Positions 1 through 64,000 of a stretch of 64,000 nt of DNA are shown here, piece by piece. The stretch covers positions 96,001 through 160,000 of the IMG/VR virus record IMGVR_UViG_3300031525_000001. One strand, given 5' to 3'. The translations under genes and the position numbers were made by a program. The number at the start of each line of letters is the position of its first letter. Within the stretch, counting starts at the first letter, position 1. The DNA is from a virus. The notes under the pieces were generated by a model. It did not search any database. It had not been told where the DNA came from and worked only from the letters and a program-made list of their open reading frames with translations.

Positions 1-2
1 GA

Positions 3-3000
3 CACGCCGACAGACCGATCAATGAGGAACAGACGAAGCTGGAACAGGACGTAGATCGTTTCAGCAAGGAACTCAAGAAGTTCCCCAAAGGGCCAACGGG
101 CATGACGCCCGATGCTACCAAAGCTACCCCCGAGTGGCAGGCGGCGAAGCGCAATTACGATACGGCTTTCCAAGCTCTGCGGAATTACAATTCCAAACAC
201 ACGGCGGCTGACCTCGGTCGATGCTCCTGTGAGTGGGAAGAGTGCCCGCTGGGTCACAAGGCGGGCGGATGTCCGAACCCCGCCGCTCACATGCTTGAGA
301 TTTACGGATACAAGACTCGCTACTGCCAGCCATGCACCGATGCGACTATCGAGTACATCCGTCTGGAACAAGGCACGGGTGATGCTGACAATACGGTCAA
401 GATTTTATCTTCTGTACAGGAGCCATACTGCGATGGTTGCGATAGACTGAAAAAGAACTGCATCTGCGAGGGCTGTGATTGCCCCGAGAACAAGAACGCA
501 AGCAAGTACGGCGATAAAATCAAGAAGATGGAAGCTCGTCGTGGCGAGTCCATTGATGAGACCCTGAAGAAAGCGGACGGTGAAGAGCAGCCCACCCTTC
601 AAAAGCTTCCCAGTGAGGGCGGCTTTAAGCCTATCGCGGCAGGTCCTCAGTACGCGGCTCCCGGATTGCGCGTTGTGCTCGCCGAGGACTGGTTTATTTA
701 TGTGACGGATGAGACCACGGAGCACATGTGGGTTTACAATACGGAGATGTGGTACGAGTGGGGAGAGATTCCAAACGCTTTCGGTGAGGACACAACGAAG
801 CCTCAGCCCACGGTCGAAGCGATGATCCCGTATGCCAAGGGGCACACACCTCAACCCGTCATGAAAGACGATGGGCAGCAATTGACGCTTCAAGAGTTTG
901 AAACTGAGGGTGCGGAGTGGACTGACCCCGGCTTTGAAAAAGAAGGCATGATCGGGCACGACTTCGTGAACGCCGATCAGGATGCGATTCGTCCCAGCAT
1001 TACGCCGGGTGACACTGGACGCCTGCCTCATGGACGCACGCAAGGATCGAAAGAGGCTGCGGAACTCGCTGGGCGTGGGGGCGGGTCGGACGATGTGCGC
1101 GGAGCAGGCGATCTGTGGCGTGAAGAATTTTATCAAGAAGGCGGCTCGGCTGGGGCTCCTCCAAAGATTGCGACATCATTGAAGACGTTAGAGTGCTGCG
1201 GGTCGGTCACGAATCACCACAAGATCGATTGTCCGCAGAAGGAAAAGGTTTGGAATGATACACTCGGTAAGCTGTACCCATCAGGCACGGCGGGACCGAA
1301 GGTAGCGGGTAAATGGAAAGTCCTCCTGCGTGATCCCAAGGGTCAGCAACGTGAACAGCAGGTTTCAGGTGTGGACTACGGTTCTGCCGAACGTGCCGTG
1401 AAAAAGTACATGAAGGAAGGCGAGAAGGTTGTATCGATGACTATTGCGAGGAAGACAGCGGCTCCAGCGGCAGCGGCTCCCGCAGCACGTCCCGCCGCAC
1501 CTGCCGCCGCACCACAGACAGTAGTAGCTCCACCACCCGGAACGGCCGTTGCTCTGCCGGGTCAGCAACCAACGACCGAAGACGAGAAACCAATGCGGAA
1601 GACAGTTGTACCCGAACTTCCCGGAAAGAAGTGGCACATGACCAGCAAAACAGCAAGCATTCTCGAAGATGCCTTCGAGTATTTCATGGAAGGCAAGAAG
1701 GAGGGCGGGCTGGCGGACGTGTTCAACGAGCGTTACACCCGCACGGGCAAGGGCGAAGACAAGTACATCGCCTGCTCCAAGCTCATGATGGATTTTGAGT
1801 ACGCTTTCCGCCGCGAAGAGGACGGCTCGCTGAGCGACATCGACGACTATCGTGAAGACGCGGAGAACGCCCTGCGTGAAATTGTCGGCGACGACCCGAA
1901 CTATACCGAGCAGGGTCATACCGAGAGATCAAGCGGCGGTGTTACTGAGACGCCCAACAAGGTGAGTGCGGGATTGCTGACCGAACAGAACACGCCAGAG
2001 ATGGAAGCTCGCGTAGCACAGTTGGCACAGACGCACCCCGAGACCGAGATTCACGAGAACTGCAATCCGTACTTTGAGCACGGGCAGTGGTGGATTGTTT
2101 GTGGGCCGTGCGGAGCCACGTGGTCGGTTGTTGACGTAGGTCACCACATGGGCGACGAAGGCGATCTTGATCTCGAACAGATTGACAACGGCGACGACTC
2201 TTGCCAAGAAAATTTCCATGAGTCTTCCACCCTCCCCATCCCGTCATCGCTGGCGACGAAGGCAGAGAACGTGATTGAGGCTTCTATCGAGAAGGAAGCG
2301 GACGGAGCACGCTTGACTAACATCAGCACTCACGATCTGGACACTGACACCGATGGTCACTGCAAGCGTTGCGGTATGAGTATGCAGGAAGCCTCGAAAG
2401 CTCCATGCGCCAAGACTGGTTCGGCGAAGAAAGCGTGGCTTGATGAGGAGGAGACATCGGAAATTCAGGGTCGTTTGGAATACCTCCGAGGCGAACTCCG
2501 CGCCGAGCGGATCAGTCAGGGAGAGTTGATGGAATTACAGGGCCTTGCCGACTACATTGATCCCGGCGATGTGGAATTGTTGGAAGCCGCTGGTGTCGAA
2601 GAAGTTATACCTCAGCCCGATGTACCCATTGAGACACCTGAGTTCGGCGAAGCCGATAAAACCCGTCTGAGGGGTCTTGGTGTAATTGGAAAGAAAAAGA
2701 AAGCGTTCGAGCCGGGTGCCAACAGTGGTATCCGTGGTTCCAACGACGGCACGTACATCTATCAAGCGGACGTGTGGTGCGAGAAGTGTGCGACAGAAAT
2801 TGCTGCCACGCTGGACGCGGAGGGTAAGACGCCGCCTAACGTGATGGACGAGGCTTCGTATGATTCGGACAACTACCCGAAAGGGCCGTTCTTCGAGGAA
2901 GAATCCGATGCACCCGAGCACTGCTCTGGTTGCCACATTTTCCTTGAGAACCCATTGACCACGGACGGTCAGACGTACATGCAGTCGATGGTTGACGAGG

Positions 3001-4505
3001 CTCTGGCGAAGGGTCGCGGCGATGAGCCACACATTAAGGAATGGATGGACTTTTACGGGTATCATCCTGAGGAGAAGGACATGCAAGAACATGAATCATC
3101 CGACGCATCGGACAAGATCAACGCAATGCCGCAACGCGGCGGCAAGCTCAAGACCCCCGCACAGTTGGGTCTCACCGAAAAGTCAGACCTCGATCTGGCT
3201 AACGAGGGAATCCCACCTCGTCACAGCAGCGAGGACAAAGTAGCGGCGACTGAACAGCCCACGTCTGGCGAAGACGAGGGGTTCAACGTCAAGGTCGTCT
3301 ACAACAAGTACGGCATCACGCTGGAGCCCACCGCCAACCTGCTCAGCGATGTGCAGGGTATCGGCGAGATGATTAACAAGCCGAATATCTTCGAACTCAT
3401 GGAGGACTTCTTCACCAATGGCTGGGAGATGGTCAACCCCGAGGACATTGGAGCACTGACATCCGGCGAACTCATGAGCGACCAAGACGGTAACGTCTAC
3501 TGGCACGAGCGTTACCAGATCGAGGACATGGTTGAAGAACTGATGAATGGCAACAAGGTCAACTTGCAGTACGGCGGCAACCTGTTCGAAATGGACGAGG
3601 GCAGCGAGATTGCCCCGCCTGCCGAACCTGATCCGAATCAGATGGACCTTCCACTTCAGTCTTCCGCTGAGGACACCGACTACAAAGACTGGCAGTATGA
3701 GGTCGCTAATGGCGACACGAAGCTTAATTTCGAGGACTGGAAAATGTACAAAGAAGAAGCGGATAAGTTCAGCCCAACGAGTTCGTCCGAGGACACTGAC
3801 CATAAAGACTGGCAGTATGAAGTTGCCAACGGCGACACCAAACTGAATTTCGAACAGTGGAAAGAACACAAGCGGGAAGCCGATTCGTTTGGTCCGAATA
3901 AAAAGGAAGCCACGGGCGAGATGAGCCAGTCTGAAGCCGATGACGCCGAAGCATGGCCGATGCACCACGCCATCGCGAAGGCACTGGGCGGCACAGTCAA
4001 GGCGTTCGACCAGTATCAGGGTCCGTATGTCCTTGTGGGCTCCGAGATTCGCGGACAGGGCACCTATGCCCCTGCCATTCCGATGAAGGGCACCGTCCGT
4101 CTATGGATTCAAGCGACAGAAGGCGGCGACGGAGCGGAGCTTCAGGTCTACAATGAGGACAATCAGAAGCTCAGCGAGCCGTTCTGGTGGGAAGACACCA
4201 ACGCGGCGGTCGATGCCGCCATGAGCGTGCTCGATCAGCCCGCAGCTAAAGCCAAGCAGCCAAAGCCGCCCGCAAAGCGTAAGGGTAGCGAAGAGAAGCA
4301 GGCAGCACCCGGCGACGGCGGACTCCAACGCGACGTGCAGAATCAGTACGAGAACCACCCACTGATCGAAATGCTGTGGGGCTCCCTGAAACGTGACCCG
4401 TCGAACAAAGATCGTGTGCAGACGGCATGGGGCACCAAGACGAAGCAGGGTTTGGTACTCAGCGTGGCTCGCGCCATGAAGGAAACCCCCGTCTCTGGAG
4501 AATAA
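3..4505 (+). CDS. Giant acidic mosaic protein, 5'-partial (over 1500 aa); candidate virion-internal polyprotein
   Basis: The frame is open from position 3, so the gene starts upstream of the window. It is D/E-rich, has many Cys/His mini-modules separated by K-x-A and (H/E)-x-S-S linkers, and carries a duplicated 40-aa unit at 3669-3908. Confidence 0.85.
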   Translation, partial: HADRPINEEQTKLEQDVDRFSKELKKFPKGPTGMTPDATKATPEWQAAKRNYDTAFQALRNYNSKHTAADLGRCSCEWEECPLGHKAGGCPNPAAHMLEIYGYKTRYCQPCTDATIEYIRLEQGTGDADNTVKILSSVQEPYCDGCDRLKKNCICEGCDCPENKNASKYGDKIKKMEARRGESIDETLKKADGEEQPTLQKLPSEGGFKPIAAGPQYAAPGLRVVLAEDWFIYVTDETTEHMWVYNTEMWYEWGEIPNAFGEDTTKPQPTVEAMIPYAKGHTPQPVMKDDGQQLTLQEFETEGAEWTDPGFEKEGMIGHDFVNADQDAIRPSITPGDTGRLPHGRTQGSKEAAELAGRGGGSDDVRGAGDLWREEFYQEGGSAGAPPKIATSLKTLECCGSVTNHHKIDCPQKEKVWNDTLGKLYPSGTAGPKVAGKWKVLLRDPKGQQREQQVSGVDYGSAERAVKKYMKEGEKVVSMTIARKTAAPAAAAPAARPAAPAAAPQTVVAPPPGTAVALPGQQPTTEDEKPMRKTVVPELPGKKWHMTSKTASILEDAFEYFMEGKKEGGLADVFNERYTRTGKGEDKYIACSKLMMDFEYAFRREEDGSLSDIDDYREDAENALREIVGDDPNYTEQGHTERSSGGVTETPNKVSAGLLTEQNTPEMEARVAQLAQTHPETEIHENCNPYFEHGQWWIVCGPCGATWSVVDVGHHMGDEGDLDLEQIDNGDDSCQENFHESSTLPIPSSLATKAENVIEASIEKEADGARLTNISTHDLDTDTDGHCKRCGMSMQEASKAPCAKTGSAKKAWLDEEETSEIQGRLEYLRGELRAERISQGELMELQGLADYIDPGDVELLEAAGVEEVIPQPDVPIETPEFGEADKTRLRGLGVIGKKKKAFEPGANSGIRGSNDGTYIYQADVWCEKCATEIAATLDAEGKTPPNVMDEASYDSDNYPKGPFFEEESDAPEHCSGCHIFLENPLTTDGQTYMQSMVDEALAKGRGDEPHIKEWMDFYGYHPEEKDMQEHESSDASDKINAMPQRGGKLKTPAQLGLTEKSDLDLANEGIPPRHSSEDKVAATEQPTSGEDEGFNVKVVYNKYGITLEPTANLLSDVQGIGEMINKPNIFELMEDFFTNGWEMVNPEDIGALTSGELMSDQDGNVYWHERYQIEDMVEELMNGNKVNLQYGGNLFEMDEGSEIAPPAEPDPNQMDLPLQSSAEDTDYKDWQYEVANGDTKLNFEDWKMYKEEADKFSPTSSSEDTDHKDWQYEVANGDTKLNFEQWKEHKREADSFGPNKKEATGEMSQSEADDAEAWPMHHAIAKALGGTVKAFDQYQGPYVLVGSEIRGQGTYAPAIPMKGTVRLWIQATEGGDGAELQVYNEDNQKLSEPFWWEDTNAAVDAAMSVLDQPAAKAKQPKPPAKRKGSEEKQAAPGDGGLQRDVQNQYENHPLIEMLWGSLKRDPSNKDRVQTAWGTKTKQGLVLSVARAMKETPVSGE

Positions 4506-4579
4506 ACCATGGAACGATTAGCCGCAGAATACTTGGAAAAACACGCCTACCAAACACCTATTGTAGAGAGGGAAACACC

Positions 4580-5653
4580 ATGGCAAACGTAAAGAAGGCA
4601 GACCGTGAGGCAGTTCGCAAGGCTATTGTAGCCCGCCGCGAAGCCCGTAAGACCGAAAAAGTGGCTCAATACGCGAAAATGCGTGAAACAGCGAAGTCCC
4701 CGGCGAAGTTCGCCAAGGTCCTCGACGAGCTTGTCGCCAAGACCGCTCGTCAGGCTGACAGCATGGAAGCCCTCCGTCACAACCTCGGTCTCGCGAGAAT
4801 CGCCAAGGATGCTCCCGCCAAAATCCGCGTTGCAGCCGCCCAAAAGTACGGCAAGAAGTTCATCCGTATCGCCGAAGAGCAGCCAGATATTCTGGCTGAC
4901 GCCCTCCAGCAAGCCTATAAGGGCTTGGATGAGCAGGCAGCCGCGATGGAAATCGCCGCCGAAGCTCTGGGTATCGACTTGGGTGCCACGCCTGCTGAGA
5001 AGGCATTTACCGACGAAGGCAAGCACGAACTTGAGCTTGGTGAAGACAAGGGCGAAGCTGTAGCCGAGTCCGAAGGTCCCGATTTTGAAGCCAAGGAAGA
5101 GACTGAAGCTGAAGCCGCAGCCGAACCCGCCGACGACGCGGAACCTGAAGCAGAGAAGGAAGCCGCCTCTGGCTCCGACGCTTTCAGCACCGACCGTGAC
5201 CCATCCGGCAACCCCAAGGCACCGCAGAAGGCCAAGATGCCGCAGGCTCAGGGCGAGGCTGAGGGCAACAAACAGGGTTCTGGTGCACAGGAACCGACCA
5301 AGCAGAAGTACACCATCGCACCGCACTCCGAAAGTGCTGAGAAGTTCGTGAAGGAAATTCCGCAGGCTCAGGGTAAAGAAGCTGGCAACAAGCTTTCCGC
5401 GATGAGCAAGAAGGATTTCATCGCTCTGGCAGACGCAATCAAGAACATGAGCGTCGGTCCCGATGAGAAGCGCAACATCGCCGAGGGATTGTGCAGCACA
5501 CTACGCGCATCCAACCCACGTTTCATGAAGGAACGCTTCATGGGCTACGTGATGGGCGAGAATGGTCCGAGCGGCGGTGCAGTAAAGCCGATTGGACAGC
5601 CGCGTAAGTCGCGTCCCGCACCGATCACGACTGCTCCCGCTGAAGGCATGTAA
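4580..5653 (+). CDS. Ala/Glu/Lys-rich helical protein (scaffold or internal head-like), about 357 aa
   Basis: ATG at 4580 follows GAGAGGG. It has coiled-coil character, an acidic middle, K-x-A motifs and a C-terminal module beginning MSKKDFIALADAIK. Confidence 0.8.
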   Translation: MANVKKADREAVRKAIVARREARKTEKVAQYAKMRETAKSPAKFAKVLDELVAKTARQADSMEALRHNLGLARIAKDAPAKIRVAAAQKYGKKFIRIAEEQPDILADALQQAYKGLDEQAAAMEIAAEALGIDLGATPAEKAFTDEGKHELELGEDKGEAVAESEGPDFEAKEETEAEAAAEPADDAEPEAEKEAASGSDAFSTDRDPSGNPKAPQKAKMPQAQGEAEGNKQGSGAQEPTKQKYTIAPHSESAEKFVKEIPQAQGKEAGNKLSAMSKKDFIALADAIKNMSVGPDEKRNIAEGLCSTLRASNPRFMKERFMGYVMGENGPSGGAVKPIGQPRKSRPAPITTAPAEGM

Positions 5654-5914
5654 ATGTTCTTCGTCTTCACAGGTGAAGAATACTACCCGGGCGGCGGCTG
5701 GAGTGATTTCCAAGGCACAGCCGACACCATTGAGGCAGCCCGTGCCAAAGTGGAATCCGTGATGGGCAACGACGATTGGTATCACATCGTCGATACCTCC
5801 TCCCTGAAGATAGTCGAAGAAGGCTCCATCAAAGACTTAACCACTTACGACCCCTACGAAGAGAAACGTCAAGCCGTTCCCGCCGCAGGCGGCGAAGGCT
5901 ACCACGGCGTATAA
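5654..5914 (+). CDS. Small phage hypothetical protein (YYPGGGWSDF motif)
   Basis: 86-aa ORF abutting the upstream stop, with typical codon usage. Confidence 0.75.
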   Translation: MFFVFTGEEYYPGGGWSDFQGTADTIEAARAKVESVMGNDDWYHIVDTSSLKIVEEGSIKDLTTYDPYEEKRQAVPAAGGEGYHGV

Positions 5915-5947
5915 CCTGTTGAAAACAAACCAAATATAGTCCAAAAT

Positions 5948-5980
5948 TCCTATCGTTTCTGACCCATTTTTGGGTATAAT
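5948..5980 (+). promoter_or_regulatory. Class A phage promoter TCCTATC-N17-GGGTATAAT (leaderless gene follows)
   Basis: The same motif and spacing recur at 6959 and 63519. ATG lies 7 nt after TATAAT. Confidence 0.75.
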
Positions 5981-5986
5981 AGGGAC

Positions 5987-6211
5987 ATGACAAGCACCCA
6001 AGTAACGAATGCCCTGAAAGAGATTTGCGATGCGTTGATCGCGGTTGTGGCATCCAGCGGAAAACTTGGTACGCCTGCTGGAACTCTTTATGCAGCCCTG
6101 ATGACGCATGGCTGCTCCCTCGAACAATTTGAGCAGGTCATGTCGGCTCTGGTTGCCGCAAGAAAACTCACGAAGCGGGGTGACCTTTACTTCGCAGTGG
6201 AGGCGAAATGA
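5987..6211 (+). CDS. Small hypothetical protein (possible winged-helix-like)
   Basis: 74-aa leaderless ORF with an ATGA overlap to the next gene. Confidence 0.75.
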   Translation: MTSTQVTNALKEICDALIAVVASSGKLGTPAGTLYAALMTHGCSLEQFEQVMSALVAARKLTKRGDLYFAVEAK

Positions 6212-6411
6212 CGTTCATCGAGAAGGTCAACACGTTCGAAGCACTGTACGCGGCCTACATCGCGAAATTGGCTCGGCTGGATGAACTCAAAGCCAACGGT
6301 CGCTACGGCTACCAACTACGGATGCCGAAGAAATCCCTGAGCATCGCCGTCGCCAACCTGCGGCAGTTTGGGCAGGAACAGAACGTCGAAATCGCTTCCT
6401 TACTCAACTAG
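6208..6411 (+). CDS. Small hypothetical protein
   Basis: 67 aa, ATGA-coupled. It ends in TAG, in frame with the next ORF. Confidence 0.7.
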   Translation: MTFIEKVNTFEALYAAYIAKLARLDELKANGRYGYQLRMPKKSLSIAVANLRQFGQEQNVEIASLLN

Positions 6412-6420
6412 GAGACTGAC

Positions 6421-6720
6421 ATGCGGATATTGCTTTTCAGCCTGATGCTTGCGGTTCCAGCCTTCGCGCAAGAGCCGCGCACGCCTATCAAACCAGCGGA
6501 CCCCGTTGCCGCCGCTACCCATGACGTGACTGTCATCAGCGGCGAGTGCATGGACAAGCCATCGGTCCTGCCCACGGCGCTCCCGATCCTGAGAATTTCT
6601 CTTGGCGAGTACGCCCGCCAGATTCGAGCGCAGCACGCCGCCGCACCCAAGGCCGCGAAGATTACCAGCAACGATAGGTTTGACGCAGAAGTAGAACTCG
6701 AAGCAAAGGTGACGAACTAA
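6421..6720 (+). CDS. Secreted hypothetical protein
   Basis: AGGAG RBS; signal peptide MRILLFSLMLAVPAFA-QE. Confidence 0.7.
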   Translation: MRILLFSLMLAVPAFAQEPRTPIKPADPVAAATHDVTVISGECMDKPSVLPTALPILRISLGEYARQIRAQHAAAPKAAKITSNDRFDAEVELEAKVTN

Positions 6721-6983
6721 TGGTGCAATGTCAAAGCTGCGGAGCATGGGCTGGTCGCTACGAGCACGAAACTCAAGAAAGCGGTTGTCCGCCAGCACGG
6801 AATGGAGACCCGCATCATCGCTGCCCGTGTAGGCAAGAAGCGGGATGGCAAGACTCCGCTGGAGGTCCAGTGGTTGGGCTACGAGGGCTTCATCAACGGC
6901 GGCTGGCACGCGGTGGACGCCGATACTCGCATCGACCTGCTCTAAAAATAGTTCGGATTCCTATCCTTTTCGAGCCCCGATAG
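6720..6983 (+). CDS. Small Cys-rich hypothetical (true frame ambiguous; alternative 6802-6945)
   Basis: TAATG overlap and a CQSC motif; a competing frame also looks protein-like. Confidence 0.35.
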   Translation: MVQCQSCGAWAGRYEHETQESGCPPARNGDPHHRCPCRQEAGWQDSAGGPVVGLRGLHQRRLARGGRRYSHRPALKIVRIPILFEPR

Positions 6984-6991
6984 GGTATAAT
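6959..6991 (+). promoter_or_regulatory. Class A phage promoter TCCTATC-N17-GGGTATAAT
   Basis: Identical motif spacing to 5948 and 63519; no ORF follows it. Confidence 0.65.
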
Positions 6992-7034
6992 GTAAGTGAT
7001 AGTTTTGCTGGTGAGCGCGGAAAAACCAGTATCG

Positions 7035-7069
7035 GGGTGCGAGCCTAGAGCCGCACCCTATTTCTTTTT
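7035..7069 (+). terminator. Rho-independent terminator (likely bidirectional)
   Basis: GGGTGCG/CGCACCC stem followed by ATTTCTTTTT, between convergent genes. Confidence 0.7.
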
Positions 7070-7253
7070 AGGCAAGACGGGCTTCTTGCTTGTTGAGGGC
7101 TTCGGTGATCTTGGTTGCCTTCGTGCCGCGTAAATCCTCGTTGAGAACATAAGCGACCACGGTCTGCGACAGCTTGAGACCAGTGGCGATGCCATACTGA
7201 GTCTTCCCGGCGTGGCCAAGTTGAATGATTTTATCGACTGTGAGTTGATCCAT
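7068..7253 (-). CDS. Small HTH DNA-binding protein
   Basis: KTQYGIATGLKLSQTVVAYVL is a helix-turn-helix pattern. Confidence 0.7.
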   Translation of the reverse strand: MDQLTVDKIIQLGHAGKTQYGIATGLKLSQTVVAYVLNEDLRGTKATKITEALNKQEARLA

Positions 7254-7259
7254 ACCTAC

Positions 7260-7287
7260 TCCTTATTCGTAATTCCTTATTCGTAAT
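7260..7287. repeat. 14-nt perfect tandem duplication (TCCTTATTCGTAAT x2)
   Basis: Directly visible; it overlaps a stop codon and RBS on the minus strand. Confidence 0.85.
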
Positions 7288-7432
7288 AGACGATCATGAA
7301 ATACTCGCTGAAGCCGCCACGTCCTGACTTGACTACCGAGAAGATCGTGTAGCTTTGGCTTTGAAGGCTGTTGAGTCTGTCTTCCAGATCGTTGTCCTTG
7401 ACCTCGGTCGTGTGCCACTTTCGAATCGCCAT
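7277..7432 (-). CDS. Small hypothetical protein (51 aa, MAIRKWHTTEVKD...)
   Basis: Not in the ORF track. ATG lies 6 nt downstream of an AGTATTA box. Confidence 0.6.
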   Translation of the reverse strand: MAIRKWHTTEVKDNDLEDRLNSLQSQSYTIFSVVKSGRGGFSEYFMIVYYE

Positions 7433-7443
7433 ACTGTTTAATA

Positions 7444-8139
7444 CTACCGATTTGCCCGACTTACGAACATGTGGTCAAAATCGGGGTCTGTGATTTTCAC
7501 TCGGAAGTCCCCAAGGATTGCGGGATCGGTTCGGTAAATATTCCCCAATTTTTGAACCTTCCGCTTCGAGAATCCCGTGCCGCTTGGGTTGGCTTTATCA
7601 ATGAGAGAATGGATGAACGCTCCCAACGCCTTCTCTTCAGGGTCTTTGGATTCCAGCAGTTGCTTGCTTGACCGACTCATCGCACGGCGGATGTCAGGGC
7701 GGTGGAGCTTGTGAATTTCGGCAACACGCTGGAAGCTCCGGGTTTTGATGTACAGGTCAATGATCGTGCTCAGGGGCACGCTCTTGATGCTGTTCTCAAG
7801 TTTCGACTGCACCAACACGTTCTTCATCTTCTCCTCGGTGAACTCCTCCCCATACAGGATGAACGCGCATAGCACCTTGACCGCCATGCGGATGCGGAAG
7901 GAGCAGACCGTCTGCGTGCTGCGGTGGATGATCGCCAGTGTGTTTTGGGTCTTGCTCAGCAGGTAGTAGCTCAGCAGGAGTTCCTGATCCTCCTTCTTCA
8001 GAAGACGTAAAATCTTCAGGAACATTGGGAAATTCTCCTGAATGTAGGTGAGGATTTTCTGGTCCTCTTTCTTCTTGGGGTCGCTCTCTGCACTGAGAAG
8101 GGTCTGCCCTTCGAGGGCCTCTTCATCGGTTAGGAGCAT
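7444..8139 (-). CDS. Transcription regulator with sigma70 region-4-like HTH plus a second HTH
   Basis: LKKEDQELLLSYYLLSKTQNTLAIIHRSTQTVCSFRI and FQRVAEIHKLHRPDIRRAM. The frame is open upstream to an ATT at 8187. Confidence 0.65.
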   Translation of the reverse strand: MLLTDEEALEGQTLLSAESDPKKKEDQKILTYIQENFPMFLKILRLLKKEDQELLLSYYLLSKTQNTLAIIHRSTQTVCSFRIRMAVKVLCAFILYGEEFTEEKMKNVLVQSKLENSIKSVPLSTIIDLYIKTRSFQRVAEIHKLHRPDIRRAMSRSSKQLLESKDPEEKALGAFIHSLIDKANPSGTGFSKRKVQKLGNIYRTDPAILGDFRVKITDPDFDHMFVSRANR

Positions 8140-8188
8140 TGCGCGGGCAGAAGTGATGGAGTCGAAGTAGGGCGTGTTTTCCGAAATT

Positions 8189-8794
8189 TTAGTTCACCTT
8201 TCCCCAACGCACAGCGGAGCCTTTGATGCCGCCTCGACTGAGCATTGTAGGGTCTTTCAGGATTTGTTGTTCAAAACGTTTTGCTTGTGCGGCTCGGACC
8301 TCGGGTGTCCAACCAGCCTTTTGTGCTTCTTGCATTTCGGCTCTGATTTTAGGGTCTTGCCAGCGAGCCTTGTTTTTCTTGCCAGAAGCCGCCTTGCCTT
8401 TCACAGTATCCGCCGTCGTGAATTTGTAGTAGTCCCCACGAGCCTTTCGTGCGATCCAAGCCTTCTTCATCTTGGCGATGGTCTCAGGCGAGGTTACGGG
8501 TGCCCATGCGTCACTGGTGACGTTGTAACCGAATTCTCGATCACACGCTTGAAGCCGGGTGATCCAAGCCTGTTCTCGGGCACGAAGCCATACAAGATCA
8601 TCGACTTGTTCTAGAAGTTCGAACTCAAAAGCGTTGGCCCCATATCTGAGCCAAGCGGCTTGAAGGTGCACATTGGGGTGTTTTTGGACTTTCAAAAGAC
8701 GGGTGTGGTGATATTTCCGCCGAATCACATCGGTTGTTGACCCGATGTAAACCTTTCCGTTTTCAACATTTACCCAGCAGTAAACACCGACCAT
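8189..8794 (-). CDS. GIY-YIG homing endonuclease
   Basis: GVY...KVYIGST...RR..HH...H.N..LQ..W..YG...F.FE motif. Confidence 0.9.
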   Translation of the reverse strand: MVGVYCWVNVENGKVYIGSTTDVIRRKYHHTRLLKVQKHPNVHLQAAWLRYGANAFEFELLEQVDDLVWLRAREQAWITRLQACDREFGYNVTSDAWAPVTSPETIAKMKKAWIARKARGDYYKFTTADTVKGKAASGKKNKARWQDPKIRAEMQEAQKAGWTPEVRAAQAKRFEQQILKDPTMLSRGGIKGSAVRWGKVN

Positions 8795-8837
8795 GTGTTA
8801 TAATACTAAACCCCACGTAATTTTTTGAGGTTTTTCC

Positions 8838-8868
8838 AAAATAAAACGGGCTCCCCGAGAGGAGCCCG
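8838..8868 (-). terminator. Rho-independent terminator
   Basis: CGGGCTCC/GGAGCCCG stem followed by TTTTATTTT on the minus strand, after the 8887 gene. Confidence 0.75.
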
Positions 8869-8886
8869 ATGAGTCTGACCAGCGAC

Positions 8887-11361
8887 TTAGCTGTGTTGCA
8901 AGGCGACCACAGCTACGAGAGTCTCGTAACCGAGTGGGTTGGCGAAGCCGATTACCTCGCCAGTGCCGACTGGCGGGGAACCTGCGACTGGGCTGCCCCC
9001 AATTTCGTAGGTGACCAAGTAGTGAGCTTCAGAGCCCACCAGCTTGCCGTTGGAGATGATGTTCATTCCTGCGGCACCCGTAGCGTTTGCCGTGTTGATG
9101 GCCTCGGCTGCGGCGATGGTGACCGATCCGTTGCGAGCCAGCGCACGTCCATTGAGGGTTCCACCGTCCAGCGTGATCGACGTGTAAGCGATAATCGTAC
9201 CGACCATCGTGTTGTTGTCGCCCACCTGCGTGAAGGAACTACCCACGATCCAGATAACGTTGCCAGCTTGGGCACCGTTAGCCAAGAGGACGGATGCACC
9301 GCTCTCAAGTGTGGTCGTTGAACCAGCGATGAACACGAAGGTCGCATTCGGGTTACCCTGTGCATCCAGCGTGATGCTCGTTGGGATGTCCATCGAGGAA
9401 CCAGCAGAGTAGACGCCAGCGGAATAGCGGCTTGCGCCCAAGTTGCCCAGAGTCGAAAGGTTGGCCGACGATGCGCTGAGTACCGTTGCAGGCAGTCCAG
9501 CGAAGTAGTTGTACGCGGACGTTGCAGCGACCTGAGCCGCAGGAGCGTCAGCGTTGTCCACTGTCCACACAGCAACACCCGGCACGATGGTCGTGGTCGG
9601 GGATGAGCCAACTACGCCGCCCGTGACCACGGTCACACCAGTATTGGTGATGCCGCTGCCAGCGAGGATCGAGTAGCTTCCAGCCGATCCCAGTTGCCCG
9701 CTGGTATTGATTGCCGAGCCTTCACCAGCGCCCAAGCCGTTCGCGCTCTTCTGAAGACCGACCGCGATGATTAGATCATTGGCCTGCGTTGTTTGGAAAG
9801 CTGGTGCAACCGCAGGGTTAGCGGATGATAGGCCGACTGAAACCCCATCCAACGATACGCCCGTCATGTTCGTCCAGTCAATGACTTGGAAGTTGATGCC
9901 GCCATCGAATACTGGCTTACCAGCCGCCAGATCAAGTGGAGCCGTCACACCGTCCTGATAGACGGAATTGAGGTTCACGGCGTAAGTGCCTGCGTTTGCG
10001 GAGTAGCAAGCCCAGATGTAGAGACTCGGGTAGTAACCGTCGAGGCTCCAGTCTGCGGCAGGCCACGAGGAGTTAGGAGCGGGAGGAATTGAGTATCCGC
10101 TGTAATCCGCGTCCGCGAGGTTGATGTGTGCCAAAAGCACCCAGTTGTTGACGATAGCGGTGCCCGTGCCAGCGGTTGTCGTGATAGCTGTTGCCGACGC
10201 GATAGTGACCGCCCCGTCGCCCCCACCTACGGCAAGAGCACGCCCGTTGAGGGTGCCGCCGCCAAGGGTGATGGATGTATAGGCGAGGATGACGCCGACC
10301 ATGTTCGATGAGATACCATTCCAAACAGAGGTGAAGGAGCTTCCGACGACCCAGACCACGTTCGCAGCTTGTGCGCCGTTTGCGAGGATGATAGATGCAC
10401 CGCTCTCAAGGGTGACAGTCGAAGCTGCGATGAACACAAACAAAGCGTTCGGGTTGCCCTGAGCATCGAGGGTGATCGAAGTCGGGATGTCCAAAGTACC
10501 GCCAGAGAAGACACCTGCGTGGTAGACGCCTACTCCACCACCACCATTGTTGGTGCTGAGGTTAGCGAGACCAGTCTGGGTGGGGGTTAATCCACTGTAA
10601 TAGGTGAATGCTGCATTGCCCGCAGTGCGTGCTGCACCCGCGCTGGCATTATCAATTGCTGCTGGAGGAACGAACGTGAAGCCCGCCTCAGGACCAGTTG
10701 TCGGGGCAGAACCGATGTTGCCGCCAGAGACTACGGATGCGCCCGTGTTCGTGATACCCGCATAGGCGAGGATGGCATACTCTGACGCCGAGCCCAACTC
10801 AGCGGTGACCGCATTGGGGCTATTGCCGCCGTTCGAGGTGTCCGAGATTGTCGGAGCCGTGGGCATGAAGTCGTTCAAGCCCTGAAGGTAGCCGAAACTC
10901 GGGGATGCGCCATGAAGCTGATCGAATGGATCGAGGCTCTTGAGGCCGAATGCGATGGCAATGAGGGTATCGCCAGCCTGCGGGCTCACGTAGACGTTAT
11001 CGCCTTGGTTGCTGGACTGGAGTTTCTCGACCTTGGAGGCGTACTGCGAAGGATTGCCGTACCCAACGGATATCTGAGCCTGCCCTGCGGCAACTACAGC
11101 GGTGCTGTAGCGGTTGTTGAGGGTAAGGGTGGTCGCGGAGGACTGCACGCACACGAATTCGCCGTTGTTATTGAGGGCGGCGAAGCCAGTGATGTTGAAA
11201 GCCTTGCCTGCGTAAGCGCCGTTCGGCTGCGATGCCGTGGCTGCCCCGCCAGTGATGGTTCCTGTGTAGACTGTGGTGCCAGTGGTCGCCCCGGGATAGG
11301 GGAGAACTGATGCGGCAACCTGAGTCAGTGTAAAAATTGGACCGATTGTTGGTACGCCCAT
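8887..11361 (-). CDS. Gly/Ala/Ser/Thr-rich putative virion surface protein with two DUF3494 (ice-binding-like) domains
   Basis: Two copies of LGSA..Y.ILA..GITNTG...ITLDAQGNPNA.FVF.A.ST..LESGAS..LANGAQA.NV.W.VGSS...G.I.AYTSITL.GGTLNGRALA (about 10170-10800 and 9090-9700). Confidence 0.85.
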   Translation of the reverse strand: MGVPTIGPIFTLTQVAASVLPYPGATTGTTVYTGTITGGAATASQPNGAYAGKAFNITGFAALNNNGEFVCVQSSATTLTLNNRYSTAVVAAGQAQISVGYGNPSQYASKVEKLQSSNQGDNVYVSPQAGDTLIAIAFGLKSLDPFDQLHGASPSFGYLQGLNDFMPTAPTISDTSNGGNSPNAVTAELGSASEYAILAYAGITNTGASVVSGGNIGSAPTTGPEAGFTFVPPAAIDNASAGAARTAGNAAFTYYSGLTPTQTGLANLSTNNGGGGVGVYHAGVFSGGTLDIPTSITLDAQGNPNALFVFIAASTVTLESGASIILANGAQAANVVWVVGSSFTSVWNGISSNMVGVILAYTSITLGGGTLNGRALAVGGGDGAVTIASATAITTTAGTGTAIVNNWVLLAHINLADADYSGYSIPPAPNSSWPAADWSLDGYYPSLYIWACYSANAGTYAVNLNSVYQDGVTAPLDLAAGKPVFDGGINFQVIDWTNMTGVSLDGVSVGLSSANPAVAPAFQTTQANDLIIAVGLQKSANGLGAGEGSAINTSGQLGSAGSYSILAGSGITNTGVTVVTGGVVGSSPTTTIVPGVAVWTVDNADAPAAQVAATSAYNYFAGLPATVLSASSANLSTLGNLGASRYSAGVYSAGSSMDIPTSITLDAQGNPNATFVFIAGSTTTLESGASVLLANGAQAGNVIWIVGSSFTQVGDNNTMVGTIIAYTSITLDGGTLNGRALARNGSVTIAAAEAINTANATGAAGMNIISNGKLVGSEAHYLVTYEIGGSPVAGSPPVGTGEVIGFANPLGYETLVAVVALQHS

Positions 11362-11483
11362 GGTGAGTGTTCCTTGGAGGAAATATCCTCTACATCCAAT
11401 GGGTTTGGTAGCGAATAAAATCTGTTAACTAGCAAACTCTCTATTTAGGAGTCAATAATAGGAGGATTGCGGTATTACCTGAT

Positions 11484-12095
11484 ATGACCCCAAAAACACC
11501 GAAAAAGTGGAAACTCGAAGACCTCCCACTAGCTGTTCGACAGGCAAAGTCGTGGACGGGAGCGTGCCTTGCTTTGGGGTTAAAGGCCAATAACGGGGCA
11601 AATTTGAAGAAATGGGTCGTACAATTGGGGCTTAGTACAGATCATTTCACAGGTGAGTGGCGAAGTCGTCGTAAATTAAGTGATGCGGAGGTTTTTTGCC
11701 AAGACTCTAAGCACGTATGGGCGGCTAAGAATCGGTTTTACAAACAGACACCAGACACTTGTATGCTCTGCGGACAGGGGACAATTTGGAATGGTAGACC
11801 CTTACGGTTTCAAATTGACCATAAAAACGGCGATGGCGGTGATTGTCGCCGAGAAAACCTACAGAAAATTTGCCCCAACTGTCACACTCAAACCGACACG
11901 TATTGTGGACGAAATCGGGTTGCCACGGATGGGACTTACAGCAAAATTAACGGTCAAACAATTTGGTGTAACGGGTGTTGCCAGTGGCTTGTTCCCGACA
12001 TGTTTGGAAATAAGGCTAGTATGCCAAACGGCAAGCAATCTCGATGTGCGTCCTGCATGGAGCCGAAAACAGAGGGGGCATCGAGTGGGGCGTAA
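11484..12095 (+). CDS. HNH endonuclease with Zn ribbon
   Basis: FQIDHKNGDGGDCRRENLQKICPNCHTQTDTY; GGTATTA box 6 nt before the ATG. Confidence 0.85.
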   Translation: MTPKTPKKWKLEDLPLAVRQAKSWTGACLALGLKANNGANLKKWVVQLGLSTDHFTGEWRSRRKLSDAEVFCQDSKHVWAAKNRFYKQTPDTCMLCGQGTIWNGRPLRFQIDHKNGDGGDCRRENLQKICPNCHTQTDTYCGRNRVATDGTYSKINGQTIWCNGCCQWLVPDMFGNKASMPNGKQSRCASCMEPKTEGASSGA

Positions 12096-12522
12096 AAGAC
12101 TCTTCAACGACAAAACAAAATGGTGTCGGAAGTGTGAAAAGTGGCTCGTCTTGTCGGCTTTTGGCCTCAACAAACGCACCGCCAGTGGCCGCTCCTACTA
12201 CTGCCGCACCTGCCACAACACCTATTGTGGGACGTTTTGGACGAAAGTTCACACCTATGACGCCTTCCTCGAACGCGAATACCACATGCACCCGGGTCAG
12301 TACCTCGACCTTTGGCGGGCTCAGGATAAAAAGTGCCCGATCTGTGACTTGGCGTTGGTATTGTATAACAGGAAGACTTTGGTGGATTTCCGCGATGGGC
12401 GGGTCCATGGGCTGTTGTGTGCCGACTGCATGGAGGGACTGAAGAAGCTGAAAATCTCCCCCGAGTTGCTTGCGAAAGCCATTCAGTATCTCAAACCGAT
12501 TAGTATGGGAGTCACGCCGTGA
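12085..12522 (+). CDS. Endonuclease VII-like protein, probably degenerate active site
   Basis: GTG start after GAGGGGG. It has LWRAQDKKCPIC...VDFRDGRVHGLLCADC; the usual DHxH and CN residues are replaced. Confidence 0.65.
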   Translation: MGRKRLFNDKTKWCRKCEKWLVLSAFGLNKRTASGRSYYCRTCHNTYCGTFWTKVHTYDAFLEREYHMHPGQYLDLWRAQDKKCPICDLALVLYNRKTLVDFRDGRVHGLLCADCMEGLKKLKISPELLAKAIQYLKPISMGVTP

Positions 12523-13226
12523 GCGACGTAGCACTCGTAATCATCTGTACAGGCACCGCCTACTGGAAATTTACCCAAGCGGCGGTCGATTCGGTGCGTG
12601 CGTTCTTTCCCGCCGACATCCTTCTGTTCACGGACAATCCTCAGCAGTTTCCCGTCGCCAAGCAGGTGATGCACCCGCATCCCGGATGGCCGAACGCCAC
12701 ACTGATGCGATTCCATACCATATTGAGCCAGCGGGAATGGCTGTCCCAGTACAAGTACGTTTTCTACATGGACGTGTGCATGAACATGATGAGCCCGATA
12801 GCTGCGGCGGAAGTCCTCTCTGACGGCATCACGGCTTGCGTACACGCCTCGTTCGAATTGAGCAAGGGGCGTTACTGCACTCCCGAGGAGAACCCGAAGT
12901 CCACCGCCTACCTCAGTAAGAGGGACATCCGTAAGATGTACATTGGCGGTTTCTGGGGCGGACCAACTGAGAAAATCTTGAGCATGGCGGAAACGATCAG
13001 CAAACGCATAGACATCGACAACGCCAACAACTTTATCGCCACATGGCATGATGAGTCGCACATCAATCGCTATTTCTACGAATTCCCGCCGACGAAGGAA
13101 TTGGACTTGCCGTACAACAACTGGACTAAAACTCCTGACATCAAAATCTGGCGTGTCCCCAAGGGTACGCCCAACCGCCCGGCCGTGAACGGGGTGCAGC
13201 CATTTGAACAGAGGAATTTGCCATGA
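12519..13226 (+). CDS. Glycosyltransferase family 6 (ABO/alpha-1,3-Gal(NAc) transferase-like)
   Basis: IICTGTAY...LFTD...GWPNATLMRF...YMDV...YIGGFWGG...WHDESHINRYF. Confidence 0.85.
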   Translation: MSDVALVIICTGTAYWKFTQAAVDSVRAFFPADILLFTDNPQQFPVAKQVMHPHPGWPNATLMRFHTILSQREWLSQYKYVFYMDVCMNMMSPIAAAEVLSDGITACVHASFELSKGRYCTPEENPKSTAYLSKRDIRKMYIGGFWGGPTEKILSMAETISKRIDIDNANNFIATWHDESHINRYFYEFPPTKELDLPYNNWTKTPDIKIWRVPKGTPNRPAVNGVQPFEQRNLP

Positions 13227-13918
13227 AGGTGCTGGTAGCGATCTTGGCTTGCCATAGGTACGTCGGTATGCCGGGTAAAGGCTGGGATTGGACGAATAGG
13301 ATGAAGCACAATTCCATCCCCGTAGACGTACAGATCGCGGCGTGCCGTGAGACTTGGGTCAAGGATTTTGCAGCTTACCCCAATGTCGATGTGAGGTTCT
13401 TCTATGGGCGCGGAGCGAATCGACAGCCGCTACCCGATGAAGTGTTTTTGGACGTTCCAGATGACTACAAAAGCCTGCCGTACAAGACAAGAGGCGTGTG
13501 CCAATGGTCAGGGGAGCGCCAATACGATTTCATCTTCAAGACTGATGATGACACCTTTGTTTGGGTGGATCGCCTGATGAAGAGCGGGTTTGAGGCTTAC
13601 GACTATGTGGGTTCCGCCAGCGTTCATACACCTCAAAACCTTTACGTGACTGGACTAGGGTACTGGTTGAGCGCAAGGGCCGCTAGGTTGGTCGCAGCCG
13701 CGCAACCAAACAATACATTAGAGGATCACTGGGTGGGGTCGGTGATGCGTAAAGCTAGGATCATTCCAAAGCATGATACGCGGTATCATCCCATAGCTGG
13801 CAAATTCGTAGGCGTAGCCGCGATGCCGAGGAATTCCGAGTTTATCGCCGTTCATCCGTGCGATCCTACTATGATGCGTACCTACGCTCAGGAGTTGAAA
13901 ATCCATGGTGACAGTTAA
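13223..13918 (+). CDS. GT31-like (galactosyltransferase-type) glycosyltransferase, paralog 1
   Basis: FFYG...LDVPDDYKSLPYKT...YDFIFKTDDDTFV...DYVG...GLGYWLS...EDHWVG. Confidence 0.75.
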   Translation: MKVLVAILACHRYVGMPGKGWDWTNRMKHNSIPVDVQIAACRETWVKDFAAYPNVDVRFFYGRGANRQPLPDEVFLDVPDDYKSLPYKTRGVCQWSGERQYDFIFKTDDDTFVWVDRLMKSGFEAYDYVGSASVHTPQNLYVTGLGYWLSARAARLVAAAQPNNTLEDHWVGSVMRKARIIPKHDTRYHPIAGKFVGVAAMPRNSEFIAVHPCDPTMMRTYAQELKIHGDS

Positions 13919-14675
13919 TTTAATGGGAGGGTTGGGGAATCAGCTTTTCCAATACGCCTACAGTAGAGCACTCGCAGCGCAGGGTCGCGAGGTCTATCTC
14001 ACGAACATACAGGTTGTCAATGTTACGGACCACCGCATCTATTCTCTAGACGGTTTCAATACTATCGTCAAGCTCCACAACCCCCCGCCTATTGGGGCAG
14101 CGCCACTCTACGAGAGCGGACTACCCTTTGACGAGAGAATGCTTAACATCCCCGAACCTACCATCGTCTACGGCTATTTTCAAACAGAAAAGTATTTCCT
14201 AAACATCGAAGACTCAATTCGTAAAGAATTGACCCTGAAATCCTCGCTGAGTGAAAAGGCTCAAGCAATTGCCAAGGAGATTCAAAGCTGTGAAAGCATC
14301 TCCCTCCATGTACGCCGAGGCGACTATCTGCAATTGCTCGCATTTCATGGAATGGTGGAACCAACGTATTACACGGCAGCCATTGGTACAATCTCACAAA
14401 AGGTTTCCAACCCCAAGGTCTTCATCTTTTCCGATGACCCGAAATGGTGTGAGGATAACCTGACTGGGACGGTCATTGAAACGGGAAGCAAGTTTGAAGA
14501 CCTCCACTTGATGTCCCTCTGTCGTCACAACGTGATCGTGAACAGTTCTTTCAGTTGGTGGGGTGCGTGGCTGAATCCGAACCCAGATAAAATCGTCGTG
14601 GCACCTAAACGATGGTTTTCTGCAAAGGATTTAGACAGTCGAGACATCATACCTGACGGGTGGATTAAAATATGA
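13905..14675 (+). CDS. Glycosyltransferase family 11 (alpha-1,2-fucosyl/colitosyltransferase)
   Basis: [50 protein letters not shown]. Confidence 0.92.
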
Positions 14676-15670
14676 AGGCTCTAATTACAGGAATAACGGG
14701 GCAGGATGGTTCATACTTGGCGGAACTTCTGCTGGAGAAGGGCTACGAAGTCCACGGTGTCATTCGTCGATCAAGCAGTTTCAACACTGGACGAATTGAC
14801 CACATTTTTGATCGTCTCCACCTCCACTACTGCGATTTGACTGACGGTAGTGCCCTGAGTCGGTTGGTGGGGGAAATTCAACCCGATGAGGTGTACAACT
14901 TGGGAGCACAGAGCCATGTGCGCGTTAGCTTCGACATCCCCGAGTACACTGCCGATGTAGATGCTTTGGGGACGCTACGGCTTCTCGAAGCAATCAAGGC
15001 ACAGTGCCCTACGGCCAAATTTTATCAAGCATCGTCCAGTGAATTGTTCGGAAAGGTGCTGGAAGTGCCGCAGACTGAAAAGACCCCATTCTATCCTCGG
15101 AGTCCTTACGGTATTGCCAAGCAGTTTGCATTTTGGACGACCGTGAACTATCGTGAAATGGGCATGTTTGCCTGCAACGGCATCCTGTTCAACCATGAGT
15201 CTCCTCGGCGTGGCGAAACCTTCGTATCGCGCAAGATTACCAAAGCAGCGACGAGGATCAAGGTGGGACTCCAAAAGGAACTCTTGCTGGGAAACCTTGA
15301 CGCTAAACGTGACTGGGGATATGCTAAAGATTACGTGGAAGCCATGTGGCTCATGCTACAGCAACCCACCCCCGAGGATTTCGTTATTGCCACGGGAGAA
15401 ACACACACGGTGCGGGAGTTTCTGGATGAGACATTTGAATATCTGGGACTGGACTGGAACAAGTACGTGGGGATCGATCCGAAATACTATCGCCCCACAG
15501 AAGTAGATATCCTACTCGGGGATGCATCCAAGGCAAAAAGGATGCTGGGTTGGGAACCCCAGTGGAAGTTTCGAAATTTAGTCCGCATGATGGTTGACGC
15601 GGACATGGCGGACGCTCGCAGAGAATGTGGGCCTAATGGTGGAAATCCTTACGAATGGGACTGGCAATGA
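14672..15670 (+). CDS. gmd: GDP-mannose 4,6-dehydratase
   Basis: [70 protein letters not shown]. Confidence 0.96.
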
Positions 15671-16680
15671 CAACGACTCAAATGCTTAACCTCTTAATTC
15701 ATGATGCTGAAGAAGCTCTAAGCGTGGTTGATTATAAACCACTCGATGGCGCTCGTGTTTTTATTTCGGGGGCTACGGGGTTAATCGGTATGCACCTCCT
15801 GACGATTCTCTATGTCCTCAAACGGGAGGGGTACAAGATTGAGGGTTTCGGACAGTACCACAGCGAACCCGCGCCGTACACCAAAGAGCTTGCGACCCTT
15901 GCTGGGTTCGATCTTTATCACGATTCAATGAAGGTGCCTCAAACAGATGTTATCATCCACTCAGCGGGGTACGGTCAACCCATGATTTTCATGGCTAACC
16001 CCGCAGCGACCATTCTTGTAAACACAGCCGTTACAGAACGGCTGTTGGAATCCCTCAACTCGGGGGGTCGTTTCCTTTTTGTGAGTTCCAATGAAGTTTA
16101 CCACGGTCTACACAAGGAGTTCGCTACGGAAGAAGACATTGGAACCACCACCCCCTACCATCCACGAGCGGGCTACATTGAGGGAAAGCGGAGCGGCGAA
16201 GCAATTACTCACTCCTACCGTAAGAACGGTGTTAACGCGGCGTCTGCCCGCCTCAACCTGACCTATGGCCTCGGCGCTCGTAAGGGTGACAAACGAGCCC
16301 TAAGCGGATTTATCGATCAAGCAGTAACAGCCAATCACATCGAGATGAAATTTTCAGGTAAAGAGATGCGGACATGCTGCTACGCTAAAGACGTTGCGAC
16401 GATGTTGTGGAGGGTTATCCTTCACGGCACAAAACCCGTTTACAACGTTGGCGAGCGTTCCACAACCAGTATCGCCGAATTAGCAACCATCGTTGCTCGG
16501 CTTACAGGGTCAACGATTCAAATTCCAGAGGAGGATAAGGAACTGCCCGGTTCTCACGCCCTGCCTCGGATGGACATCTCTCTAATGGAGGCTGACTTAG
16601 GAAAGACCGAGTACACCACTCTGGAAGAGGGTCTGAAGAGAACAATCGCGTGGCATAGGGGGCTACATGAATCACTTTAA
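15667..16680 (+). CDS. NAD-dependent epimerase/dehydratase/reductase (extended SDR)
   Basis: GATGLIG Rossmann motif, VSSNEVY, YIEGK (YxxxK); ATGA overlap with gmd. Confidence 0.85.
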
Positions 16681-17215
16681 GGTAGAAGACGAGAAGTTTG
16701 GCGGGCGTGTGAAGTTGATATCCTCAACCTGTTTTGAGGATAGTCGCGGCTTTTTTAACATCACTTACCTCGATGACGAGATGAAAGAAATGGGTCTCCC
16801 GCCGTTTGTCCGCGATCTCCACTCCCGCTCCATGAAGGACGTAGTTCGAGGGCTGCACTTTCAGTCTACACCACCCATGGCAAAGCTGATGCGTGTTCCA
16901 CGCGGTAGAGTTTTTATGGTGACGGTTGATGTTAACCCACAATCCCCCACGTTCCTACAATACTACAGCCTCATTATGGAGGAGGGGGACAAACTTCAGC
17001 TTTGGGGTGAGGCGGACATTGCTCGGGGTTTCTGTGCTTTAGAGGATTACTCCGAGGTGCAGTACAAGTGCTCGGGGCATTTCAATAAAGCATTCGATGA
17101 CGCAATCCTGTGGGATGATCCTGTTATCGGCATCGACTGGCCTGTAAAAGATCACCCCATCTTGTCGGATAGGGATCGACACGCCGTAACCGCGAAGGAG
17201 TTTTTCCACCTATGA
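16667..17215 (+). CDS. rmlC: NDP-4-keto-6-deoxyhexose 3,5-epimerase (RmlC-like cupin)
   Basis: DSRGFF, SRSMKDVVRGLHFQ, IARGFCAL, ILWDDPVIGIDWP, ILSDRD. Confidence 0.85.
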   Translation: MNHFKVEDEKFGGRVKLISSTCFEDSRGFFNITYLDDEMKEMGLPPFVRDLHSRSMKDVVRGLHFQSTPPMAKLMRVPRGRVFMVTVDVNPQSPTFLQYYSLIMEEGDKLQLWGEADIARGFCALEDYSEVQYKCSGHFNKAFDDAILWDDPVIGIDWPVKDHPILSDRDRHAVTAKEFFHL

Positions 17216-18384
17216 GGCCCATAACTCTAGGAAATCTGGACATCAGTACGAAGGGCAAGCAGTACGTCAACGATGCCCTAAATAACAATCGCCTATCAAA
17301 GGGTGAGTACACTCTTGCCTTTGAGAAGGGGTTTGCTGATTTGCACGGGTCAAAGCACGGCATTTTTATGAATAGCGGCACCAGTGCCCTACAGGTTGCG
17401 CTCGCGGCCCTCAAAGAAGTCCACGGCTATCAGGATGGGGACGAAGTGATCGTTCCCGCGATCACGTTCATCGCTACCAGCAATATCGTCATCCAAAATA
17501 ACATGAAGCCCGTCTTTGTGGACGTTGACCCCCTTACCTTTAATCTAAACCCCGCGAGGGTCGAAGAGGCCGTTACCCCCCGCACACGCTGTATCATTCC
17601 AGTTCATCTGTTTGGGCTGCCCGCTGATATGACCGCTATCATGGAAATTGCGAGTAGGTGCGGGCTTCAGGTAATCGAGGATTCCTGCGAGACAATGTTT
17701 GCGAACCTAAACGGTCAGTCTGTTGGGTCTTTCGGTGACTTTGGTTGTTTTTCCACCTATGTCGCACACCTGATTGTCGGCGGTGTGGGTGGTATCGTAA
17801 CGACCAGCAACACGGAGCTTGACGGACTTTGCCGTAGCTTGATGGCACACGGACGTGACAGTATCTACACAAACATTGATGACGATGACAACCCCGAATC
17901 AATTGAACTCTCAAAGCAAATCATCGAGAGACGCTATCGTTTTGAACGTGTGGGCTACTCCTATCGCGCTACGGAACTGGAGGCTGCCATAGCCCTGAGC
18001 GAGTTGGAACGTTGGGAAGAAAACATCCTAACCCGCCGTACTAATGCATCCGAACTGACGAGTCTGTTGAGCGATATCCCCGAGCTACAGCTACCCGTCG
18101 TGCCTGAGGGGTATCAGCATTCGTTTATGATGTATCCCATGGTGCTCGATGTCTCCGGTAGGGATAAACTCCTGATGTACTTGGAAGAGCGGGGCATTGA
18201 GACACGCTATCTCTTTCCCCTCCTTAGCCAACCGATCTATCAGAAATTGTTCCCGGGTGAAGCGGCCAATCACCCAGTCGCAGAGCATCTGGCTAAGAAT
18301 GGTTTCTTCATCGGTATGCATCAGGGCTTGACCTCAAGCGACATACACTACGTTTCAGAGGTTTTGCACGAGTACCTAAAATGA
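17212..18384 (+). CDS. DegT/DnrJ/EryC1/StrS-family PLP enzyme with His at the Schiff-base Lys position (ColD/E1-like 3-dehydratase candidate)
   Basis: NSGTSALQVAL, IPVHLFG, IEDSCE, FSTYVAHLIVGGVGG (His186, CAC at 17767). Confidence 0.85.
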   Translation: MRPITLGNLDISTKGKQYVNDALNNNRLSKGEYTLAFEKGFADLHGSKHGIFMNSGTSALQVALAALKEVHGYQDGDEVIVPAITFIATSNIVIQNNMKPVFVDVDPLTFNLNPARVEEAVTPRTRCIIPVHLFGLPADMTAIMEIASRCGLQVIEDSCETMFANLNGQSVGSFGDFGCFSTYVAHLIVGGVGGIVTTSNTELDGLCRSLMAHGRDSIYTNIDDDDNPESIELSKQIIERRYRFERVGYSYRATELEAAIALSELERWEENILTRRTNASELTSLLSDIPELQLPVVPEGYQHSFMMYPMVLDVSGRDKLLMYLEERGIETRYLFPLLSQPIYQKLFPGEAANHPVAEHLAKNGFFIGMHQGLTSSDIHYVSEVLHEYLK

Positions 18385-19073
18385 CGCCAGAAACTTTCGA
18401 ACAGAATTTTCAGAAACTTTGTAGTGAGTCTCAAGCTGACGGGCGGTTCACTCCCTCCCGCGATATTTGGTCTCCTCGGTTAGACGAGGACACGCAACAA
18501 CTGACTTGGGACCAACACTACATCTATCACACGGGGTGGGCATCCCGCGTGCTCGCTGCTACCCGACCAGCTAAACACATCGATATTGCATCCTTGAATT
18601 TTTGGGCTGTGGCGGTGTCGGCCTTCATTCCCATGGAGTTCTATGAGTTTCGCCCTATGCCCTGTAAGGGATTGTCCAGTTTTGTTTGCGGTGAGGCCAA
18701 CCTTACGTCGCTTCCGTTTGCCGACAATTCAATAGATTCCCTTTCAAGCCTTCACACCCTTGAGCACATCGGATTGGGCAGGTATGGAGACGCGGTGGAT
18801 GCTTCGGGGGACAGAAAAGCGGCGGCGGAATTAGTCCGCGTCTTAGCGCCGGGGGGTCAATTACTCATGGCTGTTCCTTGCGGAAAACCACGTCTCATTT
18901 ACAACATGGGGAGAGTTTATTCGTACCAGATGGTGGTGGACATGTTTTATCCCCTCAAAGTGGCCGAGTTTGCCCTATGGACTGATGATCCGCAGGAATT
19001 TATTCTCAACGCCGATCCCGCCCTCGTAGCAAAATGTGAAGGCGGGTGTGGTTGTTGGAGGTTTGTAAAATGA
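18381..19073 (+). CDS. SAM-dependent methyltransferase-like protein (DUF268-type)
   Basis: HTGWASRVL...HIDIAS, SLSSLHTLEHIGLGRYGD, VRVLAPGG. Confidence 0.75.
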   Translation: MTPETFEQNFQKLCSESQADGRFTPSRDIWSPRLDEDTQQLTWDQHYIYHTGWASRVLAATRPAKHIDIASLNFWAVAVSAFIPMEFYEFRPMPCKGLSSFVCGEANLTSLPFADNSIDSLSSLHTLEHIGLGRYGDAVDASGDRKAAAELVRVLAPGGQLLMAVPCGKPRLIYNMGRVYSYQMVVDMFYPLKVAEFALWTDDPQEFILNADPALVAKCEGGCGCWRFVK

Positions 19074-19774
19074 AAGTTCTAATCGCCATCATCTCCTTTC
19101 AGGGAGATGCTGAAAACGGAAATCACGACAAGATTCGACAGACTTGGGGTAAAGACGTTGCCCCCGCTGGCGCAGACCTACGCTTCTTTATAGGTCGCCG
19201 CGACAAATTCTATCAACCGAAACCCGACGAAACGCTGATCCCTTGGCAAGAAGACGGTACGCGGACCTGCCAGCATCCGTATTGGCACGCGGAGCCGGGG
19301 TGTACCTGTGTAGAATACTGGCAAGTCCTGTATCGGGGGATTCTGGACTGGTCTATTCGCAACGGGTACGACCACACCTTCCTCGCCGAAAATGACACTT
19401 TCCTCGTCCCGCGTAAGTTGATGAAACTCGGTTTTGAGAACTATGATTTTTCTGGCTGGATGATGTACGTTCACGCAGACAAGCCCGATTATTACTACGC
19501 GGAACCCGGTGGGTATTTCCTTTCACGACGGGCGGCTGAGGCCGTATTGAAAACAACCCCCGACCATTTGCACTTTGAAAACCTTGTTTGTGATGTGTTG
19601 AGACCTATGGCTGAGCGGGGGGAGATGGCGATCAAATCCCTTGACCATTTTTGGAATGAGACTTCTTGGCATTACCGAGCGCAGGGGATTATAGACCCAG
19701 TGATTAGGGATGGCTACCCCGTGGGTTCTCCTTGGATGTTCGACATGTATAAGAAACACGGAGCAGATCAATGA
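19070..19774 (+). CDS. GT31-like glycosyltransferase, paralog 2
   Basis: MKVLIAIIS...IRQTWG...RFFIG...GYDHTFLAENDTFL...YDFSG...GGYFLSRRAA. Confidence 0.7.
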   Translation: MKVLIAIISFQGDAENGNHDKIRQTWGKDVAPAGADLRFFIGRRDKFYQPKPDETLIPWQEDGTRTCQHPYWHAEPGCTCVEYWQVLYRGILDWSIRNGYDHTFLAENDTFLVPRKLMKLGFENYDFSGWMMYVHADKPDYYYAEPGGYFLSRRAAEAVLKTTPDHLHFENLVCDVLRPMAERGEMAIKSLDHFWNETSWHYRAQGIIDPVIRDGYPVGSPWMFDMYKKHGADQ

Positions 19775-20486
19775 AAGTTTTAGTTGCTGTTTATTCACAT
19801 ACGGGGGATTCCGTCAACGGGAACCACCAAAAGATTCGTGAGACTTGGGGTGGGCACCTAGCGCCTTGGGACCTTCGCTTTATGATAGGGCATCGAGACG
19901 CACCCGGTTGGAAGGCCGTATCGGATGAAGTGCTGCTACCTGAGCGAGCCAATCGTGCTTGCGGTGCTGACTGGCTGCTTTGGAACCTGTACTACCAAGA
20001 ATTGACTATTGAGATGCTTCGTTGGTCCTTAGAACAGGGCTATGATTTCACGTTTCTCTGCTGCAATGACACATTCGTTGTTCCGAGCAAGCTTAAGACA
20101 ACGGATTTTGTAAAGTACGATTATTCGGGGGTCTTTTATCCCCCCCCCTCGACCGTGCACCGCTGGGAGAGACTTTCGATGAACCCTTCTATAAGCGCCC
20201 AGCTTATGCAGCGGCGGATGCGGGCACTGGGTGGTTCATGAGTCGTAAGGCATCGGAGTTGGTTGTCAACAGCAACCAAGACGACTATTTTGGCACTAGC
20301 GACCAGTACGTGGGGCAGGTTTTGGGGCCGTATATCAAATCGGGGGAAATCACCGCCAAGAATCTAGATAATTTTCATCATGCAGCCGCTTGGCATTACC
20401 GAGAAGAGGGAATTGCCGACCCCGTTACTGGGTATTCGAGCACCTCCAATTGGATGCGCGGTATGTACGAGGAACACGGGGGATAA
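19771..20486 (+). pseudogene. GT31-like glycosyltransferase, paralog 3, frameshifted at a C9 tract (20140-20148)
   Basis: The 5' half (to CCNDTFVVP..YDYSG) and the 3' half (DAGTGWFMSRKA...HAAAWHYR) are in different frames. C10 or C7 restores one ORF of about 238 aa, collinear with paralog 2. Confidence 0.8.
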
Positions 20487-20487
20487 A

Positions 20488-21501
20488 ATGTCCGAAGGTA
20501 AAACGTACAAACCCGTGATTTATGCCAACTACGAATTGAACGTTCCCGAGCTAAATTGGAAAACGTCTATCTCGGTGGACTGTTTCAATCTTGCCGATAC
20601 CACCCCGTACAAAGTTTTTTGGCAGCTTGAGCCGGAAGACATTATCCCGACAGAGGAGAGGCTCATTAAGAACCACAAGTTCTATGATTTGATTTTGACC
20701 GACAACAGTCGCGTGCTCAGCAAATGCCCCAACGCCGTCCTCTTCTCTAACAATGGGGTTTGGACTAAAGAAAGCGACACGTCGCAAAAAAAGTTTCAAG
20801 TCTCTTTTTTAACCAGCGCGAAAACCATGTGTGCTGGACATAGATTTCGCATTGCAACTTTCAAAGAGCTACAACAATGGTTGGGGGATGGAGGTGAGTT
20901 ACCCCTTCCCGTCAAAATGCACATGTCGCCGCCTTACCTACAGGACAAGCGCGACATGCTGGTGCCTTTTCAGTATGCGATTTCGATTCAAAACTCCCAA
21001 CAACCCAATTACTTCTCGGAAATTCTTTTGGACTGTTTTGCCACGAAAACAATTCCGATTTTTTGGGGTTGTGCAAACATTGGGCAGTTTTTCAACTTGG
21101 ATGGCGTACTGTCCTTTAGCGACGTTTCCCCCAGTGATACCACGGCAACGAGGCTCAAAGGGATTTTGGGTTCCCTGACACCCGATTTCTATCACTCATC
21201 AAAGGTACAGGCGGCAGTAGAAGAAAACTATCGGAAGGCTCTTGCATATAAAGATCGCATTGGGCTCTTGGTGGGGGCTATTACCACCAATAGAAAATTA
21301 AGATGCGAATGGGCATCAGAACTTTACAAGGCCGTAGGTACGGGCATTCCCGACTGGTGGGGTTCGACAGGCCAAGATTGTCACGAGCCCGCTACCATGC
21401 AGTGGGAAGCGGATCAACCACCCGCGTTGGTTGGGCGGGGTTTTTGTTTCGACCATTTCGTGATTATTCGATCAGCAGTCACTAAGGGTGATTGGAAATG
21501 A
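20488..21501 (+). CDS. GT10-like (alpha-1,3/4-fucosyltransferase-related) protein
   Basis: DKRDMLVPFQYAISIQNS..PNYFSEILLDCF..KTIPIFWG; the typical ENS and (T/S)EK residues are altered (Q, I). Confidence 0.65.
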   Translation: MSEGKTYKPVIYANYELNVPELNWKTSISVDCFNLADTTPYKVFWQLEPEDIIPTEERLIKNHKFYDLILTDNSRVLSKCPNAVLFSNNGVWTKESDTSQKKFQVSFLTSAKTMCAGHRFRIATFKELQQWLGDGGELPLPVKMHMSPPYLQDKRDMLVPFQYAISIQNSQQPNYFSEILLDCFATKTIPIFWGCANIGQFFNLDGVLSFSDVSPSDTTATRLKGILGSLTPDFYHSSKVQAAVEENYRKALAYKDRIGLLVGAITTNRKLRCEWASELYKAVGTGIPDWWGSTGQDCHEPATMQWEADQPPALVGRGFCFDHFVIIRSAVTKGDWK

Positions 21502-22292
21502 AAATCAGCTTAGTTATGCCGACCCACAATCGTGCAAAATATGTCCCGATGGCGATTCGGTGTTTCTATCAGCAGGGTTATCCCGATCTAGAGCTTATCA
21601 TCGTGGATGATGGGACCGAGCCCTTGACCATTCCCAACGATGATCGAATACGGTATATTCATTTGACCGCCCGTACAACAACGGGGGCTAAGAGAAATCT
21701 GGGTGCGGAAAATGCCACGAGTGAAATCATCGCTAATTGGGATGACGATGACTGGAGCCATCCTCACAGGATAGAGGACGAAGTTCGGCGTCTTCATAAT
21801 TCGAGGAAGTCCGTTACGGGGTACAACCAGACTGTGATTTATGAGGTGACTCATAAAAAGTTCATGTTGAACTTGGGGGGACCCCCATACCTTGCTTCGG
21901 GCACCAGCCAAATGTACTGGAAACAGTGGTGGAAGCAGCACCAGTACCCGAACGTGTCCTTTGGGGAGGATAGTGTTTTTGCTAGAGAAGCCCGTCTCGC
22001 GGATCAACTAGCGATTGCTCCCGTGGGAAAAATGATGGTCGCCCTGCGGCACGGGCGTAATACGGACAATTACCCCTTCCCGCATAATGGTTCGGGGCAC
22101 TACCGGGCGTTGCAACCCCATGAAGTGCCACACCTTTTTCTTGAGGCGATTGGTCAATTATCGCCAACACCGCAGTATATGCAGATTCCCCACGTCTGTA
22201 ATGAGGATTGCAGATCGAACGCCGAAGTCCAATTTGGGGCACCAACCGTAGAGTATAAAACCACCCACATCCCGGAGATTCACACCAGATGA
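21498..22292 (+). CDS. Glycosyltransferase family 2
   Basis: SLVMPTHNR, ELIIVDDG, GAKRNLG, IIANWDDDDW, GEDSVF. Confidence 0.85.
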   Translation: MKISLVMPTHNRAKYVPMAIRCFYQQGYPDLELIIVDDGTEPLTIPNDDRIRYIHLTARTTTGAKRNLGAENATSEIIANWDDDDWSHPHRIEDEVRRLHNSRKSVTGYNQTVIYEVTHKKFMLNLGGPPYLASGTSQMYWKQWWKQHQYPNVSFGEDSVFAREARLADQLAIAPVGKMMVALRHGRNTDNYPFPHNGSGHYRALQPHEVPHLFLEAIGQLSPTPQYMQIPHVCNEDCRSNAEVQFGAPTVEYKTTHIPEIHTR

Positions 22293-22930
22293 AAATCTTA
22301 GTCGCCATCCTTTCTTGCCATAGGGATCGCTCGATCCATCAAGCCCAACGAGACACGTGGTTGAAGGACCTAAAGGACGTGGATTATCGCTTTTTCCTCG
22401 GGAGACCTGCGGGGCAACCAGAAAGTGATGAAGTGTTTCTCGATGTCGATGACGGATATCTCGGCCTTTCCCATAAAACCAGAGCGATGTGCGCGTGGGC
22501 GCACGGGTGTGATTACGATTTTATACACAAGACCGATACGGATACCTTAGTCAATCCGTGGACTTTCTTGCACAGCGGCTTCGAACAACATGACTACATG
22601 GGGGGTGAGAATGCCGACAGAGTGCCCACTTGGGGAAATAGGACCGTGCAGTTTGCCAGCGGCGGGGCTGGGTATTGGTTGAGTAAAAAAGCCATGGCAA
22701 TCGTCGCAAGCACCGAGGTAATGACGAATGCCGAGGATGTGTTTGTGGCGATTGCGCTGCTGAATAAAGGAATTCTACCCGTTTGGCACAGGGGCTACAG
22801 ATGGCGTCCGGGTGAAACGGTGGACAAAGACATGGTTTCTTTGCATTTCTCCAGTGCGTTGCAGAGAAAGTACGATCCCAAAATGATGTATGAATACTAT
22901 CAGAAAATTGGAGCAACCAATGGCAGCTAA
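22289..22930 (+). CDS. GT31-like glycosyltransferase, paralog 4
   Basis: MKILVAILSC..R..QRDTWL..RFFLG..LDVDDGYLGLSHKT..DFIHKTDTDT..ASGGAGYWLSKKA..AEDVFV. Confidence 0.78.
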   Translation: MKILVAILSCHRDRSIHQAQRDTWLKDLKDVDYRFFLGRPAGQPESDEVFLDVDDGYLGLSHKTRAMCAWAHGCDYDFIHKTDTDTLVNPWTFLHSGFEQHDYMGGENADRVPTWGNRTVQFASGGAGYWLSKKAMAIVASTEVMTNAEDVFVAIALLNKGILPVWHRGYRWRPGETVDKDMVSLHFSSALQRKYDPKMMYEYYQKIGATNGS

Positions 22931-23876
22931 AGTTTCCATCATCATTCCGTGCTACAACCTCGCACAGTACCTCCCGCAGGCCATCCAGTCGGCGCTCGCT
23001 CAGGATTACGATAACGTTGAGGTGATCGTGGTGGACGATGGTTCGACGGATAATTCACTCGCCGTCGCCTTAGGCTACAAAGAGATGGTGGATGGTCAGC
23101 ACGCCGCATCGCCGACCATGAAAGTCATATCGCAGGAGAACATGGGACTCTCCTACGCGAGGAACACGGGGATCAATGTCTCGACAGCGGAGCCGCACGA
23201 GTTCATTCTCCCGCTCGATGCCGATGATTGGATAGACCCTAGCTATCTGAAAAAGACGGTGCCCCTGATGCAGGGTACACGTGTGGCTGTCGTGGGCACC
23301 CTCGTCGCCTGTTTCGGGATAAAGGACTACATCTGGCGTACATACTCACCGACCCTTGAGCAACTCAAAACCGACAATTCAATCCCCGTTTGTTCGTTGA
23401 TTCGACGTAGCGTGCTTCAAGAAGTCGGCGGGTACAACCCCGCTCTAAGCGGATACGACAAGGAACACATCGGATACGAGGACTGGAACCTGTGGCTAGA
23501 CATTGCGGAGCGTGGCTGGCGGTTTGTTATCGTCCCCGAGCCACTATTTCACTACCGTGAGAGACCCGACTCGATGCATAGAAAGACATCGACCCCTAAC
23601 AGACAGAAATTGATTGCGAGAATTAAGTCGCTTCACCCCGATCTTTGGCCGGTCGAAGCGGCAGCGGCGATACTACCGCCAGAGCAGCCCGCAGCCCCGA
23701 GACCCACACCCCCACCACCGACCATGGAGCAAAAGATGGCATCGCCCGCCCGTAAAGCACAAACGGCACAGGTGTACAGGGCAGCGTCGGGGGCTCTTTT
23801 GGGACACGTGAAGCCGAGTCAAGGGGCTTTGTACCGCAATAATAGGGGCACAGATAGCCGAAGGAAGATCAAATGA
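22920..23876 (+). CDS. Glycosyltransferase family 2
   Basis: VSIIIPCYN, VIVVDDGSTD, ENMGLSYARNTG, LPLDADD, YEDWNLWL. Confidence 0.9.
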   Translation: MAAKVSIIIPCYNLAQYLPQAIQSALAQDYDNVEVIVVDDGSTDNSLAVALGYKEMVDGQHAASPTMKVISQENMGLSYARNTGINVSTAEPHEFILPLDADDWIDPSYLKKTVPLMQGTRVAVVGTLVACFGIKDYIWRTYSPTLEQLKTDNSIPVCSLIRRSVLQEVGGYNPALSGYDKEHIGYEDWNLWLDIAERGWRFVIVPEPLFHYRERPDSMHRKTSTPNRQKLIARIKSLHPDLWPVEAAAAILPPEQPAAPRPTPPPPTMEQKMASPARKAQTAQVYRAASGALLGHVKPSQGALYRNNRGTDSRRKIK

Positions 23877-24241
23877 ACCGAGTGCTCGTAGAATCGTTGA
23901 GGCAGAAACAAGACCCACTGCAACGTCCTCCGTGGAGTCAATCGTGGAGGCGGGACCCGATCACGTCCGAGGAGATTCAGCAGGCACTTCAAGACCCAGC
24001 ACTGGACGAACAGGGACAGCCTTGGATGAGGCACTGCGGTTCTTGGACGAGGAGTGAAACCTCCAGTCGCAAGAGTCACGTCTACAGGATCGCCTATTTC
24101 GTGAAGCATCGTGAGGCGGCTACCCCCATCACCCTGAAAGCCAGCGGCTCAATGTTTGACGGCTACCATCGGTTGGCGGCTGCCATATATTGTGGGGATG
24201 AGTATATCGCTGTGGGAGAAGGCTTGGCTGCGAGAGTATAA
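23873..24241 (+). CDS. ParB/Srx-like small protein
   Basis: PITL....MFDGYHRLAAAI motif. Confidence 0.55.
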   Translation: MNRVLVESLRQKQDPLQRPPWSQSWRRDPITSEEIQQALQDPALDEQGQPWMRHCGSWTRSETSSRKSHVYRIAYFVKHREAATPITLKASGSMFDGYHRLAAAIYCGDEYIAVGEGLAARV

Positions 24242-24572
24242 AGGGCTGCGACTTAATGCCCGCCAGCCGCAGCCCACGCAAGGTGCCAAAACCGTCATGA
24301 CGGTCCCGGCGAGCGGCCATGCCCGCAAACCCAGCAAGAGCCGGGTTACATAGATGACGGGTATACTTAGGTTTGAGTAGGTGATTAAATTTTGGAATGG
24401 CGAACGCTCGCCCCTGCCCTTCTCCGCTCACTATCACCAGATGTCTTTAAGTCTGGCAGGTCAGCTTACTTGTTTCACTGACGCACGGTGTGGCACGTTC
24501 TCCATCCCCAGCCCGATCATGTCGGGCGTCGTTTGGTGCGTGGGCGCTGTAGGCGTCCATCTCTTAGGGCGG

Positions 24573-25328
24573 TTATACTAAAGGTTTTGGTAGGTGCGTT
24601 CCGCAAACGCAAGGCTTGCCACGGTTGATATTCCAACGTTTACAAATAGCCTTGGCGAGGGTGCCGTTTTCAGCCGCCATTCGTCCAGCGGTGCGTCCAC
24701 CAGCGGCGAGGTCAGCTTTGGCACGCATACGGTCCATGTGACCGCTTTCCACATTCGTCTGTCCCCCTTTACGGCAATTAGTCAGCACCTCTTTGGGGTG
24801 CTCGTTTCTCCAATCTATCAAACCTTCTCTGGCGGCAACTCGAACACTATCTAGTTGCCCGCTCACGACCGCTTGTCGCCCGCCCGCTCTTCCGCCGATA
24901 GCGCGGCATTCGCCTCCTACTTTTTTCATGGATTCGATAGCCGTCTTCTTGTAGTCGGGATTAGCCCATCTTTTTCTGGAGGCTTCTCCCACTTTTAGTC
25001 GAGCAGATTCCGAATGCGGTCCTGTAAACCCTTCGCCGCCTCGACAAATGTTGTAACCATACTCGGGGTCTTGAGAATGGAGGAAGACGATGAAATCGCG
25101 TTCATAGGCGTCAAGCTCGGATTTAGTCTGGACATCGGAGAGGAGGGCGTGTGTGGACCAATCACAGGGAAGCGGATGTTTACGCATGGAACGGAAAAGA
25201 TGAGAACTTCCTTTATCGTGCCTAGCATCAGAAAATTTGCGTTGGAAATAATTCCTCAGGTTGTTGCCCTTGTGTTGCCCGATGTAATACTTCCCCGTTA
25301 CATGGTTGACGATGAGATAGATGTACAT
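24573..25328 (-). CDS. GIY-YIG homing endonuclease
   Basis: MYIYLIVNHVTGKYYIGQH...GYNICRGGEG. Confidence 0.9.
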   Translation of the reverse strand: MYIYLIVNHVTGKYYIGQHKGNNLRNYFQRKFSDARHDKGSSHLFRSMRKHPLPCDWSTHALLSDVQTKSELDAYERDFIVFLHSQDPEYGYNICRGGEGFTGPHSESARLKVGEASRKRWANPDYKKTAIESMKKVGGECRAIGGRAGGRQAVVSGQLDSVRVAAREGLIDWRNEHPKEVLTNCRKGGQTNVESGHMDRMRAKADLAAGGRTAGRMAAENGTLAKAICKRWNINRGKPCVCGTHLPKPLV

Positions 25329-25397
25329 GAAACCCCCAGTGGGTTAATACTCAAAGGAGGGTATGAAAGTCGTTTAATTACAACAAAGTTTCCTGAC

Positions 25398-26261
25398 CTA
25401 ACCATTTTGCCCAAAAAGGTAAGCTTGAAGTACGTTGCCCGGTGTTTGACCCGTCACACGAACACGAACCCAGTTAAAATAGAGGCAAGACGGTGCCCAC
25501 ATGACCATTGTCGCTGCACCTGAATACACCCCCGTAGCTGTGTCGTATGCGATTGCCGCCTCGTTGTCTGGCTGACCTGCCGATGGTGCCGCATTGAGGT
25601 TACCGCTGATGTTTGCCCCGACGTTCGGGGTGCCCGTGGTGTTCGTAGCTGGTGGTTGAATTCCGCTGTTCTGCCATGCGTACAGGGTGAACGTGGTGTT
25701 GATGTTGAGCGGGCCGTTGGCGACTTCGAGGTTGCCGAACGTATTGCCCGAGTTAAACGGTGGATTCTGAAGGATATATAGTCCGCCGTTGACGCTGACG
25801 TACACGTTGTAGCCTGTAGCGTACCCGCCCGTGTCTGGACCGGGAGCGCCGATCTGAAGAGTGTTTCCTGCGGCGACGGCAAGCGATGTTGGCGTGCTGG
25901 CGACCGTCTCACCTTTAAGGTTGACGTAGGTCAGCTTTACCCCGTAAGTGGCGGCGGGATAGGCGAACGCCTGATTCCCGCCGCCTGCGCTAGAAGTCTG
26001 TCCGTGCCCTGCGCTCGTGGGGGTAAATGCGGTGAGAACTGGGGCTGAAGGAGCGGCAATCTGAGTGGCAAGGTTGTCGATGTTGACATTAGGGTCGTTG
26101 CTGACTTCGATGGTGATAGTGCCAGAAAGCGCGACAGGCAATCCAGCGGATGTCTGGGCAAAAATGTGGATCGAGGAGGCCACGAAATTCGAGACGTTAC
26201 GCCATGCCCCATCTGCGGCGGCGAGGTTCGTTTTGAGAATCTGGTTGGAAATAGTTTGCAT
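25398..26261 (-). CDS. Putative virion structural protein (beta-rich, Thr/Gly/Asn-rich)
   Basis: 287 aa; APSAPVLT...YGVKLTYVN..GET...TGYNVYVS pattern resembles Ig/FN3-type virion proteins. Confidence 0.55.
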   Translation of the reverse strand: MQTISNQILKTNLAAADGAWRNVSNFVASSIHIFAQTSAGLPVALSGTITIEVSNDPNVNIDNLATQIAAPSAPVLTAFTPTSAGHGQTSSAGGGNQAFAYPAATYGVKLTYVNLKGETVASTPTSLAVAAGNTLQIGAPGPDTGGYATGYNVYVSVNGGLYILQNPPFNSGNTFGNLEVANGPLNINTTFTLYAWQNSGIQPPATNTTGTPNVGANISGNLNAAPSAGQPDNEAAIAYDTATGVYSGAATMVMWAPSCLYFNWVRVRVTGQTPGNVLQAYLFGQNG

Positions 26262-26350
26262 GGAAGCTCCTTGCTATAGGAACTGAAAGTCAGAAAAGCG
26301 GTTTGTTTCCCGAAAATCAACTATCGGATGCTACTTCAGAGGGTAACAAC

Positions 26351-26668
26351 ATGGGCAAGCTTCGTGCGGCGACAACTTTCGGATTAGGGGCTCAAAAATC
26401 CGCTGATTCCAGCGTTTTCACGGTTAATCACTTCATTTCCAGCACCCCCGTACCCCCCGCCCTCAAGCAAAAGATCGCCAGCATGGGACTTGAACGGATA
26501 GCTGGCAATATATATGAATCACCGAGCACTCGGGATTTTTGGAAAGTAAAAGGAAACAGTATCATAAAGCTAGTTGGCGATGAGGTAGACAATGGAGAGT
26601 CAATCGCCGCCGCCCCTAAAAACGACCCTATGGGTTTTATGGGTGCTTTTGACGATATCGAGTTCTAA
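26351..26668 (+). CDS. Hypothetical protein with K-x-A motifs
   Basis: ATG at 26351; KSADS and KIASM motifs; first gene of the giant-ORF operon. Confidence 0.7.
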   Translation: MGKLRAATTFGLGAQKSADSSVFTVNHFISSTPVPPALKQKIASMGLERIAGNIYESPSTRDFWKVKGNSIIKLVGDEVDNGESIAAAPKNDPMGFMGAFDDIEF

Positions 26669-26669
26669 C

Positions 26670-27290
26670 ATGCTGATTTACAAGCTCACAAATCGAATCA
26701 ACGGTGGGGTCTACATCGGCAAATATGTCGGAGATGAGGCAGACGCTCGTTTTCAACAGCACGTTCGCGAAGCGAGACGGGGTGGGGATCGTTACCTATG
26801 CCGCACTATTCGCAAGTACGGCTCGGATGCCTTCAAGGTCGAAGTGATTTATCGTGCCAAGACCGCTGATGAACTCTCCAAGATGGAGACCTTTTTCATC
26901 GTTCTCCATCAAAGTCATAAAGTTGAGAACGGCTACAACATGACGCTGGGCGGTGAGGGAACTGTGGGCCGGATTATTTCGGAAAGAACAAGACAGCTTT
27001 GGAGTGAGCAGCGTAAAGGAAGACCTGTCACAGCGCAACAGTTGAAAAACCTAGCTCTTGGGCATCATCGACCGAAAAAAATAGTTGCGGTTAAACCCGC
27101 CGAAGAAGTGGAAGCCGCAATGAAAGCAGCGATGCGGGCTGCATGGACTCCCGAACGTAGGGCAGCACAAGCACAGCGGATAGCAAATCGGAATCGTCTT
27201 CGTGTTGGAAAACGTGGAGCATTATCTACGGAATGGAAGATGGCGATTTCAAATGCAAAGAAGGGGAAAGCAGCTTCGGCTGCGGCATAA
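26670..27290 (+). CDS. GIY-YIG homing endonuclease
   Basis: MLIYKLTNRINGGVYIG...RF.QH...GYNMTLGGEG. Confidence 0.9.
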   Translation: MLIYKLTNRINGGVYIGKYVGDEADARFQQHVREARRGGDRYLCRTIRKYGSDAFKVEVIYRAKTADELSKMETFFIVLHQSHKVENGYNMTLGGEGTVGRIISERTRQLWSEQRKGRPVTAQQLKNLALGHHRPKKIVAVKPAEEVEAAMKAAMRAAWTPERRAAQAQRIANRNRLRVGKRGALSTEWKMAISNAKKGKAASAAA

Positions 27291-27294
27291 ACCT

Positions 27295-29238
27295 ATGGCA
27301 GAAGAAAAGAAACCGTACACTAGCATCGTTGACGCATTCTTGGATGACCGCGAGCCCGCATGGAAGGACCTCGGCTTGAAGGACGCACAGGACTCAGGTG
27401 AAGAACAATTGGATCGTTCTCACCAGTACATCGATGATGAGTTCATGGACGACATCGCTGAGAGCGCCAGCAGGCACACCCCACTGTGGCCGGGTCGCAC
27501 TGGTTCAGCCGAGAAGAATGCTCAGCGGGATAGTCTTGAACGGGCTCGCGGTACGCATCTTGAGCGCATGGCTGCAAAGGACGGCACGGATGTATTCGAA
27601 GGTAGCAGTGTAAAAGGCTCAAGCGCCAATTGGCGTGTACAGGCAACCCAGCATCAGGAAGACTACAGTGGGAAGCTGGGCGACGATGACTCGCTGTTCG
27701 CCGAAGTAACGGAAACACTGGAATCGGCAGCCTCCACAGGCAAGGTCGAGAAGAAGAACGTGTCGGACGCACAGGTTTTGACTTACGTCCACAGCCTGCT
27801 CAATCAGGGTATGGCACCGTCAAAGATCGCCGCAAAGCTGAAGAAGCTGGCTGAGATCGAGTTGTTCAACCACCAGATGGCGACTCAATACCTGCAAGAG
27901 AACGCAGGACTGGTAGGCATGGCGTTCCTCGAACCCAACACCTACATGGACAAGAATTCCCCGACTTATGAACGAGAGAAGCACGGCAGTTCGAGCAACG
28001 GCTGCGTAGCGCAGAAGACGGCGTGGGACAAGGCCGGCATTAAGCCCCGAGCGGCATCCGTAAAGCAGATCAGCGCGTGCGAAGGATGCCAGTATTTCTC
28101 GAAGAACGGCAACGTTAAGTCCTGCGGTGTCTATCACTTACCAGTGGTAGCGACCACCAAGGAGCTTACACCCATCGTGAATAAGCTCACGGCTGGCGTG
28201 CCGAACAAGCAGAAGCGGGCAGCATTGGTTCAGATCGCCAATGGCAACGACGGCACCAAGGTCGGTTCCATGCCCATTGCTCCGAAGACAAGCTCCTCCG
28301 TTTCCCGTCACCCGAGTCTCGGCGGCGTGGAAGCGCAGGCAAAGCGTGTGGGTCGCGTGATCGCGACTGATTTCGATTCTTCGCACATTGCTGCGTTGCA
28401 TGAGAAGGGTCACTCACTGGCGGTTATCGCTCGTGCGGCTGAAAAGCGGTACGGTGCGTTTGCGGCGGGCAAGGCGGTACGTGAGTTCGTAGGCAGCTTG
28501 CGGCCGAACGTGAACGGACAGATCGTTCTGGCAAAGGCTGATGCGGAGTTCCTCGCAAAGGCCGGTATGCATAACCAGAATTTTGTGGCGGGTGCGAAGT
28601 GTGCATCCTGTGCCACACACTCGGCAGTGGTACAGAAACACAAGGTGACGGCGAACGCTAACTATGCCTCCCGTGTTCCACACGCAGGGTTCCACGAGAG
28701 CAACCCCGATCAGGTACGTCACGCACACCGTGCGGCTGCACCTGAACTTGATGCCAGCGTCATCGAGCGGTATCACAAGAAGGGTCACTCGATGGAGAAG
28801 ATTTACAAGCAGGCGGCAGCGAAGTTCGGCACCGCTCAGGCAAGCAAGGCAGTGAAAGAGTTCATCGCCAGCCTGAAGAAGAAGCCGATCAAGGTTGCGC
28901 TATCGCAGATCGACTGCACGTTCCTCAAGAACAAGCTTGCCGATCACAACCCAATTATCGGGGCACACAAGTGCGGCTCTTGCACGTATCGCAAGGGGAT
29001 GCACTGCGGTCTCACTGGCGGAACTCTCTTGAGCTTCCCCGGTATGGACAAAACGGCGTCCAACCACAAGGTCGGGGAGGGTGCGCCAGAGGATGGACGT
29101 ACAATTCTTGCTGAGTTTGACTTGATGCCGAATAGTGGGCGTCCGGGCGACACGAAGATGGCCGACATCGATATGAATCCTCCCGCACGTCAAGACGTGC
29201 AGATAGGTAGCTCGTTTGAGCTAGGAGACATAGAGTAA
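27295..29238 (+). CDS. Large Cys-rich protein with internal domain repeats (putative virion/head protein)
   Basis: Duplicated H.KGHS(L/M)..I...A..(R/K)(Y/F)G...A.KAV(R/K)EF..SL domain, each copy followed by KCxSC; CEGC..CGVY cluster. Confidence 0.8.
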   Translation: MAEEKKPYTSIVDAFLDDREPAWKDLGLKDAQDSGEEQLDRSHQYIDDEFMDDIAESASRHTPLWPGRTGSAEKNAQRDSLERARGTHLERMAAKDGTDVFEGSSVKGSSANWRVQATQHQEDYSGKLGDDDSLFAEVTETLESAASTGKVEKKNVSDAQVLTYVHSLLNQGMAPSKIAAKLKKLAEIELFNHQMATQYLQENAGLVGMAFLEPNTYMDKNSPTYEREKHGSSSNGCVAQKTAWDKAGIKPRAASVKQISACEGCQYFSKNGNVKSCGVYHLPVVATTKELTPIVNKLTAGVPNKQKRAALVQIANGNDGTKVGSMPIAPKTSSSVSRHPSLGGVEAQAKRVGRVIATDFDSSHIAALHEKGHSLAVIARAAEKRYGAFAAGKAVREFVGSLRPNVNGQIVLAKADAEFLAKAGMHNQNFVAGAKCASCATHSAVVQKHKVTANANYASRVPHAGFHESNPDQVRHAHRAAAPELDASVIERYHKKGHSMEKIYKQAAAKFGTAQASKAVKEFIASLKKKPIKVALSQIDCTFLKNKLADHNPIIGAHKCGSCTYRKGMHCGLTGGTLLSFPGMDKTASNHKVGEGAPEDGRTILAEFDLMPNSGRPGDTKMADIDMNPPARQDVQIGSSFELGDIE

Positions 29239-29780
29239 TGAGTGAAAACATTGAGCGTGCAGAACTGGTAGTTGATTTAGAGGGAAAGTACAACTCGGCG
29301 GCAGAAGACAAGAAACCGGGCAAGCGTGTCGAAAGTTCCAAGCTGACGGAGATTCGGACAAAGATTGAAGACCCGAATGTAAGTCAGGCGGAACTCAGCA
29401 AACTCATTGCCCTCGAAATGGCGGCGATTCTGGATGGCATGAACGAGCATCTGGATAAACCGAATTCGGGTATTAAAGGGATGGACGCTAACATCGCCAT
29501 CAAGAGTCTCAGCGAGCAACTGAAGGGCGTTCGTGAACTCGGTCGTCAGATCATTGAGATGGACAACCAAGCGAAGCGTGACTTCATTAACTTCGACGGC
29601 GAGAAGTTCCAGTTTGTTGCAAGCCAGTGGATGCAGATGGGCGTTGCAGCCCTCCGTGCCATGGGCTGGGATGAACACACGGTTACCAGCTACGTCAAGC
29701 AGTTCCGTAGCCAGATCGAAATGAACGAACTCCGCATCCGCAAGGAAGCGGAAAACATCGGCACAAACAAACAGAAGTAA
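29238..29780 (+). CDS. Helical hypothetical protein
   Basis: 180 aa, TAATG-coupled, coiled-coil character. Confidence 0.75.
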   Translation: MSENIERAELVVDLEGKYNSAAEDKKPGKRVESSKLTEIRTKIEDPNVSQAELSKLIALEMAAILDGMNEHLDKPNSGIKGMDANIAIKSLSEQLKGVRELGRQIIEMDNQAKRDFINFDGEKFQFVASQWMQMGVAALRAMGWDEHTVTSYVKQFRSQIEMNELRIRKEAENIGTNKQK

Positions 29781-29801
29781 CGACGCAACAGAAGGGGAAC
29801 T

Positions 29802-30260
29802 GTGGGCACCACTGAGCAAGCTAAAGAACGTCGAGATTCCCGCCGAGCCGCTGGATTATGTGGTAAGTGCTCCAATCCAGCATTGCTCGGTAAAAGCCTG
29901 TGTGAGCTGCATCGGCAGCAAGACCGTAAGATAAACAAACGGTTTAGGGTCAATCAAAAACAGCGTGTGATCGCTGGCTATGGCGGAAAATGCCAGTGCG
30001 AAGGTGGGTGTGATGAATCGAGATTTGAGTTTTTGACGATAGATCATGTCAACAACGACGGTGCGGAACACCGTAGAAACCTCGGAAGTGGCGCAATCGG
30101 ACCCATGTTGTATAAGTACATTATCGATAACAATTTTCCCGAGGAGTATAGACTACTCTGCTGGAATTGCAATTGCGCTAAGGGACACTATGGTGAGTGT
30201 CCTCACGTAAATGAAAAGAATGCTGTCGCTGCGATGTCAGTTTCGGCAGGAGGAAAGTAA
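29802..30260 (+). CDS. HNH endonuclease
   Basis: YGGKCQC..C...FLTIDHVNNDG...LLCWNCNCAKG. Confidence 0.85.
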   Translation: MGTTEQAKERRDSRRAAGLCGKCSNPALLGKSLCELHRQQDRKINKRFRVNQKQRVIAGYGGKCQCEGGCDESRFEFLTIDHVNNDGAEHRRNLGSGAIGPMLYKYIIDNNFPEEYRLLCWNCNCAKGHYGECPHVNEKNAVAAMSVSAGGK

Positions 30261-30261
30261 C

Positions 30262-33200
30262 ATGGCACAAAGTGGAAACACCGTAGCTCTTAAATCGTTC
30301 CAGTCCTTCATGGTCAATGACGGATTGCTGAGCAAAACTGTCGAAGCTATCAAAGCTGGTGAGAAGGAAGCTCGCTCCACGGGTAATGTGCAGAGTTTCG
30401 AAGTTTTCTACAAGGGCTTTCGTCAGAACATTGCCATCGGTCGCATCTACATCGTCCCCCCATCCGTTGCCGACAAGAAGGGGCAAGACTTCCCGACCGC
30501 CCTGCTCTATGGTTGCCTTGTCCGCACCTTTGGTGGTGAGGAAATCGGCGACATGATCTCCCACAAAATCGGTGATACCGAATGGGATGAGTATTCTCAG
30601 GCGTCCTACGCATCGATCAAGAAAGAACTCTTCGGCACCGAAAACGACAAGTTCGCCGCCCTCATTTTGTTTGCCCCCAACTGGGTCAATAAGCGTGAGT
30701 ACATCGGCTTCCAGTTCCCGAAGGATGACAACGAGCTTGCGAACCTGACTCGTCACTTAGTCTTCAGTTCGTACTTCGACCCCCGTCTGTCCTCGGCATT
30801 CGATGCCCTGATGACCGATGTGGAGACCTCGAAGTTCGATGTCACGGACATCACGCCGAAGATGAACTTCCCCGCCTTGGCCGAGAATCCGCTGAAGGAA
30901 TTCCCACTGCTCACCAAGGAGGGTTCAAAGAAGAAAGCCCGCCTTGGGCTAACCATCAAGACCGCCGAAGAAGTCACCAAGGCCGTACTAGAGCCGCAGG
31001 AGATGGACGTGTTCGAATCTTTGGACACGGCTCTCCGCAACAGCCTCTTGCCAAACGATTCCAAGGGCGTTGAGGATGCTTCCGAGGGTAAGGCTCCGAC
31101 AAAGGGTGAAATGGTTCCACGTCTCTCATCCAAGAAGGGTTCCGCCAAGGTTGCTCATGGCTACATCGCGTTCTACGGCGGCAAGCGCATTGAGATTCAA
31201 GCCGACTCCCTCTATGGGGCGAAGTTGAAAGCCATCGAGATGCTGAAGGTTCCGAAGTCCAAACAGGGCTTGCTCGCGGTCGAGCTTGCCGAAAAGGACG
31301 GAGAACAGGTCACCACAACAATCACGTCGTCCGCCACTGCGGTATTCGAGACCCCGATTACAAACGTTGGTCCGGGTACTGAAGCCCATGACGAAGCCAA
31401 CCAGCGCACCGAAGGCTACAAGGATGAGAAGGACACGCCAAAGGTTGTCATCAACAGCGCACCGATTGGTATCGCTCTCGACGAGACTGGTGTACCCCGC
31501 CGTCCAGAGGAAGAGCGTAAGTCCGCCGCAAGCAGTTACTACCCTGCTTCCGCTGGTAAGGCTCAAACTGAAAACGCTGCGGTCGTGGAGAAACACGGTT
31601 ATACCCAATTTAATTCCAAGCCAGACGGAACTTCCTTTTGGAAGAGTCCTATCGGAACTACCGCTGTTCTATACCCAAACGGAAGCTGGATGCACACAGG
31701 CGGTAAGGGAGATGGGGCAAAGGCCCTTAGCGAGCTTCTCATAAGCTACCACCACGAGAGAGTGCCAAAGGTCAGCAAGTCAGCAGCGTATGGCGACCGT
31801 CGCGATTTTCGGAAGATCGATATCTTCGTTAGCGGCAAGTATGTCGCAAGCACGACATGGGCTAGTTCCATAAAGGAAGCAATCCAAAAATACGAGGAAA
31901 AGAACCCGGGCTCGTGGGCTGGTGAAGTTAAGGCTCAATTTGATAAGAAAGGCTCGGCTGATAAAACTGCCGTAGACTACAGCGGCAATTACCCCGAGGC
32001 AATCGGCGGTGGTTGGAATAAAGCGACGGCAGATGATCTGTCGAGCGGCTATTCCAAGCAGGTCGGCAACGGTTTGATGGATGAGACCCCCGACAAAGTA
32101 AAGGAACATTTGAAGAAAAATGTCAGTCAAGCCCGTCAGGGTCAGGATGCCCTGAAGGATCACAATGCATCATTTGACGCCGCCAAGTGGGGCGGACTGG
32201 GTGTGAAGCAGGCTTCCTCCCTGTGGGTAGGTTCCGCCAAGAAGGTTGCAGCCAATCTCGATGACTTCACTAGCCAGTACATTATAACCGCTCTATGGTC
32301 TTCGAATGATGAATCTGACCCCAGCGGCGGTGAGCCGTTGGATTCAAACTACGATATCCTCGATCTCGCACCGTCCTGCTTGCAGGCAATGACCGAAGAT
32401 TGCGCGGGCTTCCAAGCGGAGAATCAAGAGCTTCTGGCTGCGGCATCCGAACAAGATGGTCAGGACGCCGAGCGTCAAGGTCATGATTTCTGGCTCACCC
32501 GCTGCGGTCATGGTGCGGGCTACTGGGATGGCGATTATCCGACAACGGGCGATGGTTTGACTGAAGCCGCCAAGAAATGGGGTAGCGTTGATCTGTACGT
32601 CGGTGACGACGACATGATCTATCAGATGGGGGCAGAAGACCCGAGTTCGCGTGGTTACGGACAGAAGGGCGGGCCTGCAAAGGCTGGCTCGAAGATGGCT
32701 TCCAAGAAGACCGCCTCGCAAAATGATGCATCATACATCGCCAGCTTGATCGGCGGCGGGGTGCATAGTGAAGATTATGACGCTCGTTCGCAGCACTCCA
32801 GAACGGCGGCACAGAAGCGCGAAGACGAGATGGCTCGCAAGTATTCCTCTCAGCGTAAAAAGTTTGCCGACGTTCCTCAGGACATCGAAGACATTTGGTC
32901 TGAGACGATGGAAGACATGGGGCCAGCACCCGAGATCAGACTCCCGGGCGAGAGTGAGGACAACGAAAAGTCCACCACAGGGGAGCACGAGATCGAGGCT
33001 CCAGAGATGGGCGCGGATTCGAGAAGCGACGTTCCTGAGCAGGTCAAGGGCGATCAGGAAGAGCCGACCGTAAAGGTTGAAGAGGCTCTTGAGAACGACA
33101 CCACCAAGTCCGAAGAGGACGAGCCCAGCACGGGCGATGGTGGAGCGTCGGCGGACAGCGGTGAAACAAAGTCCGAAAAGAAGTCCGAGGGTGGTTCCCA

Positions 33201-36045
33201 GTCCGAATGGGCGAAGAACCGCAGCAAGGGTAAGTCCGAGAAGAAGGACGAGTCCGAAGAGTCTGAGGAAGAGCCGAAGGAAGAGGAGTCCAAAACGGCT
33301 GCTCGGCCCGGTGCCCGTCCTGCCAGACAGCGTGTCCGTTGCGATCAGTGCGAGATGTTGAGCATCAATGGCACGGCGACTCACGAGACAGGCTGCCCAA
33401 ACCAGAATTCCCGCTGGGATGCTGACCGACAGGATTGGGTAAAGCAGCGTCGTTGCGGCGAATGCGGCATGGACGTTGACGCCGATGATCCGTGTTGTTC
33501 TGCGGAACCTGACTTCGACAACGGTTACGACGAAAACGATGAGCATTTTGGTGGGCTCGATGCTATCCTCGCTGACGACACCGATGCAGTAATGGAGCAG
33601 GCGGAAGAAGCCGCAACAGCAGCCCCCGCTGTGTTCTATGAGTGCGGAGCCTGCGGCGGCGTGCACCCGTCCTTGGAGACTTCCGAAAGGCTCGGTCTCG
33701 GTTGGAACGGTGATTGTCGTGATGAGGTTGGTCACTTCGAAGACAGCGACGTTCCTTACGGAGACAACACTCAGTTCGTCACCTTGGAAGAGCAGATGGC
33801 TCCAGACTTCGATGACGCGATTCTGGCGTCTAAGACTGCGGACTATGCCGAGGGCGACCTTGAAACTTACTTCGACGAAGGAAAGACGGCGGATTACGCC
33901 GAGGGCGATCTCGAAACCTACTTCGATGAGGGGAAGACGGCAGACTACGCCGAAGATGATTTTGCATCTTACTTCGGAGAGGAAAAATCGGCGGGACGTT
34001 CCACCACACCGAAGTACGTCATTCGTATTCCGGGTTCGACCGATGCCGCATGGAACGTGAGCGGTTACGGACAACAGCGTGGTGCGGGCCAGCCAAACCA
34101 AGCGAACCTCGCACGGTACATGGAAGCTCTCTTGAAGAGCATGGAACCGGGCGGGCACAACGAGCATTTGGTGGGTCATTTCGACCCATCCGAAGCTGCG
34201 GTTTATCGCAACGACGGCACCTACAAGAACCCGTTGGCTACATGGTCGAAGGGTGAAGCGAAGCAGGGTGCGGATGTCTCGGGCGATTTCTCGGAAGCGC
34301 ATTCCGAGGTTGACAGCCCAGACACCGTGGATCAGGACATCAAGCAGCCGACCGAATCGGTAGGCGAAGCTGGTAAGAGAAAGAACGCTGATGTGGCGGA
34401 AGAAACCAAGGAAGAGCGGGCGAAACGTCTGGAAGATCAGCGTCAGCGCGATGCTCGTGAACTGACACGTCGCAAGGCGGCTGACATCTCGGGGGACATC
34501 TCTGAGGCTAAGTCGAACACGGAAAGCCCTGACGGGGTGGACGCCGACATTAAGCAGCCTACGGTTTCGGTTCCCGAAGCGGCACGCAAGAACGCTAAGG
34601 TGGGATTCACGTTCAATGGACAGCACCGTGAAGCTGCCTTTAGCGATCTCACACAAGCGGGGAAGTTCATAGCGGTAGCCTCGGCCAAATTTGGAAAATT
34701 GGCTAGTGACTGGACGATAACCGCAGCCGATGACGATGATGCGGCGGAAGATCAGTCCGTTGATTCGAAGAAGCCCGATGACGCTGAAGCTGACGAACCA
34801 GCCGAAGCTGCAAAGCCTGCGGATTCGAAGAAGCCTGATGAGACGAAGGGCAAGAACAAGCCCGCCGTTACTCCTCCCGCGAAGGCTGAAGCACCAGCGG
34901 CAGCACCAGCAGCACCCGCAGCGGCGGCGGTTCCAGCGGCGGCACCAGCCGTAGCAGCGCCAGCAGATGGTGCAGGTGGTAATGGAACCTCGGAAACTTC
35001 TGGTAACGAAACATCGACTGAAACTGGCGGTTCAAGTCCGGGTGGTGCATCAACTGGCGGCGTAGGTAGCGGCATGGGTGGTGCAGGTACAGGCGGGGCT
35101 GGCACAGGCGGTGCCGCGACTAGCACGGGAACAGGCGGGGCTGGCACGGGTGGAACTGTGAGCATTGCACCAACGAGCACAAACTCAGCGGGTGGTGACG
35201 AAGGCGGCGGTGAAGACGGCAGCGTACAAGCTGCTGGTCAACCTGCTGGTGGGGCACAACCTAAAACCCCGACCATCATCATCTACAACGGCGGCACGGG
35301 CGGTGCATCTACCGTCGATACGGATAGCGGTTCGGGTCCGGGCGGCGATGGGCCGGGTTCTGATGGAACTGGCGGCACGGGCGAAGGCTCTGGCGGCGGT
35401 GGAGGCGGCGGGGGTGGACGTGGAACTCCGCGCAACCCTGAACAGGCAGCGGATGCCGTTTCTCCGGGAGTTGACAGCGACAATCGTCAACAAGGTGACT
35501 TGGCAGAACCACAGGGCAACCAGTCAAAGGGTAAGCCTTTGGCAACGAAGCCTGAAGGACAAGACGATCAGTTAAAGGGCAATGATAAGCCCGAGCTACG
35601 CGGTGACGCGCCTGTGGAGCCTCAGGAGCCACAGCCTCCACACGAAGACGCAGCAGACGACACGAAAGAAGCTGCCGCAGGAATGCCAGCCGAAGTCGGG
35701 GAATTCCCGTATGTCGAGACGCTGGTAGGTATGGGTTGGAGCGACGAGGGCGAACCGGGGCATTTCATGCTCGGCGATAGCCGTGTCGAAGTCCTGACGT
35801 ACACCGATGGCTACGAAGTATACGTAGACGGCGAACTGTACGAATCAGGCGACAACGTGGATGAACTCCAGAACACACTGGAACTCGTTGCCGAACTCGG
35901 TGTGGATGCGTTGAATGCACATCAGGCCTCAGATGACAAAACAGCATGTGCGGGCTACGGTGACGAAGAAGATGAAGAGCGTCCAATCGATCTCGGTATC
36001 GGCGATCTAGCGGACTTGGTTGTGGAGAAGGAAGATGCCCATTAA
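30262..36045 (+). CDS. Giant mosaic protein (about 1927 aa); candidate polyprotein
   Basis: ATG at 30262 after AGGAGG. It has a globular N-terminus, then many modules flanked by K-x-A, acidic and Gly/Thr low-complexity tracts, and internal repeats. Confidence 0.9.
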   Translation: MAQSGNTVALKSFQSFMVNDGLLSKTVEAIKAGEKEARSTGNVQSFEVFYKGFRQNIAIGRIYIVPPSVADKKGQDFPTALLYGCLVRTFGGEEIGDMISHKIGDTEWDEYSQASYASIKKELFGTENDKFAALILFAPNWVNKREYIGFQFPKDDNELANLTRHLVFSSYFDPRLSSAFDALMTDVETSKFDVTDITPKMNFPALAENPLKEFPLLTKEGSKKKARLGLTIKTAEEVTKAVLEPQEMDVFESLDTALRNSLLPNDSKGVEDASEGKAPTKGEMVPRLSSKKGSAKVAHGYIAFYGGKRIEIQADSLYGAKLKAIEMLKVPKSKQGLLAVELAEKDGEQVTTTITSSATAVFETPITNVGPGTEAHDEANQRTEGYKDEKDTPKVVINSAPIGIALDETGVPRRPEEERKSAASSYYPASAGKAQTENAAVVEKHGYTQFNSKPDGTSFWKSPIGTTAVLYPNGSWMHTGGKGDGAKALSELLISYHHERVPKVSKSAAYGDRRDFRKIDIFVSGKYVASTTWASSIKEAIQKYEEKNPGSWAGEVKAQFDKKGSADKTAVDYSGNYPEAIGGGWNKATADDLSSGYSKQVGNGLMDETPDKVKEHLKKNVSQARQGQDALKDHNASFDAAKWGGLGVKQASSLWVGSAKKVAANLDDFTSQYIITALWSSNDESDPSGGEPLDSNYDILDLAPSCLQAMTEDCAGFQAENQELLAAASEQDGQDAERQGHDFWLTRCGHGAGYWDGDYPTTGDGLTEAAKKWGSVDLYVGDDDMIYQMGAEDPSSRGYGQKGGPAKAGSKMASKKTASQNDASYIASLIGGGVHSEDYDARSQHSRTAAQKREDEMARKYSSQRKKFADVPQDIEDIWSETMEDMGPAPEIRLPGESEDNEKSTTGEHEIEAPEMGADSRSDVPEQVKGDQEEPTVKVEEALENDTTKSEEDEPSTGDGGASADSGETKSEKKSEGGSQSEWAKNRSKGKSEKKDESEESEEEPKEEESKTAARPGARPARQRVRCDQCEMLSINGTATHETGCPNQNSRWDADRQDWVKQRRCGECGMDVDADDPCCSAEPDFDNGYDENDEHFGGLDAILADDTDAVMEQAEEAATAAPAVFYECGACGGVHPSLETSERLGLGWNGDCRDEVGHFEDSDVPYGDNTQFVTLEEQMAPDFDDAILASKTADYAEGDLETYFDEGKTADYAEGDLETYFDEGKTADYAEDDFASYFGEEKSAGRSTTPKYVIRIPGSTDAAWNVSGYGQQRGAGQPNQANLARYMEALLKSMEPGGHNEHLVGHFDPSEAAVYRNDGTYKNPLATWSKGEAKQGADVSGDFSEAHSEVDSPDTVDQDIKQPTESVGEAGKRKNADVAEETKEERAKRLEDQRQRDARELTRRKAADISGDISEAKSNTESPDGVDADIKQPTVSVPEAARKNAKVGFTFNGQHREAAFSDLTQAGKFIAVASAKFGKLASDWTITAADDDDAAEDQSVDSKKPDDAEADEPAEAAKPADSKKPDETKGKNKPAVTPPAKAEAPAAAPAAPAAAAVPAAAPAVAAPADGAGGNGTSETSGNETSTETGGSSPGGASTGGVGSGMGGAGTGGAGTGGAATSTGTGGAGTGGTVSIAPTSTNSAGGDEGGGEDGSVQAAGQPAGGAQPKTPTIIIYNGGTGGASTVDTDSGSGPGGDGPGSDGTGGTGEGSGGGGGGGGGRGTPRNPEQAADAVSPGVDSDNRQQGDLAEPQGNQSKGKPLATKPEGQDDQLKGNDKPELRGDAPVEPQEPQPPHEDAADDTKEAAAGMPAEVGEFPYVETLVGMGWSDEGEPGHFMLGDSRVEVLTYTDGYEVYVDGELYESGDNVDELQNTLELVAELGVDALNAHQASDDKTACAGYGDEEDEERPIDLGIGDLADLVVEKEDAH
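33832..33984 (+). repeat. 3 x 51-nt (17-aa) coding tandem repeat KTADYAEGDLETYFDEG
   Basis: Units at 33832, 33883 and 33934. Units 1 and 2 are identical in protein but differ at 9 synonymous sites. Confidence 0.95.
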
Positions 36046-39000
36046 GATCGATGACTTGCACGCCGCTGCCGCTCGTATGGCGGCGGACATCATGCACAGC
36101 GACAATGATCTGTCTCAGAAGCTCGAAACGGCGACCCCCGCAGCGGCGGAAGCTGGACCGAGCCACGATGAGTTGGTTGAGAATTCCCACAGCGAAAGCG
36201 GAGTTGGCGTAATCGACGGTGAAATCCGTCCGCCTGAACGTCAGAACGTCTCTGCCGTCAAGGATGCCATTGAAGCTCAAGCCGAGATGGAAATCGGTAA
36301 GACCATCGGAGAAAAAGAAGAAGAGATGGAGGCTCGTGGCGACGGTCCTTACGGTGACAAAGAAGTCAAGGACACCGCAGGCGCGACCGAAGTTACCGCC
36401 AAGCCGGGAACTCAAATCATCATCAACGTTGCGGGCAAGAAACAGGCTGCCCGAGAGTTCGTTGTAAAGCACACGACCGTAAACGACTCCCGTGGTCCGA
36501 AGACAGGCTGGTGGATTTTCGAAGATGGTCGGCCTTCGGGTATGCGTGCTACGCAAGAGGAAGCAGTGCAAGCTGCCGAGGCTACCGCACAACTCCGCAT
36601 AGTTAATGGGCAGGTCGCCCCAGTTCGTGTTGAAGCAGGTCAGAAAGAGCAACCCATCGGTGGTGAGAAGCAGCACCCAAGGGAAAACACCTCAGCCAAC
36701 GGTATGTTCGGCGGTACGAACTTGTCGGCAACCCCGAATTTTGAGAAGCACTCCGAAGAGGGTGCCCCCGATCCTGACACGGTTGCCCGTGTTCGTGGTC
36801 AGTACACATCCGGCATGGGGCGTAAATCCTGCATGGAGCACTTCAAGATCACGGAACAGCAGCTTGATGACATCCTGAGCGGGAAGTATGGCAAGGGAAA
36901 GTTCGCCTCGTATCACGAAGTTAAAGCAGCCTTCCTCAAGAAGGGTAGCTTCCTGACGATTGATGAGGTCAAGAAAGCAGGACAGGAATACCTGCACATG
37001 ATCCGCACCGCTGCGATTAGCGTGGCACAAGGTCAGGACGAGCAAGGGTTCCACATGCTGCTGAGCATGAACGGGCGTGAGTACGTCCTTCGTGGGGCGG
37101 ATGCGGACAGTTTCCGTAAAGAGTATGCCGCGATTCCAAAGCCCGAAGCGGCTGTCAACAAGCTCGTTGAAAAGTATTTGTGGAAAATGCAGCCGTACCA
37201 GAAACAGACCATTCAGCACCCACCGTCCGAGACGAAGCAGGACCCGAACAGTCAGGCACTTCGCCGCCAGCGGTCGGAAGGGTTGGCGGATGCGGATGCT
37301 TATTGGGCAGGCAAGGAAAAGCAGCCGAACGATTACAAGCGGTACATGACGCAGCACGCTTCCGCGAAGATCGCCGCAACATCATACGCGGAGTACCAGA
37401 AGTTGGTACAGGAGCGCAACCAGATTATCTCTCAGAATCGTAGCCGCCAGATGAAGGGTCAACCACCCGTGCCAGTGCCACCGAAGCCAGAGGTGCCGAT
37501 GGTTCCAGTGGCGTATGCTGCGGATGGGACGTATGAGGGTCGGCTACAGGACCCAGCGGATTGCCCACCGGGTTGCACCGTAAAGTGGGAGCCTTCCAAG
37601 GGAGCCAGTATGATGACCTTGGCTAAGCTGGCGGCTGATTATTTCGGCTACGATGATTGGATCACAGGGCACACCGCTCTGATGATTAACAATGATTCGG
37701 CGGGACTTACGACGCTGCACAATTTGGTCCGCAGTGCCCTGAAGAACAAGAAGACTCCGAAGATGTTGGCGGGTCAGCTTGCGAAGTTCTTCAAGAAGTT
37801 CGGCGACCAGAGCAAGAAGTTCTACGCGGAGAACGCCGACAATGCTCGGGGCGAGCGTGGTAAGCACGAGCGTGAGCAACTCGAAGGCGTGGTTAAAGCG
37901 CCAAGCGGCGACAAGGCCCGTGATTTCGTCGATAACCTGACGAACATGTGGTACGACGCGGGTGGGCAGAGTGACTGGGAGCAGCCAGCGGGTGAAGTTA
38001 ACTGGGAGGAGATCGCCTCTGCGGAGATGGAGTCCGAGCGTGCGGAGAACCCAGACAAGTACCCGAAGACAAACAAGGAAGACGACAAATTCATGGAAGG
38101 TGTGGGGATGAAGATGGAATCACTCAGGACAGCAACGGCAGTATTAGCAAGAGTCGCCGCTATGAGCGTGGGTGACAAACATCAGCTTCGCATCGCAATC
38201 GACTCTCTCAAAATGAACCCCGCTATGCTGGGCGTCATGGGGGGACCTGACAAAGAACAAGCTTTGGAAATCTTAGCTAGGCACGGTTTACGCTGGGACG
38301 AAGCAGGAGGTAAGGCTGTGAAAGCAAACGATAAGAAGGCCGCTGCTGGTTGCGACTGGCAGACCGAATACGGAATGGGTGCTGGCGATGCCCGCTGTGG
38401 ACAGCCGACCACGGGTAATTCTCCGTGGTGTGCCGAACACATTCAGGAAGCCAAAGACAACTACCCGCAGCACGCCCTCCCGACCAAGAATGGTGGGGAA
38501 GGTGCGGCTAAGACCCCAGAAGAGATCGAAAAGGAAGCAGGCTTCAATTTCTTCTTCCCGGGTCAGGTACTTCGTGAGGTTGCCCCCGAGATGCAACATG
38601 AACTCGTGGACTATCCAAACCAGACCAACACCCCAATGCAGTATCCTGACATCGTTGGTGACGGGGAAGAGGTTCCAGAAGAGATGGCTCTTGCAGCCGC
38701 TCTCGAAGGCGCTATGGATACAACCATCATCGCTTACGTCAGCACCAGCCCCGCCGCTGCCGCAGGTATCGGTCGTGACGGCAAGACTGAAGTGCTCGAA
38801 GGGGCCCCGCTCCGCAAGGAAAACGACATCCGTGGTATGATGTTCACGGACGAGTTTTACGGTCAGCAAGAGGGCGTCCCGGGTGCGGCATTCGCAAGCA
38901 CCAAGGCCGCAGGTGGATTCGCCCGTCCGGGTTCGGCGTTCAAGTTCCTGAAGAGTCTCAAGCTGGGCAAGACGGCAGGTGCCGACGAAGCCAAGCAGTT

Positions 39001-39367
39001 CTCGATCTTCCTTCAGTACGTTTGCGGTGAGATCGCGGCTACTCTCGTGGCGTTGTTCAAGGTCACCTATCGTCCGATGCTGAACCAAGTTCCGGGCAAG
39101 GGTGAGATTCAACTGGCTCAGGTCGAACAGCCGCAAGGTCTGTCGAGCTTCAACATCTACAATCAGGCGAGCCGTGTGAAGTACCTGATGAACAAGCTCA
39201 CCGACAGCGAGATCAAGGACGCCATCAATAGCTCCTCGGCTCAGGGTGCGGTGTGGCACGAAGGTGAAGAGGGCGGCTACGTGTACGAAGTTTTCGTCCG
39301 TATCGACGACATCGACACTGAGAGCCTGATCGCGACGTATAGCTTTATTTGCGGCACGAAGGAATAA
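36035..39367 (+). CDS. Giant mosaic protein (about 1110 aa); candidate polyprotein
   Basis: Overlaps the upstream stop. It has K-x-A-delimited modules and a globular C-terminal domain. Confidence 0.9.
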   Translation: MPIKIDDLHAAAARMAADIMHSDNDLSQKLETATPAAAEAGPSHDELVENSHSESGVGVIDGEIRPPERQNVSAVKDAIEAQAEMEIGKTIGEKEEEMEARGDGPYGDKEVKDTAGATEVTAKPGTQIIINVAGKKQAAREFVVKHTTVNDSRGPKTGWWIFEDGRPSGMRATQEEAVQAAEATAQLRIVNGQVAPVRVEAGQKEQPIGGEKQHPRENTSANGMFGGTNLSATPNFEKHSEEGAPDPDTVARVRGQYTSGMGRKSCMEHFKITEQQLDDILSGKYGKGKFASYHEVKAAFLKKGSFLTIDEVKKAGQEYLHMIRTAAISVAQGQDEQGFHMLLSMNGREYVLRGADADSFRKEYAAIPKPEAAVNKLVEKYLWKMQPYQKQTIQHPPSETKQDPNSQALRRQRSEGLADADAYWAGKEKQPNDYKRYMTQHASAKIAATSYAEYQKLVQERNQIISQNRSRQMKGQPPVPVPPKPEVPMVPVAYAADGTYEGRLQDPADCPPGCTVKWEPSKGASMMTLAKLAADYFGYDDWITGHTALMINNDSAGLTTLHNLVRSALKNKKTPKMLAGQLAKFFKKFGDQSKKFYAENADNARGERGKHEREQLEGVVKAPSGDKARDFVDNLTNMWYDAGGQSDWEQPAGEVNWEEIASAEMESERAENPDKYPKTNKEDDKFMEGVGMKMESLRTATAVLARVAAMSVGDKHQLRIAIDSLKMNPAMLGVMGGPDKEQALEILARHGLRWDEAGGKAVKANDKKAAAGCDWQTEYGMGAGDARCGQPTTGNSPWCAEHIQEAKDNYPQHALPTKNGGEGAAKTPEEIEKEAGFNFFFPGQVLREVAPEMQHELVDYPNQTNTPMQYPDIVGDGEEVPEEMALAAALEGAMDTTIIAYVSTSPAAAAGIGRDGKTEVLEGAPLRKENDIRGMMFTDEFYGQQEGVPGAAFASTKAAGGFARPGSAFKFLKSLKLGKTAGADEAKQFSIFLQYVCGEIAATLVALFKVTYRPMLNQVPGKGEIQLAQVEQPQGLSSFNIYNQASRVKYLMNKLTDSEIKDAINSSSAQGAVWHEGEEGGYVYEVFVRIDDIDTESLIATYSFICGTKE

Positions 39368-39417
39368 CGGCTACCGAAGTTCTTCAACTTCAGTATTCAT
39401 AGTGTAGGGGCATATCT

Positions 39418-39942
39418 ATGAGTAGCCTACCGCAGTATAAAGGTAAAACTCGTCAGCAGTACATGAGTGAGTGGCATAACAAGTATCGTGCATATTGGAG
39501 CACGCACGATGCGTATGTTGAAACCAAGTCCAAAATTTGCGTGTACTGTGAAAAGGAAAAGCCGAGCGTTGCTTTTTCCAAGGCAAACACGAACAAGGAT
39601 GGGTTACAGGCATACTGTATCGACTGTCTCAAGCAGTGGCACATCGATGATCCAACACGTCAAATGCTGCTCAACGCCCGTGCCCGAGCCCGTCGTTTGG
39701 GAATTGAATTCGCTCTTGATGCAAAGGATATAGTAATTCCGAAAGTTTGCCCCGTTTTGGGTATCCCGCTTGTCGTGAGATCAAAGGGGAAAAACAACTC
39801 TCCGAGTCTGGATAGGAAGGATAACTCTAAGGGATACACCTCAGATAACATTCGAGTGATCTCGTGGCGGGCAAATGATATCAAGGGGAACGCCACTGTC
39901 GCTGAGCTAGAAAAAGTGTTAGAATACATGAAGGAAGCATGA
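39418..39942 (+). CDS. HNH endonuclease with N-terminal Zn ribbon
   Basis: CVYCEKEK...YCIDC; CPVLGIPL...PSLDRKDNSKGYTSDNIRVISWRANDIKG. Confidence 0.85.
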   Translation: MSSLPQYKGKTRQQYMSEWHNKYRAYWSTHDAYVETKSKICVYCEKEKPSVAFSKANTNKDGLQAYCIDCLKQWHIDDPTRQMLLNARARARRLGIEFALDAKDIVIPKVCPVLGIPLVVRSKGKNNSPSLDRKDNSKGYTSDNIRVISWRANDIKGNATVAELEKVLEYMKEA

Positions 39943-40160
39943 AGATCGGGGTCAAAACCTCGTCGAAATCAGGTCGTGTTCTCGCCAAAGGTCTCGGTAA
40001 AGATGGCTGGAAGGACACGATTGATCTCATTGAGTGCGACCAAGATGAGTGGGATGATTGGCTTGAAACCCCATCCGCTCAAGCGGGCGGCGGTCAGGGC
40101 CGAGTAAGATTCGTTCGGGCTGATCTAAGAAACCCAGTATTAAATCGAAGGGGGCGATAA
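39939..40160 (+). CDS. Small hypothetical protein
   Basis: 73 aa, ATGA overlap. Confidence 0.6.
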   Translation: MKIGVKTSSKSGRVLAKGLGKDGWKDTIDLIECDQDEWDDWLETPSAQAGGGQGRVRFVRADLRNPVLNRRGR

Positions 40161-40200
40161 TGGACTACATCGACGCTGAAGTAGACACAACGGTACTGTA

Positions 40201-40377
40201 ATGAGTAGCGAAATCATCAGTGAAGTCAACGAGAACGACCCTTGGGATGTGTTCCAAGAGAAGCATCTTCCAGAAGACGAAGAGCGGCAAGATATTGGGA
40301 TCAAAGGCGGGCCTCGCAGGGTAACAGTACGCCGCGCAGACAAGGCTCAGCGTCCCGTGTTTCGGAGATCGGAATAA
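40201..40377 (+). CDS. Small acidic hypothetical protein (58 aa)
   Basis: Not in the ORF track; MSSEIISEVNENDPWDVF...; TAATG junction. Confidence 0.55.
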   Translation: MSSEIISEVNENDPWDVFQEKHLPEDEERQDIGIKGGPRRVTVRRADKAQRPVFRRSE

Positions 40378-40379
40378 CC

Positions 40380-40661
40380 ATGTGCGGAGGAGTAGGACAT
40401 CGAAGTTACCGACGCCTAGCAACGCTGCCGATTGATCCGAGCCCCACTCCGTGGGATTTCAACACGTGGGGGTTCTTCTGTGATAATTGCATGACGTTCT
40501 TCGACTTGCTGCAACACGGCAAGGTCCTCACGTTTAAGGGCGAGGACGGAGAATGCTGGGCTACTTACGAACACAAGTGTGGTCAGCCAGCCCGATATAT
40601 CGGATATTGTCGTGACACAGAGTTTACTCGCGTAGCTCAATTGCAGAGCACTTCATTCTAA
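40380..40661 (+). CDS. Small Cys-containing hypothetical protein whose 3' end overlaps the tRNA
   Basis: 93 aa with a CDNC motif; the stop TAA lies in the tRNA anticodon loop. Confidence 0.5.
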   Translation: MCGGVGHRSYRRLATLPIDPSPTPWDFNTWGFFCDNCMTFFDLLQHGKVLTFKGEDGECWATYEHKCGQPARYIGYCRDTEFTRVAQLQSTSF

Positions 40662-40700
40662 ACGAAGGGGTTGCGGGTGTAAGTCCCGTCGCGGGTTCCA
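40626..40700 (+). tRNA. Amber-suppressor tRNA (anticodon CUA), atypical D and T loops
   Basis: Cloverleaf: ACTCGCG/CGCGGGT acceptor, GCTC/GAGC D-stem, CTTCA/CGAAG stem with loop TT-CTA-AA, GCGGG/CCCGT T-stem, discriminator T, encoded CCA; 75 nt. Confidence 0.85.
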
Positions 40701-40733
40701 AGTGCGGCCCTACCATGCGTGGGTGCCGTTTTA

Positions 40734-40776
40734 GGGGGCGGTTCTCTCCACTACGCAGCCGCCCCCGGTTTTTCTT
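40734..40776 (+). terminator. Rho-independent terminator after the tRNA
   Basis: GGGGGCGGTT/AGCCGCCCCC stem followed by GGTTTTTCTT. Confidence 0.7.
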
Positions 40777-40950
40777 ATGAACTGTATCAACTGCGGTAAA
40801 CCCCTCGAAGAAGACCTCGTGAAGAAGCTCCAAATCATGGCCGAACTTTTCGGCGAAGACTTCACCTCACACTTCGTCTGCGACGATTGCTACGTGCCCA
40901 CTCCCTGCCCGCCTGATTGTGAGGGTTGCGCCTTCGAACGCGGCGAATAA
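40777..40950 (+). CDS. Small Zn-finger protein (57 aa)
   Basis: MNCINCG...CDDC...CPPDCEGC; not in the ORF track. Confidence 0.65.
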   Translation: MNCINCGKPLEEDLVKKLQIMAELFGEDFTSHFVCDDCYVPTPCPPDCEGCAFERGE

Positions 40951-40995
40951 CCTCTCCAAATCCTCCTAATACGTAACCCTTTTATAGGGAGCAAC

Positions 40996-43128
40996 ATGGC
41001 TGACAAGAAAGTCAAAAGTACAACTTGGACAAAGCTCGCAGACAATCTCCTGCCTGACGCGACAAAGAAGATCAATGCCATTGACTTCATTGAAGGCCCG
41101 GGTGGGACAGGTCTCGTTCTGCGTCCTGTTCAGCGTGTTCTTGTCAAAGCACTTTTCGCCGTTCCCTTTGACTACCGCCCCAAGTGGGCAGACTCCATCG
41201 ACAACTGGGGAATGGTGGAGATGTGGAATCCCTTCCGTGATGAGCTACTCCGCACGGTTACGGAAGAAGAGTATCTCCACATCGTTCACGAAGAGGGTCG
41301 CTGCAACGTCGGAGACTGGCGGGACATACCACAAAGAGGATTCAACGAAGGCGTCATCTTCTGCGGTCGTCGTGGTGGTAAGTCCGAAGTCGTCGCCGCC
41401 ATCGCCGCCTACAAACTCTACCTCACTTTGTGCATCAACTCGCCGCAGAAATTCTTCGGCTTGGCTGAGGGTTCCAAGATCGACTTCACCTTTCTTGCAC
41501 AGGACGAAACAGGTGCGGGTCGATTGTTCCAAAAGCTTCAGGCCGCTGTCACCCGTGCCACGTGGTTCCACACCTACATCAAGGACAGCAACGCCAAGAA
41601 CCTGACGTTTACTTGCGAAGCTGATCGTCACCATAAGGTCGATGCCAAGCCGTCTATTCAAGTCGTATCGCTGCCCTGCACCACGAACGCCGTCCGTGGT
41701 CCTTCGTCCCTCTTCCTCGCCCTTGACGAGTTTGCCCACTTCCGTTCCGAAGTAGGCTCCACGTCTGAAGACATGTACGTAGCCGCTACGCCTGCCGCTG
41801 GCGACTTCCACCACGAAGAAATCACCGCCCCTCCCGTGCTCCATGAAGCCGACTTTCACCAAGCTGGCGATTTTAAGCACGCGGAACCAGTTGGTACAGA
41901 AGGCAAGGTTGAAGTTCAGGACTCACTGATTCTGAGCATCTCGTCGCCACTGAAGAAAGTCGGTATGATGTACGATCTCTACCGCATGGCGATGGAGGAC
42001 GGCATCAACGAGGACAACCCGACGTTCGCCCTCAGTTGCTCATCGGCGGAAATGAACCCCAAGCTCAAGGCCGGGTTCTTGCGTGATAAGGCTCGTAAAA
42101 ACCCCCTCACGTTTAAGGCTGAGTACGGCGGACAATTCTTGGAATCTACGGAATCGTTCGTTCGATCCATCGACATCATGACCTGCACGGATGTCACCGC
42201 GTGGGATGTCAAAACCGAACCCACATTCGGCGTTCTTGCGCCCGCACCGGGAGCAATCGTTCGTCAAAACTGCGTGCGATTCAACGGAGATCAGGTGGGC
42301 TACAACTACTTCTGGGGTCTTGATCTTGGCGGCGTGAACGTCACCGATCCTGATAACAGCCGACCCGATGGTTGCGCGTTGGCGATTGGACATCTTGAGG
42401 TTCGTCAATCGACTAATCCGACGCCCGGGTTGACGCATGGTTTTCATTTGGTGTTCGACTACATCGACCGCATGATCGCGGGAGAACTTTTCGAAGGTCC
42501 CGGCGTCACCGTCTCGACGCCTGAGGGTATGAAATACACGGATTTTCAACTCCTACCCGTGAAGGACATTCTGCTCTGGTTGAAGGAGATGAACAAAATC
42601 CTCCCATGCTACAAAGGCTCAACCGATCAACACGCAGGTCGTCAGCTTATCACCTTGCTGGAACAGAATGAAATCAACAACATGGAGTTGGTGAACCTCA
42701 CACCTGCCATCAACTCGGAAATGGCGTATGCGTTGCGCTCGTTCATCAACGACCACACCGCCAACTTTCCGTATGTGCCCAAGTTCATCCATGAAATCAA
42801 AATGGTTGAGACCGACGTGGTTGCCAAATACCGTATCCGCGTCCATGCTCCTCTGGAAAAGGGAGCCCACGACGACATGGTAGATGCGGTCATGCTCGTC
42901 GCTATGCAGGTTCAGACGTGGTTGATAGACGAGGGTCACCTCAAGATGGACCCCACGGGGCAGAGCCTCATCATGCAGCGTCAGCAAGCACTTCCGAAGA
43001 GATCGATCCTCAACATAGACGCCATGAGTATGAGCGACTTAAAGGCGAGTGAACGGGCGTACCAGATGAGCAAGTTCAAGTTTGGCGGCGGCAGCCACAG
43101 GGTTGCTAGAGGCCGACGAGGACGTTAG
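40996..43128 (+). CDS. terL: Terminase large subunit
   Basis: Walker A GRRGGKS, Walker B LALDEFAH, motif ILSISSP, RNase H-like nuclease with WGLDLG and HDDMVDA; 710 aa. Confidence 0.92.
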   Translation: MADKKVKSTTWTKLADNLLPDATKKINAIDFIEGPGGTGLVLRPVQRVLVKALFAVPFDYRPKWADSIDNWGMVEMWNPFRDELLRTVTEEEYLHIVHEEGRCNVGDWRDIPQRGFNEGVIFCGRRGGKSEVVAAIAAYKLYLTLCINSPQKFFGLAEGSKIDFTFLAQDETGAGRLFQKLQAAVTRATWFHTYIKDSNAKNLTFTCEADRHHKVDAKPSIQVVSLPCTTNAVRGPSSLFLALDEFAHFRSEVGSTSEDMYVAATPAAGDFHHEEITAPPVLHEADFHQAGDFKHAEPVGTEGKVEVQDSLILSISSPLKKVGMMYDLYRMAMEDGINEDNPTFALSCSSAEMNPKLKAGFLRDKARKNPLTFKAEYGGQFLESTESFVRSIDIMTCTDVTAWDVKTEPTFGVLAPAPGAIVRQNCVRFNGDQVGYNYFWGLDLGGVNVTDPDNSRPDGCALAIGHLEVRQSTNPTPGLTHGFHLVFDYIDRMIAGELFEGPGVTVSTPEGMKYTDFQLLPVKDILLWLKEMNKILPCYKGSTDQHAGRQLITLLEQNEINNMELVNLTPAINSEMAYALRSFINDHTANFPYVPKFIHEIKMVETDVVAKYRIRVHAPLEKGAHDDMVDAVMLVAMQVQTWLIDEGHLKMDPTGQSLIMQRQQALPKRSILNIDAMSMSDLKASERAYQMSKFKFGGGSHRVARGRRGR

Positions 43129-43197
43129 GGCAAGTTTTGCCATTTATTTACCCACTTTCGGACTCTTAGGTAGGGACAAAACTACTCGGGGAGACGT

Positions 43198-43428
43198 GTG
43201 GATTACATAAACGCCATCATCGCAGGCACATCGGTCATCGCACTGGTGGTCAGCATTTACCAGCACATGCGCGTGACGGCGATGCCCAGCAAGATTAAAG
43301 CCGAGATTCAGGCGGACGCTCTCAAAGCCGCCGCCCTGATGTTAGCTGATTCCGTGCTTGCCGCAGCCAAAATCAAGGCCGATGCAGTCGTAGCCGCAGA
43401 CAAAATCAAAGCAGACGCGAGGTCTTAA
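43198..43428 (+). CDS. Small membrane protein (1 TM plus Ala-rich helix)
   Basis: GTG start; hydrophobic IIAGTSVIALVVSIY. Confidence 0.65.
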   Translation: MDYINAIIAGTSVIALVVSIYQHMRVTAMPSKIKAEIQADALKAAALMLADSVLAAAKIKADAVVAADKIKADARS

Positions 43429-43871
43429 TGCTGATCGCACTTCTACAAGCCGCCACAGCGCCCGTACCCGTGCCCACTCCGTGGGACTGGGTTATTGCTC
43501 ACCTTCCGCTGGTTGGGTGGCCAACAGTCATAATTGGGGTCTATAAGGCTACTCGGTTCCTTACCAAGGTAGAAGATCGAGCAGTAGCGTCCGAAGAACG
43601 GCTGAAGTTGATAGCCGACAGCAACACCGAACTCAAAGAAACCCTCGAAGGTCAGGTGACCGCCCAAAGAGAACTCGCCGTAAGCGTCCATCAACTCGCT
43701 GAGGCGATGCACCACCAATCCGAATTACACTCCGAACAACTTCAACTGATCCGTGAAATGAGTGGCGAGCAAAAGCTCCTCGCTCAGAACCAGATGACCA
43801 TCATGAATGGCTTCCAGCGAGTCGTGGAACAGTTGATTGATGTGGTGAGTGATAAAAACGAGAAGGCATAA
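43428..43871 (+). CDS. Membrane protein with coiled coil (holin/lysis accessory-like, uncertain)
   Basis: N-terminal TM segment and a heptad-rich C-terminus. Confidence 0.55.
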   Translation: MLIALLQAATAPVPVPTPWDWVIAHLPLVGWPTVIIGVYKATRFLTKVEDRAVASEERLKLIADSNTELKETLEGQVTAQRELAVSVHQLAEAMHHQSELHSEQLQLIREMSGEQKLLAQNQMTIMNGFQRVVEQLIDVVSDKNEKA

Positions 43872-43881
43872 GGAGATAGCT

Positions 43882-44085
43882 ATGGCTGTTGAAAAGACCG
43901 CACTCGATCTAACGTATTTCGATCCAATCACAGCCAGCAGGACGGCGTTGGAGAACACCCTTGATCGGTTCCAACAGACGTTTGAAGCCCACTCGAAGCC
44001 CGAGTTGCGGCGACGACTGAAAGAAAAAGTCGGAAAAATAAGCATCGTCGTTGCACCCAACGGCATCGAAAAGAAAGCTGAGTAG
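43882..44085 (+). CDS. Small hypothetical protein
   Basis: AAGGAG RBS; ends in TAG. Confidence 0.65.
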   Translation: MAVEKTALDLTYFDPITASRTALENTLDRFQQTFEAHSKPELRRRLKEKVGKISIVVAPNGIEKKAE

Positions 44086-44104
44086 TGACGCTCGTAACTT
44101 CCAC

Positions 44105-44133
44105 TTGATAAAACCCAAGCCTTGGTGTATAAA
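44105..44133 (+). promoter_or_regulatory. Sigma70-type promoter TTGATA-N17-TATAAA
   Basis: Near-consensus hexamers with a 17-nt spacer, upstream of the sigma-like gene. Confidence 0.65.
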
Positions 44134-44234
44134 CTAGATATGCCCTATGTACTAAAGGGTTAACGTGCCTACAGTGGGAGGCACTCGCTGAATTCCTGTG
44201 GGGTTCAGTATCTTCGAAAGTTGCTGGAGAACTA

Positions 44235-45290
44235 ATGGTTCCGTTAGAGACCACTGCATTCGCATTTTCTTCCCTCAAATTTGGCAATCTCTTAGCTGTA
44301 GCCCTCTTTCAAGGCCCTAAACGAATCGACCAACTCTTCACCCTCGCACAGGAACGACTACCGCAGGAATGCGGCGACAAGTGGCAATACGAACTCATCC
44401 AAACCCTCATCGCCATTGGTGAAGAGGTCGATGGCGTGTGGCACGTCCGCCGCACAATGCCGATGGACGTGATTCCCGTCACCACACCCCCGCCCTCCAA
44501 ACCCGACAGCCAGTACGACAAGATTCAGTATGATCCACGCACCGGGCACCACATCGGCGATGATGGGTTCCGTGTCCCGAAAGACTTCCTCGAATTCTAC
44601 GAACGCTACCCGAACTACATCCGCAATTGGGTGAAGAAACGTCTCGCCCGCTTCGTAGTGGATGAGGATGTCGAAGACTGGACGCAGGACCTTATCATCC
44701 ACATGAAGTACCTGCCGCAGACCAGCAAGCACCGCAAGCCGGGTGCGAATGACCGCGTGAATGGCTGCACGGACGTGATTGAGACGTTCAACCCGATTAG
44801 CCAGTATGGGGCATCCGAGCGTCGATTCCGCTCCTACGTCAACATGTGCCTCACGAACAAGTTCAACACCGTGTACTCGAAGCGCAACAAGAACCCAATC
44901 TGTCGGCAGGGCAACGTCACCATCGTGACGAACGTTGATCCCAGCCATGAGAATGGTGAGTACGACGTGGTGGACGATGCGTACTGCCATGTGCACTCAG
45001 ACTACCTCAGCAACGCCACGGCACGCACGGCACAGCAGTACGAAAACTACCTGCTCGCCAATGAGTTCCGCCGTTACGTCGAGGCGAAAGACCCAGAGTT
45101 GGCACCCGTGGTGGATGCGATCCAGCAGGCATCGTCCCAGCACGAAGCTGCTCGTTCTTTGGGCATCAGTGAGACCCTTTTCGCTCGTCACCGCACGCGA
45201 CTGAAAGAGTTGGCCCGGAGCTTCCAGAACAACGATGTGGGAGAATCCAAGCGTAAGCGAGGGCGACGGAAAACAGCGCAAGTGGTATAA
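44235..45290 (+). CDS. Phage sigma-factor-like protein (divergent, regions 2 and 4)
   Basis: FYERYPNYIRNWVKKR..DVEDWTQD...FRSYVNMCLTNKF (region 2-like); EAARSLGISETLFARHRTRL (region 4 HTH). Confidence 0.65.
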   Translation: MVPLETTAFAFSSLKFGNLLAVALFQGPKRIDQLFTLAQERLPQECGDKWQYELIQTLIAIGEEVDGVWHVRRTMPMDVIPVTTPPPSKPDSQYDKIQYDPRTGHHIGDDGFRVPKDFLEFYERYPNYIRNWVKKRLARFVVDEDVEDWTQDLIIHMKYLPQTSKHRKPGANDRVNGCTDVIETFNPISQYGASERRFRSYVNMCLTNKFNTVYSKRNKNPICRQGNVTIVTNVDPSHENGEYDVVDDAYCHVHSDYLSNATARTAQQYENYLLANEFRRYVEAKDPELAPVVDAIQQASSQHEAARSLGISETLFARHRTRLKELARSFQNNDVGESKRKRGRRKTAQVV

Positions 45291-45499
45291 TGGGAGAATC
45301 AGTGATTGAGACCGTAACAATTCCTAAGTTTCGTTTAGCCGCGATCATCAAGAAGTTCGGCAAACCCGTGGAGGCTGGAGACGGTTACATCTTGTCGGTG
45401 CCACTCGAAGACTGCATTGGGGTGAGTAGCCTTGAAGTCATTCCCGCCGATGGTGCTGACGGTTTGGCAATCTCGTATGTTGCTCACGAGAGGGCGTAA
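45290..45499 (+). CDS. Small hypothetical protein
   Basis: 69 aa, TAATG-coupled. Confidence 0.6.
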   Translation: MGESVIETVTIPKFRLAAIIKKFGKPVEAGDGYILSVPLEDCIGVSSLEVIPADGADGLAISYVAHERA

Positions 45500-45545
45500 G
45501 GGAACAAATCCAAAGACTTTGGGTTCTAATGATTATGGGGGCCAC

Positions 45546-46289
45546 ATGTTCGAAGACAGCCTATTAGAGTCTGGCGGTAAGCTGAAGGATAAGCGTGGGC
45601 GGTACACATCGGTCGCATTCCTGATCGAAGCGGTGCTCCTCGGCATAGCTCTGTTGATTCCCCTGTACTACACCGAAGAACTGCCCAAGGCTCAACTCTT
45701 TACGTTCTTGGTTGCCCCTCCCCCACCCTTGCCGCCGCCCCCTCCAGCGGCCGCAGTTGTGCATGTGCAGCACGTTGTCCAGACTGACATCGTGAACGGG
45801 CAGCTACGCACGCCCACCCGTATCCCGAAGAAGATTCAGCAGATCGTAGAGGATACCGCCCCGCCGCCAGTCAATACTGTTCAAGGCGTGATTGGCGGCG
45901 TCCCGGGTGGTGTCCCGGGAGGGGTGCCAAACGGCGTGATCGGCTCAATCATCAGCGCGGTCCCGCAGTCGGTGCCGCAACTCGCACCACCCAAGGTCGT
46001 GAGGGTATCATCGGGCGTGTCACAAGGAATGTTGATCCGTAAGGTGACGCCGAACTACCCCCCGTTGGCACGTCAGGCCCGCATACAGGGCTCCGTGAAC
46101 CTCGAAGCTGTGATCTCTACGGATGGCACCATCGAAAACCTGAAGGTCACCAGCGGGCACCCGATGCTCGTCCCCGCCGCGATAGATGCCGTTAAGCAGT
46201 GGCGCTACAAGCCGTACTTGCTCAATGGTTCGCCTGTCGAAGTGCAAACAACCATTCAGGTGAACTTTACCTTGGCGGGTGGTTCCTAA
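45546..46289 (+). CDS. tonB: TonB family energy transducer (Acidobacteria-style)
   Basis: MFEDSLLES, TM anchor, poly-Pro linker, GGVPGGVPGG, TonB_C domain YPPLARQARIQGSVNLEAVISTDG..V.SGHPMLVPAAIDAVKQWRYKP. Confidence 0.9.
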   Translation: MFEDSLLESGGKLKDKRGRYTSVAFLIEAVLLGIALLIPLYYTEELPKAQLFTFLVAPPPPLPPPPPAAAVVHVQHVVQTDIVNGQLRTPTRIPKKIQQIVEDTAPPPVNTVQGVIGGVPGGVPGGVPNGVIGSIISAVPQSVPQLAPPKVVRVSSGVSQGMLIRKVTPNYPPLARQARIQGSVNLEAVISTDGTIENLKVTSGHPMLVPAAIDAVKQWRYKPYLLNGSPVEVQTTIQVNFTLAGGS

Positions 46290-46317
46290 AAGTCTCGGAC
46301 TATGGTATTATTATAGT

Positions 46318-46410
46318 GCATGGGAGGTAATGCCTCCCGAAACGTTGTTCATCATGGCTAGTTCCAATGAGTTCCGTTCGAATCGGGCTTGGAACTAGCC
46401 TTTTTTCTTT
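46318..46410 (+). ncRNA. Candidate ~90-nt small RNA with own promoter and terminator
   Basis: TATTAT at 46306; hairpin GGGAGG/CCTCCC; 12-bp stem GGCTAGTTCCAA/TTGGAACTAGCC capped by a TTCGAAT T-loop arm; U-tract. Confidence 0.45.
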
Positions 46411-46443
46411 GCTCGTGGTATCATCGGCAAAGTGGAGGATCGC

Positions 46444-47037
46444 ATGTTTGGATCAAAGACAGTCAAACGCAACGGCACTGAGTTCTTCGTGCAGGGCAAC
46501 ATCTCGGACGGCAATGTCATTATCGTGACTAAGGACGGCAAAGAACATCGCTGCGACCGTCCCAACCGCCTCGGCGTTCAAGAGGAAACACCATGGCTCA
46601 GGAACCTCGGCGAGGATTCCCGTGACGGCGACCGCTGCTGGAATATCGATCCTGTTGAAATCATGAACAAGTTCAACTCGGGCGACTATTACCAAACCAA
46701 GGCTTTCTTCGTCATCGGCAAGTGGGGAACGGGCTACAACACGGACGACGGCGTTCTGGACACCGTGCGCCTGTCGGATGTCGCGGGCTTTAAGCAACTG
46801 GTGAGCGAAGTCCCGTGCGACCTCGGTTGCGACTGGCCGAAGGGACATGCGGGCCACTGCTGGGTCACCCCGAACCAATTGGTGAAAGACCTGAATCTCT
46901 CCAAACAAGACGTGATCGCCATGTTCCAGAAGTGGTTCGACGGCCTCGACGCGGGTCAAGTTGTCGATCTGGGGTATAAAGTGGGACTTACGAACGAGCA
47001 GTTAATCGCCATGGTCAAGGACGTTCGGAAGGGCTAG
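46444..47037 (+). CDS. Hypothetical protein
   Basis: GGAGG RBS, ATG at 46444; ends in TAG. Confidence 0.75.
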   Translation: MFGSKTVKRNGTEFFVQGNISDGNVIIVTKDGKEHRCDRPNRLGVQEETPWLRNLGEDSRDGDRCWNIDPVEIMNKFNSGDYYQTKAFFVIGKWGTGYNTDDGVLDTVRLSDVAGFKQLVSEVPCDLGCDWPKGHAGHCWVTPNQLVKDLNLSKQDVIAMFQKWFDGLDAGQVVDLGYKVGLTNEQLIAMVKDVRKG

Positions 47038-47042
47038 GTCTC

Positions 47043-47384
47043 GTGCAACCCTACTCGTGGGTATGGTTCCCGAGCACAAAAGGCAGCGGCCCGCCCTATG
47101 GCTGGTACATGCCGTTGGGCGAGCGTCTATGGCGTGCCCTCACCTATAACCACGCCCACCAGTCGGAAGCCTTCACGGGCAACCCCAAGAAAAAGAAGCT
47201 TCCTTGGCCTCGATGGAGGAAGGAAGTCGCTCGCATCCTCATCATTCTAGACGTGTTCCTGAGCCAGCCCGAATATTGGCTAGTCAATCACTACGATCTC
47301 ACCTACCCCCAGTGCTCTCGCCTGAGACGCCTCCTCCTTTGGGAAACCCGCTTCTACCTCTGGGCGGCTGGTTTCTCCGAATAA
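47043..47384 (+). CDS. Hypothetical Trp-rich protein
   Basis: 113-aa ORF with phage-like codon usage. Confidence 0.55.
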   Translation: MQPYSWVWFPSTKGSGPPYGWYMPLGERLWRALTYNHAHQSEAFTGNPKKKKLPWPRWRKEVARILIILDVFLSQPEYWLVNHYDLTYPQCSRLRRLLLWETRFYLWAAGFSE

Positions 47385-47422
47385 AATCTGCCTACCGTCC
47401 TTCTTGTTAGGGGGACATTCAC

Positions 47423-47563
47423 ATGTTCAGTCTAATCAAGATTGCTATTGAAGCCGCGTTTGCGGCAGCGTTGTTCATCGGCGGTGTCAAATTTGGGATT
47501 GCGTATCCCACTATCGGCACCAAAATCGATACGCTCTTTAGCTGGGCGAAGTCCGTTCTGTAA
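47423..47563 (+). CDS. Small membrane protein (46 aa)
   Basis: MFSLIKIAIEAAFAAALFIGGVKFG; not in the ORF track. Confidence 0.65.
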   Translation: MFSLIKIAIEAAFAAALFIGGVKFGIAYPTIGTKIDTLFSWAKSVL

Positions 47564-47571
47564 GGCGAACT

Positions 47572-47871
47572 ATGAGCCCGATTAAAGACATTTTGCAGAT
47601 CGCGGAGAATGTCACCGTTCTTCTGGCTCTTCTTGGAGGAGCGGCGGGCGGCATCAACTGGTACGTCAAGCGGCATGACCGTCAGGCGGCGGGGCAGAAA
47701 GCCGTCACTCAGATCGATACTCTGGCGACTGGCTTCCCCAATATGGTCGCGGACATGGCGGTTGTGAAGAAGACTAACGAGAAAGCCGTCGATCTTCTGA
47801 CCAGCATGGACAAGGGAATCGCGGTGATGGCTGCACGAAGCGAGGGTTCTCGAACACGGAGAACCGACTAA
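47572..47871 (+). CDS. Membrane protein, holin-like topology (uncertain)
   Basis: TM VTVLLALLGGAAGGINWYV followed by a helical tail. Confidence 0.55.
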   Translation: MSPIKDILQIAENVTVLLALLGGAAGGINWYVKRHDRQAAGQKAVTQIDTLATGFPNMVADMAVVKKTNEKAVDLLTSMDKGIAVMAARSEGSRTRRTD

Positions 47872-47880
47872 GGAGACACG

Positions 47881-48411
47881 ATGGCGAGAACGCAGGTAAT
47901 CAATAACGCACCGATCACGCTCAGCCCCACGTTTGGGACGACAGGTACGTCAACGGGATTGAACCCGCTTTACACTGTCTGCGATGTGGCGAACGGCAAC
48001 TATTTCCTGACCACAGGGCGAGATTTGGTGACCTTCTATTGCGCTGCCGCCTCTACCGCTCCCGCATGGTCGGGCACGACGCAATATCTCCCGGGGCAGG
48101 TGGTCAACTACTCAGGTCAGGCGTACATCGCCCTCGTCGGCAATTTGGCTCAGCCGCCATCCTTGTCGCCCCCATCGACATACTGGGGCGCTTATGCGGA
48201 TGGAGATTCCACGATCACACTTCTCTCGGCTCCCGATGCTTGTACGGCCCGCACGTCAGATGTTGACGATTACGTTGTGCCAGTCACTACGGAGCTTTAT
48301 CCGGGTACGGAATTTTTGGTACTGCCGACCTCGGTATTTACACAGTCGAATCAGCAATTTCAGTTTCAAGCCAGTTCGAGTCTGGTGAGCGTTTACGTAA
48401 GGTACTTCTAA
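47881..48411 (+). CDS. Putative virion protein with CBM5/12-like carbohydrate-binding module
   Basis: AWSGTTQYLPGQVVNYSGQAYIA...YW motif. Confidence 0.65.
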   Translation: MARTQVINNAPITLSPTFGTTGTSTGLNPLYTVCDVANGNYFLTTGRDLVTFYCAAASTAPAWSGTTQYLPGQVVNYSGQAYIALVGNLAQPPSLSPPSTYWGAYADGDSTITLLSAPDACTARTSDVDDYVVPVTTELYPGTEFLVLPTSVFTQSNQQFQFQASSSLVSVYVRYF

Positions 48412-48427
48412 AGGAGCACAGGCAATC

Positions 48428-50038
48428 ATGGCAAACACACCCACTATCATCAAAGGTCAGCTAACATTCGTAGGCGCGATCACTGGACAGGTGTCTGTTC
48501 AGGCACAGCCCGTCGCGGGCAATAACCTGCTCTTCAATCTGCCCAACACGGTGCCGAATCCGAACCAAGTGATCTCGGTAGTCTCGGTCGTTGGCAGTAC
48601 GGTCACCCTCGGGTTCACCCCGCCATTTCCGACCACTTGGAGCTTCTCGCAGATCACTGGCACCATCGCTACCTCGCAACTCGCCAGTCGCGAGGGTAAC
48701 GGTTCCAAGGTGCAAACGACAAACCAAGGACTCACGGTCGCGGGCGATGTCGTTACTTATGACGGCTCGGGCAACATACAGGATTCCGGCGTTGCATTAG
48801 CCCTTCTTCTTGCTGGTGCCGCACCGTCCCCCGTAACCCCGCATTTGGGCTCGGCTGCTCAGTACGCTTTGCTCGGCACCACAATCACAAACTCGGATGG
48901 CGCAGGCACCGTAATCAGCGGCGGGAACATCAACGGCACGACCATCACGCCCGCTGGCTGGACCTTGACCCCACCTACGTCGGTCAGTTCTCCAGTTTCC
49001 TCTCAGGCATTGACGGACCTCAACACGGCGATCACCTACTTCGGTGGTTTGACCTCGACAGCAATCACGACAGCCGACCTCGGAACGCAGGGTAATGGTT
49101 CGGCTGCCAACGTGTTCAACGCAGGTGTTTACAAGAGCGGTAGTTCCATCAACATCGCTACCAGCATCGTTCTCGACGGTCAGGACAACCCGAACGCCAT
49201 GTTCGTGTTCATCGCTACCGCTTCGACCGTCACGCAGGAAAGTGGCACGTCGATTACTCTCATCAACGGCGCTCAGGCCGCAAATGTGGTCTGGGTCGTT
49301 GGGTCTTCATGGACCTCCATCACCCCAAGCACGACAGTAGGTAACATCCTTGCAGTCGCGTCGATCACATTGGGTGGTGGGACACTTCAGGGTCGCGCAC
49401 TCGCCGCTGCCGCTATCACTCTCGCTGCCGCAGGCACCATTGTTTCGGCACCCCCAGCAGCACCGCCAATGGCTCAGACGTTCACCCCAGTTGTGGGCGG
49501 CTCACCAGCGGGACCAATTGAGTTTCTGACGGGCTACAACGCAACCACAGGATTGTTCTCGGCGGCTACGCCTCCGTATCCTGTAGCGTCCGTCAACGGT
49601 CAGACTGGCGTTGTCGTTCTCACCGCTGGATCAGTTGGTGCGGACGCATCTGGCGCTGCGGCTGCTGTTCTGGTGGAAACGGATCGCGCTGAAGCTGTGG
49701 AAGCTACTATTGCGGCTTCTGTTCCAGTCCTTTACGACGGAGCGGGAAATCCTGCGGCAGAAGCTTCGGGCTCACCAGCGTCGAATGGTGACAACCATAT
49801 CGCAAGTGGAGCGGCTACGCTCGTGGTTGATGGCAGTCCCCCAAATAGTTCGGTGACGGTCACGATGACGGGTGCATCCGCATTTGCGAACAACTACTAT
49901 GTGTACCTAACGTACTTGGGTGTTCCGATTAACCCCGGCCATTTGTACTACATCCCGATCTCGGGTTCATCGTTCACGATTTACTCCGACAACGGTGCGG
50001 ATGTTTCGACCGTGGCATGGACGGCAGTCGGTTACTAA
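48428..50038 (+). CDS. Tail-fibre-like protein with one DUF3494 (ice-binding-like) domain
   Basis: LGSAAQYALL...IVLDGQDNPNAMFVFI...LINGAQAANVVWVVGSS...SITLGGGTLQGRALA; fibre motif VASVNGQTGVVVLTAGSVGA. Confidence 0.8.
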   Translation: MANTPTIIKGQLTFVGAITGQVSVQAQPVAGNNLLFNLPNTVPNPNQVISVVSVVGSTVTLGFTPPFPTTWSFSQITGTIATSQLASREGNGSKVQTTNQGLTVAGDVVTYDGSGNIQDSGVALALLLAGAAPSPVTPHLGSAAQYALLGTTITNSDGAGTVISGGNINGTTITPAGWTLTPPTSVSSPVSSQALTDLNTAITYFGGLTSTAITTADLGTQGNGSAANVFNAGVYKSGSSINIATSIVLDGQDNPNAMFVFIATASTVTQESGTSITLINGAQAANVVWVVGSSWTSITPSTTVGNILAVASITLGGGTLQGRALAAAAITLAAAGTIVSAPPAAPPMAQTFTPVVGGSPAGPIEFLTGYNATTGLFSAATPPYPVASVNGQTGVVVLTAGSVGADASGAAAAVLVETDRAEAVEATIAASVPVLYDGAGNPAAEASGSPASNGDNHIASGAATLVVDGSPPNSSVTVTMTGASAFANNYYVYLTYLGVPINPGHLYYIPISGSSFTIYSDNGADVSTVAWTAVGY

Positions 50039-50055
50039 CCTTAACCTTTTCAACG

Positions 50056-50081
50056 AGCCCCAGCTTCGGCTGGGGCTTTTT
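50056..50081 (+). terminator. Rho-independent terminator
   Basis: AGCCCCAGC-TTCG-GCTGGGGCT followed by TTTT. Confidence 0.9.
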
Positions 50082-50155
50082 ACTGCCCAAACCAAAGTAA
50101 TGCCAGACCCCCAGAAACCTGCCTGAACGTGTTATGCGGTTGGTATAATAGTGGC

Positions 50156-50302
50156 ATGGACAACCTAATCATCGCCTTCCGCCGCGTCTTCAGCCCCGAC
50201 AAGAAATGCGACACCTGCCGCCGAATATGCGCCGACGTACCCCTGTTCGTTTTCTTTTACAAGGACGGGACGAAAAAATGCGTTCATGCCGAGTGCAAAT
50301 AG
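50156..50302 (+). CDS. Small Zn-finger-like protein (48 aa), leaderless
   Basis: GGTATAAT 7 nt upstream; CDTC...HAEC; ends in TAG. Confidence 0.6.
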   Translation: MDNLIIAFRRVFSPDKKCDTCRRICADVPLFVFFYKDGTKKCVHAECK

Positions 50303-50445
50303 CGATTTTCGAGTATTAGACACCTAGAAATGCATTTTCCGACTATCGAAATGCATGTTTAGGAGATGCACATGGCAAAAAAGAAGACCACTACCCCCAA
50401 AATCAAGAAACAGCGACAGACGAAGTACACAAAACTCGCCCTCGT

Positions 50446-51072
50446 ATGGGCCTTAGCCAGTCGTTTCTCAGCCGCAACCAGTTGACCCATCAAGAACTCC
50501 TATCCGAGGTCGCTCGGTTGGATATGCTGGATCGCAGCCTCAAGGCGGTCAACGACAAGACCCAACCACCCCAGAACATCAAGTACGTCTACACGTACCC
50601 GCAGTGGGTCTGGAATCCCCCGTACACCTACAACGTTCCGAACAACGGTCAGTGGACGATCACGACTACGCCTACTTGGGTCGGCTACAACACGCCGAAT
50701 ACCAGCGGCGGCACTGGTATCGTCAACGGCGGACTCAATGGCGGCAATTTCCAAGGCGGTAGCCTGCTCACCAGCAATGGCAGCGGCCTAAGCCCCACGG
50801 TGAGTTGCACGCTGGCGAACGCTGGGGATGCTTTCACGTTCACCAACAGCGGTAACGTGCAGATCGGCGGCACCCAGACCACTCCATGCGGCAGCGGCTT
50901 GCCTGACGCAGGCACCGTGCTTGCGCTCGACGGTTGCGGCAACGCCAACTGGACGGCGGCACCCAACGACGGGTCTCTTGTTGTAGACCTGACGACTCAC
51001 GAGCCGTATGAAGAGTCGGCTAGGTCCGAGGAAATGCCGAAGGTGATGTGCGACGATCTCGTCGAGGCGTAA
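50446..51072 (+). CDS. Gly/Thr/Asn-rich hypothetical protein (start uncertain)
   Basis: 208-aa ORF. The strong RBS serves an ATG at 50372 in another frame. Confidence 0.65.
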   Translation: MGLSQSFLSRNQLTHQELLSEVARLDMLDRSLKAVNDKTQPPQNIKYVYTYPQWVWNPPYTYNVPNNGQWTITTTPTWVGYNTPNTSGGTGIVNGGLNGGNFQGGSLLTSNGSGLSPTVSCTLANAGDAFTFTNSGNVQIGGTQTTPCGSGLPDAGTVLALDGCGNANWTAAPNDGSLVVDLTTHEPYEESARSEEMPKVMCDDLVEA

Positions 51073-51104
51073 CCCGACTTCCCTTTTCATTGAAGGGGGA
51101 ATCA

Positions 51105-51467
51105 ATGCACCAACACTTTGAACCCGAGGATCGCCCCCACCGTAGTACAAACCGTGGGGGCGATTCACGTTACTGGGAACTGTACTGCCGAGGATTCGGG
51201 GCCGACCCCGATATCGCACGTTCTCGTCATGAAGAAGATGAGCCCCTTTTCTATACCCGCACCCGCCACGCCCTAGATTTCAAATGCCAATGCTCCGTTT
51301 GCACCCGCAAGTGCACAATCACGATGGATGACGCCAAACTTCTCCGCACAATGGGTATTATGTGGAGAGGACCCCATGTTTCTGCTGATGGGAGCGGACG
51401 GCTGGATTCGAGCAAGCAAGACACCCGGGAAGCTGGGCGGGCACAGGCAACTCAAAATATACGGTAG
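51105..51467 (+). CDS. Hypothetical protein
   Basis: GGGGGA RBS; CQCSVC motif; 3' end overlaps the next gene. Confidence 0.5.
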   Translation: MHQHFEPEDRPHRSTNRGGDSRYWELYCRGFGADPDIARSRHEEDEPLFYTRTRHALDFKCQCSVCTRKCTITMDDAKLLRTMGIMWRGPHVSADGSGRLDSSKQDTREAGRAQATQNIR

Positions 51468-51645
51468 ACTAGACTGCCCTTCTGCTCTTCGTTTCATCGC
51501 CGCAGGACACTACGTAAAACACAGGGTTTTCTTCAAGGATGAAGCCACGGCTATTGCTGCTGGGTTCCGCCCTTGTGCTAAATGCCTGCCTGAAAAGTAC
51601 AAGGAGTGGAAATGCCAAACCTCGACGACAACCCGCCCGAGATAG
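51376..51645 (+). CDS. Ada metal-binding-domain protein (stand-alone)
   Basis: KIYGRLDCPSA...RVFFKDEATAIAAGFRPCAKC. Confidence 0.8.
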   Translation: MFLLMGADGWIRASKTPGKLGGHRQLKIYGRLDCPSALRFIAAGHYVKHRVFFKDEATAIAAGFRPCAKCLPEKYKEWKCQTSTTTRPR

Positions 51646-51971
51646 TGTACGGGGAGTTTATTGACGCCTGCAATCCGAATGACGAGATTGTCGGCAAATC
51701 CCTGAAGTACGCTGAGGATGTTCAGAAAGAAGTCATCCTTAAAGTTGCCCGCCAGATCGCGGCGGCGAACGATGACGAGGAACAAGCGGGTCTTTTCTTC
51801 ACGCGGGTCGTCCAAGCCTTTGTCCTGTTGGATCAAATGGCACCTCGGTTTATTGAGTTGGTGGACGAGTACCACATCGGCGAAGACATGCACAAGACGA
51901 ACTGTCATCTGTGCAGGCTCCACACGGCGGCGGAAGAATACTTGGCCGAGCGAGAGAAGACCAATGTCTGA
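51612..51971 (+). CDS. Hypothetical protein
   Basis: AAGGAG RBS; acidic helical. Confidence 0.65.
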   Translation: MPNLDDNPPEIVYGEFIDACNPNDEIVGKSLKYAEDVQKEVILKVARQIAAANDDEEQAGLFFTRVVQAFVLLDQMAPRFIELVDEYHIGEDMHKTNCHLCRLHTAAEEYLAEREKTNV

Positions 51972-52140
51972 GATTGAAAGATTCCTAGCTCGCTTCCCCG
52001 ACTACCAGACAACGCCTGCTCAGCTTGCCTTCGCTAAATATTTGGAACAGCAGGGGTTGAGGTTCCTTATTGACTTTGGTTTTGAGAATGCCGAGCGCAT
52101 CACTTGGGAACTGATAGAGGTTGATGGGGTACTCCAATGA
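51964..52140 (+). CDS. Small hypothetical protein
   Basis: MSEIERFLARFPDY...; overlaps its neighbours. Confidence 0.6.
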   Translation: MSEIERFLARFPDYQTTPAQLAFAKYLEQQGLRFLIDFGFENAERITWELIEVDGVLQ

Positions 52141-52343
52141 GATTGACACAAGCTCAGCAGAAAAAGATTCTCGAAATCAGCGTGAGTGATTTGTATCGGC
52201 ACGAACGCAAAGCCATCCGCAGGGTGTTCGAAGCCTGTGAGTCAGACCATTACAATGTGTTGGGCTATCGACATGTGCTCGAACGTGCGACCAAGATTCT
52301 CACTCGGGCCGTCGCCGCTATTGAAGCAATGGAAAAAGAATGA
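52137..52343 (+). CDS. Small hypothetical protein
   Basis: ATGA overlaps at both ends. Confidence 0.6.
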   Translation: MRLTQAQQKKILEISVSDLYRHERKAIRRVFEACESDHYNVLGYRHVLERATKILTRAVAAIEAMEKE

Positions 52344-53116
52344 GCCTTTTCGACGACCAGAATAAGACAGAGATCACGAAACAGATCACCGCCGCGTCCT
52401 GTTTCTGGCTCGACGAACGCGGAGTTAAGCCCGTCGAAACGGAAGTCGGCGTAGCGGATGGGTGGATCGCTGACATCGCGGGAGTTTTGTGCCCTACTGA
52501 AACCGAACTGCAAACCCTGAAGCTGATTCGCCGAAAGCCCAAATGGAAGAAACCGCAGGAAGAGAAAGACGCTTGGCAGGTAGAAGCAAACATCCTAAAC
52601 CGAATGATGACCGTGATCGTCGAGGTCAAGACTTCACGCGGCGATTTTCGCGGCGACAAGAAGTGGGAGTGGGAACCACCAGCAGACCTATGCTGGCTCG
52701 CGGCTCCCGCTGGATTGATCGCGGAGACGGAGAGGCCGAAGGGTTGGGGAATTCTTGAGTATAGCCCCACACGGGACTGCATGATTAGCCGCCGTGTCCC
52801 CGAGGTCAGGACGACCACAGCAGAGAGGCAACGGAATTTGGTTCATGCCGTAGCCTGCCGCCGTGACAATCAGACTCGCTATGAGCACCTTCGTCGGCTA
52901 CAAAAGGAATATCGCGAGGACGACAAGCAGCGCACGTCGCTGACCCGCGTGCAGGATGCCATGCGTGCCGCCCTGAGCATCGCACGTGGGGAGCATGGAT
53001 CGGTCGAGGGAGCCCTTGAGTATCACCGCATCAAGCTGAAGGGCGTCTATCAACTGGAAATGCTAGGGCTTACAGCCCTCTGGGGCGTAGCAAAGAAAGA
53101 AACCAATGGCGCGTAA
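52340..53116 (+). CDS. MmcB-like PD-(D/E)xK nuclease-fold protein
   Basis: VETEV...IADIAG...IVEVKTSRGDFRGDKKW...CWLAAP.GLI....P.GWGILE. Confidence 0.7.
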   Translation: MSLFDDQNKTEITKQITAASCFWLDERGVKPVETEVGVADGWIADIAGVLCPTETELQTLKLIRRKPKWKKPQEEKDAWQVEANILNRMMTVIVEVKTSRGDFRGDKKWEWEPPADLCWLAAPAGLIAETERPKGWGILEYSPTRDCMISRRVPEVRTTTAERQRNLVHAVACRRDNQTRYEHLRRLQKEYREDDKQRTSLTRVQDAMRAALSIARGEHGSVEGALEYHRIKLKGVYQLEMLGLTALWGVAKKETNGA

Positions 53117-53252
53117 AGGACAGCACGGTTCGGTTCAGAACGCCCTCGAATATCACGGCATCGGGCATCCACACGTTGGGCATCTGCCAGAATACTACAT
53201 AAAGACGTTGGAGACGCTGTGGGCGATTGTTCCCCCACCCACCATATCATGA
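53106..53252 (+). CDS. 48-aa ORF paralogous to the C-terminus of the upstream nuclease
   Basis: ARKGQHGSVQNALEYH..LETLWAIV versus ARGEHGSVEGALEYH..LTALWGV. Confidence 0.55.
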   Translation: MARKGQHGSVQNALEYHGIGHPHVGHLPEYYIKTLETLWAIVPPPTIS

Positions 53253-53639
53253 CTAATACTGCGGATTGCTTGGCGAAGTATGTGTTTTAGCGCGGGTTTT
53301 TCTCATCTTCGCCGTTTTTGTTTTGTGGCAAGGGGTGCATAAAGTTCTCAAGTTCGATGGCTCCCACCAGCTTCCGCCGTCCACCAGTTCGACGATGTGG
53401 TCAACTTCTCGTCCTCGATTTCCGCACAGCACACACGTATAATGATCCCGCCGCCGGATAGTTCTTCTGATGTAGTTCCAATCAACCATAAGCTTGACAT
53501 CTTTAAGGCATTTCGGGCCACACCACGCGGTTTTCTTACCCGTCAAGACCGTGCCGCATTTTCGACAAAGCGGATGTCCGTCTTCGTTCTTCCTGCGGGG
53601 AAAATCGTCCCAAGACAATGCTCCTTTACGCCTAGACAT
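53253..53639 (-). CDS. HNH endonuclease
   Basis: RRDHYTCVLCG...EVDHIVEL..GG....NLRTLCTPCHKTKT. Confidence 0.88.
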   Translation of the reverse strand: MSRRKGALSWDDFPRRKNEDGHPLCRKCGTVLTGKKTAWCGPKCLKDVKLMVDWNYIRRTIRRRDHYTCVLCGNRGREVDHIVELVDGGSWWEPSNLRTLCTPCHKTKTAKMRKTRAKTHTSPSNPQY

Positions 53640-54390
53640 GGAACACCTGCCGCTGTTCTTTTACACACTCAATGAATACGGGCAAGGCTTCATCACGCAT
53701 TCTCCTGATGAAAGGAAGCAAGGCACCCCTCGCCCGATTACATGGATTGCAGGAGACTACGAGGTTCTCAAAACGATTGTCGTCCTTAATTTCGTTCAAA
53801 TGGTCGATGACTATTTCGTCCCAGTCTTGTAACTGTTGAGCACACCAGAAACAGGGATGCGGTCCGACCCCTATTCTATCGAAAACAACCTTGCGATGTT
53901 CATAAAGGCGTCCATTAGACGAGATCAACGGGTGTTCGGCGATTATGACGATGTAACCTTCTTTGTTTTTCCTTCGCAGCTTTGCTCCTTTTCGGGCAAC
54001 GCTGCCTGTTCGCCGAAGTCGGCCATAACAGGCTTCACACAACCCCAAACCTACACGGGTTGCCAGTCCGACGCACTTCGGTGTGCTGCAAGGTGGATAG
54101 TGCCTCGGTCGTTCCCTCTGCAACCGCACCGTATTTGCGGTATAGCAGGTTTTAGAGCAAAATTTTCGATCTCTGCCTTGCGCGATTTCGTAGGAAAATT
54201 CGAGATTACAGACTGGGCAAGTTCGGGTTCTGACGCGACCTCTTTTTGCCTGTTTTCGTTCCTGAGCGCGTTGTTCTTTGTGTTTAGCTCTGCACTCGGG
54301 GGAGCAGTGGAACCTTCGCCCGCCAGTTGGGGCGGTATACGAAAATCCGATGTTACAGGTGATGCACGTTCTTGACTGGATTTTTGCCAC
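53632..54390 (-). CDS. HNH endonuclease with multiple Zn fingers
   Basis: Likely GTG start at 54390, 6 nt below CGTATTA; YEHRKV...CFWC...IDHLNEIKDDNRFENLVVSCNPCN. Confidence 0.85.
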   Translation of the reverse strand: MAKIQSRTCITCNIGFSYTAPTGGRRFHCSPECRAKHKEQRAQERKQAKRGRVRTRTCPVCNLEFSYEIAQGRDRKFCSKTCYTANTVRLQRERPRHYPPCSTPKCVGLATRVGLGLCEACYGRLRRTGSVARKGAKLRRKNKEGYIVIIAEHPLISSNGRLYEHRKVVFDRIGVGPHPCFWCAQQLQDWDEIVIDHLNEIKDDNRFENLVVSCNPCNRARGALLPFIRRMRDEALPVFIECVKEQRQVFHV

Positions 54391-54528
54391 TCTATATAAT
54401 ACGGACGGTAGTCTTCTTTTTATCGTGACGAATAGTTTTATTTTTGTGGCACGCAAGGCACGGGCTGAACGTAAGAAATTAGCAGAAAAATCCGCATAAA
54501 TGCGGTATTAGGGAGTAAGGAGATCATC

Positions 54529-54882
54529 ATGGGCGCAAAGTTTTCGGCAATCAAGCAGGGTGAGTTTTTCTACATCGACGGCGAAACGTTTAAGAAGACC
54601 ACGGACATCAGCTATGAAGACACGGCAGGGTTCGAAATCTACCTTGACCCGATTCGCGAAGCCAAGATGACCACCGTCAATCCCGCAGCGGCAGCAGCGG
54701 TTAAACAGGGTAAGGGGCCGCTCATCGACTCACAAGCCTACATCACCGATCCAGCGACCCGCGTGCAGACCAAGAACCCGAACTTCGGCAAGAAGATCAA
54801 GAAGACGAAGACTCAGGCAGCGGGAGCCGCGCTCACTCAGCCACAACCACCGAAGAAGATTGCCACTCCCAAGAAGAAGTGA
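54529..54882 (+). CDS. Hypothetical protein with basic tail
   Basis: AAGGAG RBS. Confidence 0.75.
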   Translation: MGAKFSAIKQGEFFYIDGETFKKTTDISYEDTAGFEIYLDPIREAKMTTVNPAAAAAVKQGKGPLIDSQAYITDPATRVQTKNPNFGKKIKKTKTQAAGAALTQPQPPKKIATPKKK

Positions 54883-54897
54883 TAAAGTAGGAACTGC

Positions 54898-55152
54898 ATG
54901 TGTGAAATTTGCAATCAGATTCCCTGCAAAATGTACGAGGCGTACCAGTCCAAGCCGCCCCGCGAATTTCACTGGCGTCGGGATTTTTGGTTCCCCATTT
55001 ACTACTTTTTCTGGCACAACACGTGGTGGTTCCGCCGCATATACTGCAAGCACAACGGCGTCCACTTCTCAGATTCCAACAAGGGGCCGCACACGATGTG
55101 CGCTACCTGTTACAGCAAAGACGTGCCCCAGTGCTGCGGGCAGAGGGCTTAA
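54898..55152 (+). CDS. Small Cys-rich hypothetical protein
   Basis: CEIC...CKH...CATC. Confidence 0.6.
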   Translation: MCEICNQIPCKMYEAYQSKPPREFHWRRDFWFPIYYFFWHNTWWFRRIYCKHNGVHFSDSNKGPHTMCATCYSKDVPQCCGQRA

Positions 55153-55526
55153 TGAGCGTATATCCTCCATACGGTAGCGGCTTTGGCAAAACGGGCACTA
55201 CGCTTCCAAGTGGGGAGGTTGTGGTCACGTCTGAAGGTCTTTACGCCAGCACGTGGCTCTCAGTCAGTCGGCATTCATCGTATTGCACCTGTTCATTCTG
55301 TGAGCCGTGGTCGATGAAGACGTACAAGAAACTTCCCAAACCCGGGAGGTTCGGAATCGACGTTCCCGCATCGCACAATCCGTACCGCTGGACGCACATT
55401 CATCTGCGGTGTGGCAAGTGGATTTACTTCGTAACGTCGCAAATTCAGTTTTTCCCCAGCGTTTGGCCGTTCTTTCACGCCGAACAATGGGAAGAGAAGA
55501 CCTGTGAAGTTCAAAGGAGCAACTAA
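55152..55526 (+). CDS. Hypothetical protein
   Basis: TAATG-coupled start MSVYPPYG. Confidence 0.55.
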   Translation: MSVYPPYGSGFGKTGTTLPSGEVVVTSEGLYASTWLSVSRHSSYCTCSFCEPWSMKTYKKLPKPGRFGIDVPASHNPYRWTHIHLRCGKWIYFVTSQIQFFPSVWPFFHAEQWEEKTCEVQRSN

Positions 55527-56227
55527 TGGGACGCAACAGCAAACGAAACAAAGCCATCACGAAGATGTACCTCCCCCGCCTCAAGAAATATTGCGAGGAG
55601 CTTGAAGCTCAACTCGAAGCTCTGAAGACAGACCCCAACACAACGCTGGGACAGGTCATCAATCAGGCTCGCGAACTTTACACCCAGAACAGCCGTTTGT
55701 CGGTGCTCACCGCCGCGTTGCTCGAAGCGCAGGGCAACAAGGTCACGGTCAGCAAAGCTGCGATGGACAAGTTCGAGAATCACCGCGTCCTCATCAAGTG
55801 GGAACTCCCCGAAGGCGTGGAGAAGGCCGAAGACGCCAAGGAATTCGTGTTCATGTACGAGGCAGTCCCGAACCAGCCTCAGGGTCAACCGATTCAGGTT
55901 GGGCCGATGACTCACGCTTCCGTGCCGATCACCCAAGCAGGCATCGAAGGAACCGCTCCCCTCACGGTTGAAGCCGAGTGCACGTGTCCTGATTACCCCA
56001 ACACGATGAGTAAAACCTGCCCCGACCACGGCTTGGATGGTGACCCATCGGTAGCTGATCCCGAGTCTGACGGAAGCAACGAGAACGAGGCCGTTTCGAC
56101 CGCAGCGGACGCTGGTTGCCCGTATTGCGACGATCCGACCGAGCACAAACACAGCATCGAGGATATCGAAGAGTTGCAAGCCGATCCACTTCCTGAGTGC
56201 GATGTGCATACTCGGACCAAAGCATAA
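55526..56227 (+). CDS. Hypothetical protein (coiled coil plus acidic Cys/His tail)
   Basis: AAGGAG RBS; 233 aa. Confidence 0.75.
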   Translation: MGRNSKRNKAITKMYLPRLKKYCEELEAQLEALKTDPNTTLGQVINQARELYTQNSRLSVLTAALLEAQGNKVTVSKAAMDKFENHRVLIKWELPEGVEKAEDAKEFVFMYEAVPNQPQGQPIQVGPMTHASVPITQAGIEGTAPLTVEAECTCPDYPNTMSKTCPDHGLDGDPSVADPESDGSNENEAVSTAADAGCPYCDDPTEHKHSIEDIEELQADPLPECDVHTRTKA

Positions 56228-56251
56228 GTAAAGAAGTGAAAATGTCTAAGG

Positions 56252-56276
56252 TGGGGCTCTGCGGAGCCCCATTTTT
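56252..56276 (+). terminator. Rho-independent terminator
   Basis: TGGGGCTC-TGCG-GAGCCCCA followed by TTTTT. Confidence 0.85.
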
Positions 56277-56347
56277 ATTGGAAAATCCCACACTCCCACC
56301 AGTCGTCAAATCTTTCTCTTCTTCTCATCCCTGAAGTAGGGGGCTCT

Positions 56348-57115
56348 GTGAATCTCAAACAGTTCTTCAAGGCTGAACCAGTTAAAGCCTACTGGTGGAA
56401 GGAAGTACCGAACTTCGGCGATGCGTTAGCGCCATATTTACTTGAGCACTTTGCCGACATCAAGGTGGAATGGGATACGATTTCGCACTCACAGATCGCA
56501 TCCATTGGATCGGTTTTAGAGCACATCCCGCCGCTATGGGATGGCTACATCCTTGGCTCGGGCAAATTGCATGAGGACTCTCGCCTCCAGATCATGCAGA
56601 TGGGGAAAATCTCGTCGAAAATTCTGGCGTTGCGTGGTCCGTTGTCGGCACGGGGCATCGGGGGGAGTTACGCTCTGGGCGACCCCGGGATACTAGCGGA
56701 CGAGTTGGTTGGTGTTCAGCCGAAGCAGTGGGACTTAGGCATCCTTCCGCATTTCATGGATGGGGAGCTTGTAGCTCGGTTTGCAAAATTGATGCCTGCG
56801 GGCACAATTATCAAGGCTATCAACCCCAGCGATGATCCGCTGGAAGTTGTGCGGCAGATCGGCGGATGCCATAGAATCGTAACCTCGTCCTTGCACGGCA
56901 TGATCGTGGCTGACGGCTTTGGGATACCACGTCGCGTGGAGATGTGCTCCGCTTTGAAAAAAGACGGTGGAGACTTCAAGTTCCGCGATTACAGCGCATC
57001 TATCCAGATGAAATGGGAAGCGGGCAAGATGACGGAAGTTTCGCGGTTCCGCGTGGAGGATGTAAAGTTTGCAGTATACGACGCCTATCGTGCACTGGGA
57101 AAGGCACTAAAATGA
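56348..57115 (+). CDS. Polysaccharide pyruvyltransferase family protein (ExoV-like)
   Basis: NFGDAL, SIGSVL, GSG, LRGPLS, LGDPGIL, ILPHF, IVTSSLHGMIVADGFGIP. Confidence 0.85.
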   Translation: MNLKQFFKAEPVKAYWWKEVPNFGDALAPYLLEHFADIKVEWDTISHSQIASIGSVLEHIPPLWDGYILGSGKLHEDSRLQIMQMGKISSKILALRGPLSARGIGGSYALGDPGILADELVGVQPKQWDLGILPHFMDGELVARFAKLMPAGTIIKAINPSDDPLEVVRQIGGCHRIVTSSLHGMIVADGFGIPRRVEMCSALKKDGGDFKFRDYSASIQMKWEAGKMTEVSRFRVEDVKFAVYDAYRALGKALK

Positions 57116-58020
57116 CTGGGGTAGTGGGTTTGGTAAAGAGGATTGTTATGACTATCGTGAGTTGGGTCGTTTCTCGGCTGTCCCGTAAGGGGCGGGGGAT
57201 CAGCATCCTAATTCCGTTCCGTTGCACCGATCCAACGCATCCACGGGTAAAGAACGCGGAATGGCTCAAGCGGTATTGGAAGGTCCAGTTGCCCGGGGCA
57301 CAGATTGTCATGGGCGACGATCCGACCGATCAACTGTTCTCGAAGGCCGTTGCCGTCAACAATGCGGCAGCCAAAGCTACGGGTGATGTGTTTGTCATTA
57401 TCGACGCTGACGGCTACATGTCGGCGGACTCGGTTCTTTACTGTGCGGAAGAGATTCGTACTGCTCGCAAGAAAAACAAAAAGCTCTGGTTTGTTCCCTA
57501 CCGTCAATTCTACCGTTTAACCGAGGAAGCCTCTCGCAACCTCCTGCAATCCAATCCTGCGAGCCCATTTCCGTTCTCCGAACCATTGGCGTCATCCTCC
57601 ATTCTCGCCTGCGACACCGACCCGAAGGTGGGACATTGGTACGGAGCCATGGTTCAGATCATGCCCCGCGAAGCGTTTGAGGCTGTGGGTGGCTGGGACG
57701 GGCGGTTCCGTGGCTGGGGCGGGGAAGATCATGCCGCGATGCGGGCTATGGACACACTGTACGGGCTGCACAAGACGCTGCCGGGTCAAGTCCTGCACAT
57801 TTGGCATCCGCAGATTGGACCGCAGGGCACCGCCGTATCCGTCCCTTGGAATGAACGTATGTGGGAAGGTCAAGACCATCCGGGGATAAACGACCGCCTG
57901 TCGTACCTGTACTATGGGGCTTATGGTAGGTTCGATAGGATGCGAAAGCTGGTGGACGGTGGTCATGATGCGCCTGACGATAAATTGACCCCGATCACTC
58001 ACCGATCTCAATCGACGTAA
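57112..58020 (+). CDS. Glycosyltransferase (GT2/GT7-like)
   Basis: ISILIPFR, FSKAVAVN, IIDAD, AFEAVGGWDGRFRGWGGED, LHIWHP. Confidence 0.8.
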   Translation: MTGVVGLVKRIVMTIVSWVVSRLSRKGRGISILIPFRCTDPTHPRVKNAEWLKRYWKVQLPGAQIVMGDDPTDQLFSKAVAVNNAAAKATGDVFVIIDADGYMSADSVLYCAEEIRTARKKNKKLWFVPYRQFYRLTEEASRNLLQSNPASPFPFSEPLASSSILACDTDPKVGHWYGAMVQIMPREAFEAVGGWDGRFRGWGGEDHAAMRAMDTLYGLHKTLPGQVLHIWHPQIGPQGTAVSVPWNERMWEGQDHPGINDRLSYLYYGAYGRFDRMRKLVDGGHDAPDDKLTPITHRSQST

Positions 58021-58132
58021 TTTCAAACTCTTTAGCATACCTTGCTGCCGTAGCTTCTAATGGGCTGCCCCTTCAGGGTAGAACCGACTGGCACGGTAAG
58101 CCATCAAGCGAGATGCTGATTACCTCTCTTAG

Positions 58133-58169
58133 GCGGAAGTGGCCCTCGCTCCACTTCCGCTATTTTCTT
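58133..58169 (+). terminator. Rho-independent terminator
   Basis: GCGGAAGTGG/CCACTTCCGC 10-bp stem followed by TATTTTCTT. Confidence 0.8.
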
Positions 58170-58217
58170 GTTAAAATAGTTGTTGCGAATTTCCCCGACT
58201 TCAAGTATCTACTTTGT

Positions 58218-58448
58218 GAGCAGGGAAATCCGCTCCTGTTCGTGGTGTAGCCTTGATGGTGTGGGCGGACAGACGGAACAAAAGACCCAGTGATTCTCCA
58301 GTCACAGGTCAGCAATTGTGAGCAAAAGAAGCAGTTTTGTTCTTTAACCTCAGTACGTTAGCTGAATATGGGAAACTAGGTTCTCGAACGGACAGCACGC
58401 GGTGAACTTACGCCGAGGTCGAGGGTTCGAATCCCTCCGAGGCTCCCA
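58218..58448 (+). ncRNA. Candidate structured RNA with tRNA-like T-arm/acceptor and CCA 3' end
   Basis: AGGTC-GAGGG-TTCGAAT-CCCTC-CGAGGCT-C-CCA. AGCCTTG at 58249 can pair with CGAGGCT. There are internal stems but no canonical anticodon arm. Confidence 0.5.
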
Positions 58449-58491
58449 AAATTCTCCTCTCTTTATTCCACGACTTTCAGTATTATTATGT

Positions 58492-59058
58492 ATGATTTAC
58501 GTAGCTTCTCACGCTGTCGATGGAAAAATTAAGCGATACATCGGACAGACAACTTGGCCTTTGGAAAGGCGACGTAACCGACATGAGTGTCTTGCCCTTC
58601 GCTGCGGTAGTAAGACGTATTTCCACAATGCCCTCAGGAAATATGGTCTAAATTCATTTGAATGGGACGCTCTAACTCTCCCCATACAGGACAAGGAAGA
58701 ACGAAACGCTCAGGAGAAGCTGTTTATCCAATTGTTTCGTTCTCATGATCCCGAATGCGGCTACAACCTCACCCTCGGAGGCGAGGGCGGAATTCCTACG
58801 ACGATAACACGTAGAAAATTGAGTGAAGCTAGAAACCGCAGGGTTATAAGTGAGGCAACTCGTCAAAGAACGAGGCAGTCCATGATGGGTAAGAAGAATG
58901 CCCTCGGCGTCGTACAGTCGGAGGAAGCCCGTAGAAATACAAGCTTAGCCCTCAAGGGCAAGCCCAAATCGGAATCGCATCGTCGCAACATTGGCATCGC
59001 TCGAAAGAAAAAGTTTGACATTTTCCCAACTTCCAGTATCATAAATATTGGCGATTAA
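58492..59058 (+). CDS. GIY-YIG homing endonuclease
   Basis: MIYVAS...RYIGQT...YFHNALRKYG..SFEW...GYNLTLGGEG; AGTATTA box 6 nt before the ATG. Confidence 0.88.
   Translation: MIYVASHAVDGKIKRYIGQTTWPLERRRNRHECLALRCGSKTYFHNALRKYGLNSFEWDALTLPIQDKEERNAQEKLFIQLFRSHDPECGYNLTLGGEGGIPTTITRRKLSEARNRRVISEATRQRTRQSMMGKKNALGVVQSEEARRNTSLALKGKPKSESHRRNIGIARKKKFDIFPTSSIINIGD
59015..59042 (+). promoter_or_regulatory. Sigma70-type promoter TTGACA-N16-TATCAT
   Basis: Consensus -35 and near-consensus -10, upstream of a small-gene operon. Confidence 0.65.
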
Positions 59059-59123
59059 ATTTAACCACCCCGAGGAGAACATCATGTCAAGGACGCTTTA
59101 GGAGACCAAAGGAACTCCTCGAC

Positions 59124-59783
59124 ATGACCGTATCTATCTGGCGGAAGCTTGATTGCTTCCTCCGCAATCGCCCTATCCCCACCCCCAAGACCTACGCTCG
59201 TACTGTGCCTTGGGACCCCGATTTTCTCTACGACAACCCCGACCCGTGGTACACAACGGCGTACCGGACTATTCGCCGTGGAATCAAGCACATCCGTGAG
59301 TTTCCCGAGAACACTTACTACGCCATCAAGTGGTTCATTCAGCGCGGAGCCCGAGGCTGGGCACCACGCGACACTTGGGGCCTAGACTCCTACCTCGCTG
59401 GCTGGCTGCCACAGGCTCTCCGCTACCTCAAGGAGCACAAGCACGGCGTGCCCATGGCTGCGTTCCCGGAAGGTCCCGAGTACATCGACGAGACTGGCAA
59501 CTACACCGATGAGGCGTTCGCAATCGCGACTGCCCGTTGGGATGTCATCATGGAGAAGATGATCGCCGGGTTCGAGGCAAGCAACCGCCTCGACGACTGC
59601 ATCTACGAGAAGGAACTCGGTCCCTACCCTAGCCGCCGTCCTGTGGGCGTAAGTCCCGAGGCATGGGCTAAGGTCAAGGACGATCACTTCGTCGCTCTGC
59701 GGGCTCTGGAAGCGCGGGATCAGGCTATTCTTGAGGAGGGGCTGGCTTTGTTCGCAAAGCATTTCCAGTCCCTCTGGGACTAA
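59124..59783 (+). CDS. Phage hypothetical protein
   Basis: 219 aa with strong coding bias; ends GLALFAKHFQSLWD. Confidence 0.8.
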   Translation: MTVSIWRKLDCFLRNRPIPTPKTYARTVPWDPDFLYDNPDPWYTTAYRTIRRGIKHIREFPENTYYAIKWFIQRGARGWAPRDTWGLDSYLAGWLPQALRYLKEHKHGVPMAAFPEGPEYIDETGNYTDEAFAIATARWDVIMEKMIAGFEASNRLDDCIYEKELGPYPSRRPVGVSPEAWAKVKDDHFVALRALEARDQAILEEGLALFAKHFQSLWD

Positions 59784-59792
59784 GGGGGAGCC

Positions 59793-59993
59793 ATGGGATC
59801 AGGCAATGCACACGCTAATCGCCACGGGCATCGTCCCGACTGTATCTTCTGCTCCATGCGTCCTAAGGAAGCACGCCGCAAGAAGGTTTATCGCAACTCA
59901 TGCCACGGCTCCCGTGCCTCCAAGGGCAACGCGAGCGGTATTAAAAAGAAGAACAAGAAGGGCACGGAGGTAAAGAAGAATGCTCGGGTATAG
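59793..59993 (+). CDS. Small basic hypothetical protein
   Basis: GGGGAG RBS; CIFC motif. Confidence 0.55.
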   Translation: MGSGNAHANRHGHRPDCIFCSMRPKEARRKKVYRNSCHGSRASKGNASGIKKKNKKGTEVKKNARV

Positions 59994-60264
59994 CAAATAC
60001 TGGACAGCGGGGTTCTCGGCAGGTCAATGGCACGAGATCACCCATCGCAAACAATACGGCTGGGTGGACTTCAACCTCATCAACATCAGGCTGGGGTACG
60101 ACAACCATAGCCAAGACTGGGAGTTTGAATTCTACTTGCTGGGCCTGCGGTTCTGGCTCATGATCGCCGATCCGTGGGGCACGCACCCTACGGATGTCGA
60201 AGTGGCGTTGGAGGAATTCCTCAAGGACGAACCATGCAATCAAATCCCAAGCGACCAAAAGTGA
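59980..60264 (+). CDS. Small hypothetical protein
   Basis: GGAGG upstream; aromatic-rich. Confidence 0.6.
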   Translation: MLGYSKYWTAGFSAGQWHEITHRKQYGWVDFNLINIRLGYDNHSQDWEFEFYLLGLRFWLMIADPWGTHPTDVEVALEEFLKDEPCNQIPSDQK

Positions 60265-60346
60265 TTCGGCGGGGGTGTCCATGTTGCGGCACCTACCACC
60301 GCGTCATCATCAACCCACAGGGAAAGAAGATGAAAGGGAAGCACTG

Positions 60347-60499
60347 ATGGTAATATTGACTGAGGAAGAAAACGAAGCCGCTATCGAGAGGCTGTTTACC
60401 CTGACTGGCAAGGCAGAGGTCACGGACGAAGAGCATGACCTCATCGAGCGCCTGACGGCGGCTATCGAGCAATTCGAAGAGAGATGGTATCCATTATGA
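60347..60499 (+). CDS. 50-aa protein resembling the N-terminal domain of HigA-type antitoxins
   Basis: ILTEEENEAAIERL...TDEEHDLIERLTAAIEQFEERWYP; no HTH follows. Confidence 0.55.
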   Translation: MVILTEEENEAAIERLFTLTGKAEVTDEEHDLIERLTAAIEQFEERWYPL

Positions 60500-61059
60500 A
60501 GAAACGCTATCACACAATCAGCAACGCCTATGACGCTTGGTGGTTTCTCTACTACCACCCCAAGTTCCAACGGATGATCCGTAATCCAATTACGCCAAAA
60601 CGGGCGGACAAGATGGAAGCGGCGGGCTTCCTCGTCTCCCGAGATCGCAGCGGCAAATGTTATTGGTACATGCGGCACATGCCCGTACCCGCCATCACCG
60701 AGAATCTCAGCGTCCACTACGCCAAGACCGATGGTAAGCGAGTCACCAACGACCCCAAAAAGAACGTGAACGTTGAGTGCTGGCTGGAGTTTGGTTCCGT
60801 GGAGTACGGCTACATGGCGGGAGAGATCAATGCTGATTGGGACGTGAATACAGGCGAACTCAACTACCACGACTGGAAGCTGGATTGCGGCGGTAAAACC
60901 TTCGACGAAGCTCTCGTCAAGTTGGCTCGGCTCGTCCGCCATAATTACGGGGACTATAAGCCACAGGAAGGTCGCAGCGGTAAATGTGGACCGTCGCCAT
61001 GCGCCGACTGCGGTAGGACCAAGGAAACTATGAAGCGACTGGGACTGGAGAAGAAATGA
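60496..61059 (+). CDS. Hypothetical protein
   Basis: ATGA-coupled; 187 aa. Confidence 0.75.
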   Translation: MKKRYHTISNAYDAWWFLYYHPKFQRMIRNPITPKRADKMEAAGFLVSRDRSGKCYWYMRHMPVPAITENLSVHYAKTDGKRVTNDPKKNVNVECWLEFGSVEYGYMAGEINADWDVNTGELNYHDWKLDCGGKTFDEALVKLARLVRHNYGDYKPQEGRSGKCGPSPCADCGRTKETMKRLGLEKK

Positions 61060-61295
61060 GCACATTGACTGAACTTTTCATCTGGGAATGCCCCGGCTGC
61101 GGTATTCGCGTACAGACGCTTTTCGACCTGCACGTAAACCAACGTCCCATCTGCGTTGAGTGCAACATCGAAATGGCACGTAACGACTGTTCGCATACGT
61201 TCGTCCAATTGTCGGGAGAACCCGACATCTACTGCTCCAAGTGTGGCAGCCGTCGCCCCGCTCCGGGCTCCAACGTTCAATGGTCTGTGTTGTAA
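61056..61295 (+). CDS. Small Zn-ribbon protein
   Basis: CPGC, CVEC, CSH..CSKC. Confidence 0.7.
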   Translation: MSTLTELFIWECPGCGIRVQTLFDLHVNQRPICVECNIEMARNDCSHTFVQLSGEPDIYCSKCGSRRPAPGSNVQWSVL

Positions 61296-61319
61296 CCTAA
61301 CGTCGTGGTACAATAAAGC

Positions 61320-61469
61320 ATGAAACGACCCGCAGCCTTCATTGGTTATGCCCTTTCCGCTGTGCTGGTCTGGTGTGTGCTCTGGATGGTAGCTGTGCTG
61401 GTGCGAGCAATCTTCGCCCCGCCTCATCCTCCGAAGCACCGCGTCACGTGGTTGGTGTGGAAGAAATGA
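61320..61469 (+). CDS. Small membrane protein (49 aa), leaderless
   Basis: TGGTACAAT 6 nt upstream; long hydrophobic helix. Confidence 0.6.
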   Translation: MKRPAAFIGYALSAVLVWCVLWMVAVLVRAIFAPPHPPKHRVTWLVWKK

Positions 61470-61627
61470 GTTGCTCTCGCACACATTGCGAAGTCTGGGA
61501 AGACCTGCCCGCTGGATATCCGCACTGCCTTGCGATTTAGGCCAAGAACCCCGCTCCTTGTCCTCAATGCGGGCGACCCCTGCGGCAGTTTGTTCGAGTG
61601 GACGGAAAGCGAATCCGAAATTTATGA
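61466..61627 (+). pseudogene. 53-codon Cys-rich gene interrupted by an in-frame TAG (61538-61540): read-through target or nonsense mutant
   Basis: MSCSRTHCEVWEDLPAGYPHCLAI*AKNPAPCPQCGRPLRQFVRVDGKRIRNL; ATGA overlaps at both ends. Confidence 0.6.
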
Positions 61628-61791
61628 TCGGCTACCACTACACGTCTGCCGAAAACTACGAGAAGATCAGAACCGAAGGTTTGGCCCCGTACTGGATCAA
61701 GAAGAAAGACCTTGAGAGGAGTGGGAGAAGGAGTGCGGGCCGTTACCTAAGCCGCCCGCTGGAATGTTCAAGCGGGACTTCGAGCCCGTGA
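61624..61791 (+). pseudogene. Truncated ADP-ribosyltransferase-like N-terminus (YHYTS..NY.KI..EGL.P)
   Basis: The motif is recognisable only over the first ~25 aa; there is an apparent out-of-frame junction near 61712. Confidence 0.35.
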
Positions 61792-61932
61792 TCGTCGAGA
61801 CCCCTAAGCGGTCTGGCGTTGAGATTGATGAGCGAGGATTCTTTACCATCGACGGCAATCTGGTGCCCGACACAGAAGCGGGTCGCATGAGGCTCCAGTA
61901 CGCGCTGATGAACCAGAACGAAGAGAGGAACC

Positions 61933-62151
61933 ATGAGAACGAAAGTATTCAAGATCGAAGTGCTGATTGTGAACCACGACAACCTGACGATGAACGAGAT
62001 CGCGGAAACTCTTGAGAACGCGAACTACCCCAACGACTGCATCAACCCTCAGGTCATGGAGATCACGTCCCGCGAAGTCGAGTGGACCGACGAACATCCT
62101 CTGAACAAACAGAGCACCCAAAAGGACGCCTACCTCAAGCTTTTCGCATAG
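61933..62151 (+). CDS. Small hypothetical protein
   Basis: GAGAGGA RBS. Confidence 0.65.
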   Translation: MRTKVFKIEVLIVNHDNLTMNEIAETLENANYPNDCINPQVMEITSREVEWTDEHPLNKQSTQKDAYLKLFA

Positions 62152-62198
62152 CACCTTCGTGCATAGCCGCATCCAATAACTGTGGTATAATGGTCCTC

Positions 62199-62402
62199 AT
62201 GAAGCAAATCGTGGTCTTTGCTGTCTTGATTCTCTGCGGGCTGACCGTAGCCTGTAACGACGTTAAACCCAATCCCCGATTTTACAAACGAGCGGACGGG
62301 ACTACCATGCTTCACGGGGAAGATGGCTGCGACTACATCCTGAAAGACAACGGCACCTTCGTCAAAGAAGACCCAAACTGCAAATCAAAGGACGTGCTAT
62401 GA
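62199..62402 (+). CDS. Small lipoprotein, leaderless
   Basis: TGTGGTATAAT upstream; signal peptide ending LTVA-C. Confidence 0.7.
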   Translation: MKQIVVFAVLILCGLTVACNDVKPNPRFYKRADGTTMLHGEDGCDYILKDNGTFVKEDPNCKSKDVL

Positions 62403-62656
62403 ACACATTTCTGTTTCTTCTCGACTGCGTTTGTCTCGTGATGTTAATTCGTTGCATCTACATGAGCCAGACTCGCTGGAAAGCCTTCGGGTACGCCGTT
62501 TTGGGGTTCATAATCCCAATGGTTTTGGGCGTGCTCGCCTCGCTGGTGATCGGTCATGAGTCGGCGGACAACATCGGCATCGCAATCTCCATCGCCAGCC
62601 CCATCGCTGCGGTTATCGGTGCGGGTGGGATGACTGAGACAAGGAAACCAGCATGA
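62399..62656 (+). CDS. Small multi-pass membrane protein
   Basis: Three hydrophobic segments; ATGA overlaps. Confidence 0.7.
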   Translation: MNTFLFLLDCVCLVMLIRCIYMSQTRWKAFGYAVLGFIIPMVLGVLASLVIGHESADNIGIAISIASPIAAVIGAGGMTETRKPA

Positions 62657-63489
62657 GTTTCTGGAGTGTCCTCTCCAATATCCGCGAGAACCTCGAAAAT
62701 AAATTCACGCAGAATGCCAGCAAAGCCGTCACTGATCCTGACGAGGGGCAGCAAGCTGAGCATGACTCTCAAAAGGGAGGCGAGGACACCAGCAGCACCG
62801 CCCGCGACGGGGCTAATGACGAAATAAAGAACCACGATCCCGCGTGGAAAGGCGTGAAAGACCTCAGCGACAAGGCTCTTGAGACCGTCCCGAAAGTGGA
62901 AGCCGCCGCAAAGTACGGTTGGCTAAAGTTCATAGGCGGAATCACCGCGCTGTTCGTGTTCATCACTGCCTACAGTGTCCGCAACGATCTTGGTGGTCCG
63001 ACTCCCGAACAGATCAGGATGTACAACAACGAACGGACCATTGTCATGCAAGGTGAACAGATCAGGCAGATGGAACAGATCATGGTCAGCACCGAGGAGT
63101 TCAACATGGCAACGGCCAATTTGTTCGCGGCACCAGCGCCCGTCATTCCAGACGAGCCTGCTCCTGCCGCAGCCGCGCTTCCTCCCCCGATAGCCGCCGT
63201 TGCAGCGCAGCCCGTGCAGGTGGTGGAAACGGATTCCAACGGAGAAGTAGAGGCGGTAACCACGACCACGGTCGGACATGCGTATCAAAGTATTCCACGG
63301 GAAGCGCAGCGGCAAATGGAGAGCAACCCGCCGCCTAAGATCGAACACGACTACGACAAGCCGAGCACGAAAAGTTGCTACCGTGACGACTGCTTAGGCG
63401 CTATCGACAAACAGTTCGGTCAGAAAAGCGCCAGCTTTACCAGCGGTGACGGCTCGATGACGATCAACGTCAATTCACCGCGTAGGTAG
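62653..63489 (+). CDS. Single-pass membrane hypothetical protein
   Basis: TM GGITALFVFITAYSV; Pro/Ala linker; ends in TAG. Confidence 0.75.
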   Translation: MSFWSVLSNIRENLENKFTQNASKAVTDPDEGQQAEHDSQKGGEDTSSTARDGANDEIKNHDPAWKGVKDLSDKALETVPKVEAAAKYGWLKFIGGITALFVFITAYSVRNDLGGPTPEQIRMYNNERTIVMQGEQIRQMEQIMVSTEEFNMATANLFAAPAPVIPDEPAPAAAALPPPIAAVAAQPVQVVETDSNGEVEAVTTTTVGHAYQSIPREAQRQMESNPPPKIEHDYDKPSTKSCYRDDCLGAIDKQFGQKSASFTSGDGSMTINVNSPRR

Positions 63490-63518
63490 CTGAAAACAGA
63501 GGCAATAAACCTCTAAAA

Positions 63519-63551
63519 TCCTATCGATTCTCGTCTATTTTTGGGTATAAT
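63519..63551 (+). promoter_or_regulatory. Class A phage promoter TCCTATC-N17-GGGTATAAT (leaderless gene follows)
   Basis: Third copy of the motif; ATG 7 nt downstream. Confidence 0.75.
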
Positions 63552-63557
63552 AGGGGT

Positions 63558-63833
63558 ATGACGAACACGGAATTCATCACCGCCCTCAACGTGAAATTCA
63601 ACAGCATCGGCTACACCTTCCTGATCGAGCGCGAAGGCATCAAATACACACGCATCGTCCAGACCATGCGGGGCAGCAATAGCCGCAGCGTATATTGCTT
63701 CGTTGACGCCAACGGCAACATCTACAAGGCAGCGGGCTGGAAGACGCCTGCCAAGGGCGTTCGTTCGACTCTGGCGACCGTGGACATCAGCACCGTTGAC
63801 CCACACGGCGCTTGGCTGTACGCGAGACGCTAA
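63558..63833 (+). CDS. Small phage hypothetical protein (FVD..GNIYKAAGWKTPAKGVR motif)
   Basis: 91 aa; the motif is recalled from widespread phage proteins. Confidence 0.8.
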   Translation: MTNTEFITALNVKFNSIGYTFLIEREGIKYTRIVQTMRGSNSRSVYCFVDANGNIYKAAGWKTPAKGVRSTLATVDISTVDPHGAWLYARR

Positions 63834-64000
63834 ATGATTCCCTGTTGCCAAGTCTGCGGAAGCAAGCGCACGGCGGACGCCAAACAACCCAATCTCTGCT
63901 ACTACATGTGCTACTGGCTCCTAGAAGGCTGGCTCGGGTTTAACGCCCGCACGAACAAAGTCGCCATCAGGGATCAGCGTGCGTTCCAGTTCGTACCCGA
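63834..64000 (+). CDS. Small Cys-containing protein, 3'-partial
   Basis: TAAATG junction; the frame is open to the window end. Confidence 0.55.
   Translation, partial: MIPCCQVCGSKRTADAKQPNLCYYMCYWLLEGWLGFNARTNKVAIRDQRAFQFVP

Follow-up and report, generated by a model that had tools for sequence, protein, structure and literature searches.

The window is a 64,000-nt stretch of the genome of a jumbo phage from soil, which is represented by a 186-kb contig and is related to Tunturiibacter phage Tunturi_5 (PP885688), with which it shares 71% identity in the capsid protein and 63% in the protease; phage G is a more distant relative. Between tail-fibre-like genes and a terminase gene lie large ORFs punctuated by K-x-A, most often followed by A, S, G or D (K-x-A-[ASGD]). 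The six ORFs named in the original prediction are open as it claimed, and all 22 of the K-x-A strings that it quoted were found at the expected places. The features were as follows:

3..4505, + strand: ORF A, the last 1500 codons of an ORF of 1968 aa (genome 94599-100505); the window edge cuts the gene
4580..5653, + strand: ORF B, 357 aa, with its own Shine-Dalgarno-like sequence
26351..26668, + strand: ORF C, 105 aa, a homologue of Tunturi_5 gp347 with two motif sites
27295..29238, + strand: ORF D, 647 aa, a homologue of Tunturi_5 gp348
30262..36045, + strand: ORF E, 1927 aa, a conserved N-terminal domain and then a mosaic train of modules
32242-32250, + strand: K-V-A junction in ORF E, with the phrog_1915 module (32251-32625) immediately after it
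33832..33985, + strand: three tandem 51-nt (17-aa) units, each starting with K-T-A-D; the next site, K-S-A-G, starts at 33985
36035..39367, + strand: ORF F, 1110 aa, overlapping the end of E by 11 nt, with its own Shine-Dalgarno-like sequence
38531..39367, + strand: conserved C-terminal domain of ORF F, with a K-E-A-G site at its start; it shares 45% identity with the C-terminal end of Tunturi_5 gp350

The N-terminus of ORF A is homologous to residues 77-192 of Tunturi_5 gp345, and ORF B to the C-terminal part of the same protein (475-630). By homology, A and B together are an expanded and split gp345, the N- and C-terminal regions being conserved and the middle expanded. ORF E begins with a domain of ca. 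280 aa that is homologous to residues 1-262 of gp350; ORF F is a module train followed by the conserved C-terminal domain. The two correspond to a single 2249-aa ORF in the relatives L015 and L017 and to a single 1080-aa ORF (gp350) in Tunturi_5. As judged from these alignments, E and F are one protein family with conserved terminal domains and a hypervariable middle of shuffled modules; the homology blocks of E, F and A differ in order and position between relatives. Tunturi_5 gp345, gp348 and gp350 are syntenic orthologues of the giant ORFs and are likewise enriched in the motif; the present phage has two ORFs in place of each of gp345 and gp350, with a ca. threefold expansion by inserted modules. 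ORF D was kept in all 11 of the IMG/VR loci. Amber read-through from A into B, or from E into F, was considered and rejected: A and E end in TAA, and B and F have ribosome-binding-like sequences of their own.

Searches of the focal ORFs against Pfam returned no match at E <0.001, hence none of the hallmark conflict domains of polyvalent proteins, and no peptidase domain. With Pfam, PHROGs and NCBIfam, no functional domain was found in A, B, C, D or F, and E matched only two PHROGs of unknown function. Sequence and profile searches of the PDB, run with the E and F alignments and also with the protease described below, yielded nothing usable, and megablast of E and F against a phage collection gave no match. 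The label “DarB-like antirestriction protein” derives solely from the annotation of Tunturi_5 gp350. In the report on Tunturi_5 and its host Tunturiibacter psychrotolerans X4BP1, a cultured pair, gp350 is labelled “DarB-like anti restriction” and no processing motif is described (Microbiome 2025, PMC11924767). The methyltransferase and helicase domains of phage P1 DarB were not found: E and F had no Pfam match, and F had no NCBIfam match.

K-x-A was counted in the six ORFs, and the predicted enrichment was found relative both to shuffled sequences and to the rest of the proteome. There were 84 occurrences vs. ca. 54-55 expected (z 4.4 with global and with 40-aa local shuffles), and of all 400 a-x-b pairs, K-x-A ranked highest among those without Cys. 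The excess was confined to K-x-A-[ASGD] (55 vs. 18 expected; z 8.6, local shuffles), and K-x-A with any other fourth residue was not enriched (29 vs. 37 expected); the signal is therefore a four-residue motif. ORF A has 14 such sites, ORF D has 7 (2.3 expected), ORF E 18 (6.1 expected) and ORF F 11 (3.2 expected). AAR-NNN-GCN occurs 84 times in frame vs. 24 and 6 times in the two remaining frames, and the motif draws on all four Ala codons. The signal thus resides in the protein, and a DNA-level motif was rejected on the same frame counts. Some Lys/Ala-rich helical stretches are present, especially in scaffold proteins.

Such stretches, together with the fact that the motif was picked after the sequence had been read, would be the grounds for treating the enrichment as an artefact of composition, chance or post-hoc choice. 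This explanation was tested and rejected, and we regard it as exceedingly improbable: the excess survives shuffling within 40-aa segments, the reversed motif is only weakly enriched (27 vs. 18 expected, z 2.1), and no other non-Cys pair ranks above K-x-A. The rest of the proteome shows no excess of K-x-A-[ASGD] (46 vs. 44 expected, z 0.2), and the excess reappears in non-homologous regions of relatives. The head-module proteins do show an excess (z 4.8).

Among close relatives, the K and A of the sites exceed other K and A residues in conservation by only a small margin, and the x position is less conserved than either. Other elements of the original prediction fared less evenly. Acidic spacers upstream of the sites and compact modules downstream of them were reflected only in a weak, non-significant trend in hydrophobic fraction (0.23 vs. 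0.26, paired p 0.07), and acidity was equal on the two sides. The second linker proposed for ORF A, (H/E/Q)-x-S-S, occurs 4 times vs. 0.9 expected, an excess that has too few cases and mostly reflects a general surplus of SS dipeptides. The predicted yield, dozens of small proteins and peptides, agrees approximately with the site count: cuts at the 55 strict sites would give pieces of 1-353 aa, most of them 17 to ca. 350 aa.

The sites had also been expected to coincide with domain boundaries. This was borne out in part: where boundaries could be drawn, sites coincide with them at the phrog_1915 module, at the start of the C-terminal domain of ORF F, at the ADP-ribosyltransferase (ART) modules of a 3883-aa protein encoded outside the window, and at the ends of homology blocks, of which 13 of 68 lie within 5 aa of a site (6.6 expected, p ~0.01). 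Relatives of the phrog_1915 module number more than 3600 and include many stand-alone proteins of ca. 130 aa; residues 2-6 of the latter align to the first residue after the K-V-A junction. Among the database matches, only 12 of 90 embedded copies (some of them in close relatives) are immediately preceded by K-x-A, which places the junction outside the phrog_1915 domain itself. A global test of the expectation was attempted on AlphaFold2 models of E 18-1200 and F, but with shallow alignments the models were too poor for it (mean pLDDT 41 and 35, respectively). They contain only four small usable islands, each of which starts 1-11 aa past a K-x-A site. At least one site (E residue 147) is located inside the conserved, probably folded N-terminal domain.

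A prohead protease, which had been predicted to lie elsewhere in the genome, is present upstream of the window (genome 80227-81183) and matches PHROG 18299, head maturation protease (E 6e-15). Its gene is directly upstream of a scaffold-like gene, and the capsid gene follows ca. 6 kb further downstream. H75, H129 and S187 are invariant in the alignment of the protease family. Comparison of that family with T4 gp21 in hhalign was not significant, although H129 and S187 were paired with a His and a Ser of gp21; sequence searches with the protease in Pfam, NCBIfam and the PDB gave no match, so that no solved protease could be linked to it in this way.

Motif sites at residues 51, 64 and 290 of the protease flank its homologous core (58-263). 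All 11 sequences of the family, those of LR745208 and phage G among them, conserve the site K290-x-A292-S293, in which K290 and A292 never vary and S293 hardly does; K23-x-A25 likewise shows little or no variation. In the capsid protein, K-T-A-G and K-L-A-A fall at residues 19-29, counted from the likely true start, at positions identical in Tunturi_5 and LR745208; phage G alone has E-T-E at the aligned position. The scaffold-like protein that adjoins the protease (732 aa, acidic) contains 13 sites vs. 4.4 expected. K-x-A-[ASGD] is common to the capsid N-terminus, the scaffold, the protease termini and the internal ORFs, and it is conserved across the clade.

The pattern recurs in Tunturi_5, LR745208 and ca. 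90 IMG/VR loci. In Tunturi_5, the excess is found in gp328, gp331, gp332, gp334, gp345, gp348 and gp350, and tail proteins are without it. In 11 loci with homologues of E, the motif occurs at 2.5-3.6 times expectation, non-homologous middles included. Across 80 protease loci, the observed and expected numbers were 438 and 157 for the scaffold family, 129 and 25 for the protease, and 72 and 12.6 for the capsid protein.

This distribution bears on whether the junctions are cut at all. The motif could be an uncleaved linker, a recombination scar or an assembly-binding signal in proteins that act intact as polyvalent proteins, and some such proteins (N4 virion RNA polymerase, ArdC/TraC1) are reportedly transferred or packaged unprocessed (PMC5512222). 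A pure linker or scar, however, is not expected at both ends of a protease core, at the capsid N-terminus and densely in the scaffold, which is the classical substrate set of a prohead protease. The lower conservation of x than of K and A within the motif also counts against this alternative, and we deem the uncleaved motif quite unlikely.

Beyond the window, two neighbouring ORFs encode polyvalent proteins. The 3883-aa protein has the hallmark ART-PolyVal domain and is an array of ADP-ribosyltransferase modules; a 628-aa ORF encodes a pyrophosphatase (InPase)/RelA-SpoT protein. For nine of the internal ART modules in the 3883-aa protein, [K/V/R]-x-A-[ASGD] stands 6-22 aa ahead of the YHG motif. 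The strict motif is mildly enriched in this protein (13 vs. 7.3), several junctions having V or R in place of K. Motif junctions in these neighbours separate ART-PolyVal, NUDIX, GNAT, 2H and RelA/SpoT effector domains.

The same region offers candidates for a different cutting enzyme, namely a SprT-like zincin domain inside the 3883-aa ORF (Pfam E 6.5e-5, below the curated cut-off) and a stand-alone Prok-JAB domain (Pfam) in the gene that immediately precedes this ORF. The usual cleavage site of JAB enzymes is after Gly-Gly, which counts against the latter candidate as the junction peptidase. Autoprocessing by embedded zincin peptidases has been proposed for polyvalent proteins by Iyer et al. 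(PMC5512222). Nonetheless, we consider it improbable that either of these peptidases, or a host protease, cuts the junctions: the focal ORFs contain no peptidase domain, and SprT-like or JAB activity would not account for the presence of the motif in the capsid protein and scaffold and at the ends of the protease.

A further alternative accepts cleavage but makes the giant ORFs disposable, as scaffold or inner-body-like material that, like T4 gp22, is degraded to peptides and expelled so that the DNA can fit, instead of being delivered to the host. Long acidic, low-complexity stretches (e.g. E 887-1030 and 1499-1821) and the motif-bounded 17-aa repeat units would suit such material, as would the equally dense motif of the scaffold-like protein and the lack of any recognisable enzymatic domain in the focal ORFs. 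It sits poorly with the presence among the modules of a widespread folded domain that is also a stand-alone phage protein, with the parting of bona fide effector domains by the same junctions in the neighbouring polyvalent proteins, and with a rapid shuffling of modules that resembles conflict proteins more than scaffolds. Disposal is, in our estimation, unlikely.

Direct observations are the motif statistics, where the motif lies, how it is conserved within the clade and the mosaic make-up of the ORFs. K-x-A-(A/S/G/D) is probably the cleavage signal of the prohead protease, and the giant ORFs probably encode head-packaged polyproteins. We infer that the sites are cleaved and that the cut bond follows Ala, with K (sometimes V or R) at P3, A at P1 and a small residue or Asp at P1'. 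During head assembly, the protease would trim its own N- and C-terminal extensions, remove ca. 21-28 residues from the capsid protein and fragment the scaffold-like protein. It would also release individual modules and short peptides from A/B, D and E/F, and likewise from the ADP-ribosyltransferase array (3883 aa) and the pyrophosphatase/RelA-SpoT protein (628 aa). The products would be retained in the head, and some may be ejected into the host.

More tentatively, a broader scenario is possible for this soil jumbo-phage clade (Tunturi_5-like, ca. 90 metagenomic loci). A head protease with Ala at P1, resembling assemblin and cutting K-x-A before a small residue, may dice capsid-packaged polyproteins, including the 3883-aa array of about ten ADP-ribosyltransferase modules, into single-domain effectors by the dozen, to be injected along with the DNA. 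Such an arrangement would be the DNA-phage counterpart of RNA-virus polyproteins, with a junction motif that lets recombination plug in new modules. If the cleavage signal is correct, four residues of sequence would be enough to read the processed virion proteome in a jumbo-phage clade that is so far uncharacterised.

In phages with T4 gp21, phiKZ gp175 or SPN3US gp245, one head protease recognises a short P3-x-P1 motif common to capsid, scaffold, protease and internal or ejected proteins; the same sharing is seen here, from sequence alone. In SPN3US, gp245 acts after A-X-E in many head and ejection proteins, and a single propeptide can contain several such motifs (PMC10052503). Several motifs per substrate, known from these systems (PMC10052503), are seen here too. 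The motif of these systems, (L/I/A/S/G)-x-E, is cut after Glu, whereas the third position here is Ala. SPN3US substrates mostly lose one N-terminal propeptide; the putative substrates here are giant mosaic ORFs, the longest of which reaches 1968 aa in the window (3883 aa outside it), and 7-18 sites are scattered along them.

Iyer, Burroughs, Anand, de Souza and Aravind predicted in 2017 that polyvalent proteins are packaged in the head and that peptidases release their domains (PMC5512222). The focal ORFs resemble these proteins in being very large, multidomain, shuffled between relatives and encoded beside virion genes. They differ in lacking hallmark domains (ART-PolyVal, MuF, ArdC-N, zincin peptidase, ParB-like and others); domains of this kind were seen only in the 3883-aa and 628-aa ORFs. 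Release in polyvalent proteins is attributed to an embedded zincin or a C-terminal assemblin-like domain, whereas a separate prohead protease acting at a defined junction motif is proposed here. If so, polyvalent proteins could be released by a prohead protease at defined junctions, in addition to the embedded peptidases proposed in 2017.

The maturation and release sites of herpesvirus assemblin follow the consensus hydrophobic-x-A-S, cut between A and S, and phage prohead proteases of the T4 gp21 type reportedly share the assemblin fold. Assemblin thus has a specified P3, Ala at P1 and a small P1', as would the present enzyme at its presumed cut bond, but P3 here is mainly Lys. A prohead protease with Ala at P1 and Lys at P3 would be unlike the Glu-specific phage enzymes and closer in its specificity to herpesvirus assemblin.

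The window covers bases 96001-160000 of one contig of 186,275 bp and is phage DNA. It carries genes for terminase and for homing endonucleases (GIY-YIG and HNH/EndoVII-like), and its sugar-nucleotide and glycosyltransferase genes form a block. No close DNA relative was found among deposited phages by megablast. The phage's capsid protein, encoded at genome 87552-88667, shares 71% identity with its counterpart in Tunturiibacter phage Tunturi_5, a cultivated 309-kb jumbo myovirus (PP885688; PMC11924767), 50% with the one in LR745208 (a metagenomic phage of 485 kb) and 35% with the one in Bacillus phage G; the protease ranked the relatives in the same order. Outside the window, genome 91809-93653 (L006:7809-9653) encodes a tail-fibre-like protein of 614 aa that includes DUF2793 and an Ice_binding domain (PF11999); the phage's relatives come from cold-soil metagenomes. 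Six ORFs (A to F) were analyzed, and these are syntenic with Tunturi_5 genes as judged by BLAST.

Features of the window, with Tunturi_5 matches
3-4505, plus: ORF A; N-terminus matches gp345 residues 77-192
4580-5653, plus: ORF B; matches gp345 residues 475-630
12519-23876: glycosyltransferase/epimerase/aminotransferase/dTDP-sugar gene cluster, in a ~20-kb insert
24573-25328, minus: GIY-YIG homing endonuclease, in the same insert
26351-26668, plus: ORF C; matches gp347
27295-29238, plus: ORF D; matches gp348
30262-36045, plus: ORF E; residues 20-279 match gp350 residues 1-262
36035-39367, plus: ORF F; residues 838-1114 match gp350 residues 835-1078
26592-27290, 29802-30260 and 39418-39942, plus: homing-endonuclease-like genes (GIY-YIG; EndoVII/HNH-like)
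40626-40700, plus: the single tRNA reported by ARAGORN, anticodon CTA (amber suppressor; labeled tRNA-Pyl by the program)
40996-43128: large terminase subunit

These matches indicate that A+B and E+F are each an expanded, split form of one Tunturi_5 gene, gp345 (667 aa) having grown to about 2300 aa and gp350 (1080 aa) to about 3040 aa. In two related loci (L015/L017), the E and F parts are fused in one 2249-aa ORF. The parts are separate cistrons rather than products of frameshift errors: B has its own start, and the start of F, preceded by a GGAG-like sequence, lies 11 nt ahead of E's TAA. Because A and E stop at TAA, the CTA tRNA does not join A to B or E to F. Relative to the Tunturi_5 gene order, ~20 kb is inserted at 5654-26300, between the gp345 and gp347 homologues; the insert also holds a minus-strand 824-aa ORF and an EndoVII-like gene. 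The plus-strand homing-endonuclease-like genes sit between C and D, between D and E, and after F, and they may contribute to module exchange among relatives. Between the conserved ends of the giant ORFs, homology blocks differ in order and position from relative to relative, which is the mosaicism reported for polyvalent proteins (PMC5512222).

The original prediction held that these ORFs are repeatedly punctuated by K-x-A. All six ORFs and every quoted example string were present; A runs on upstream of the window to a full length of 1968 aa. The K-x-A excess survived both global shuffles and shuffles inside 40-aa blocks.

Motif counts, observed versus expected
K-x-A, six ORFs (6234 aa): 84 vs. 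about 54-55, z 4.4
K-x-A-[ASGD], six ORFs: 55 vs. 18, z 8.6
K-x-A plus any other residue, six ORFs: 29 vs. 37, z -1.6
Reversed motif [ASGD]-A-x-K, six ORFs: 27 vs. 18, z 2.1
K-x-A-[ASGD], head-module proteins: 25 vs. 10.5, z 4.8
K-x-A-[ASGD], rest of proteome: 46 vs. 44, z 0.2

The entire excess thus resides in cases with A, S, G or D as the next residue, which makes the signal a four-residue motif (hereafter, strict site), and its enrichment over both the shuffles and the rest of the proteome was borne out. Of the 400 a-x-b pairs, K-x-A ranked first in the six ORFs once pairs with cysteine are set aside, and it was at expectation in the genome's other 53,197 aa (232 vs. 218). Thr is preferred (3-fold) at the middle position, while Gly, Pro and Arg are avoided. 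The signal is at the protein level; the codon pattern AAR-NNN-GCN was counted 84 times in frame vs. 24 and 6 times out of frame, with each of the four Ala codons used in normal proportion. The K-x-A pattern is thereby confirmed as real. A second linker proposed for ORF A, (H/E/Q)-x-S-S, did not hold up (just 4 cases vs. 0.9 expected, mostly a Ser-Ser excess).

When the 202 predicted proteins were ranked by strict-site excess, the highest ranks went to the six ORFs, to three neighbouring genes that lie upstream of the window and to a 3883-aa ORF downstream. A prohead protease was to be looked for elsewhere in the genome, and genome 80227-81183 encodes a head-maturation protease by its match to PHROG 18299 (E 6e-15). 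The homologous core of this protein (58-263) is flanked by motif sites at residues 51, 64 and 290. When eleven family members were aligned, all of them, LR745208 and phage G included, kept K290-x-A292-S293 close to the C-terminus (with no variation at K290 and A292 and almost none at S293); K23-x-A25, close to the N-terminus, varies little or not at all, and most members have a K-[TS]-A-[ASD] site immediately ahead of the core. The adjacent gene encodes a 732-aa protein, presumably the scaffold because it is acidic and coiled-coil-like, with 13 motif sites vs. 4.4 expected. The capsid protein, counted from its likely true start, has K-T-A-G and K-L-A-A within residues 19-29, at positions identical in Tunturi_5 and LR745208. 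Phage G's capsid protein gp27 (L010:9001-9849) has E-T-E and A-L-A in place of the clade's K-T-A and K-L-A, although its protease retains K-I-A-S near the C-terminus. In one IMG/VR relative (L096:10022-12181), the protease ORF is 719 aa vs. the usual about 300 aa; either a fusion of protease and scaffold or an overlooked stop codon may account for this.

The excess in Tunturi_5 is limited to gp328, gp331 (protease), gp332, gp334 (capsid), gp345, gp348 and gp350, its sheath and large tail-fibre proteins being at expectation; this pattern is repeated around the head genes of LR745208. Eleven IMG/VR loci retrieved with the N-terminal domain of E encode E homologues of 1317-2249 aa with strict sites at 2.5-3.6 times expectation, extending into long stretches without homology to the window. 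Eighty loci were retrieved with the protease as query.

Motif counts in the eighty protease loci, observed versus expected
Scaffold family: 438 vs. 157
Protease: 129 vs. 25
Capsid protein: 72 vs. 12.6
Conserved 220-aa virion protein (no excess): 1 vs. 5.7

The sites had also been predicted to mark domain boundaries, and this held where a boundary was independently definable. Residues 681-805 of E form a domain that is widespread (PHROG 1915; matched by 3616 library proteins at E below 1e-10) and often stands alone at ~130 aa; in such stand-alone proteins, residues 2-6 align with E 681-683, immediately past K678-V-A680. K-K-[VI]-A immediately precedes the domain in 4/5 in-clade copies, and K-I-A lies six residues upstream in the fifth. 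Among database hits, only 12/90 embedded copies (some from close relatives) have K-x-A within 8 residues upstream, so the junction is a feature of the clade rather than part of the domain. The conserved C-terminal domain of F starts at K-E-A-G, and 13/68 homology-block ends lie ≤5 aa from a strict site (6.6 expected, p about 0.01). The two AlphaFold2 models were of low quality (mean pLDDT 41 and 35), and the few islands of confidence in them begin 1-11 residues past K-V-A, K-S-A-A (twice) and K-Q-A-A. A site at E residue 147 falls inside the conserved N-terminal domain, and compositional proxies for a spacer upstream and a module downstream were not significant.

Beyond the window, the 3883-aa ORF (genome 164984-176635; L007:4984-16635) is a genuine polyvalent protein, in which Pfam identifies ART-PolyVal, PARP/Tpt1-like ART, 2H phosphoesterase, GNAT, NUDIX and SprT-like domains. 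Of its ten YHG-type ART modules, the nine internal ones each have a junction motif 6-22 residues upstream: K-x-A-[AG] in five, V-[TA]-A-[AS] in three and R-K-A-D in one. The constants are the Ala and the following small residue, K being replaceable by V or R. Upstream of this ORF are a Prok-JAB peptidase gene and, further up, a gene for a 628-aa InPase/RelA-SpoT protein.

On the most economical reading, K-x-A-(A/S/G/D) would serve as the head protease's cleavage signal, and the products of the giant ORFs would be packaged into proheads and there cut to modules. Cleavage would follow the Ala, by analogy with assemblin A|S sites and with phage-protease P3-x-P1 motifs. Cutting all 55 strict sites predicts pieces of 1-353 aa, most of 17 to about 350 aa, three of them 17-aa repeat units. 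The fragments may be effectors delivered with the DNA, as the neighbouring ART, NUDIX, GNAT and RelA-SpoT arrays favour; or they may be disposable, scaffold-like filler. The long acidic, low-complexity stretches of E speak for filler in part of that protein. The proposal of head-packaged, cut polyproteins is partly supported: its testable sequence-based predictions all came out favourably, but cleavage, packaging and delivery are inferred.

In T4, phiKZ-like phages and SPN3US, it is established that numerous head and ejection proteins are processed at three-residue motifs; for SPN3US gp245, cutting after A-X-E is documented in the classical substrate set (PMC10052503). That set (protease ends, scaffold, capsid N-terminus and internal proteins) is the one in which the present motif occurs. 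For polyvalent proteins, described in 2017, release was proposed via embedded zincin or C-terminal assemblin-like peptidases (PMC5512222); the Tunturi paper makes no mention of processing (PMC11924767). In full text, prohead proteases and polyvalent proteins came up jointly in that 2017 paper and in a preprint about a Thermus-phage CRISPR system. Three aspects of the putative signal are new: Lys at P3 and Ala at P1, by which it would differ from the motifs of the Glu-at-P1 phage proteases; its recurrence at the junctions between modules of giant mosaic proteins; and its presence throughout a large group of soil jumbo phages, a clade that is unstudied.

Follow-up and report, generated by a model that had tools for sequence, protein, structure and literature searches.

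A giant mosaic protein of an uncultured huge soil phage, with small phage proteins joined in frame and a recurrent K-x-A junction motif: a candidate head-packaged polyprotein

The window analysed is a stretch of 64,000 nucleotides, positions 96,001 to 160,000 of the 186-kb virus record IMGVR_UViG_3300031525_000001 (IMG/VR), from an uncultured huge soil phage. An ORF of 1,927 aa, called here P0001, runs from the ATG at 30262 to 36045, as the first-pass annotation had it. Thirty-one orthologs start at the equivalent of 30262 with M-x-x-SGN (MAQSGN here), and an in-frame upstream ATG at 30211 was rejected as start because of them. A 641-aa antisense ORF (32731-34656) lies opposite the conserved coding frame, in a G+C-rich stretch. 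P0001 belongs to a conserved block of structural and packaging genes, with the following neighbours.

27202..29238, + strand: upstream partner, 678 aa, syntenic; K-x-A 7 versus 2.3, z 3.2; homolog of Tunturi 5 gp348
29238..29780, + strand: upstream partner, 180 aa, syntenic; homolog of Tunturi 5 gp349
36020..39367, + strand: downstream giant, 1,115 aa, syntenic; K-x-A 11 versus 3.2, z 4.9
40996..43128, + strand: large terminase (TerL), end of the conserved block

The order upstream 678 aa, upstream 180 aa, giant, downstream 1,115 aa, TerL is kept in 31 loci, each gene being present where the fetched stretch reaches. The giant family has >=85 distinct members (624-2,691 aa), which come from huge soil phages and are restricted to one clade of these. 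Pfam assigns no family at E<=1 to the whole P0001 or to 10 segments of it, and none to 5 relatives; in some homologs it finds small non-enzymatic domains only. A 14-kb stretch had no megablast match among cultured phages. The only cultured relative is Tunturi 5, a jumbo phage of Tunturiibacter psychrotolerans X4BP1, whose gp350 is annotated as 'DarB-like antirestriction protein' (PP885688; PMC11924767). The two have in common the N-terminal domain (39.5% identical to the N-terminus of gp350), the linker C2, the partners gp348 and gp349, and an excess of K-x-A (12 versus 2.8 in gp350; the motif is in excess also in gp348). In contrast to P0001, gp350 measures 1,080 aa, carries other modules, and is fused to the C-terminal domain of the downstream giant, which is a separate gene (36020-39367) here. 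Neither the N6-adenine methyltransferase nor the DExH helicase of P1 DarB was matched by Pfam in P0001 or gp350.

P0001 is a mosaic of conserved backbone elements and nine variable modules (M1-M9), listed below in order.

30262..36045, + strand: whole gene P0001, 1,927 aa; modular head-cargo polyprotein (proposed role)
30262..31056, + strand: conserved N-terminal domain, aa 1-265; family hallmark, 84 of 85 homologs
31156..31320, + strand: M1, aa 299-353, directly after K296-V-A298; corresponds to the ~60-aa phage family phrog_19202
31342..31521, + strand: linker C1, aa 361-420 (ETPxTNVGPG...PIGIAxDETGVPRR); ends at K420-S-A422; ~48 of 85 homologs
31552..31776, + strand: M2, aa 431-505; corresponds to a complete 77-aa stand-alone ORF, P0118
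31786..31956, + strand: M3, aa 509-565 (AYGDRRDF...), directly after K506-S-A508; corresponds to a free-standing 54-65-aa family
32251..32631, + strand: M4, aa 664-790, after K661-V-A663; corresponds to phrog_1915, a helical domain
32719..33081, + strand: linker C2, aa 820-940 (...RKKFA/DVPxDIxDIWxExTEDxGPAP...); ~70 of 85 homologs, and Tunturi 5 gp350
33322..33507, + strand: M5, aa 1021-1082, double Cys-cluster, zinc-ribbon-like; corresponds to stand-alone ORFs of 66 and 85 aa
33619..33741, + strand: M6, aa 1120-1160 (YECGACGG...DCRD); no K-x-A before it
33826..33993, + strand: three 17-aa tandem repeats (KTA-DYAEGDLETYFDEG), K-T-A in each; then K1242-S-A1244
33994..34260, + strand: M7, aa 1245-1333 (GRSTTPKYVIRIPG...); K-x-[AG] before it in 9 of 9 homologs
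34261..34596, + strand: element C3, two copies (aa 1337-1376 and 1408-1445), K-x-[AG] before each
34597..34704, + strand: M8, aa 1446-1481 (VGFTFNGQHREA...); found in the next giant ORF of other phages
34729..35661, + strand: low-complexity spacer, aa 1490-1800; Pro/Ala-, Gly- and acid-rich, not conserved
35674..35946, + strand: M9, aa 1805-1895, after K1802-E-A1804
35947..36042, + strand: conserved acidic C-terminal tail (CAGYGDEEDEERPIDLGIGDLADLV), after K1893-T-A1895

The three short linker motifs accompany the N-terminal domain in most homologs. K-x-A is kept in C2 in 53 of 55 homologs; the C3 consensus reads ADxSGDxSEAxSxxxSPDxVDxDIKQPTxSV. The AF2 model of the N-terminal domain is poor (pLDDT 55), and its best PDB match by VIA-align (YkuJ, Z 8.2) is within the range usual for unmatched models and not decisive. 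The domain profile matched no PDB sequence, and the ESM Atlas gave scores <0.9 only. The domain is, very tentatively, a candidate carrier or head-targeting domain.

All modules quoted in the first-pass annotation were found at the positions given there. Since hhalign detected no mutual homology among modules, P0001 is not a repeat protein; the same comparison ruled out M1, M3 and M8, or M2 and M9, as copies of one mini-fold. For five of the nine variable modules, M1 to M5, a whole stand-alone ORF of 54-154 aa aligns along its entire length, with ~45-68% identity. The stand-alone relatives start with Met, have in-frame stops at both ends, and lie within arrays of small genes. A likeness to stand-alone phage proteins of 50-120 aa, earlier suggested for several modules, is borne out by module-by-module searches, in which complete small ORFs were found for M1-M5. 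M1 aligns with positions 16-60 of the 61 of the phrog_19202 profile (E 1.1e-8), and has 46 Met-start relatives of <=100 aa (median 63 aa); M3 has 33 relatives of <=100 aa. At the M2-M3 junction S-K-S-A alone separates two whole genes. M4 covers positions 6-139 of the 141 of phrog_1915 (E 3.7e-26). Its AF2 model has pLDDT 85 and matches phage proteins of 116-147 aa in BFVD; in the PDB neither the model nor the sequence found a match. The M5 relatives are stop-bounded ORFs. At E<=0.01, aa 280-660 and aa 1010-1493 matched nothing in cultured phages by tblastn, and the relatives of M1, M2, M3 and M5 are therefore metagenomic or profile-level only.

Stand-alone relatives of the other modules were not found in the collections searched. 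Word-index search and phage tblastn gave none for M6. The IMG/VR scan for M7 returned the known giants only, and the Atlas no usable match. M8 has a weak match to phrog_19167 only. M9 was found in multi-module proteins only in IMG/VR and metagenome scans; it resides near the N-terminal domain in other homologs, and also in L049, an unrelated multi-module protein. A search of the rest of the 186-kb genome found no paralog of any module or linker. In five complete related genomes (300-463 kb) the whole protein matched orthologous giants only, no module being present as a free copy.

The free-standing ORFs might have arisen by break-up of the polyprotein, rather than modules by capture. Division of a family gene is documented by L027/L030, where ORFs of 624 and 1,048 aa are found; with the fusion in Tunturi 5, this indicates that both fission and fusion occur. 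However, M4 is encoded by separate hypothetical genes (113-154 aa) in ~130 cultured phages of Klebsiella, Caulobacter, Erwinia, Acinetobacter and other hosts, whereas the giants reside in one clade of soil phages, and cluster representatives of M1 and M3 are mostly small ORFs. Origin by break-up is regarded as very unlikely.

Orthologs are not collinear, and module turnover, a corollary of the recruitment suggested earlier, is observed: presence varies module by module over the 85 homologs. M1 is found in ~29, M2 in 2-3, M3 in 4-5, M4 in 22, M5 in 23-30, M7 in 9, and M9 in 12. Between phages, some modules shift position, or move to the neighbouring giant ORF. The backbone (N-terminal domain and C1-C3) is better conserved than the modules. 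This conservation, as the location of the gene within the structural/packaging block, would suit a protein working mainly as scaffold, core or inner body, assisting in assembly of the large head, then chopped and largely expelled at maturation, with modules as passengers having no role in the next host. Head proteins of giant phages do have long propeptides which are cut at many sites and mostly cleared (PMC10052503). Yet the full-length similarity of five modules to free-standing proteins argues for selection on the modules themselves, and homologs carry Xre_MbcA_ParS_C, an antitoxin-type toxin-binding domain with no obvious structural use. A mainly structural role is held to be quite unlikely.

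Modules had been described as mostly starting just after a K-x-A site. This is correct for most of those quoted. HGYIAF, at aa 299, immediately follows K296-V-A298; RKIDIF is at aa 517, in a module beginning at A509, right after K506-S-A508; LDDFTSQYII, at aa 666, and KYVIRIPG, at aa 1251, come after K661-V-A663 and K1242-S-A1244, respectively; RCDQCEM, at aa 1026, lies 12 residues beyond K1011-T-A1013. No such site is near YECGACGG (aa 1126). In M1, M3 and M4 the first residue is the one following the Ala of K-x-A. K-x-A precedes M1 in 7 of 7 homologs and M4 in 22 of 22, even where upstream sequences differ. P0001 contains 18 K-x-A-[ASGD] tetrapeptides, versus 6.2 +/- 2.4 in 1,000 shuffles, an enrichment of ~3-fold (z = 5.0; 18 is reached in 0 of 1,000). 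In 86 family members 1,108 were counted, versus 348 expected. Composition-matched permuted motifs number 370-487, K-x-A-[ASGD] being 2.3-3 times commoner; the motif is therefore oriented, and does not reflect mere K/A richness. K-x-A occurs also inside the N-terminal domain and modules (e.g. K538-E-A in M3), so not every site can be cut if modules survive.

Throughout the 186-kb genome K-x-A is concentrated in five large ORFs, one of which directly follows the gene of the head maturation protease. The latter, encoded at positions 80227-81183 of the record, was identified by one PHROG family (phrog_18299, E 6e-15); Pfam and PDB sequences gave no match. K-x-A is found close to each end of the protease, at the start of the capsid protein (MANLSRTQQQTAMLGQLL-KTA-GGRQ-KLA-AS, conserved in four complete relatives), and in the protein at the scaffold position. 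From this distribution K-x-A appears to be where the head protease of the phage cuts. A prohead protease with this specificity was not found in the literature; the site may be new to phage head maturation. Alternatively, P0001 might be a cytoplasmic, unpackaged polyprotein cut by another peptidase. Against this, the motif also occurs in the head protease, in the product of the gene after it and in the capsid protein, and the P0001 gene keeps its place between terminase and structural genes; the alternative is deemed extremely improbable.

In T4-like head proteins of other lineages, M3 stands behind [LIV]-x-E, a site of the T4 gp21 type. In P0160, from a T4-like phage, MKTFKEFIKE is followed by AYGDKRD, the start of M3. 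The decapeptide ends with I-K-E and fits the pattern of the 10-residue T4 capsid targeting sequence; the P0160 gene adjoins a Peptidase_S77 (gp21-type protease) gene. P0160 had no tblastn match among cultured phages.

P0001 might also be packaged without being cut, as a polyvalent protein injected whole, its modules acting in cis and K-x-A reflecting a linker preference or a binding motif. The N4 vRNAP and ArdC are delivered unprocessed (PMC5512222), and the occurrence of K-x-A within folded parts would agree with this. But the motif is oriented and placed exactly where free-standing genes have their Met; K-x-[AG] is re-created beside M7 in nine different upstream contexts; K-x-A marks the capsid N-terminus and both protease ends; and M3 carries a gp21-type site in T4-like phages. 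Delivery of an uncut chain is considered unlikely.

The best explanation, to which we assign a probability of about 0.6, is that P0001 is a polyprotein packaged in the head, and that the prohead protease cuts from it small proteins which are injected here but elsewhere made after infection. Packaging, cleavage, ejection and an anti-host role of the P0001 products are what we infer. The fixed backbone of the head-loaded chain would consist of the 265-aa N-terminal domain with the three linker motifs; into this, unrelated small proteins would have been fused in frame, several as whole small phage genes, the start Met of the captured gene giving way to the last residue of the cutting site. At head maturation, the prohead protease would cut behind the Ala of K-x-A sites that have A, S, G or D as the next residue, releasing some 15-25 pieces, several of which would be nearly identical to products of free-standing small genes of other phages. 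The pieces would be ejected with the DNA and be active at once in the new host, like T4 internal proteins.

A more demanding version, to which we give slightly less than even odds, is that of a true injected-cargo polyprotein system, with an undescribed K-x-A specificity, 15-25 pieces, and a swap of Met for the protease site which would move a protein between expression after entry and packing in advance, the local site being K-x-A here and [LIV]-x-E in T4-like phages. In two protease systems the local site's P1 residue appears in place of the start Met; if this rule holds, packaged cargo may be predictable in metagenomic phages, and junction motifs would reveal, from sequence, which dark small phage proteins arrive at time zero. 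Several small phage gene families lacking an assigned function appear recruited whole into the proposed head-loaded chain. Such recruitment argues that they act as soon as infection begins, and limits the range of roles to be considered for them, e.g. counter-defence. The chain also points to a way, provided by nature, of packing foreign proteins into large capsids. The idea is testable in the cultured relative Tunturi 5.

Features of P0001 recall those of several known systems. In phiKZ and SPN3US, ejection and inner-body proteins are cut by gp175/gp245 at S/A-x-E (PMC10052503, PMC9026906). Shared traits are the huge phage size, the many head-internal proteins, and long N-terminal parts with several cleavage motifs; no sequence similarity of P0001 to proteins of these phages was found. 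Their protease processes itself, and the head protease here carries K-x-A near both ends. In contrast, N-terminal propeptides are removed and discarded in phiKZ and SPN3US, whereas in P0001 the pieces themselves look like the payload. Herpesvirus assemblin belongs to the same broad lineage as phage prohead proteases, and cuts its maturation sites, (V/L/I)-x-A followed by S, after the Ala. The likeness to K-x-A is at the motif level, P3 being hydrophobic in the herpesvirus site and Lys here.

The T4 internal proteins IPI-III and Alt carry a capsid targeting sequence of 10 residues, with processing determinants at positions 8 and 10, and are cleaved by gp21 at L/I-x-E (PMC9026906). They are loaded in the prohead, clipped by the protease and injected, and the set varies between related phages; the same may apply to P0001. 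T4 proteins have each one small tag and a Glu-specific site, whereas P0001 would carry many cargos in one chain, with a 265-aa domain and an Ala-ending motif; an N-terminal targeting peptide of ~10 residues ending with L/I-x-E is absent from P0001, which has the large domain and K-x-A junctions.

The general idea of multi-domain injected chains is already published for the polyvalent proteins of phages and conjugative elements (Iyer, Burroughs, Anand, de Souza, Aravind 2017; PMC5512222). As in these, several unrelated domains, here nine variable modules, share a polypeptide chain, virion and packaging genes surround the gene, domain content differs between orthologs, and domains, here M1-M5, also exist solo. 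In contrast, hallmarks of polyvalent proteins (MuF, zincin-like metallopeptidase, ART, DarB helicase/methylase, ParB, PBECR) were not found by Pfam in P0001 or five relatives. The P0001 modules are tiny (55-130 aa) and apparently non-enzymatic, unlike the enzymatic effectors of polyvalent proteins, and processing is predicted to depend on the prohead protease, at a repeated junction motif, rather than on a built-in metallopeptidase.

The giant gene (30262-36045, plus strand), in a virus record of 186 kb, has an uninterrupted translation of 1,927 aa. An in-frame ATG at 30211 was discarded as the start, since 31 related loci open with M-x-x-SGN at the position that corresponds to 30262. A 641-aa open frame antisense to the gene (32731-34656, minus strand) probably exists because the coding strand is G+C-rich and of low complexity. 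Neither the whole protein nor ten separate segments of it matched Pfam at E<=1. Relatives were retrieved by a word-indexed protein search (70 proteins, 1,060-2,691 aa) and by an alignment-based scan of IMG/VR (31 further loci, on contigs of 13-463 kb). After removal of duplicates the family counts 85 distinct homologs, the BLAST matches of which were mapped onto the giant protein to obtain the profile below. The N-domain is the hallmark of the family.

Segments of the giant protein, and homologs (out of 85) carrying them
aa 1-265, N-domain: 84
aa 299-353, variable module M1: ~29
aa 361-420, conserved linker C1: ~48
aa 431-505, M2: 2-3
aa 509-565, M3: 4-5
aa 664-790, M4: 22
aa 820-940, conserved linker C2: ~70
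aa 1021-1082, M5: 23-30
aa 1337-1376 and 1408-1445, repeated element C3: 41-46
M6: 7
M7: 9
M8: 7-21
M9: 12
aa 1490-1800, low-complexity stretch: 0-3

Other features (L- and P-numbers denote fetched loci and proteins)
window 26592-27290, 29802-30260, 39418-39942: homing endonuclease genes
window 33826-33993: 17-aa tandem repeats
window 36020-39367: downstream 1,115-aa protein (L001 12001-15243)
window 45432-46289: TonB-domain protein
window 48428-50038: 536-aa protein
genome 81183-83381, outside the window: 732-aa ORF (L004 6183-8381)
genome 87552-88667, outside the window: major capsid protein, compared with relatives L050-L053
L055 313-918: P0160, multi-module small protein of a T4-like phage, CTS-like start
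L056 5255-6316: P0138, multi-module small protein of a T4-like phage, [LIV]-x-E between modules

The first-pass annotation had viewed the ORF as a string of captured small phage genes, mostly set behind K-x-A sites, and the modules that it quoted are found in 30262-36045, all but M6 downstream of a K-x-A motif. Judged by end-to-end matches to small ORFs, five modules (M1-M5) are whole small genes. The claim did not extend to the others: M7 and M9 had no free form in searches of limited reach, nor had M6 in a word-index search (aa 1014-1490) or in tblastn against cultured phages, and M8 gave a weak PHROG match and nothing further. The modules are mutually unrelated. M4 matches phrog_1915 (profile positions 6-139 of 141, E 3.7e-26) and about 130 cultured phages, all with M4 annotated as a gene of its own, for instance XCO36156 (127 aa) of Klebsiella phage KP2025; metagenomic stand-alone M4 proteins (113-154 aa) align from residue 1-6 to the end. 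In Caulobacter giant phages M4 resides within the terminal repeats. When aa 296-570 were searched exhaustively with phmmer, 358 matches reached E<=0.001. Among the best 150 of these, which were mapped, 82 correspond to M1 (46 Met-start and <=100 aa, median 63 aa) and 53 to M3 (33 of them <=100 aa), and those to M2 include P0118 (77 aa). M5 corresponds to P0107 (66 aa, 67% identity over residues 2-63) and to P0108 (85 aa). The genes of P0107, P0108, P0116 and P0118 are contig-internal, have in-frame stops at both bounds, and lie in arrays of small ORFs. The alignments cover entire proteins: P0118 closes with ...LVPKV-stop where the giant reads ...RVPKV-SKSA, and P0143 (59 aa) spans M-EYGDRRNF...FDKRGQS-stop where the giant reads A-AYGDRRDF...FDKKGSA, so that aa 431-565 are two complete genes joined by S-K-S-A.

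Stretches between N-domain, C1, C2 and C3 are patchily distributed among the 85 homologs. M9 is shifted in L024, where it lies directly behind the N-domain, five phages carry M8 in the giant ORF that follows, and M7 is found in a separate 1,048-aa ORF where the giant gene is split. M9 is found also in another multi-module protein devoid of the family N-domain (L049 2302-3773), preceded by K-K-T-A. Gene order (678-aa, 180-aa, giant, 1,115-aa, large terminase) is constant in 31 loci, each gene being present wherever the fetched stretch reaches its place. As flanking order is kept and modules are patchy or moved, the giant is a single orthologous gene whose place among the structural genes is fixed and whose interior has been remodelled. 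Collinear orthologs that lack module turnover had been named as evidence against gene capture; the opposite was found, the orthologs being non-collinear, with module turnover. The first-pass reading is supported as regards five modules and the turnover of modules.

Homing endonuclease genes (one GIY-YIG, two HNH/endonuclease VII-like) lie between conserved structural genes, and their presence differs among 31 related loci. In three complete relatives of 300-463 kb, identity is 94-95% for the major capsid protein and only 54-73% for the N-domain; the values are 84% and 50% in a fourth. Evolution is much faster in the candidate cargo gene than in the shell.

The sole cultured relative of the N-domain is gp350 of Tunturi 5, an Acidobacteriota jumbo myovirus (PMC11924767). 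There gp348 and gp349 are counterparts of the two upstream partners of the giant, and gp350 contains the N-domain, C2 and the C-terminal domain (~270 aa, 45% identity) of the downstream 1,115-aa protein. The two giant genes of the window thus correspond to a single one in Tunturi 5, denoting gene fission or fusion. The K-x-A motif is in excess in gp350 (12 vs 2.8). No Pfam domain backs the 'DarB-like' label of this protein. The window also encodes a protein with a TonB C-terminal domain (E 1e-21), and a 536-aa protein, probably a fibre or depolymerase, with an ice-binding-like domain and a K1-lyase C-terminal domain.

K-x-A-[ASGD], the extended form of the candidate head protease site, occurs 18 times in the giant vs 6.2 expected (z = 5.0), and 1,108 times across the family vs 348 expected (median z 4.6); permuted motifs of the same composition total 370-487. 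In the 186-kb genome, only five large ORFs show the excess: the giant, two syntenic neighbours, an upstream 1,968-aa ORF and the 732-aa ORF. The last, likely a scaffold or core protein, lies directly 3' of the head maturation protease gene (phrog_18299, E 6e-15); it features 13 such sites, Cys-rich K-x-A clusters and Pro/Ala-rich spacers. The protease has K-x-A close to both ends, and the major capsid protein (phrog_2522) begins with MANLSRTQQQTAMLGQLL-KTA-GGRQ-KLA-AS, an N-terminus kept with its KTA/KLA in four complete related genomes. M1, M3 and M4 start immediately after the Ala of K-x-A, M5 and M2 start 6 and 8 residues later, respectively. In orthologs K-x-A marks the junction of M1 (7/7), M4 (22/22), M7 (9/9) and C2 (53/55), and persists despite a differing upstream neighbour. 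The three 17-aa repeats (KTA-DYAEGDLETYFDEG) have one K-T-A site apiece; if cut, they would yield three acidic 17-mers that are nearly identical.

Where M3 is embedded in other proteins, either K-x-A or [LIV]-x-E (LNE, VNE, VCE, IKE) stands before it. Proteins of the latter type are themselves module chains, with [LIV]-x-E between modules; in P0138 the linker YSESGLNE is repeated ahead of each module. P0160, encoded directly upstream of a Peptidase_S77 (T4 gp21 family) gene, starts with MKTFKEFIKE followed by AYGDKRD. The T4 capsid targeting sequence corresponds to the first 10 residues of IPIII, has processing determinants at positions 8 and 10, and is cut after Glu (PMC9026906). One small protein thus occurs in three forms: free (M-x-YGDKRD start), behind a T4-type tag and site, and behind K-x-A in the clade of the giant. 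Among the indirect lines of evidence for a head-protease site at the junction, and for the modules as head cargo, these forms are the strongest.

M4 is predicted with confidence (pLDDT 85) to be helical. The model has no fold match in PDB, and resembles uncharacterized phage proteins of 116-147 aa, no others. Homologs of the giant (P0026, P0036, P0042, P0065, P0070) carry as modules an Xre/MbcA/ParS toxin-binding antitoxin domain, a DnaJ-type CXXCXGXG zinc finger, and DUF7249. A role of the cargo in counter-defence or takeover is plausible.

Packaging, cleavage and ejection of the giant, as read from sequence, have a probability of roughly 0.6. Polyvalent proteins, reported in 2017, are multi-domain, virion-delivered, and assembled from solo versions; their processing was proposed to involve built-in zincin-like peptidases (PMC5512222). 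Head-protease processing of internal or ejection proteins is established in T4, phiKZ and SPN3US (PMC9026906, PMC10052503). No description of such a module chain, or of a K-x-A site, was found in the literature. The giant seemingly combines the make-up of polyvalent proteins with the processing of internal proteins by the head protease. It differs from known systems because its modules are tiny, non-enzymatic, Pfam-dark and correspond to whole small genes, its repeated junction motif ends in Ala, and its backbone is dedicated and conserved.

Follow-up and report, generated by a model that had tools for sequence, protein, structure and literature searches.

A conserved amber-suppressor-type tRNA gene beside the terminase gene of a standard-code huge phage, and a candidate UAG-gated partner gene

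Suppressor tRNAs of phages are commonly taken to indicate an alternative genetic code. They are carried by the code 15 phages, which read TAG as Gln and include crAss-like, Lak and Agate phages (bioRxiv 10.1101/2021.08.26.457843; PMC9523058), and they are also found in huge phages that use the standard code. The authors who described XacN1 inspected 18 amber stops for its CUA suppressors and found no target (PMC5852040, 2018), RsoM2USA has a CUA suppressor without a known target (PMC8504454), and the CUA tRNA of Acinetobacter phage ME3 is annotated as 'tRNA-OTHER anticodon CTA'. Here, we analyze a further CUA tRNA gene, from a giant soil phage, which most probably acts as the key to a translational switch of one gene instead of signalling a change of code.

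The window analyzed is a 64,000-nucleotide stretch, bases 96001-160000 of a 186-kb IMG/VR contig (G000). The contig has a GC content of 54%, covers about 58% of an estimated 320-kb genome, and encodes about 11 tRNAs, a permuted tmRNA and giant polyproteins. Three relatives (G001, G002 and G003, the last a complete genome of 455.7 kb) were retrieved by means of the terminase gene that lies downstream of the tRNA. Neither the region nor the tRNA itself showed close similarity to named phages.

An initial annotation of the window, made from the sequence alone, had held that the phage is not globally recoded, pointing to genes that end in TAG and to very long open reading frames without an internal TAG. 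Both observations stand: the stops at 6411, 7444, 43128, 44085, 47037, 50302 and 63489 are each indeed TAG, code 11 leaves the long frames of the window (1500, 1944, 1115 and 824 aa) open, and the giant late frames contain no TAG. The comparison of coding density under codes 11 and 15 that it had proposed was made with a gene caller whose codon scores were self-trained on each genome's own long open reading frames, applied with four codes to four genomes. Density peaks under code 11, above code 15, in G000 and all three relatives, and global recoding of TAG, TGA or TAA is thereby rejected. TAG makes up 15-20% of the stops across the four genomes, whose GC content is 53-55%; by our own gene caller it ends 13 of 59 genes in the window and 32 of 160 on the contig. 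When the four genomes were compared by tblastn through stops, 9 TAG, 16 TAA and 10 TGA codons were recovered, nearly all at alignment ends, with no excess of TAG inside conserved alignments, and no in-frame TAG was found in conserved genes. Programmed read-through beyond TAG stops was rejected as well: the extensions are short and not coding-like, two positive cases proved to be separate genes, and no conserved coding extension was found behind the TAG stops. Candidates for an in-frame TAG joining two coding segments turned out to be antisense shadows or adjacent genes. Moreover, there is no excess of back-up stops after TAG and no clear bias in the base that follows it.

The search for a phage aminoacyl-tRNA synthetase or RF2, likewise proposed by the initial annotation, yielded no match to RF2 (PF00472) in G000, G001 or G002 and no match to PylS (TIGR02367) in G000 through G003, G000 being incomplete. 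In the combined search for RF1/RF2, GlnRS-type and PylS genes, no GlnRS-type gene was found and the only match was a gene of G003, whose product is of the RF1 type, with a PxT motif, and not RF2. That gene (L051 1219-1875; G003 133757-134413) encodes an RF1-like protein of 218 aa that lacks domain 1 and retains PxT-type and GGQ motifs; it lies in a tRNA cluster and adjoins an unannotated gene of 203 aa. By all of these measures, the phage is not recoded, either globally or by module.

The tRNA gene occupies positions 40626-40700 on the plus strand and is the sole tRNA that ARAGORN calls in the window, with the same extent and anticodon (CUA) that the initial annotation had read. It scores 51.2 bits against Rfam RF00005 (E 4.8e-8), well past the gathering score of 29. 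The predicted RNA is a class I, elongator-type cloverleaf of 75 nt with four helices, an encoded CCA and U73 as discriminator. Its 7-bp acceptor stem consists of A1-U72, C2-G71, U3.G70 and four G-C or C-G pairs, and the linker UA (2 nt) leads into a D stem of 4 bp. The anticodon stem has four pairs plus an A31.C39 mismatch beneath which lies the loop UUCUAAA, and the variable loop is 5 nt long. The canonical elbow, in which G18 G19 meet a T54-Psi55-C56 sequence with A58, is absent: the 7-nt D loop AAUUGCA has no GG, and the T loop UGUAAGU keeps U54 and A58 while G55 and U56 replace Psi55 and C56. Positions 55 and 56 are among the most conserved in tRNA, and the 18:55 elbow contact is universally conserved. 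Direct reading, ARAGORN and Rfam thus bear out the cloverleaf, the encoded CCA, the unusual D and T loops and the mismatch that had been noted before.

The same holds for the view that this is not a pyrrolysine tRNA. The gene has a five-position anticodon stem, a 5-nt variable loop and a 2-nt linker, as against the 6-bp stem, 3-nt variable loop and 1-nt linker of tRNA-Pyl, and PylS is absent from the four genomes as far as these are complete. As to identity, similarity and a discriminator census show that U73 and the 1:72 pattern resemble those of the Arg and Thr tRNAs of the clade. Established work on the amber suppressors of E. coli suggests that U35 would bias the tRNA toward Gln or Lys. 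Judged by its sequence and conservation, the window tRNA is a true tRNA of the amber-suppressor type, encoded by a huge phage that uses the standard code; we infer that it is expressed, charged and able to suppress UAG, and that it serves the gate described below.

Directly 3' of the tRNA gene, at 40704-40729 on the plus strand, folding predicts a conserved hairpin, a possible processing or stability element, which G002 retains and G003 has with another sequence. The hairpin matches no Rfam family, ribozymes included, and an HDV-like or other ribozyme 3' of the tRNA was accordingly rejected. A second, G+C-rich hairpin followed by a T run (40734-40776, plus strand) resembles an intrinsic terminator and would end the transcription unit of the tRNA; it is conserved in G002 and, as a structure, in G003. 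Upstream, at 40459-40487 (plus strand), there is a weak sigma-70-like promoter match (TCAACA-17-GATAAT with TG), to be set against the outcome of the promoter scan, which gave 3 sites where 1.9 are expected by chance. A Cys-rich small open reading frame (40380-40661, plus strand) overlaps the tRNA gene by 36 nt, and its C-terminal end is unconserved in G002. Farther upstream, a gene for an endonuclease VII/HNH-type, homing-endonuclease-like protein (39418-39942, plus strand; PHROGs phrog_3322, E 2.5e-33, and phrog_1035) is present in G000 and G001 and, by synteny, missing from G002. The syntenic anchor of the locus is the terminase large subunit gene at 40996-43128 on the plus strand, assigned by PHROGs terminase families, whose stop codon is TAG in G000 and G001 and TAA in G002 and G003. 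We found no gated open reading frame adjoining the tRNA; a TAG before a small zinc-ribbon frame nearby was rejected as a gate, since it belongs to the terminator.

Several other translation-related genes of this clade are also unusual. A tRNA-like gene outside the window (G000:C1:44854-44935; L009 14854-14935; Rfam 47 bits) has an anticodon loop of 8 nt, and ARAGORN assigns its G003 counterpart (about 26230-26302, minus strand) the four-base anticodon 'gcaa', which raises the possibility that the clade conserves a tRNA of the quadruplet or frameshift type. At G000:C1:45494-45624 (L009 15494-15624) there is a tRNA-like sequence of 131 nt, without an encoded CCA, whose anticodon arm carries a 59-nt insert of two hairpins, with CUAGAA in both loops; the equivalent place in L067 and L068 holds a tRNA with the 8-nt loop UUCUAGAA. 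Among the G000 tRNAs at 45154-47588 and 77926-78013, Arg(ACG), Thr(UGU), Gln(UUG) and Pro(GGG) have long extra arms and lengths of 85-91 nt. In place of the usual T54:A58, Thr(CGU) has A54 with U58 and Thr(GGU) has A54 with C58, and Lys(UUU) has U56. The permuted, two-piece tmRNA (L009 8620-8888, that is G000 38620-38888; G003 30867-31271; Rfam RF04321, 61 bits) has similar tag peptides in G000 and G003.

The tRNA is conserved at its site beside the terminase gene. In G001 (terminase 95% identical) it is identical at 75 of 75 positions, with both flanks unrelated. In G002 (terminase 88%), it matches at 71 of 75 positions, as against 50 of 68 in the upstream flank. Two of the four differences lie in the acceptor stem, where they preserve pairing (U3.G70 becomes C-G, and C4-G69 becomes U.G); one lies in the variable loop and one at position 57, which remains a purine. 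At the same site in G003 (terminase 64%) there is a tRNA of 103 nt whose best fold is a cloverleaf with a CUA arm and an extra arm (z = -3.6). CUA is therefore retained in G001, G002 and G003, a point on which the initial annotation had made its reading depend. The G003 gene (L013 9698-9803) has a canonical elbow and two anticodon-type arms in tandem, one with the loop CCCUAAC (CUA, but with C33) and the other a 7-bp hairpin with the 6-nt loop UGUUAA, and ARAGORN reads it as Asn(GUU) with a 29-nt intron. G003 has two further CUA tRNAs in its main tRNA cluster. More distant relatives, at 50% terminase identity, have full tRNA sets with no tRNA at the terminase site and no CUA tRNA in the clusters examined, and a scan of IMG/VR for the T-arm pattern returned only G001 and G002.

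What might such a tRNA decode in a phage that uses TAG as an ordinary stop? A candidate emerges from the cluster of G003. Directly upstream of its two cluster CUA tRNAs lies a small gene with a leader of 8 codons, then TAG, then a conserved core, with no start codon between TAG and core. G000 has a leader with the same 8 codons followed by TAG. Nineteen IMG/VR loci encode relatives of this gene, and 15 distinct loci were examined. Reading upstream from the core motif YFYVFVRQD, the first in-frame stop encountered is TAG at all 15. It lies 0-9 codons before the core at 13 loci, with a start codon 1-12 codons further upstream; the two others are L082, which is ambiguous, and L083, which is distant and fused upstream. 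At all but one of the 13 gated loci, between one and three CUA tRNAs are found no more than about 2.5 kb away. Since the leaders differ widely, the TAG appears to be maintained and not merely inherited.

The same gate is found in the cultured phages GAP32, RsoM2USA and ME3, with CBB also counted among the gated phages, and across metagenomic loci and cultured phages the UAG lies 2-13 codons after the start codon. XacN1 probably has it too. Its ORF364 (AP018399.1 243693-245192; L087) is a fusion of an HD domain with a PTH2-like part, and a good ribosome-binding site serves an in-frame mini-leader, ATG-AAG-TAG, four codons before the annotated start; on this reading of the sequence, ORF364 is a candidate target of the two CUA suppressors of XacN1. 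In all, the gene occurs in cultured phages of Cronobacter, Ralstonia, Acinetobacter, Xanthomonas, Erwinia and Serratia, and the cultured relatives, as defined by it, infect Proteobacteria; it is often unannotated because the UAG breaks gene calling. By structure prediction, the gated protein has a PTH2 fold and is peptidyl-tRNA-hydrolase-like: an AF2 model of the G003 protein (pLDDT 81) matches archaeal and human Pth2 structures, and the best 10 Foldseek matches are Pth2 or uncharacterised Pth2-like archaeal proteins (probability 1.00, TM 0.63-0.74). Its match to Pfam PF01981 (E 3e-4) falls below the cut-off. A genome-wide scan for a start, 1-14 codons, a stop and an open reading frame showed no enrichment of TAG, and the PTH2-like leader was the sole convincing case; a candidate at window position 46396 was rejected as a conserved terminator. 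We found no paper describing a UAG-gated PTH2-like gene.

The gated loci also place the window tRNA in a lineage. The nearest relative among the CUA tRNAs of PTH2-like loci is L072_4697 (L072 4697-4771), which is 85% identical and lies beside the gated gene of another huge phage. The two tRNAs share the loop UUCUAAA, the 31:39 mismatch, the variable loop, the T stem and U73, while L072_4697 has a canonical elbow from which the window tRNA differs by G18 to U, U55 to G and C56 to U. On the alignment, these changes amount to a reciprocal exchange at the 18:55 contact (G18:U55 to U18:G55) together with a G19.U56 wobble. In the alignment of the six members of this lineage, 95.2% of the cells pair and 8 pairs have changed on both sides, including four of the five pairs of the anticodon stem, and yet position 31:39 is unpaired in 6 of 6. 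Features that at first seemed degenerate are thus either hallmarks of the lineage or compensated changes, and, on this comparative evidence, neither the A31.C39 mismatch nor the odd elbow is a sign of decay as such. By the same evidence, the window tRNA is a displaced member of a phage CUA tRNA family that is marked by the loop UUCUAAA and A31.C39, with U73 added in this branch, and whose conserved partner is the small PTH2-fold gene with its early UAG.

In G000 itself, the switch is only partly preserved. Some 92 kb from the window tRNA, at G000 43096-43122, the leader survives intact, including a ribosome-binding site and the TAG. Just after it, an antisense homing-endonuclease gene of the Endonuclease_7 family (Pfam E 3e-13) has been inserted, replacing the first 45 nt or so of the PTH2-like coding sequence; no group I intron was detected at the insertion by Rfam. 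The body of the gene begins at its own ATG, separated from the leader, and the gate thus appears to be bypassed. The frame of the leader remains open across the inserted gene, up to an ATGA where it overlaps the ATG of the body; we give this no weight, because long antisense open frames are common in this genome. G000 has three endonuclease-VII/HNH-type genes beside translation-related loci (window 39418-39942, plus strand; L009 9951-10520 and 13128-13862, both minus strand), and one of the three splits the PTH2-like gene. A near-identical relative, L066 (contig 3300037391_000017), which is probably a second contig of G001, retains both the gate and two CUA tRNAs. The homology between G000 and L066 downstream of the gene stops just before the site of these two tRNAs, and no other CUA tRNA was found on the G000 contig, even with relaxed settings. 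The lock and its neighbouring keys seem, from this comparison, to have been lost together in G000, which supports a functional link between the gate and the CUA tRNAs.

On balance, we lean toward the view that the window tRNA is a functional suppressor of a jumbo-phage lock-and-key lineage that has been displaced to the late region. The phage would transcribe the suppressor tRNA and a host synthetase would charge it; the charged tRNA would then read the gate UAG of the PTH2-like gene, so that the enzyme would be made only while the phage suppressor is present. The identity of the inserted amino acid is probably unimportant, because the UAG sits in a variable leader. In G000 this switch would be partly dismantled, with the leader kept, the endonuclease between leader and body, and the downstream CUA tRNAs gone; with the cluster copies missing, the contig has no CUA tRNA other than the terminase-proximal one. 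The broader proposal, that the orphan CUA tRNAs of standard-code jumbo phages in general are keys of a conserved one-gene PTH2-fold lock, we put forward tentatively, as a serious possibility somewhat short of an even chance. The initial annotation had suggested conditional read-through of selected genes. Among its options this alone gains support, and more narrowly than first put: the tRNA lineage is linked to a single amber-gated PTH2-fold gene, with the UAG just after the start and not at the end of the gene.

Several points weigh against the window tRNA as such a key. The gate is far from the tRNA, and no gated frame lies beside it. The body of the PTH2-like gene has its own ATG, and the gate in G000 may control nothing now. 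The G55/U56 replacements and the loss of G18 could interfere with processing, with modification or with function on the ribosome. As 20% of the genes, the downstream terminase gene among them, end in TAG with no excess of back-up stops, a strong suppressor would be costly. The RF1-like protein of G003 would oppose suppression. Finally, 42% of the genome lies beyond the contig.

Under the main rival reading, the gene would be a relic, a redundant paralog of the cluster suppressors that is weak or inactive and has simply not yet decayed while the switch of G000 is being dismantled. The loss of G18 and the presence of G55 and U56 at near-invariant positions are what one would expect of such a copy, G000 has a bypassed gate and no CUA tRNAs in its cluster, and G000 and G001 are too closely related for decay to show between them. 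We nevertheless consider this explanation rather unlikely. The elbow variant is common to G000, G001 and G002 and hence predates the endonuclease insertion; the 18:55 change is a reciprocal swap and not a one-sided loss. All of the stems are intact, the changes in G002 keep both the pairs and the purine at 57, and the CCA, the downstream hairpin and the terminator are conserved. Moreover, G001 (with its probable second contig) and G003 keep the terminase-proximal copy alongside cluster copies.

Alternatively, the tRNA might be a general suppressor that causes broad UAG read-through on host mRNAs, phage mRNAs or both, for takeover of the host or to make C-terminal extensions, a proposal that we judge unlikely. 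The tmRNA and the PTH2-like enzyme would in that case act as damage control, and the gate would do no more than tie the enzyme to the activity of the suppressor. The genomes of relatives contain several different CUA tRNAs, the permuted tmRNA and the PTH2-like gene share a translation island with the tRNA cluster, and the window tRNA has the sequence A36-A37-A38, a context known from efficient suppressors on which MiaA acts. If suppression were general, however, it is difficult to see why no conserved coding extension follows any TAG stop and why TAG stops are neither avoided nor backed up; in XacN1, too, nothing was found behind 18 amber stops (PMC5852040).

It is also conceivable, but very unlikely, that the RNA does not decode at all; it might instead divert or inhibit a host defence directed at tRNAs, or form an RNase P/Z processing signal before the terminase mRNA. 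The position before the terminase gene is fixed in the four genomes, and many tRNAs of the same phage have odd loops. On the other hand, relatives at 50% terminase identity do without a tRNA at this site, and the anticodon loop, with its CUA and the 31:39 mismatch, is conserved while the stem covaries, which points to a decoding constraint. The anticodon-nuclease decoy listed as one option by the initial annotation finds no support, as a CUA anticodon mimics no host tRNA. Its other option, an early stage of recoding toward TAG as a sense codon (code 15), is scarcely credible: the gain of a suppressor by standard-code relatives of recoded phages has been proposed as the first step of such a change (bioRxiv 10.1101/2021.08.26.457843), but TAG is not depleted in any of the four genomes (15-20% of stops, at a GC content of 53-55%), conserved genes have no in-frame TAG, there is an RF1-like gene in G003 instead of an RF2 gene, and the layout of tRNA plus gate is stable across very diverged phages.

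The reading of the window tRNA as the key of a gated gene gives the orphan CUA tRNA a concrete, testable partner. It also has a practical side, namely that a CUA tRNA alone should not prompt re-annotation under code 15, and that gene callers miss gates located close to a start codon. What this locus adds is a displaced copy, an elbow swap, a conserved mismatch and a case of a broken lock. If the lock-and-key reading is true, then a key can move away from its lock, here to the late terminase region, and can tolerate a reciprocal swap of the 18:55 elbow contact, and a homing endonuclease that breaks the lock would be followed by loss of the neighbouring keys. For tRNA biology, the points of interest are a 31:39 mismatch conserved in a suppressor lineage and a functional-looking tRNA with G55/U56.

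The closest described systems remain XacN1, RsoM2USA and ME3. Like them, G000 belongs to a huge phage with the standard code, TAG stops, a large tRNA set and at least one CUA tRNA, and has the PTH2-like gene, which in RsoM2USA and ME3, and probably in XacN1, carries a UAG near its start. Unlike theirs, the window tRNA lies beside the terminase gene and not in the cluster, its elbow has U18:G55 and G19.U56, and the gate of its genome has been cut by an endonuclease. The code 15 phages offer a looser parallel, in that a phage CUA tRNA has been proposed to gate particular phage genes in a standard-code host; here, in contrast, a single gene with one UAG in a non-conserved leader would be involved, TAG is a common stop, the GC content is not low and no RF2 was found. 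The bacterial suppressors supD, supE, supF and su7 have in common with the window tRNA a class I cloverleaf in which CUA is followed by A37 A38. They are point mutants of canonical tRNAs with normal elbows, whereas the window tRNA comes from a natural gene that is conserved and that has a non-canonical T loop and a 31:39 mismatch shared by its lineage. Finally, the gate recalls the autoregulation of prfB (RF2), where an early in-frame stop likewise ties expression to the termination and decoding machinery, with the difference that the gate proposed here would be passed by a dedicated suppressor tRNA and not by a frameshift, and that its product would be a PTH2-fold enzyme.
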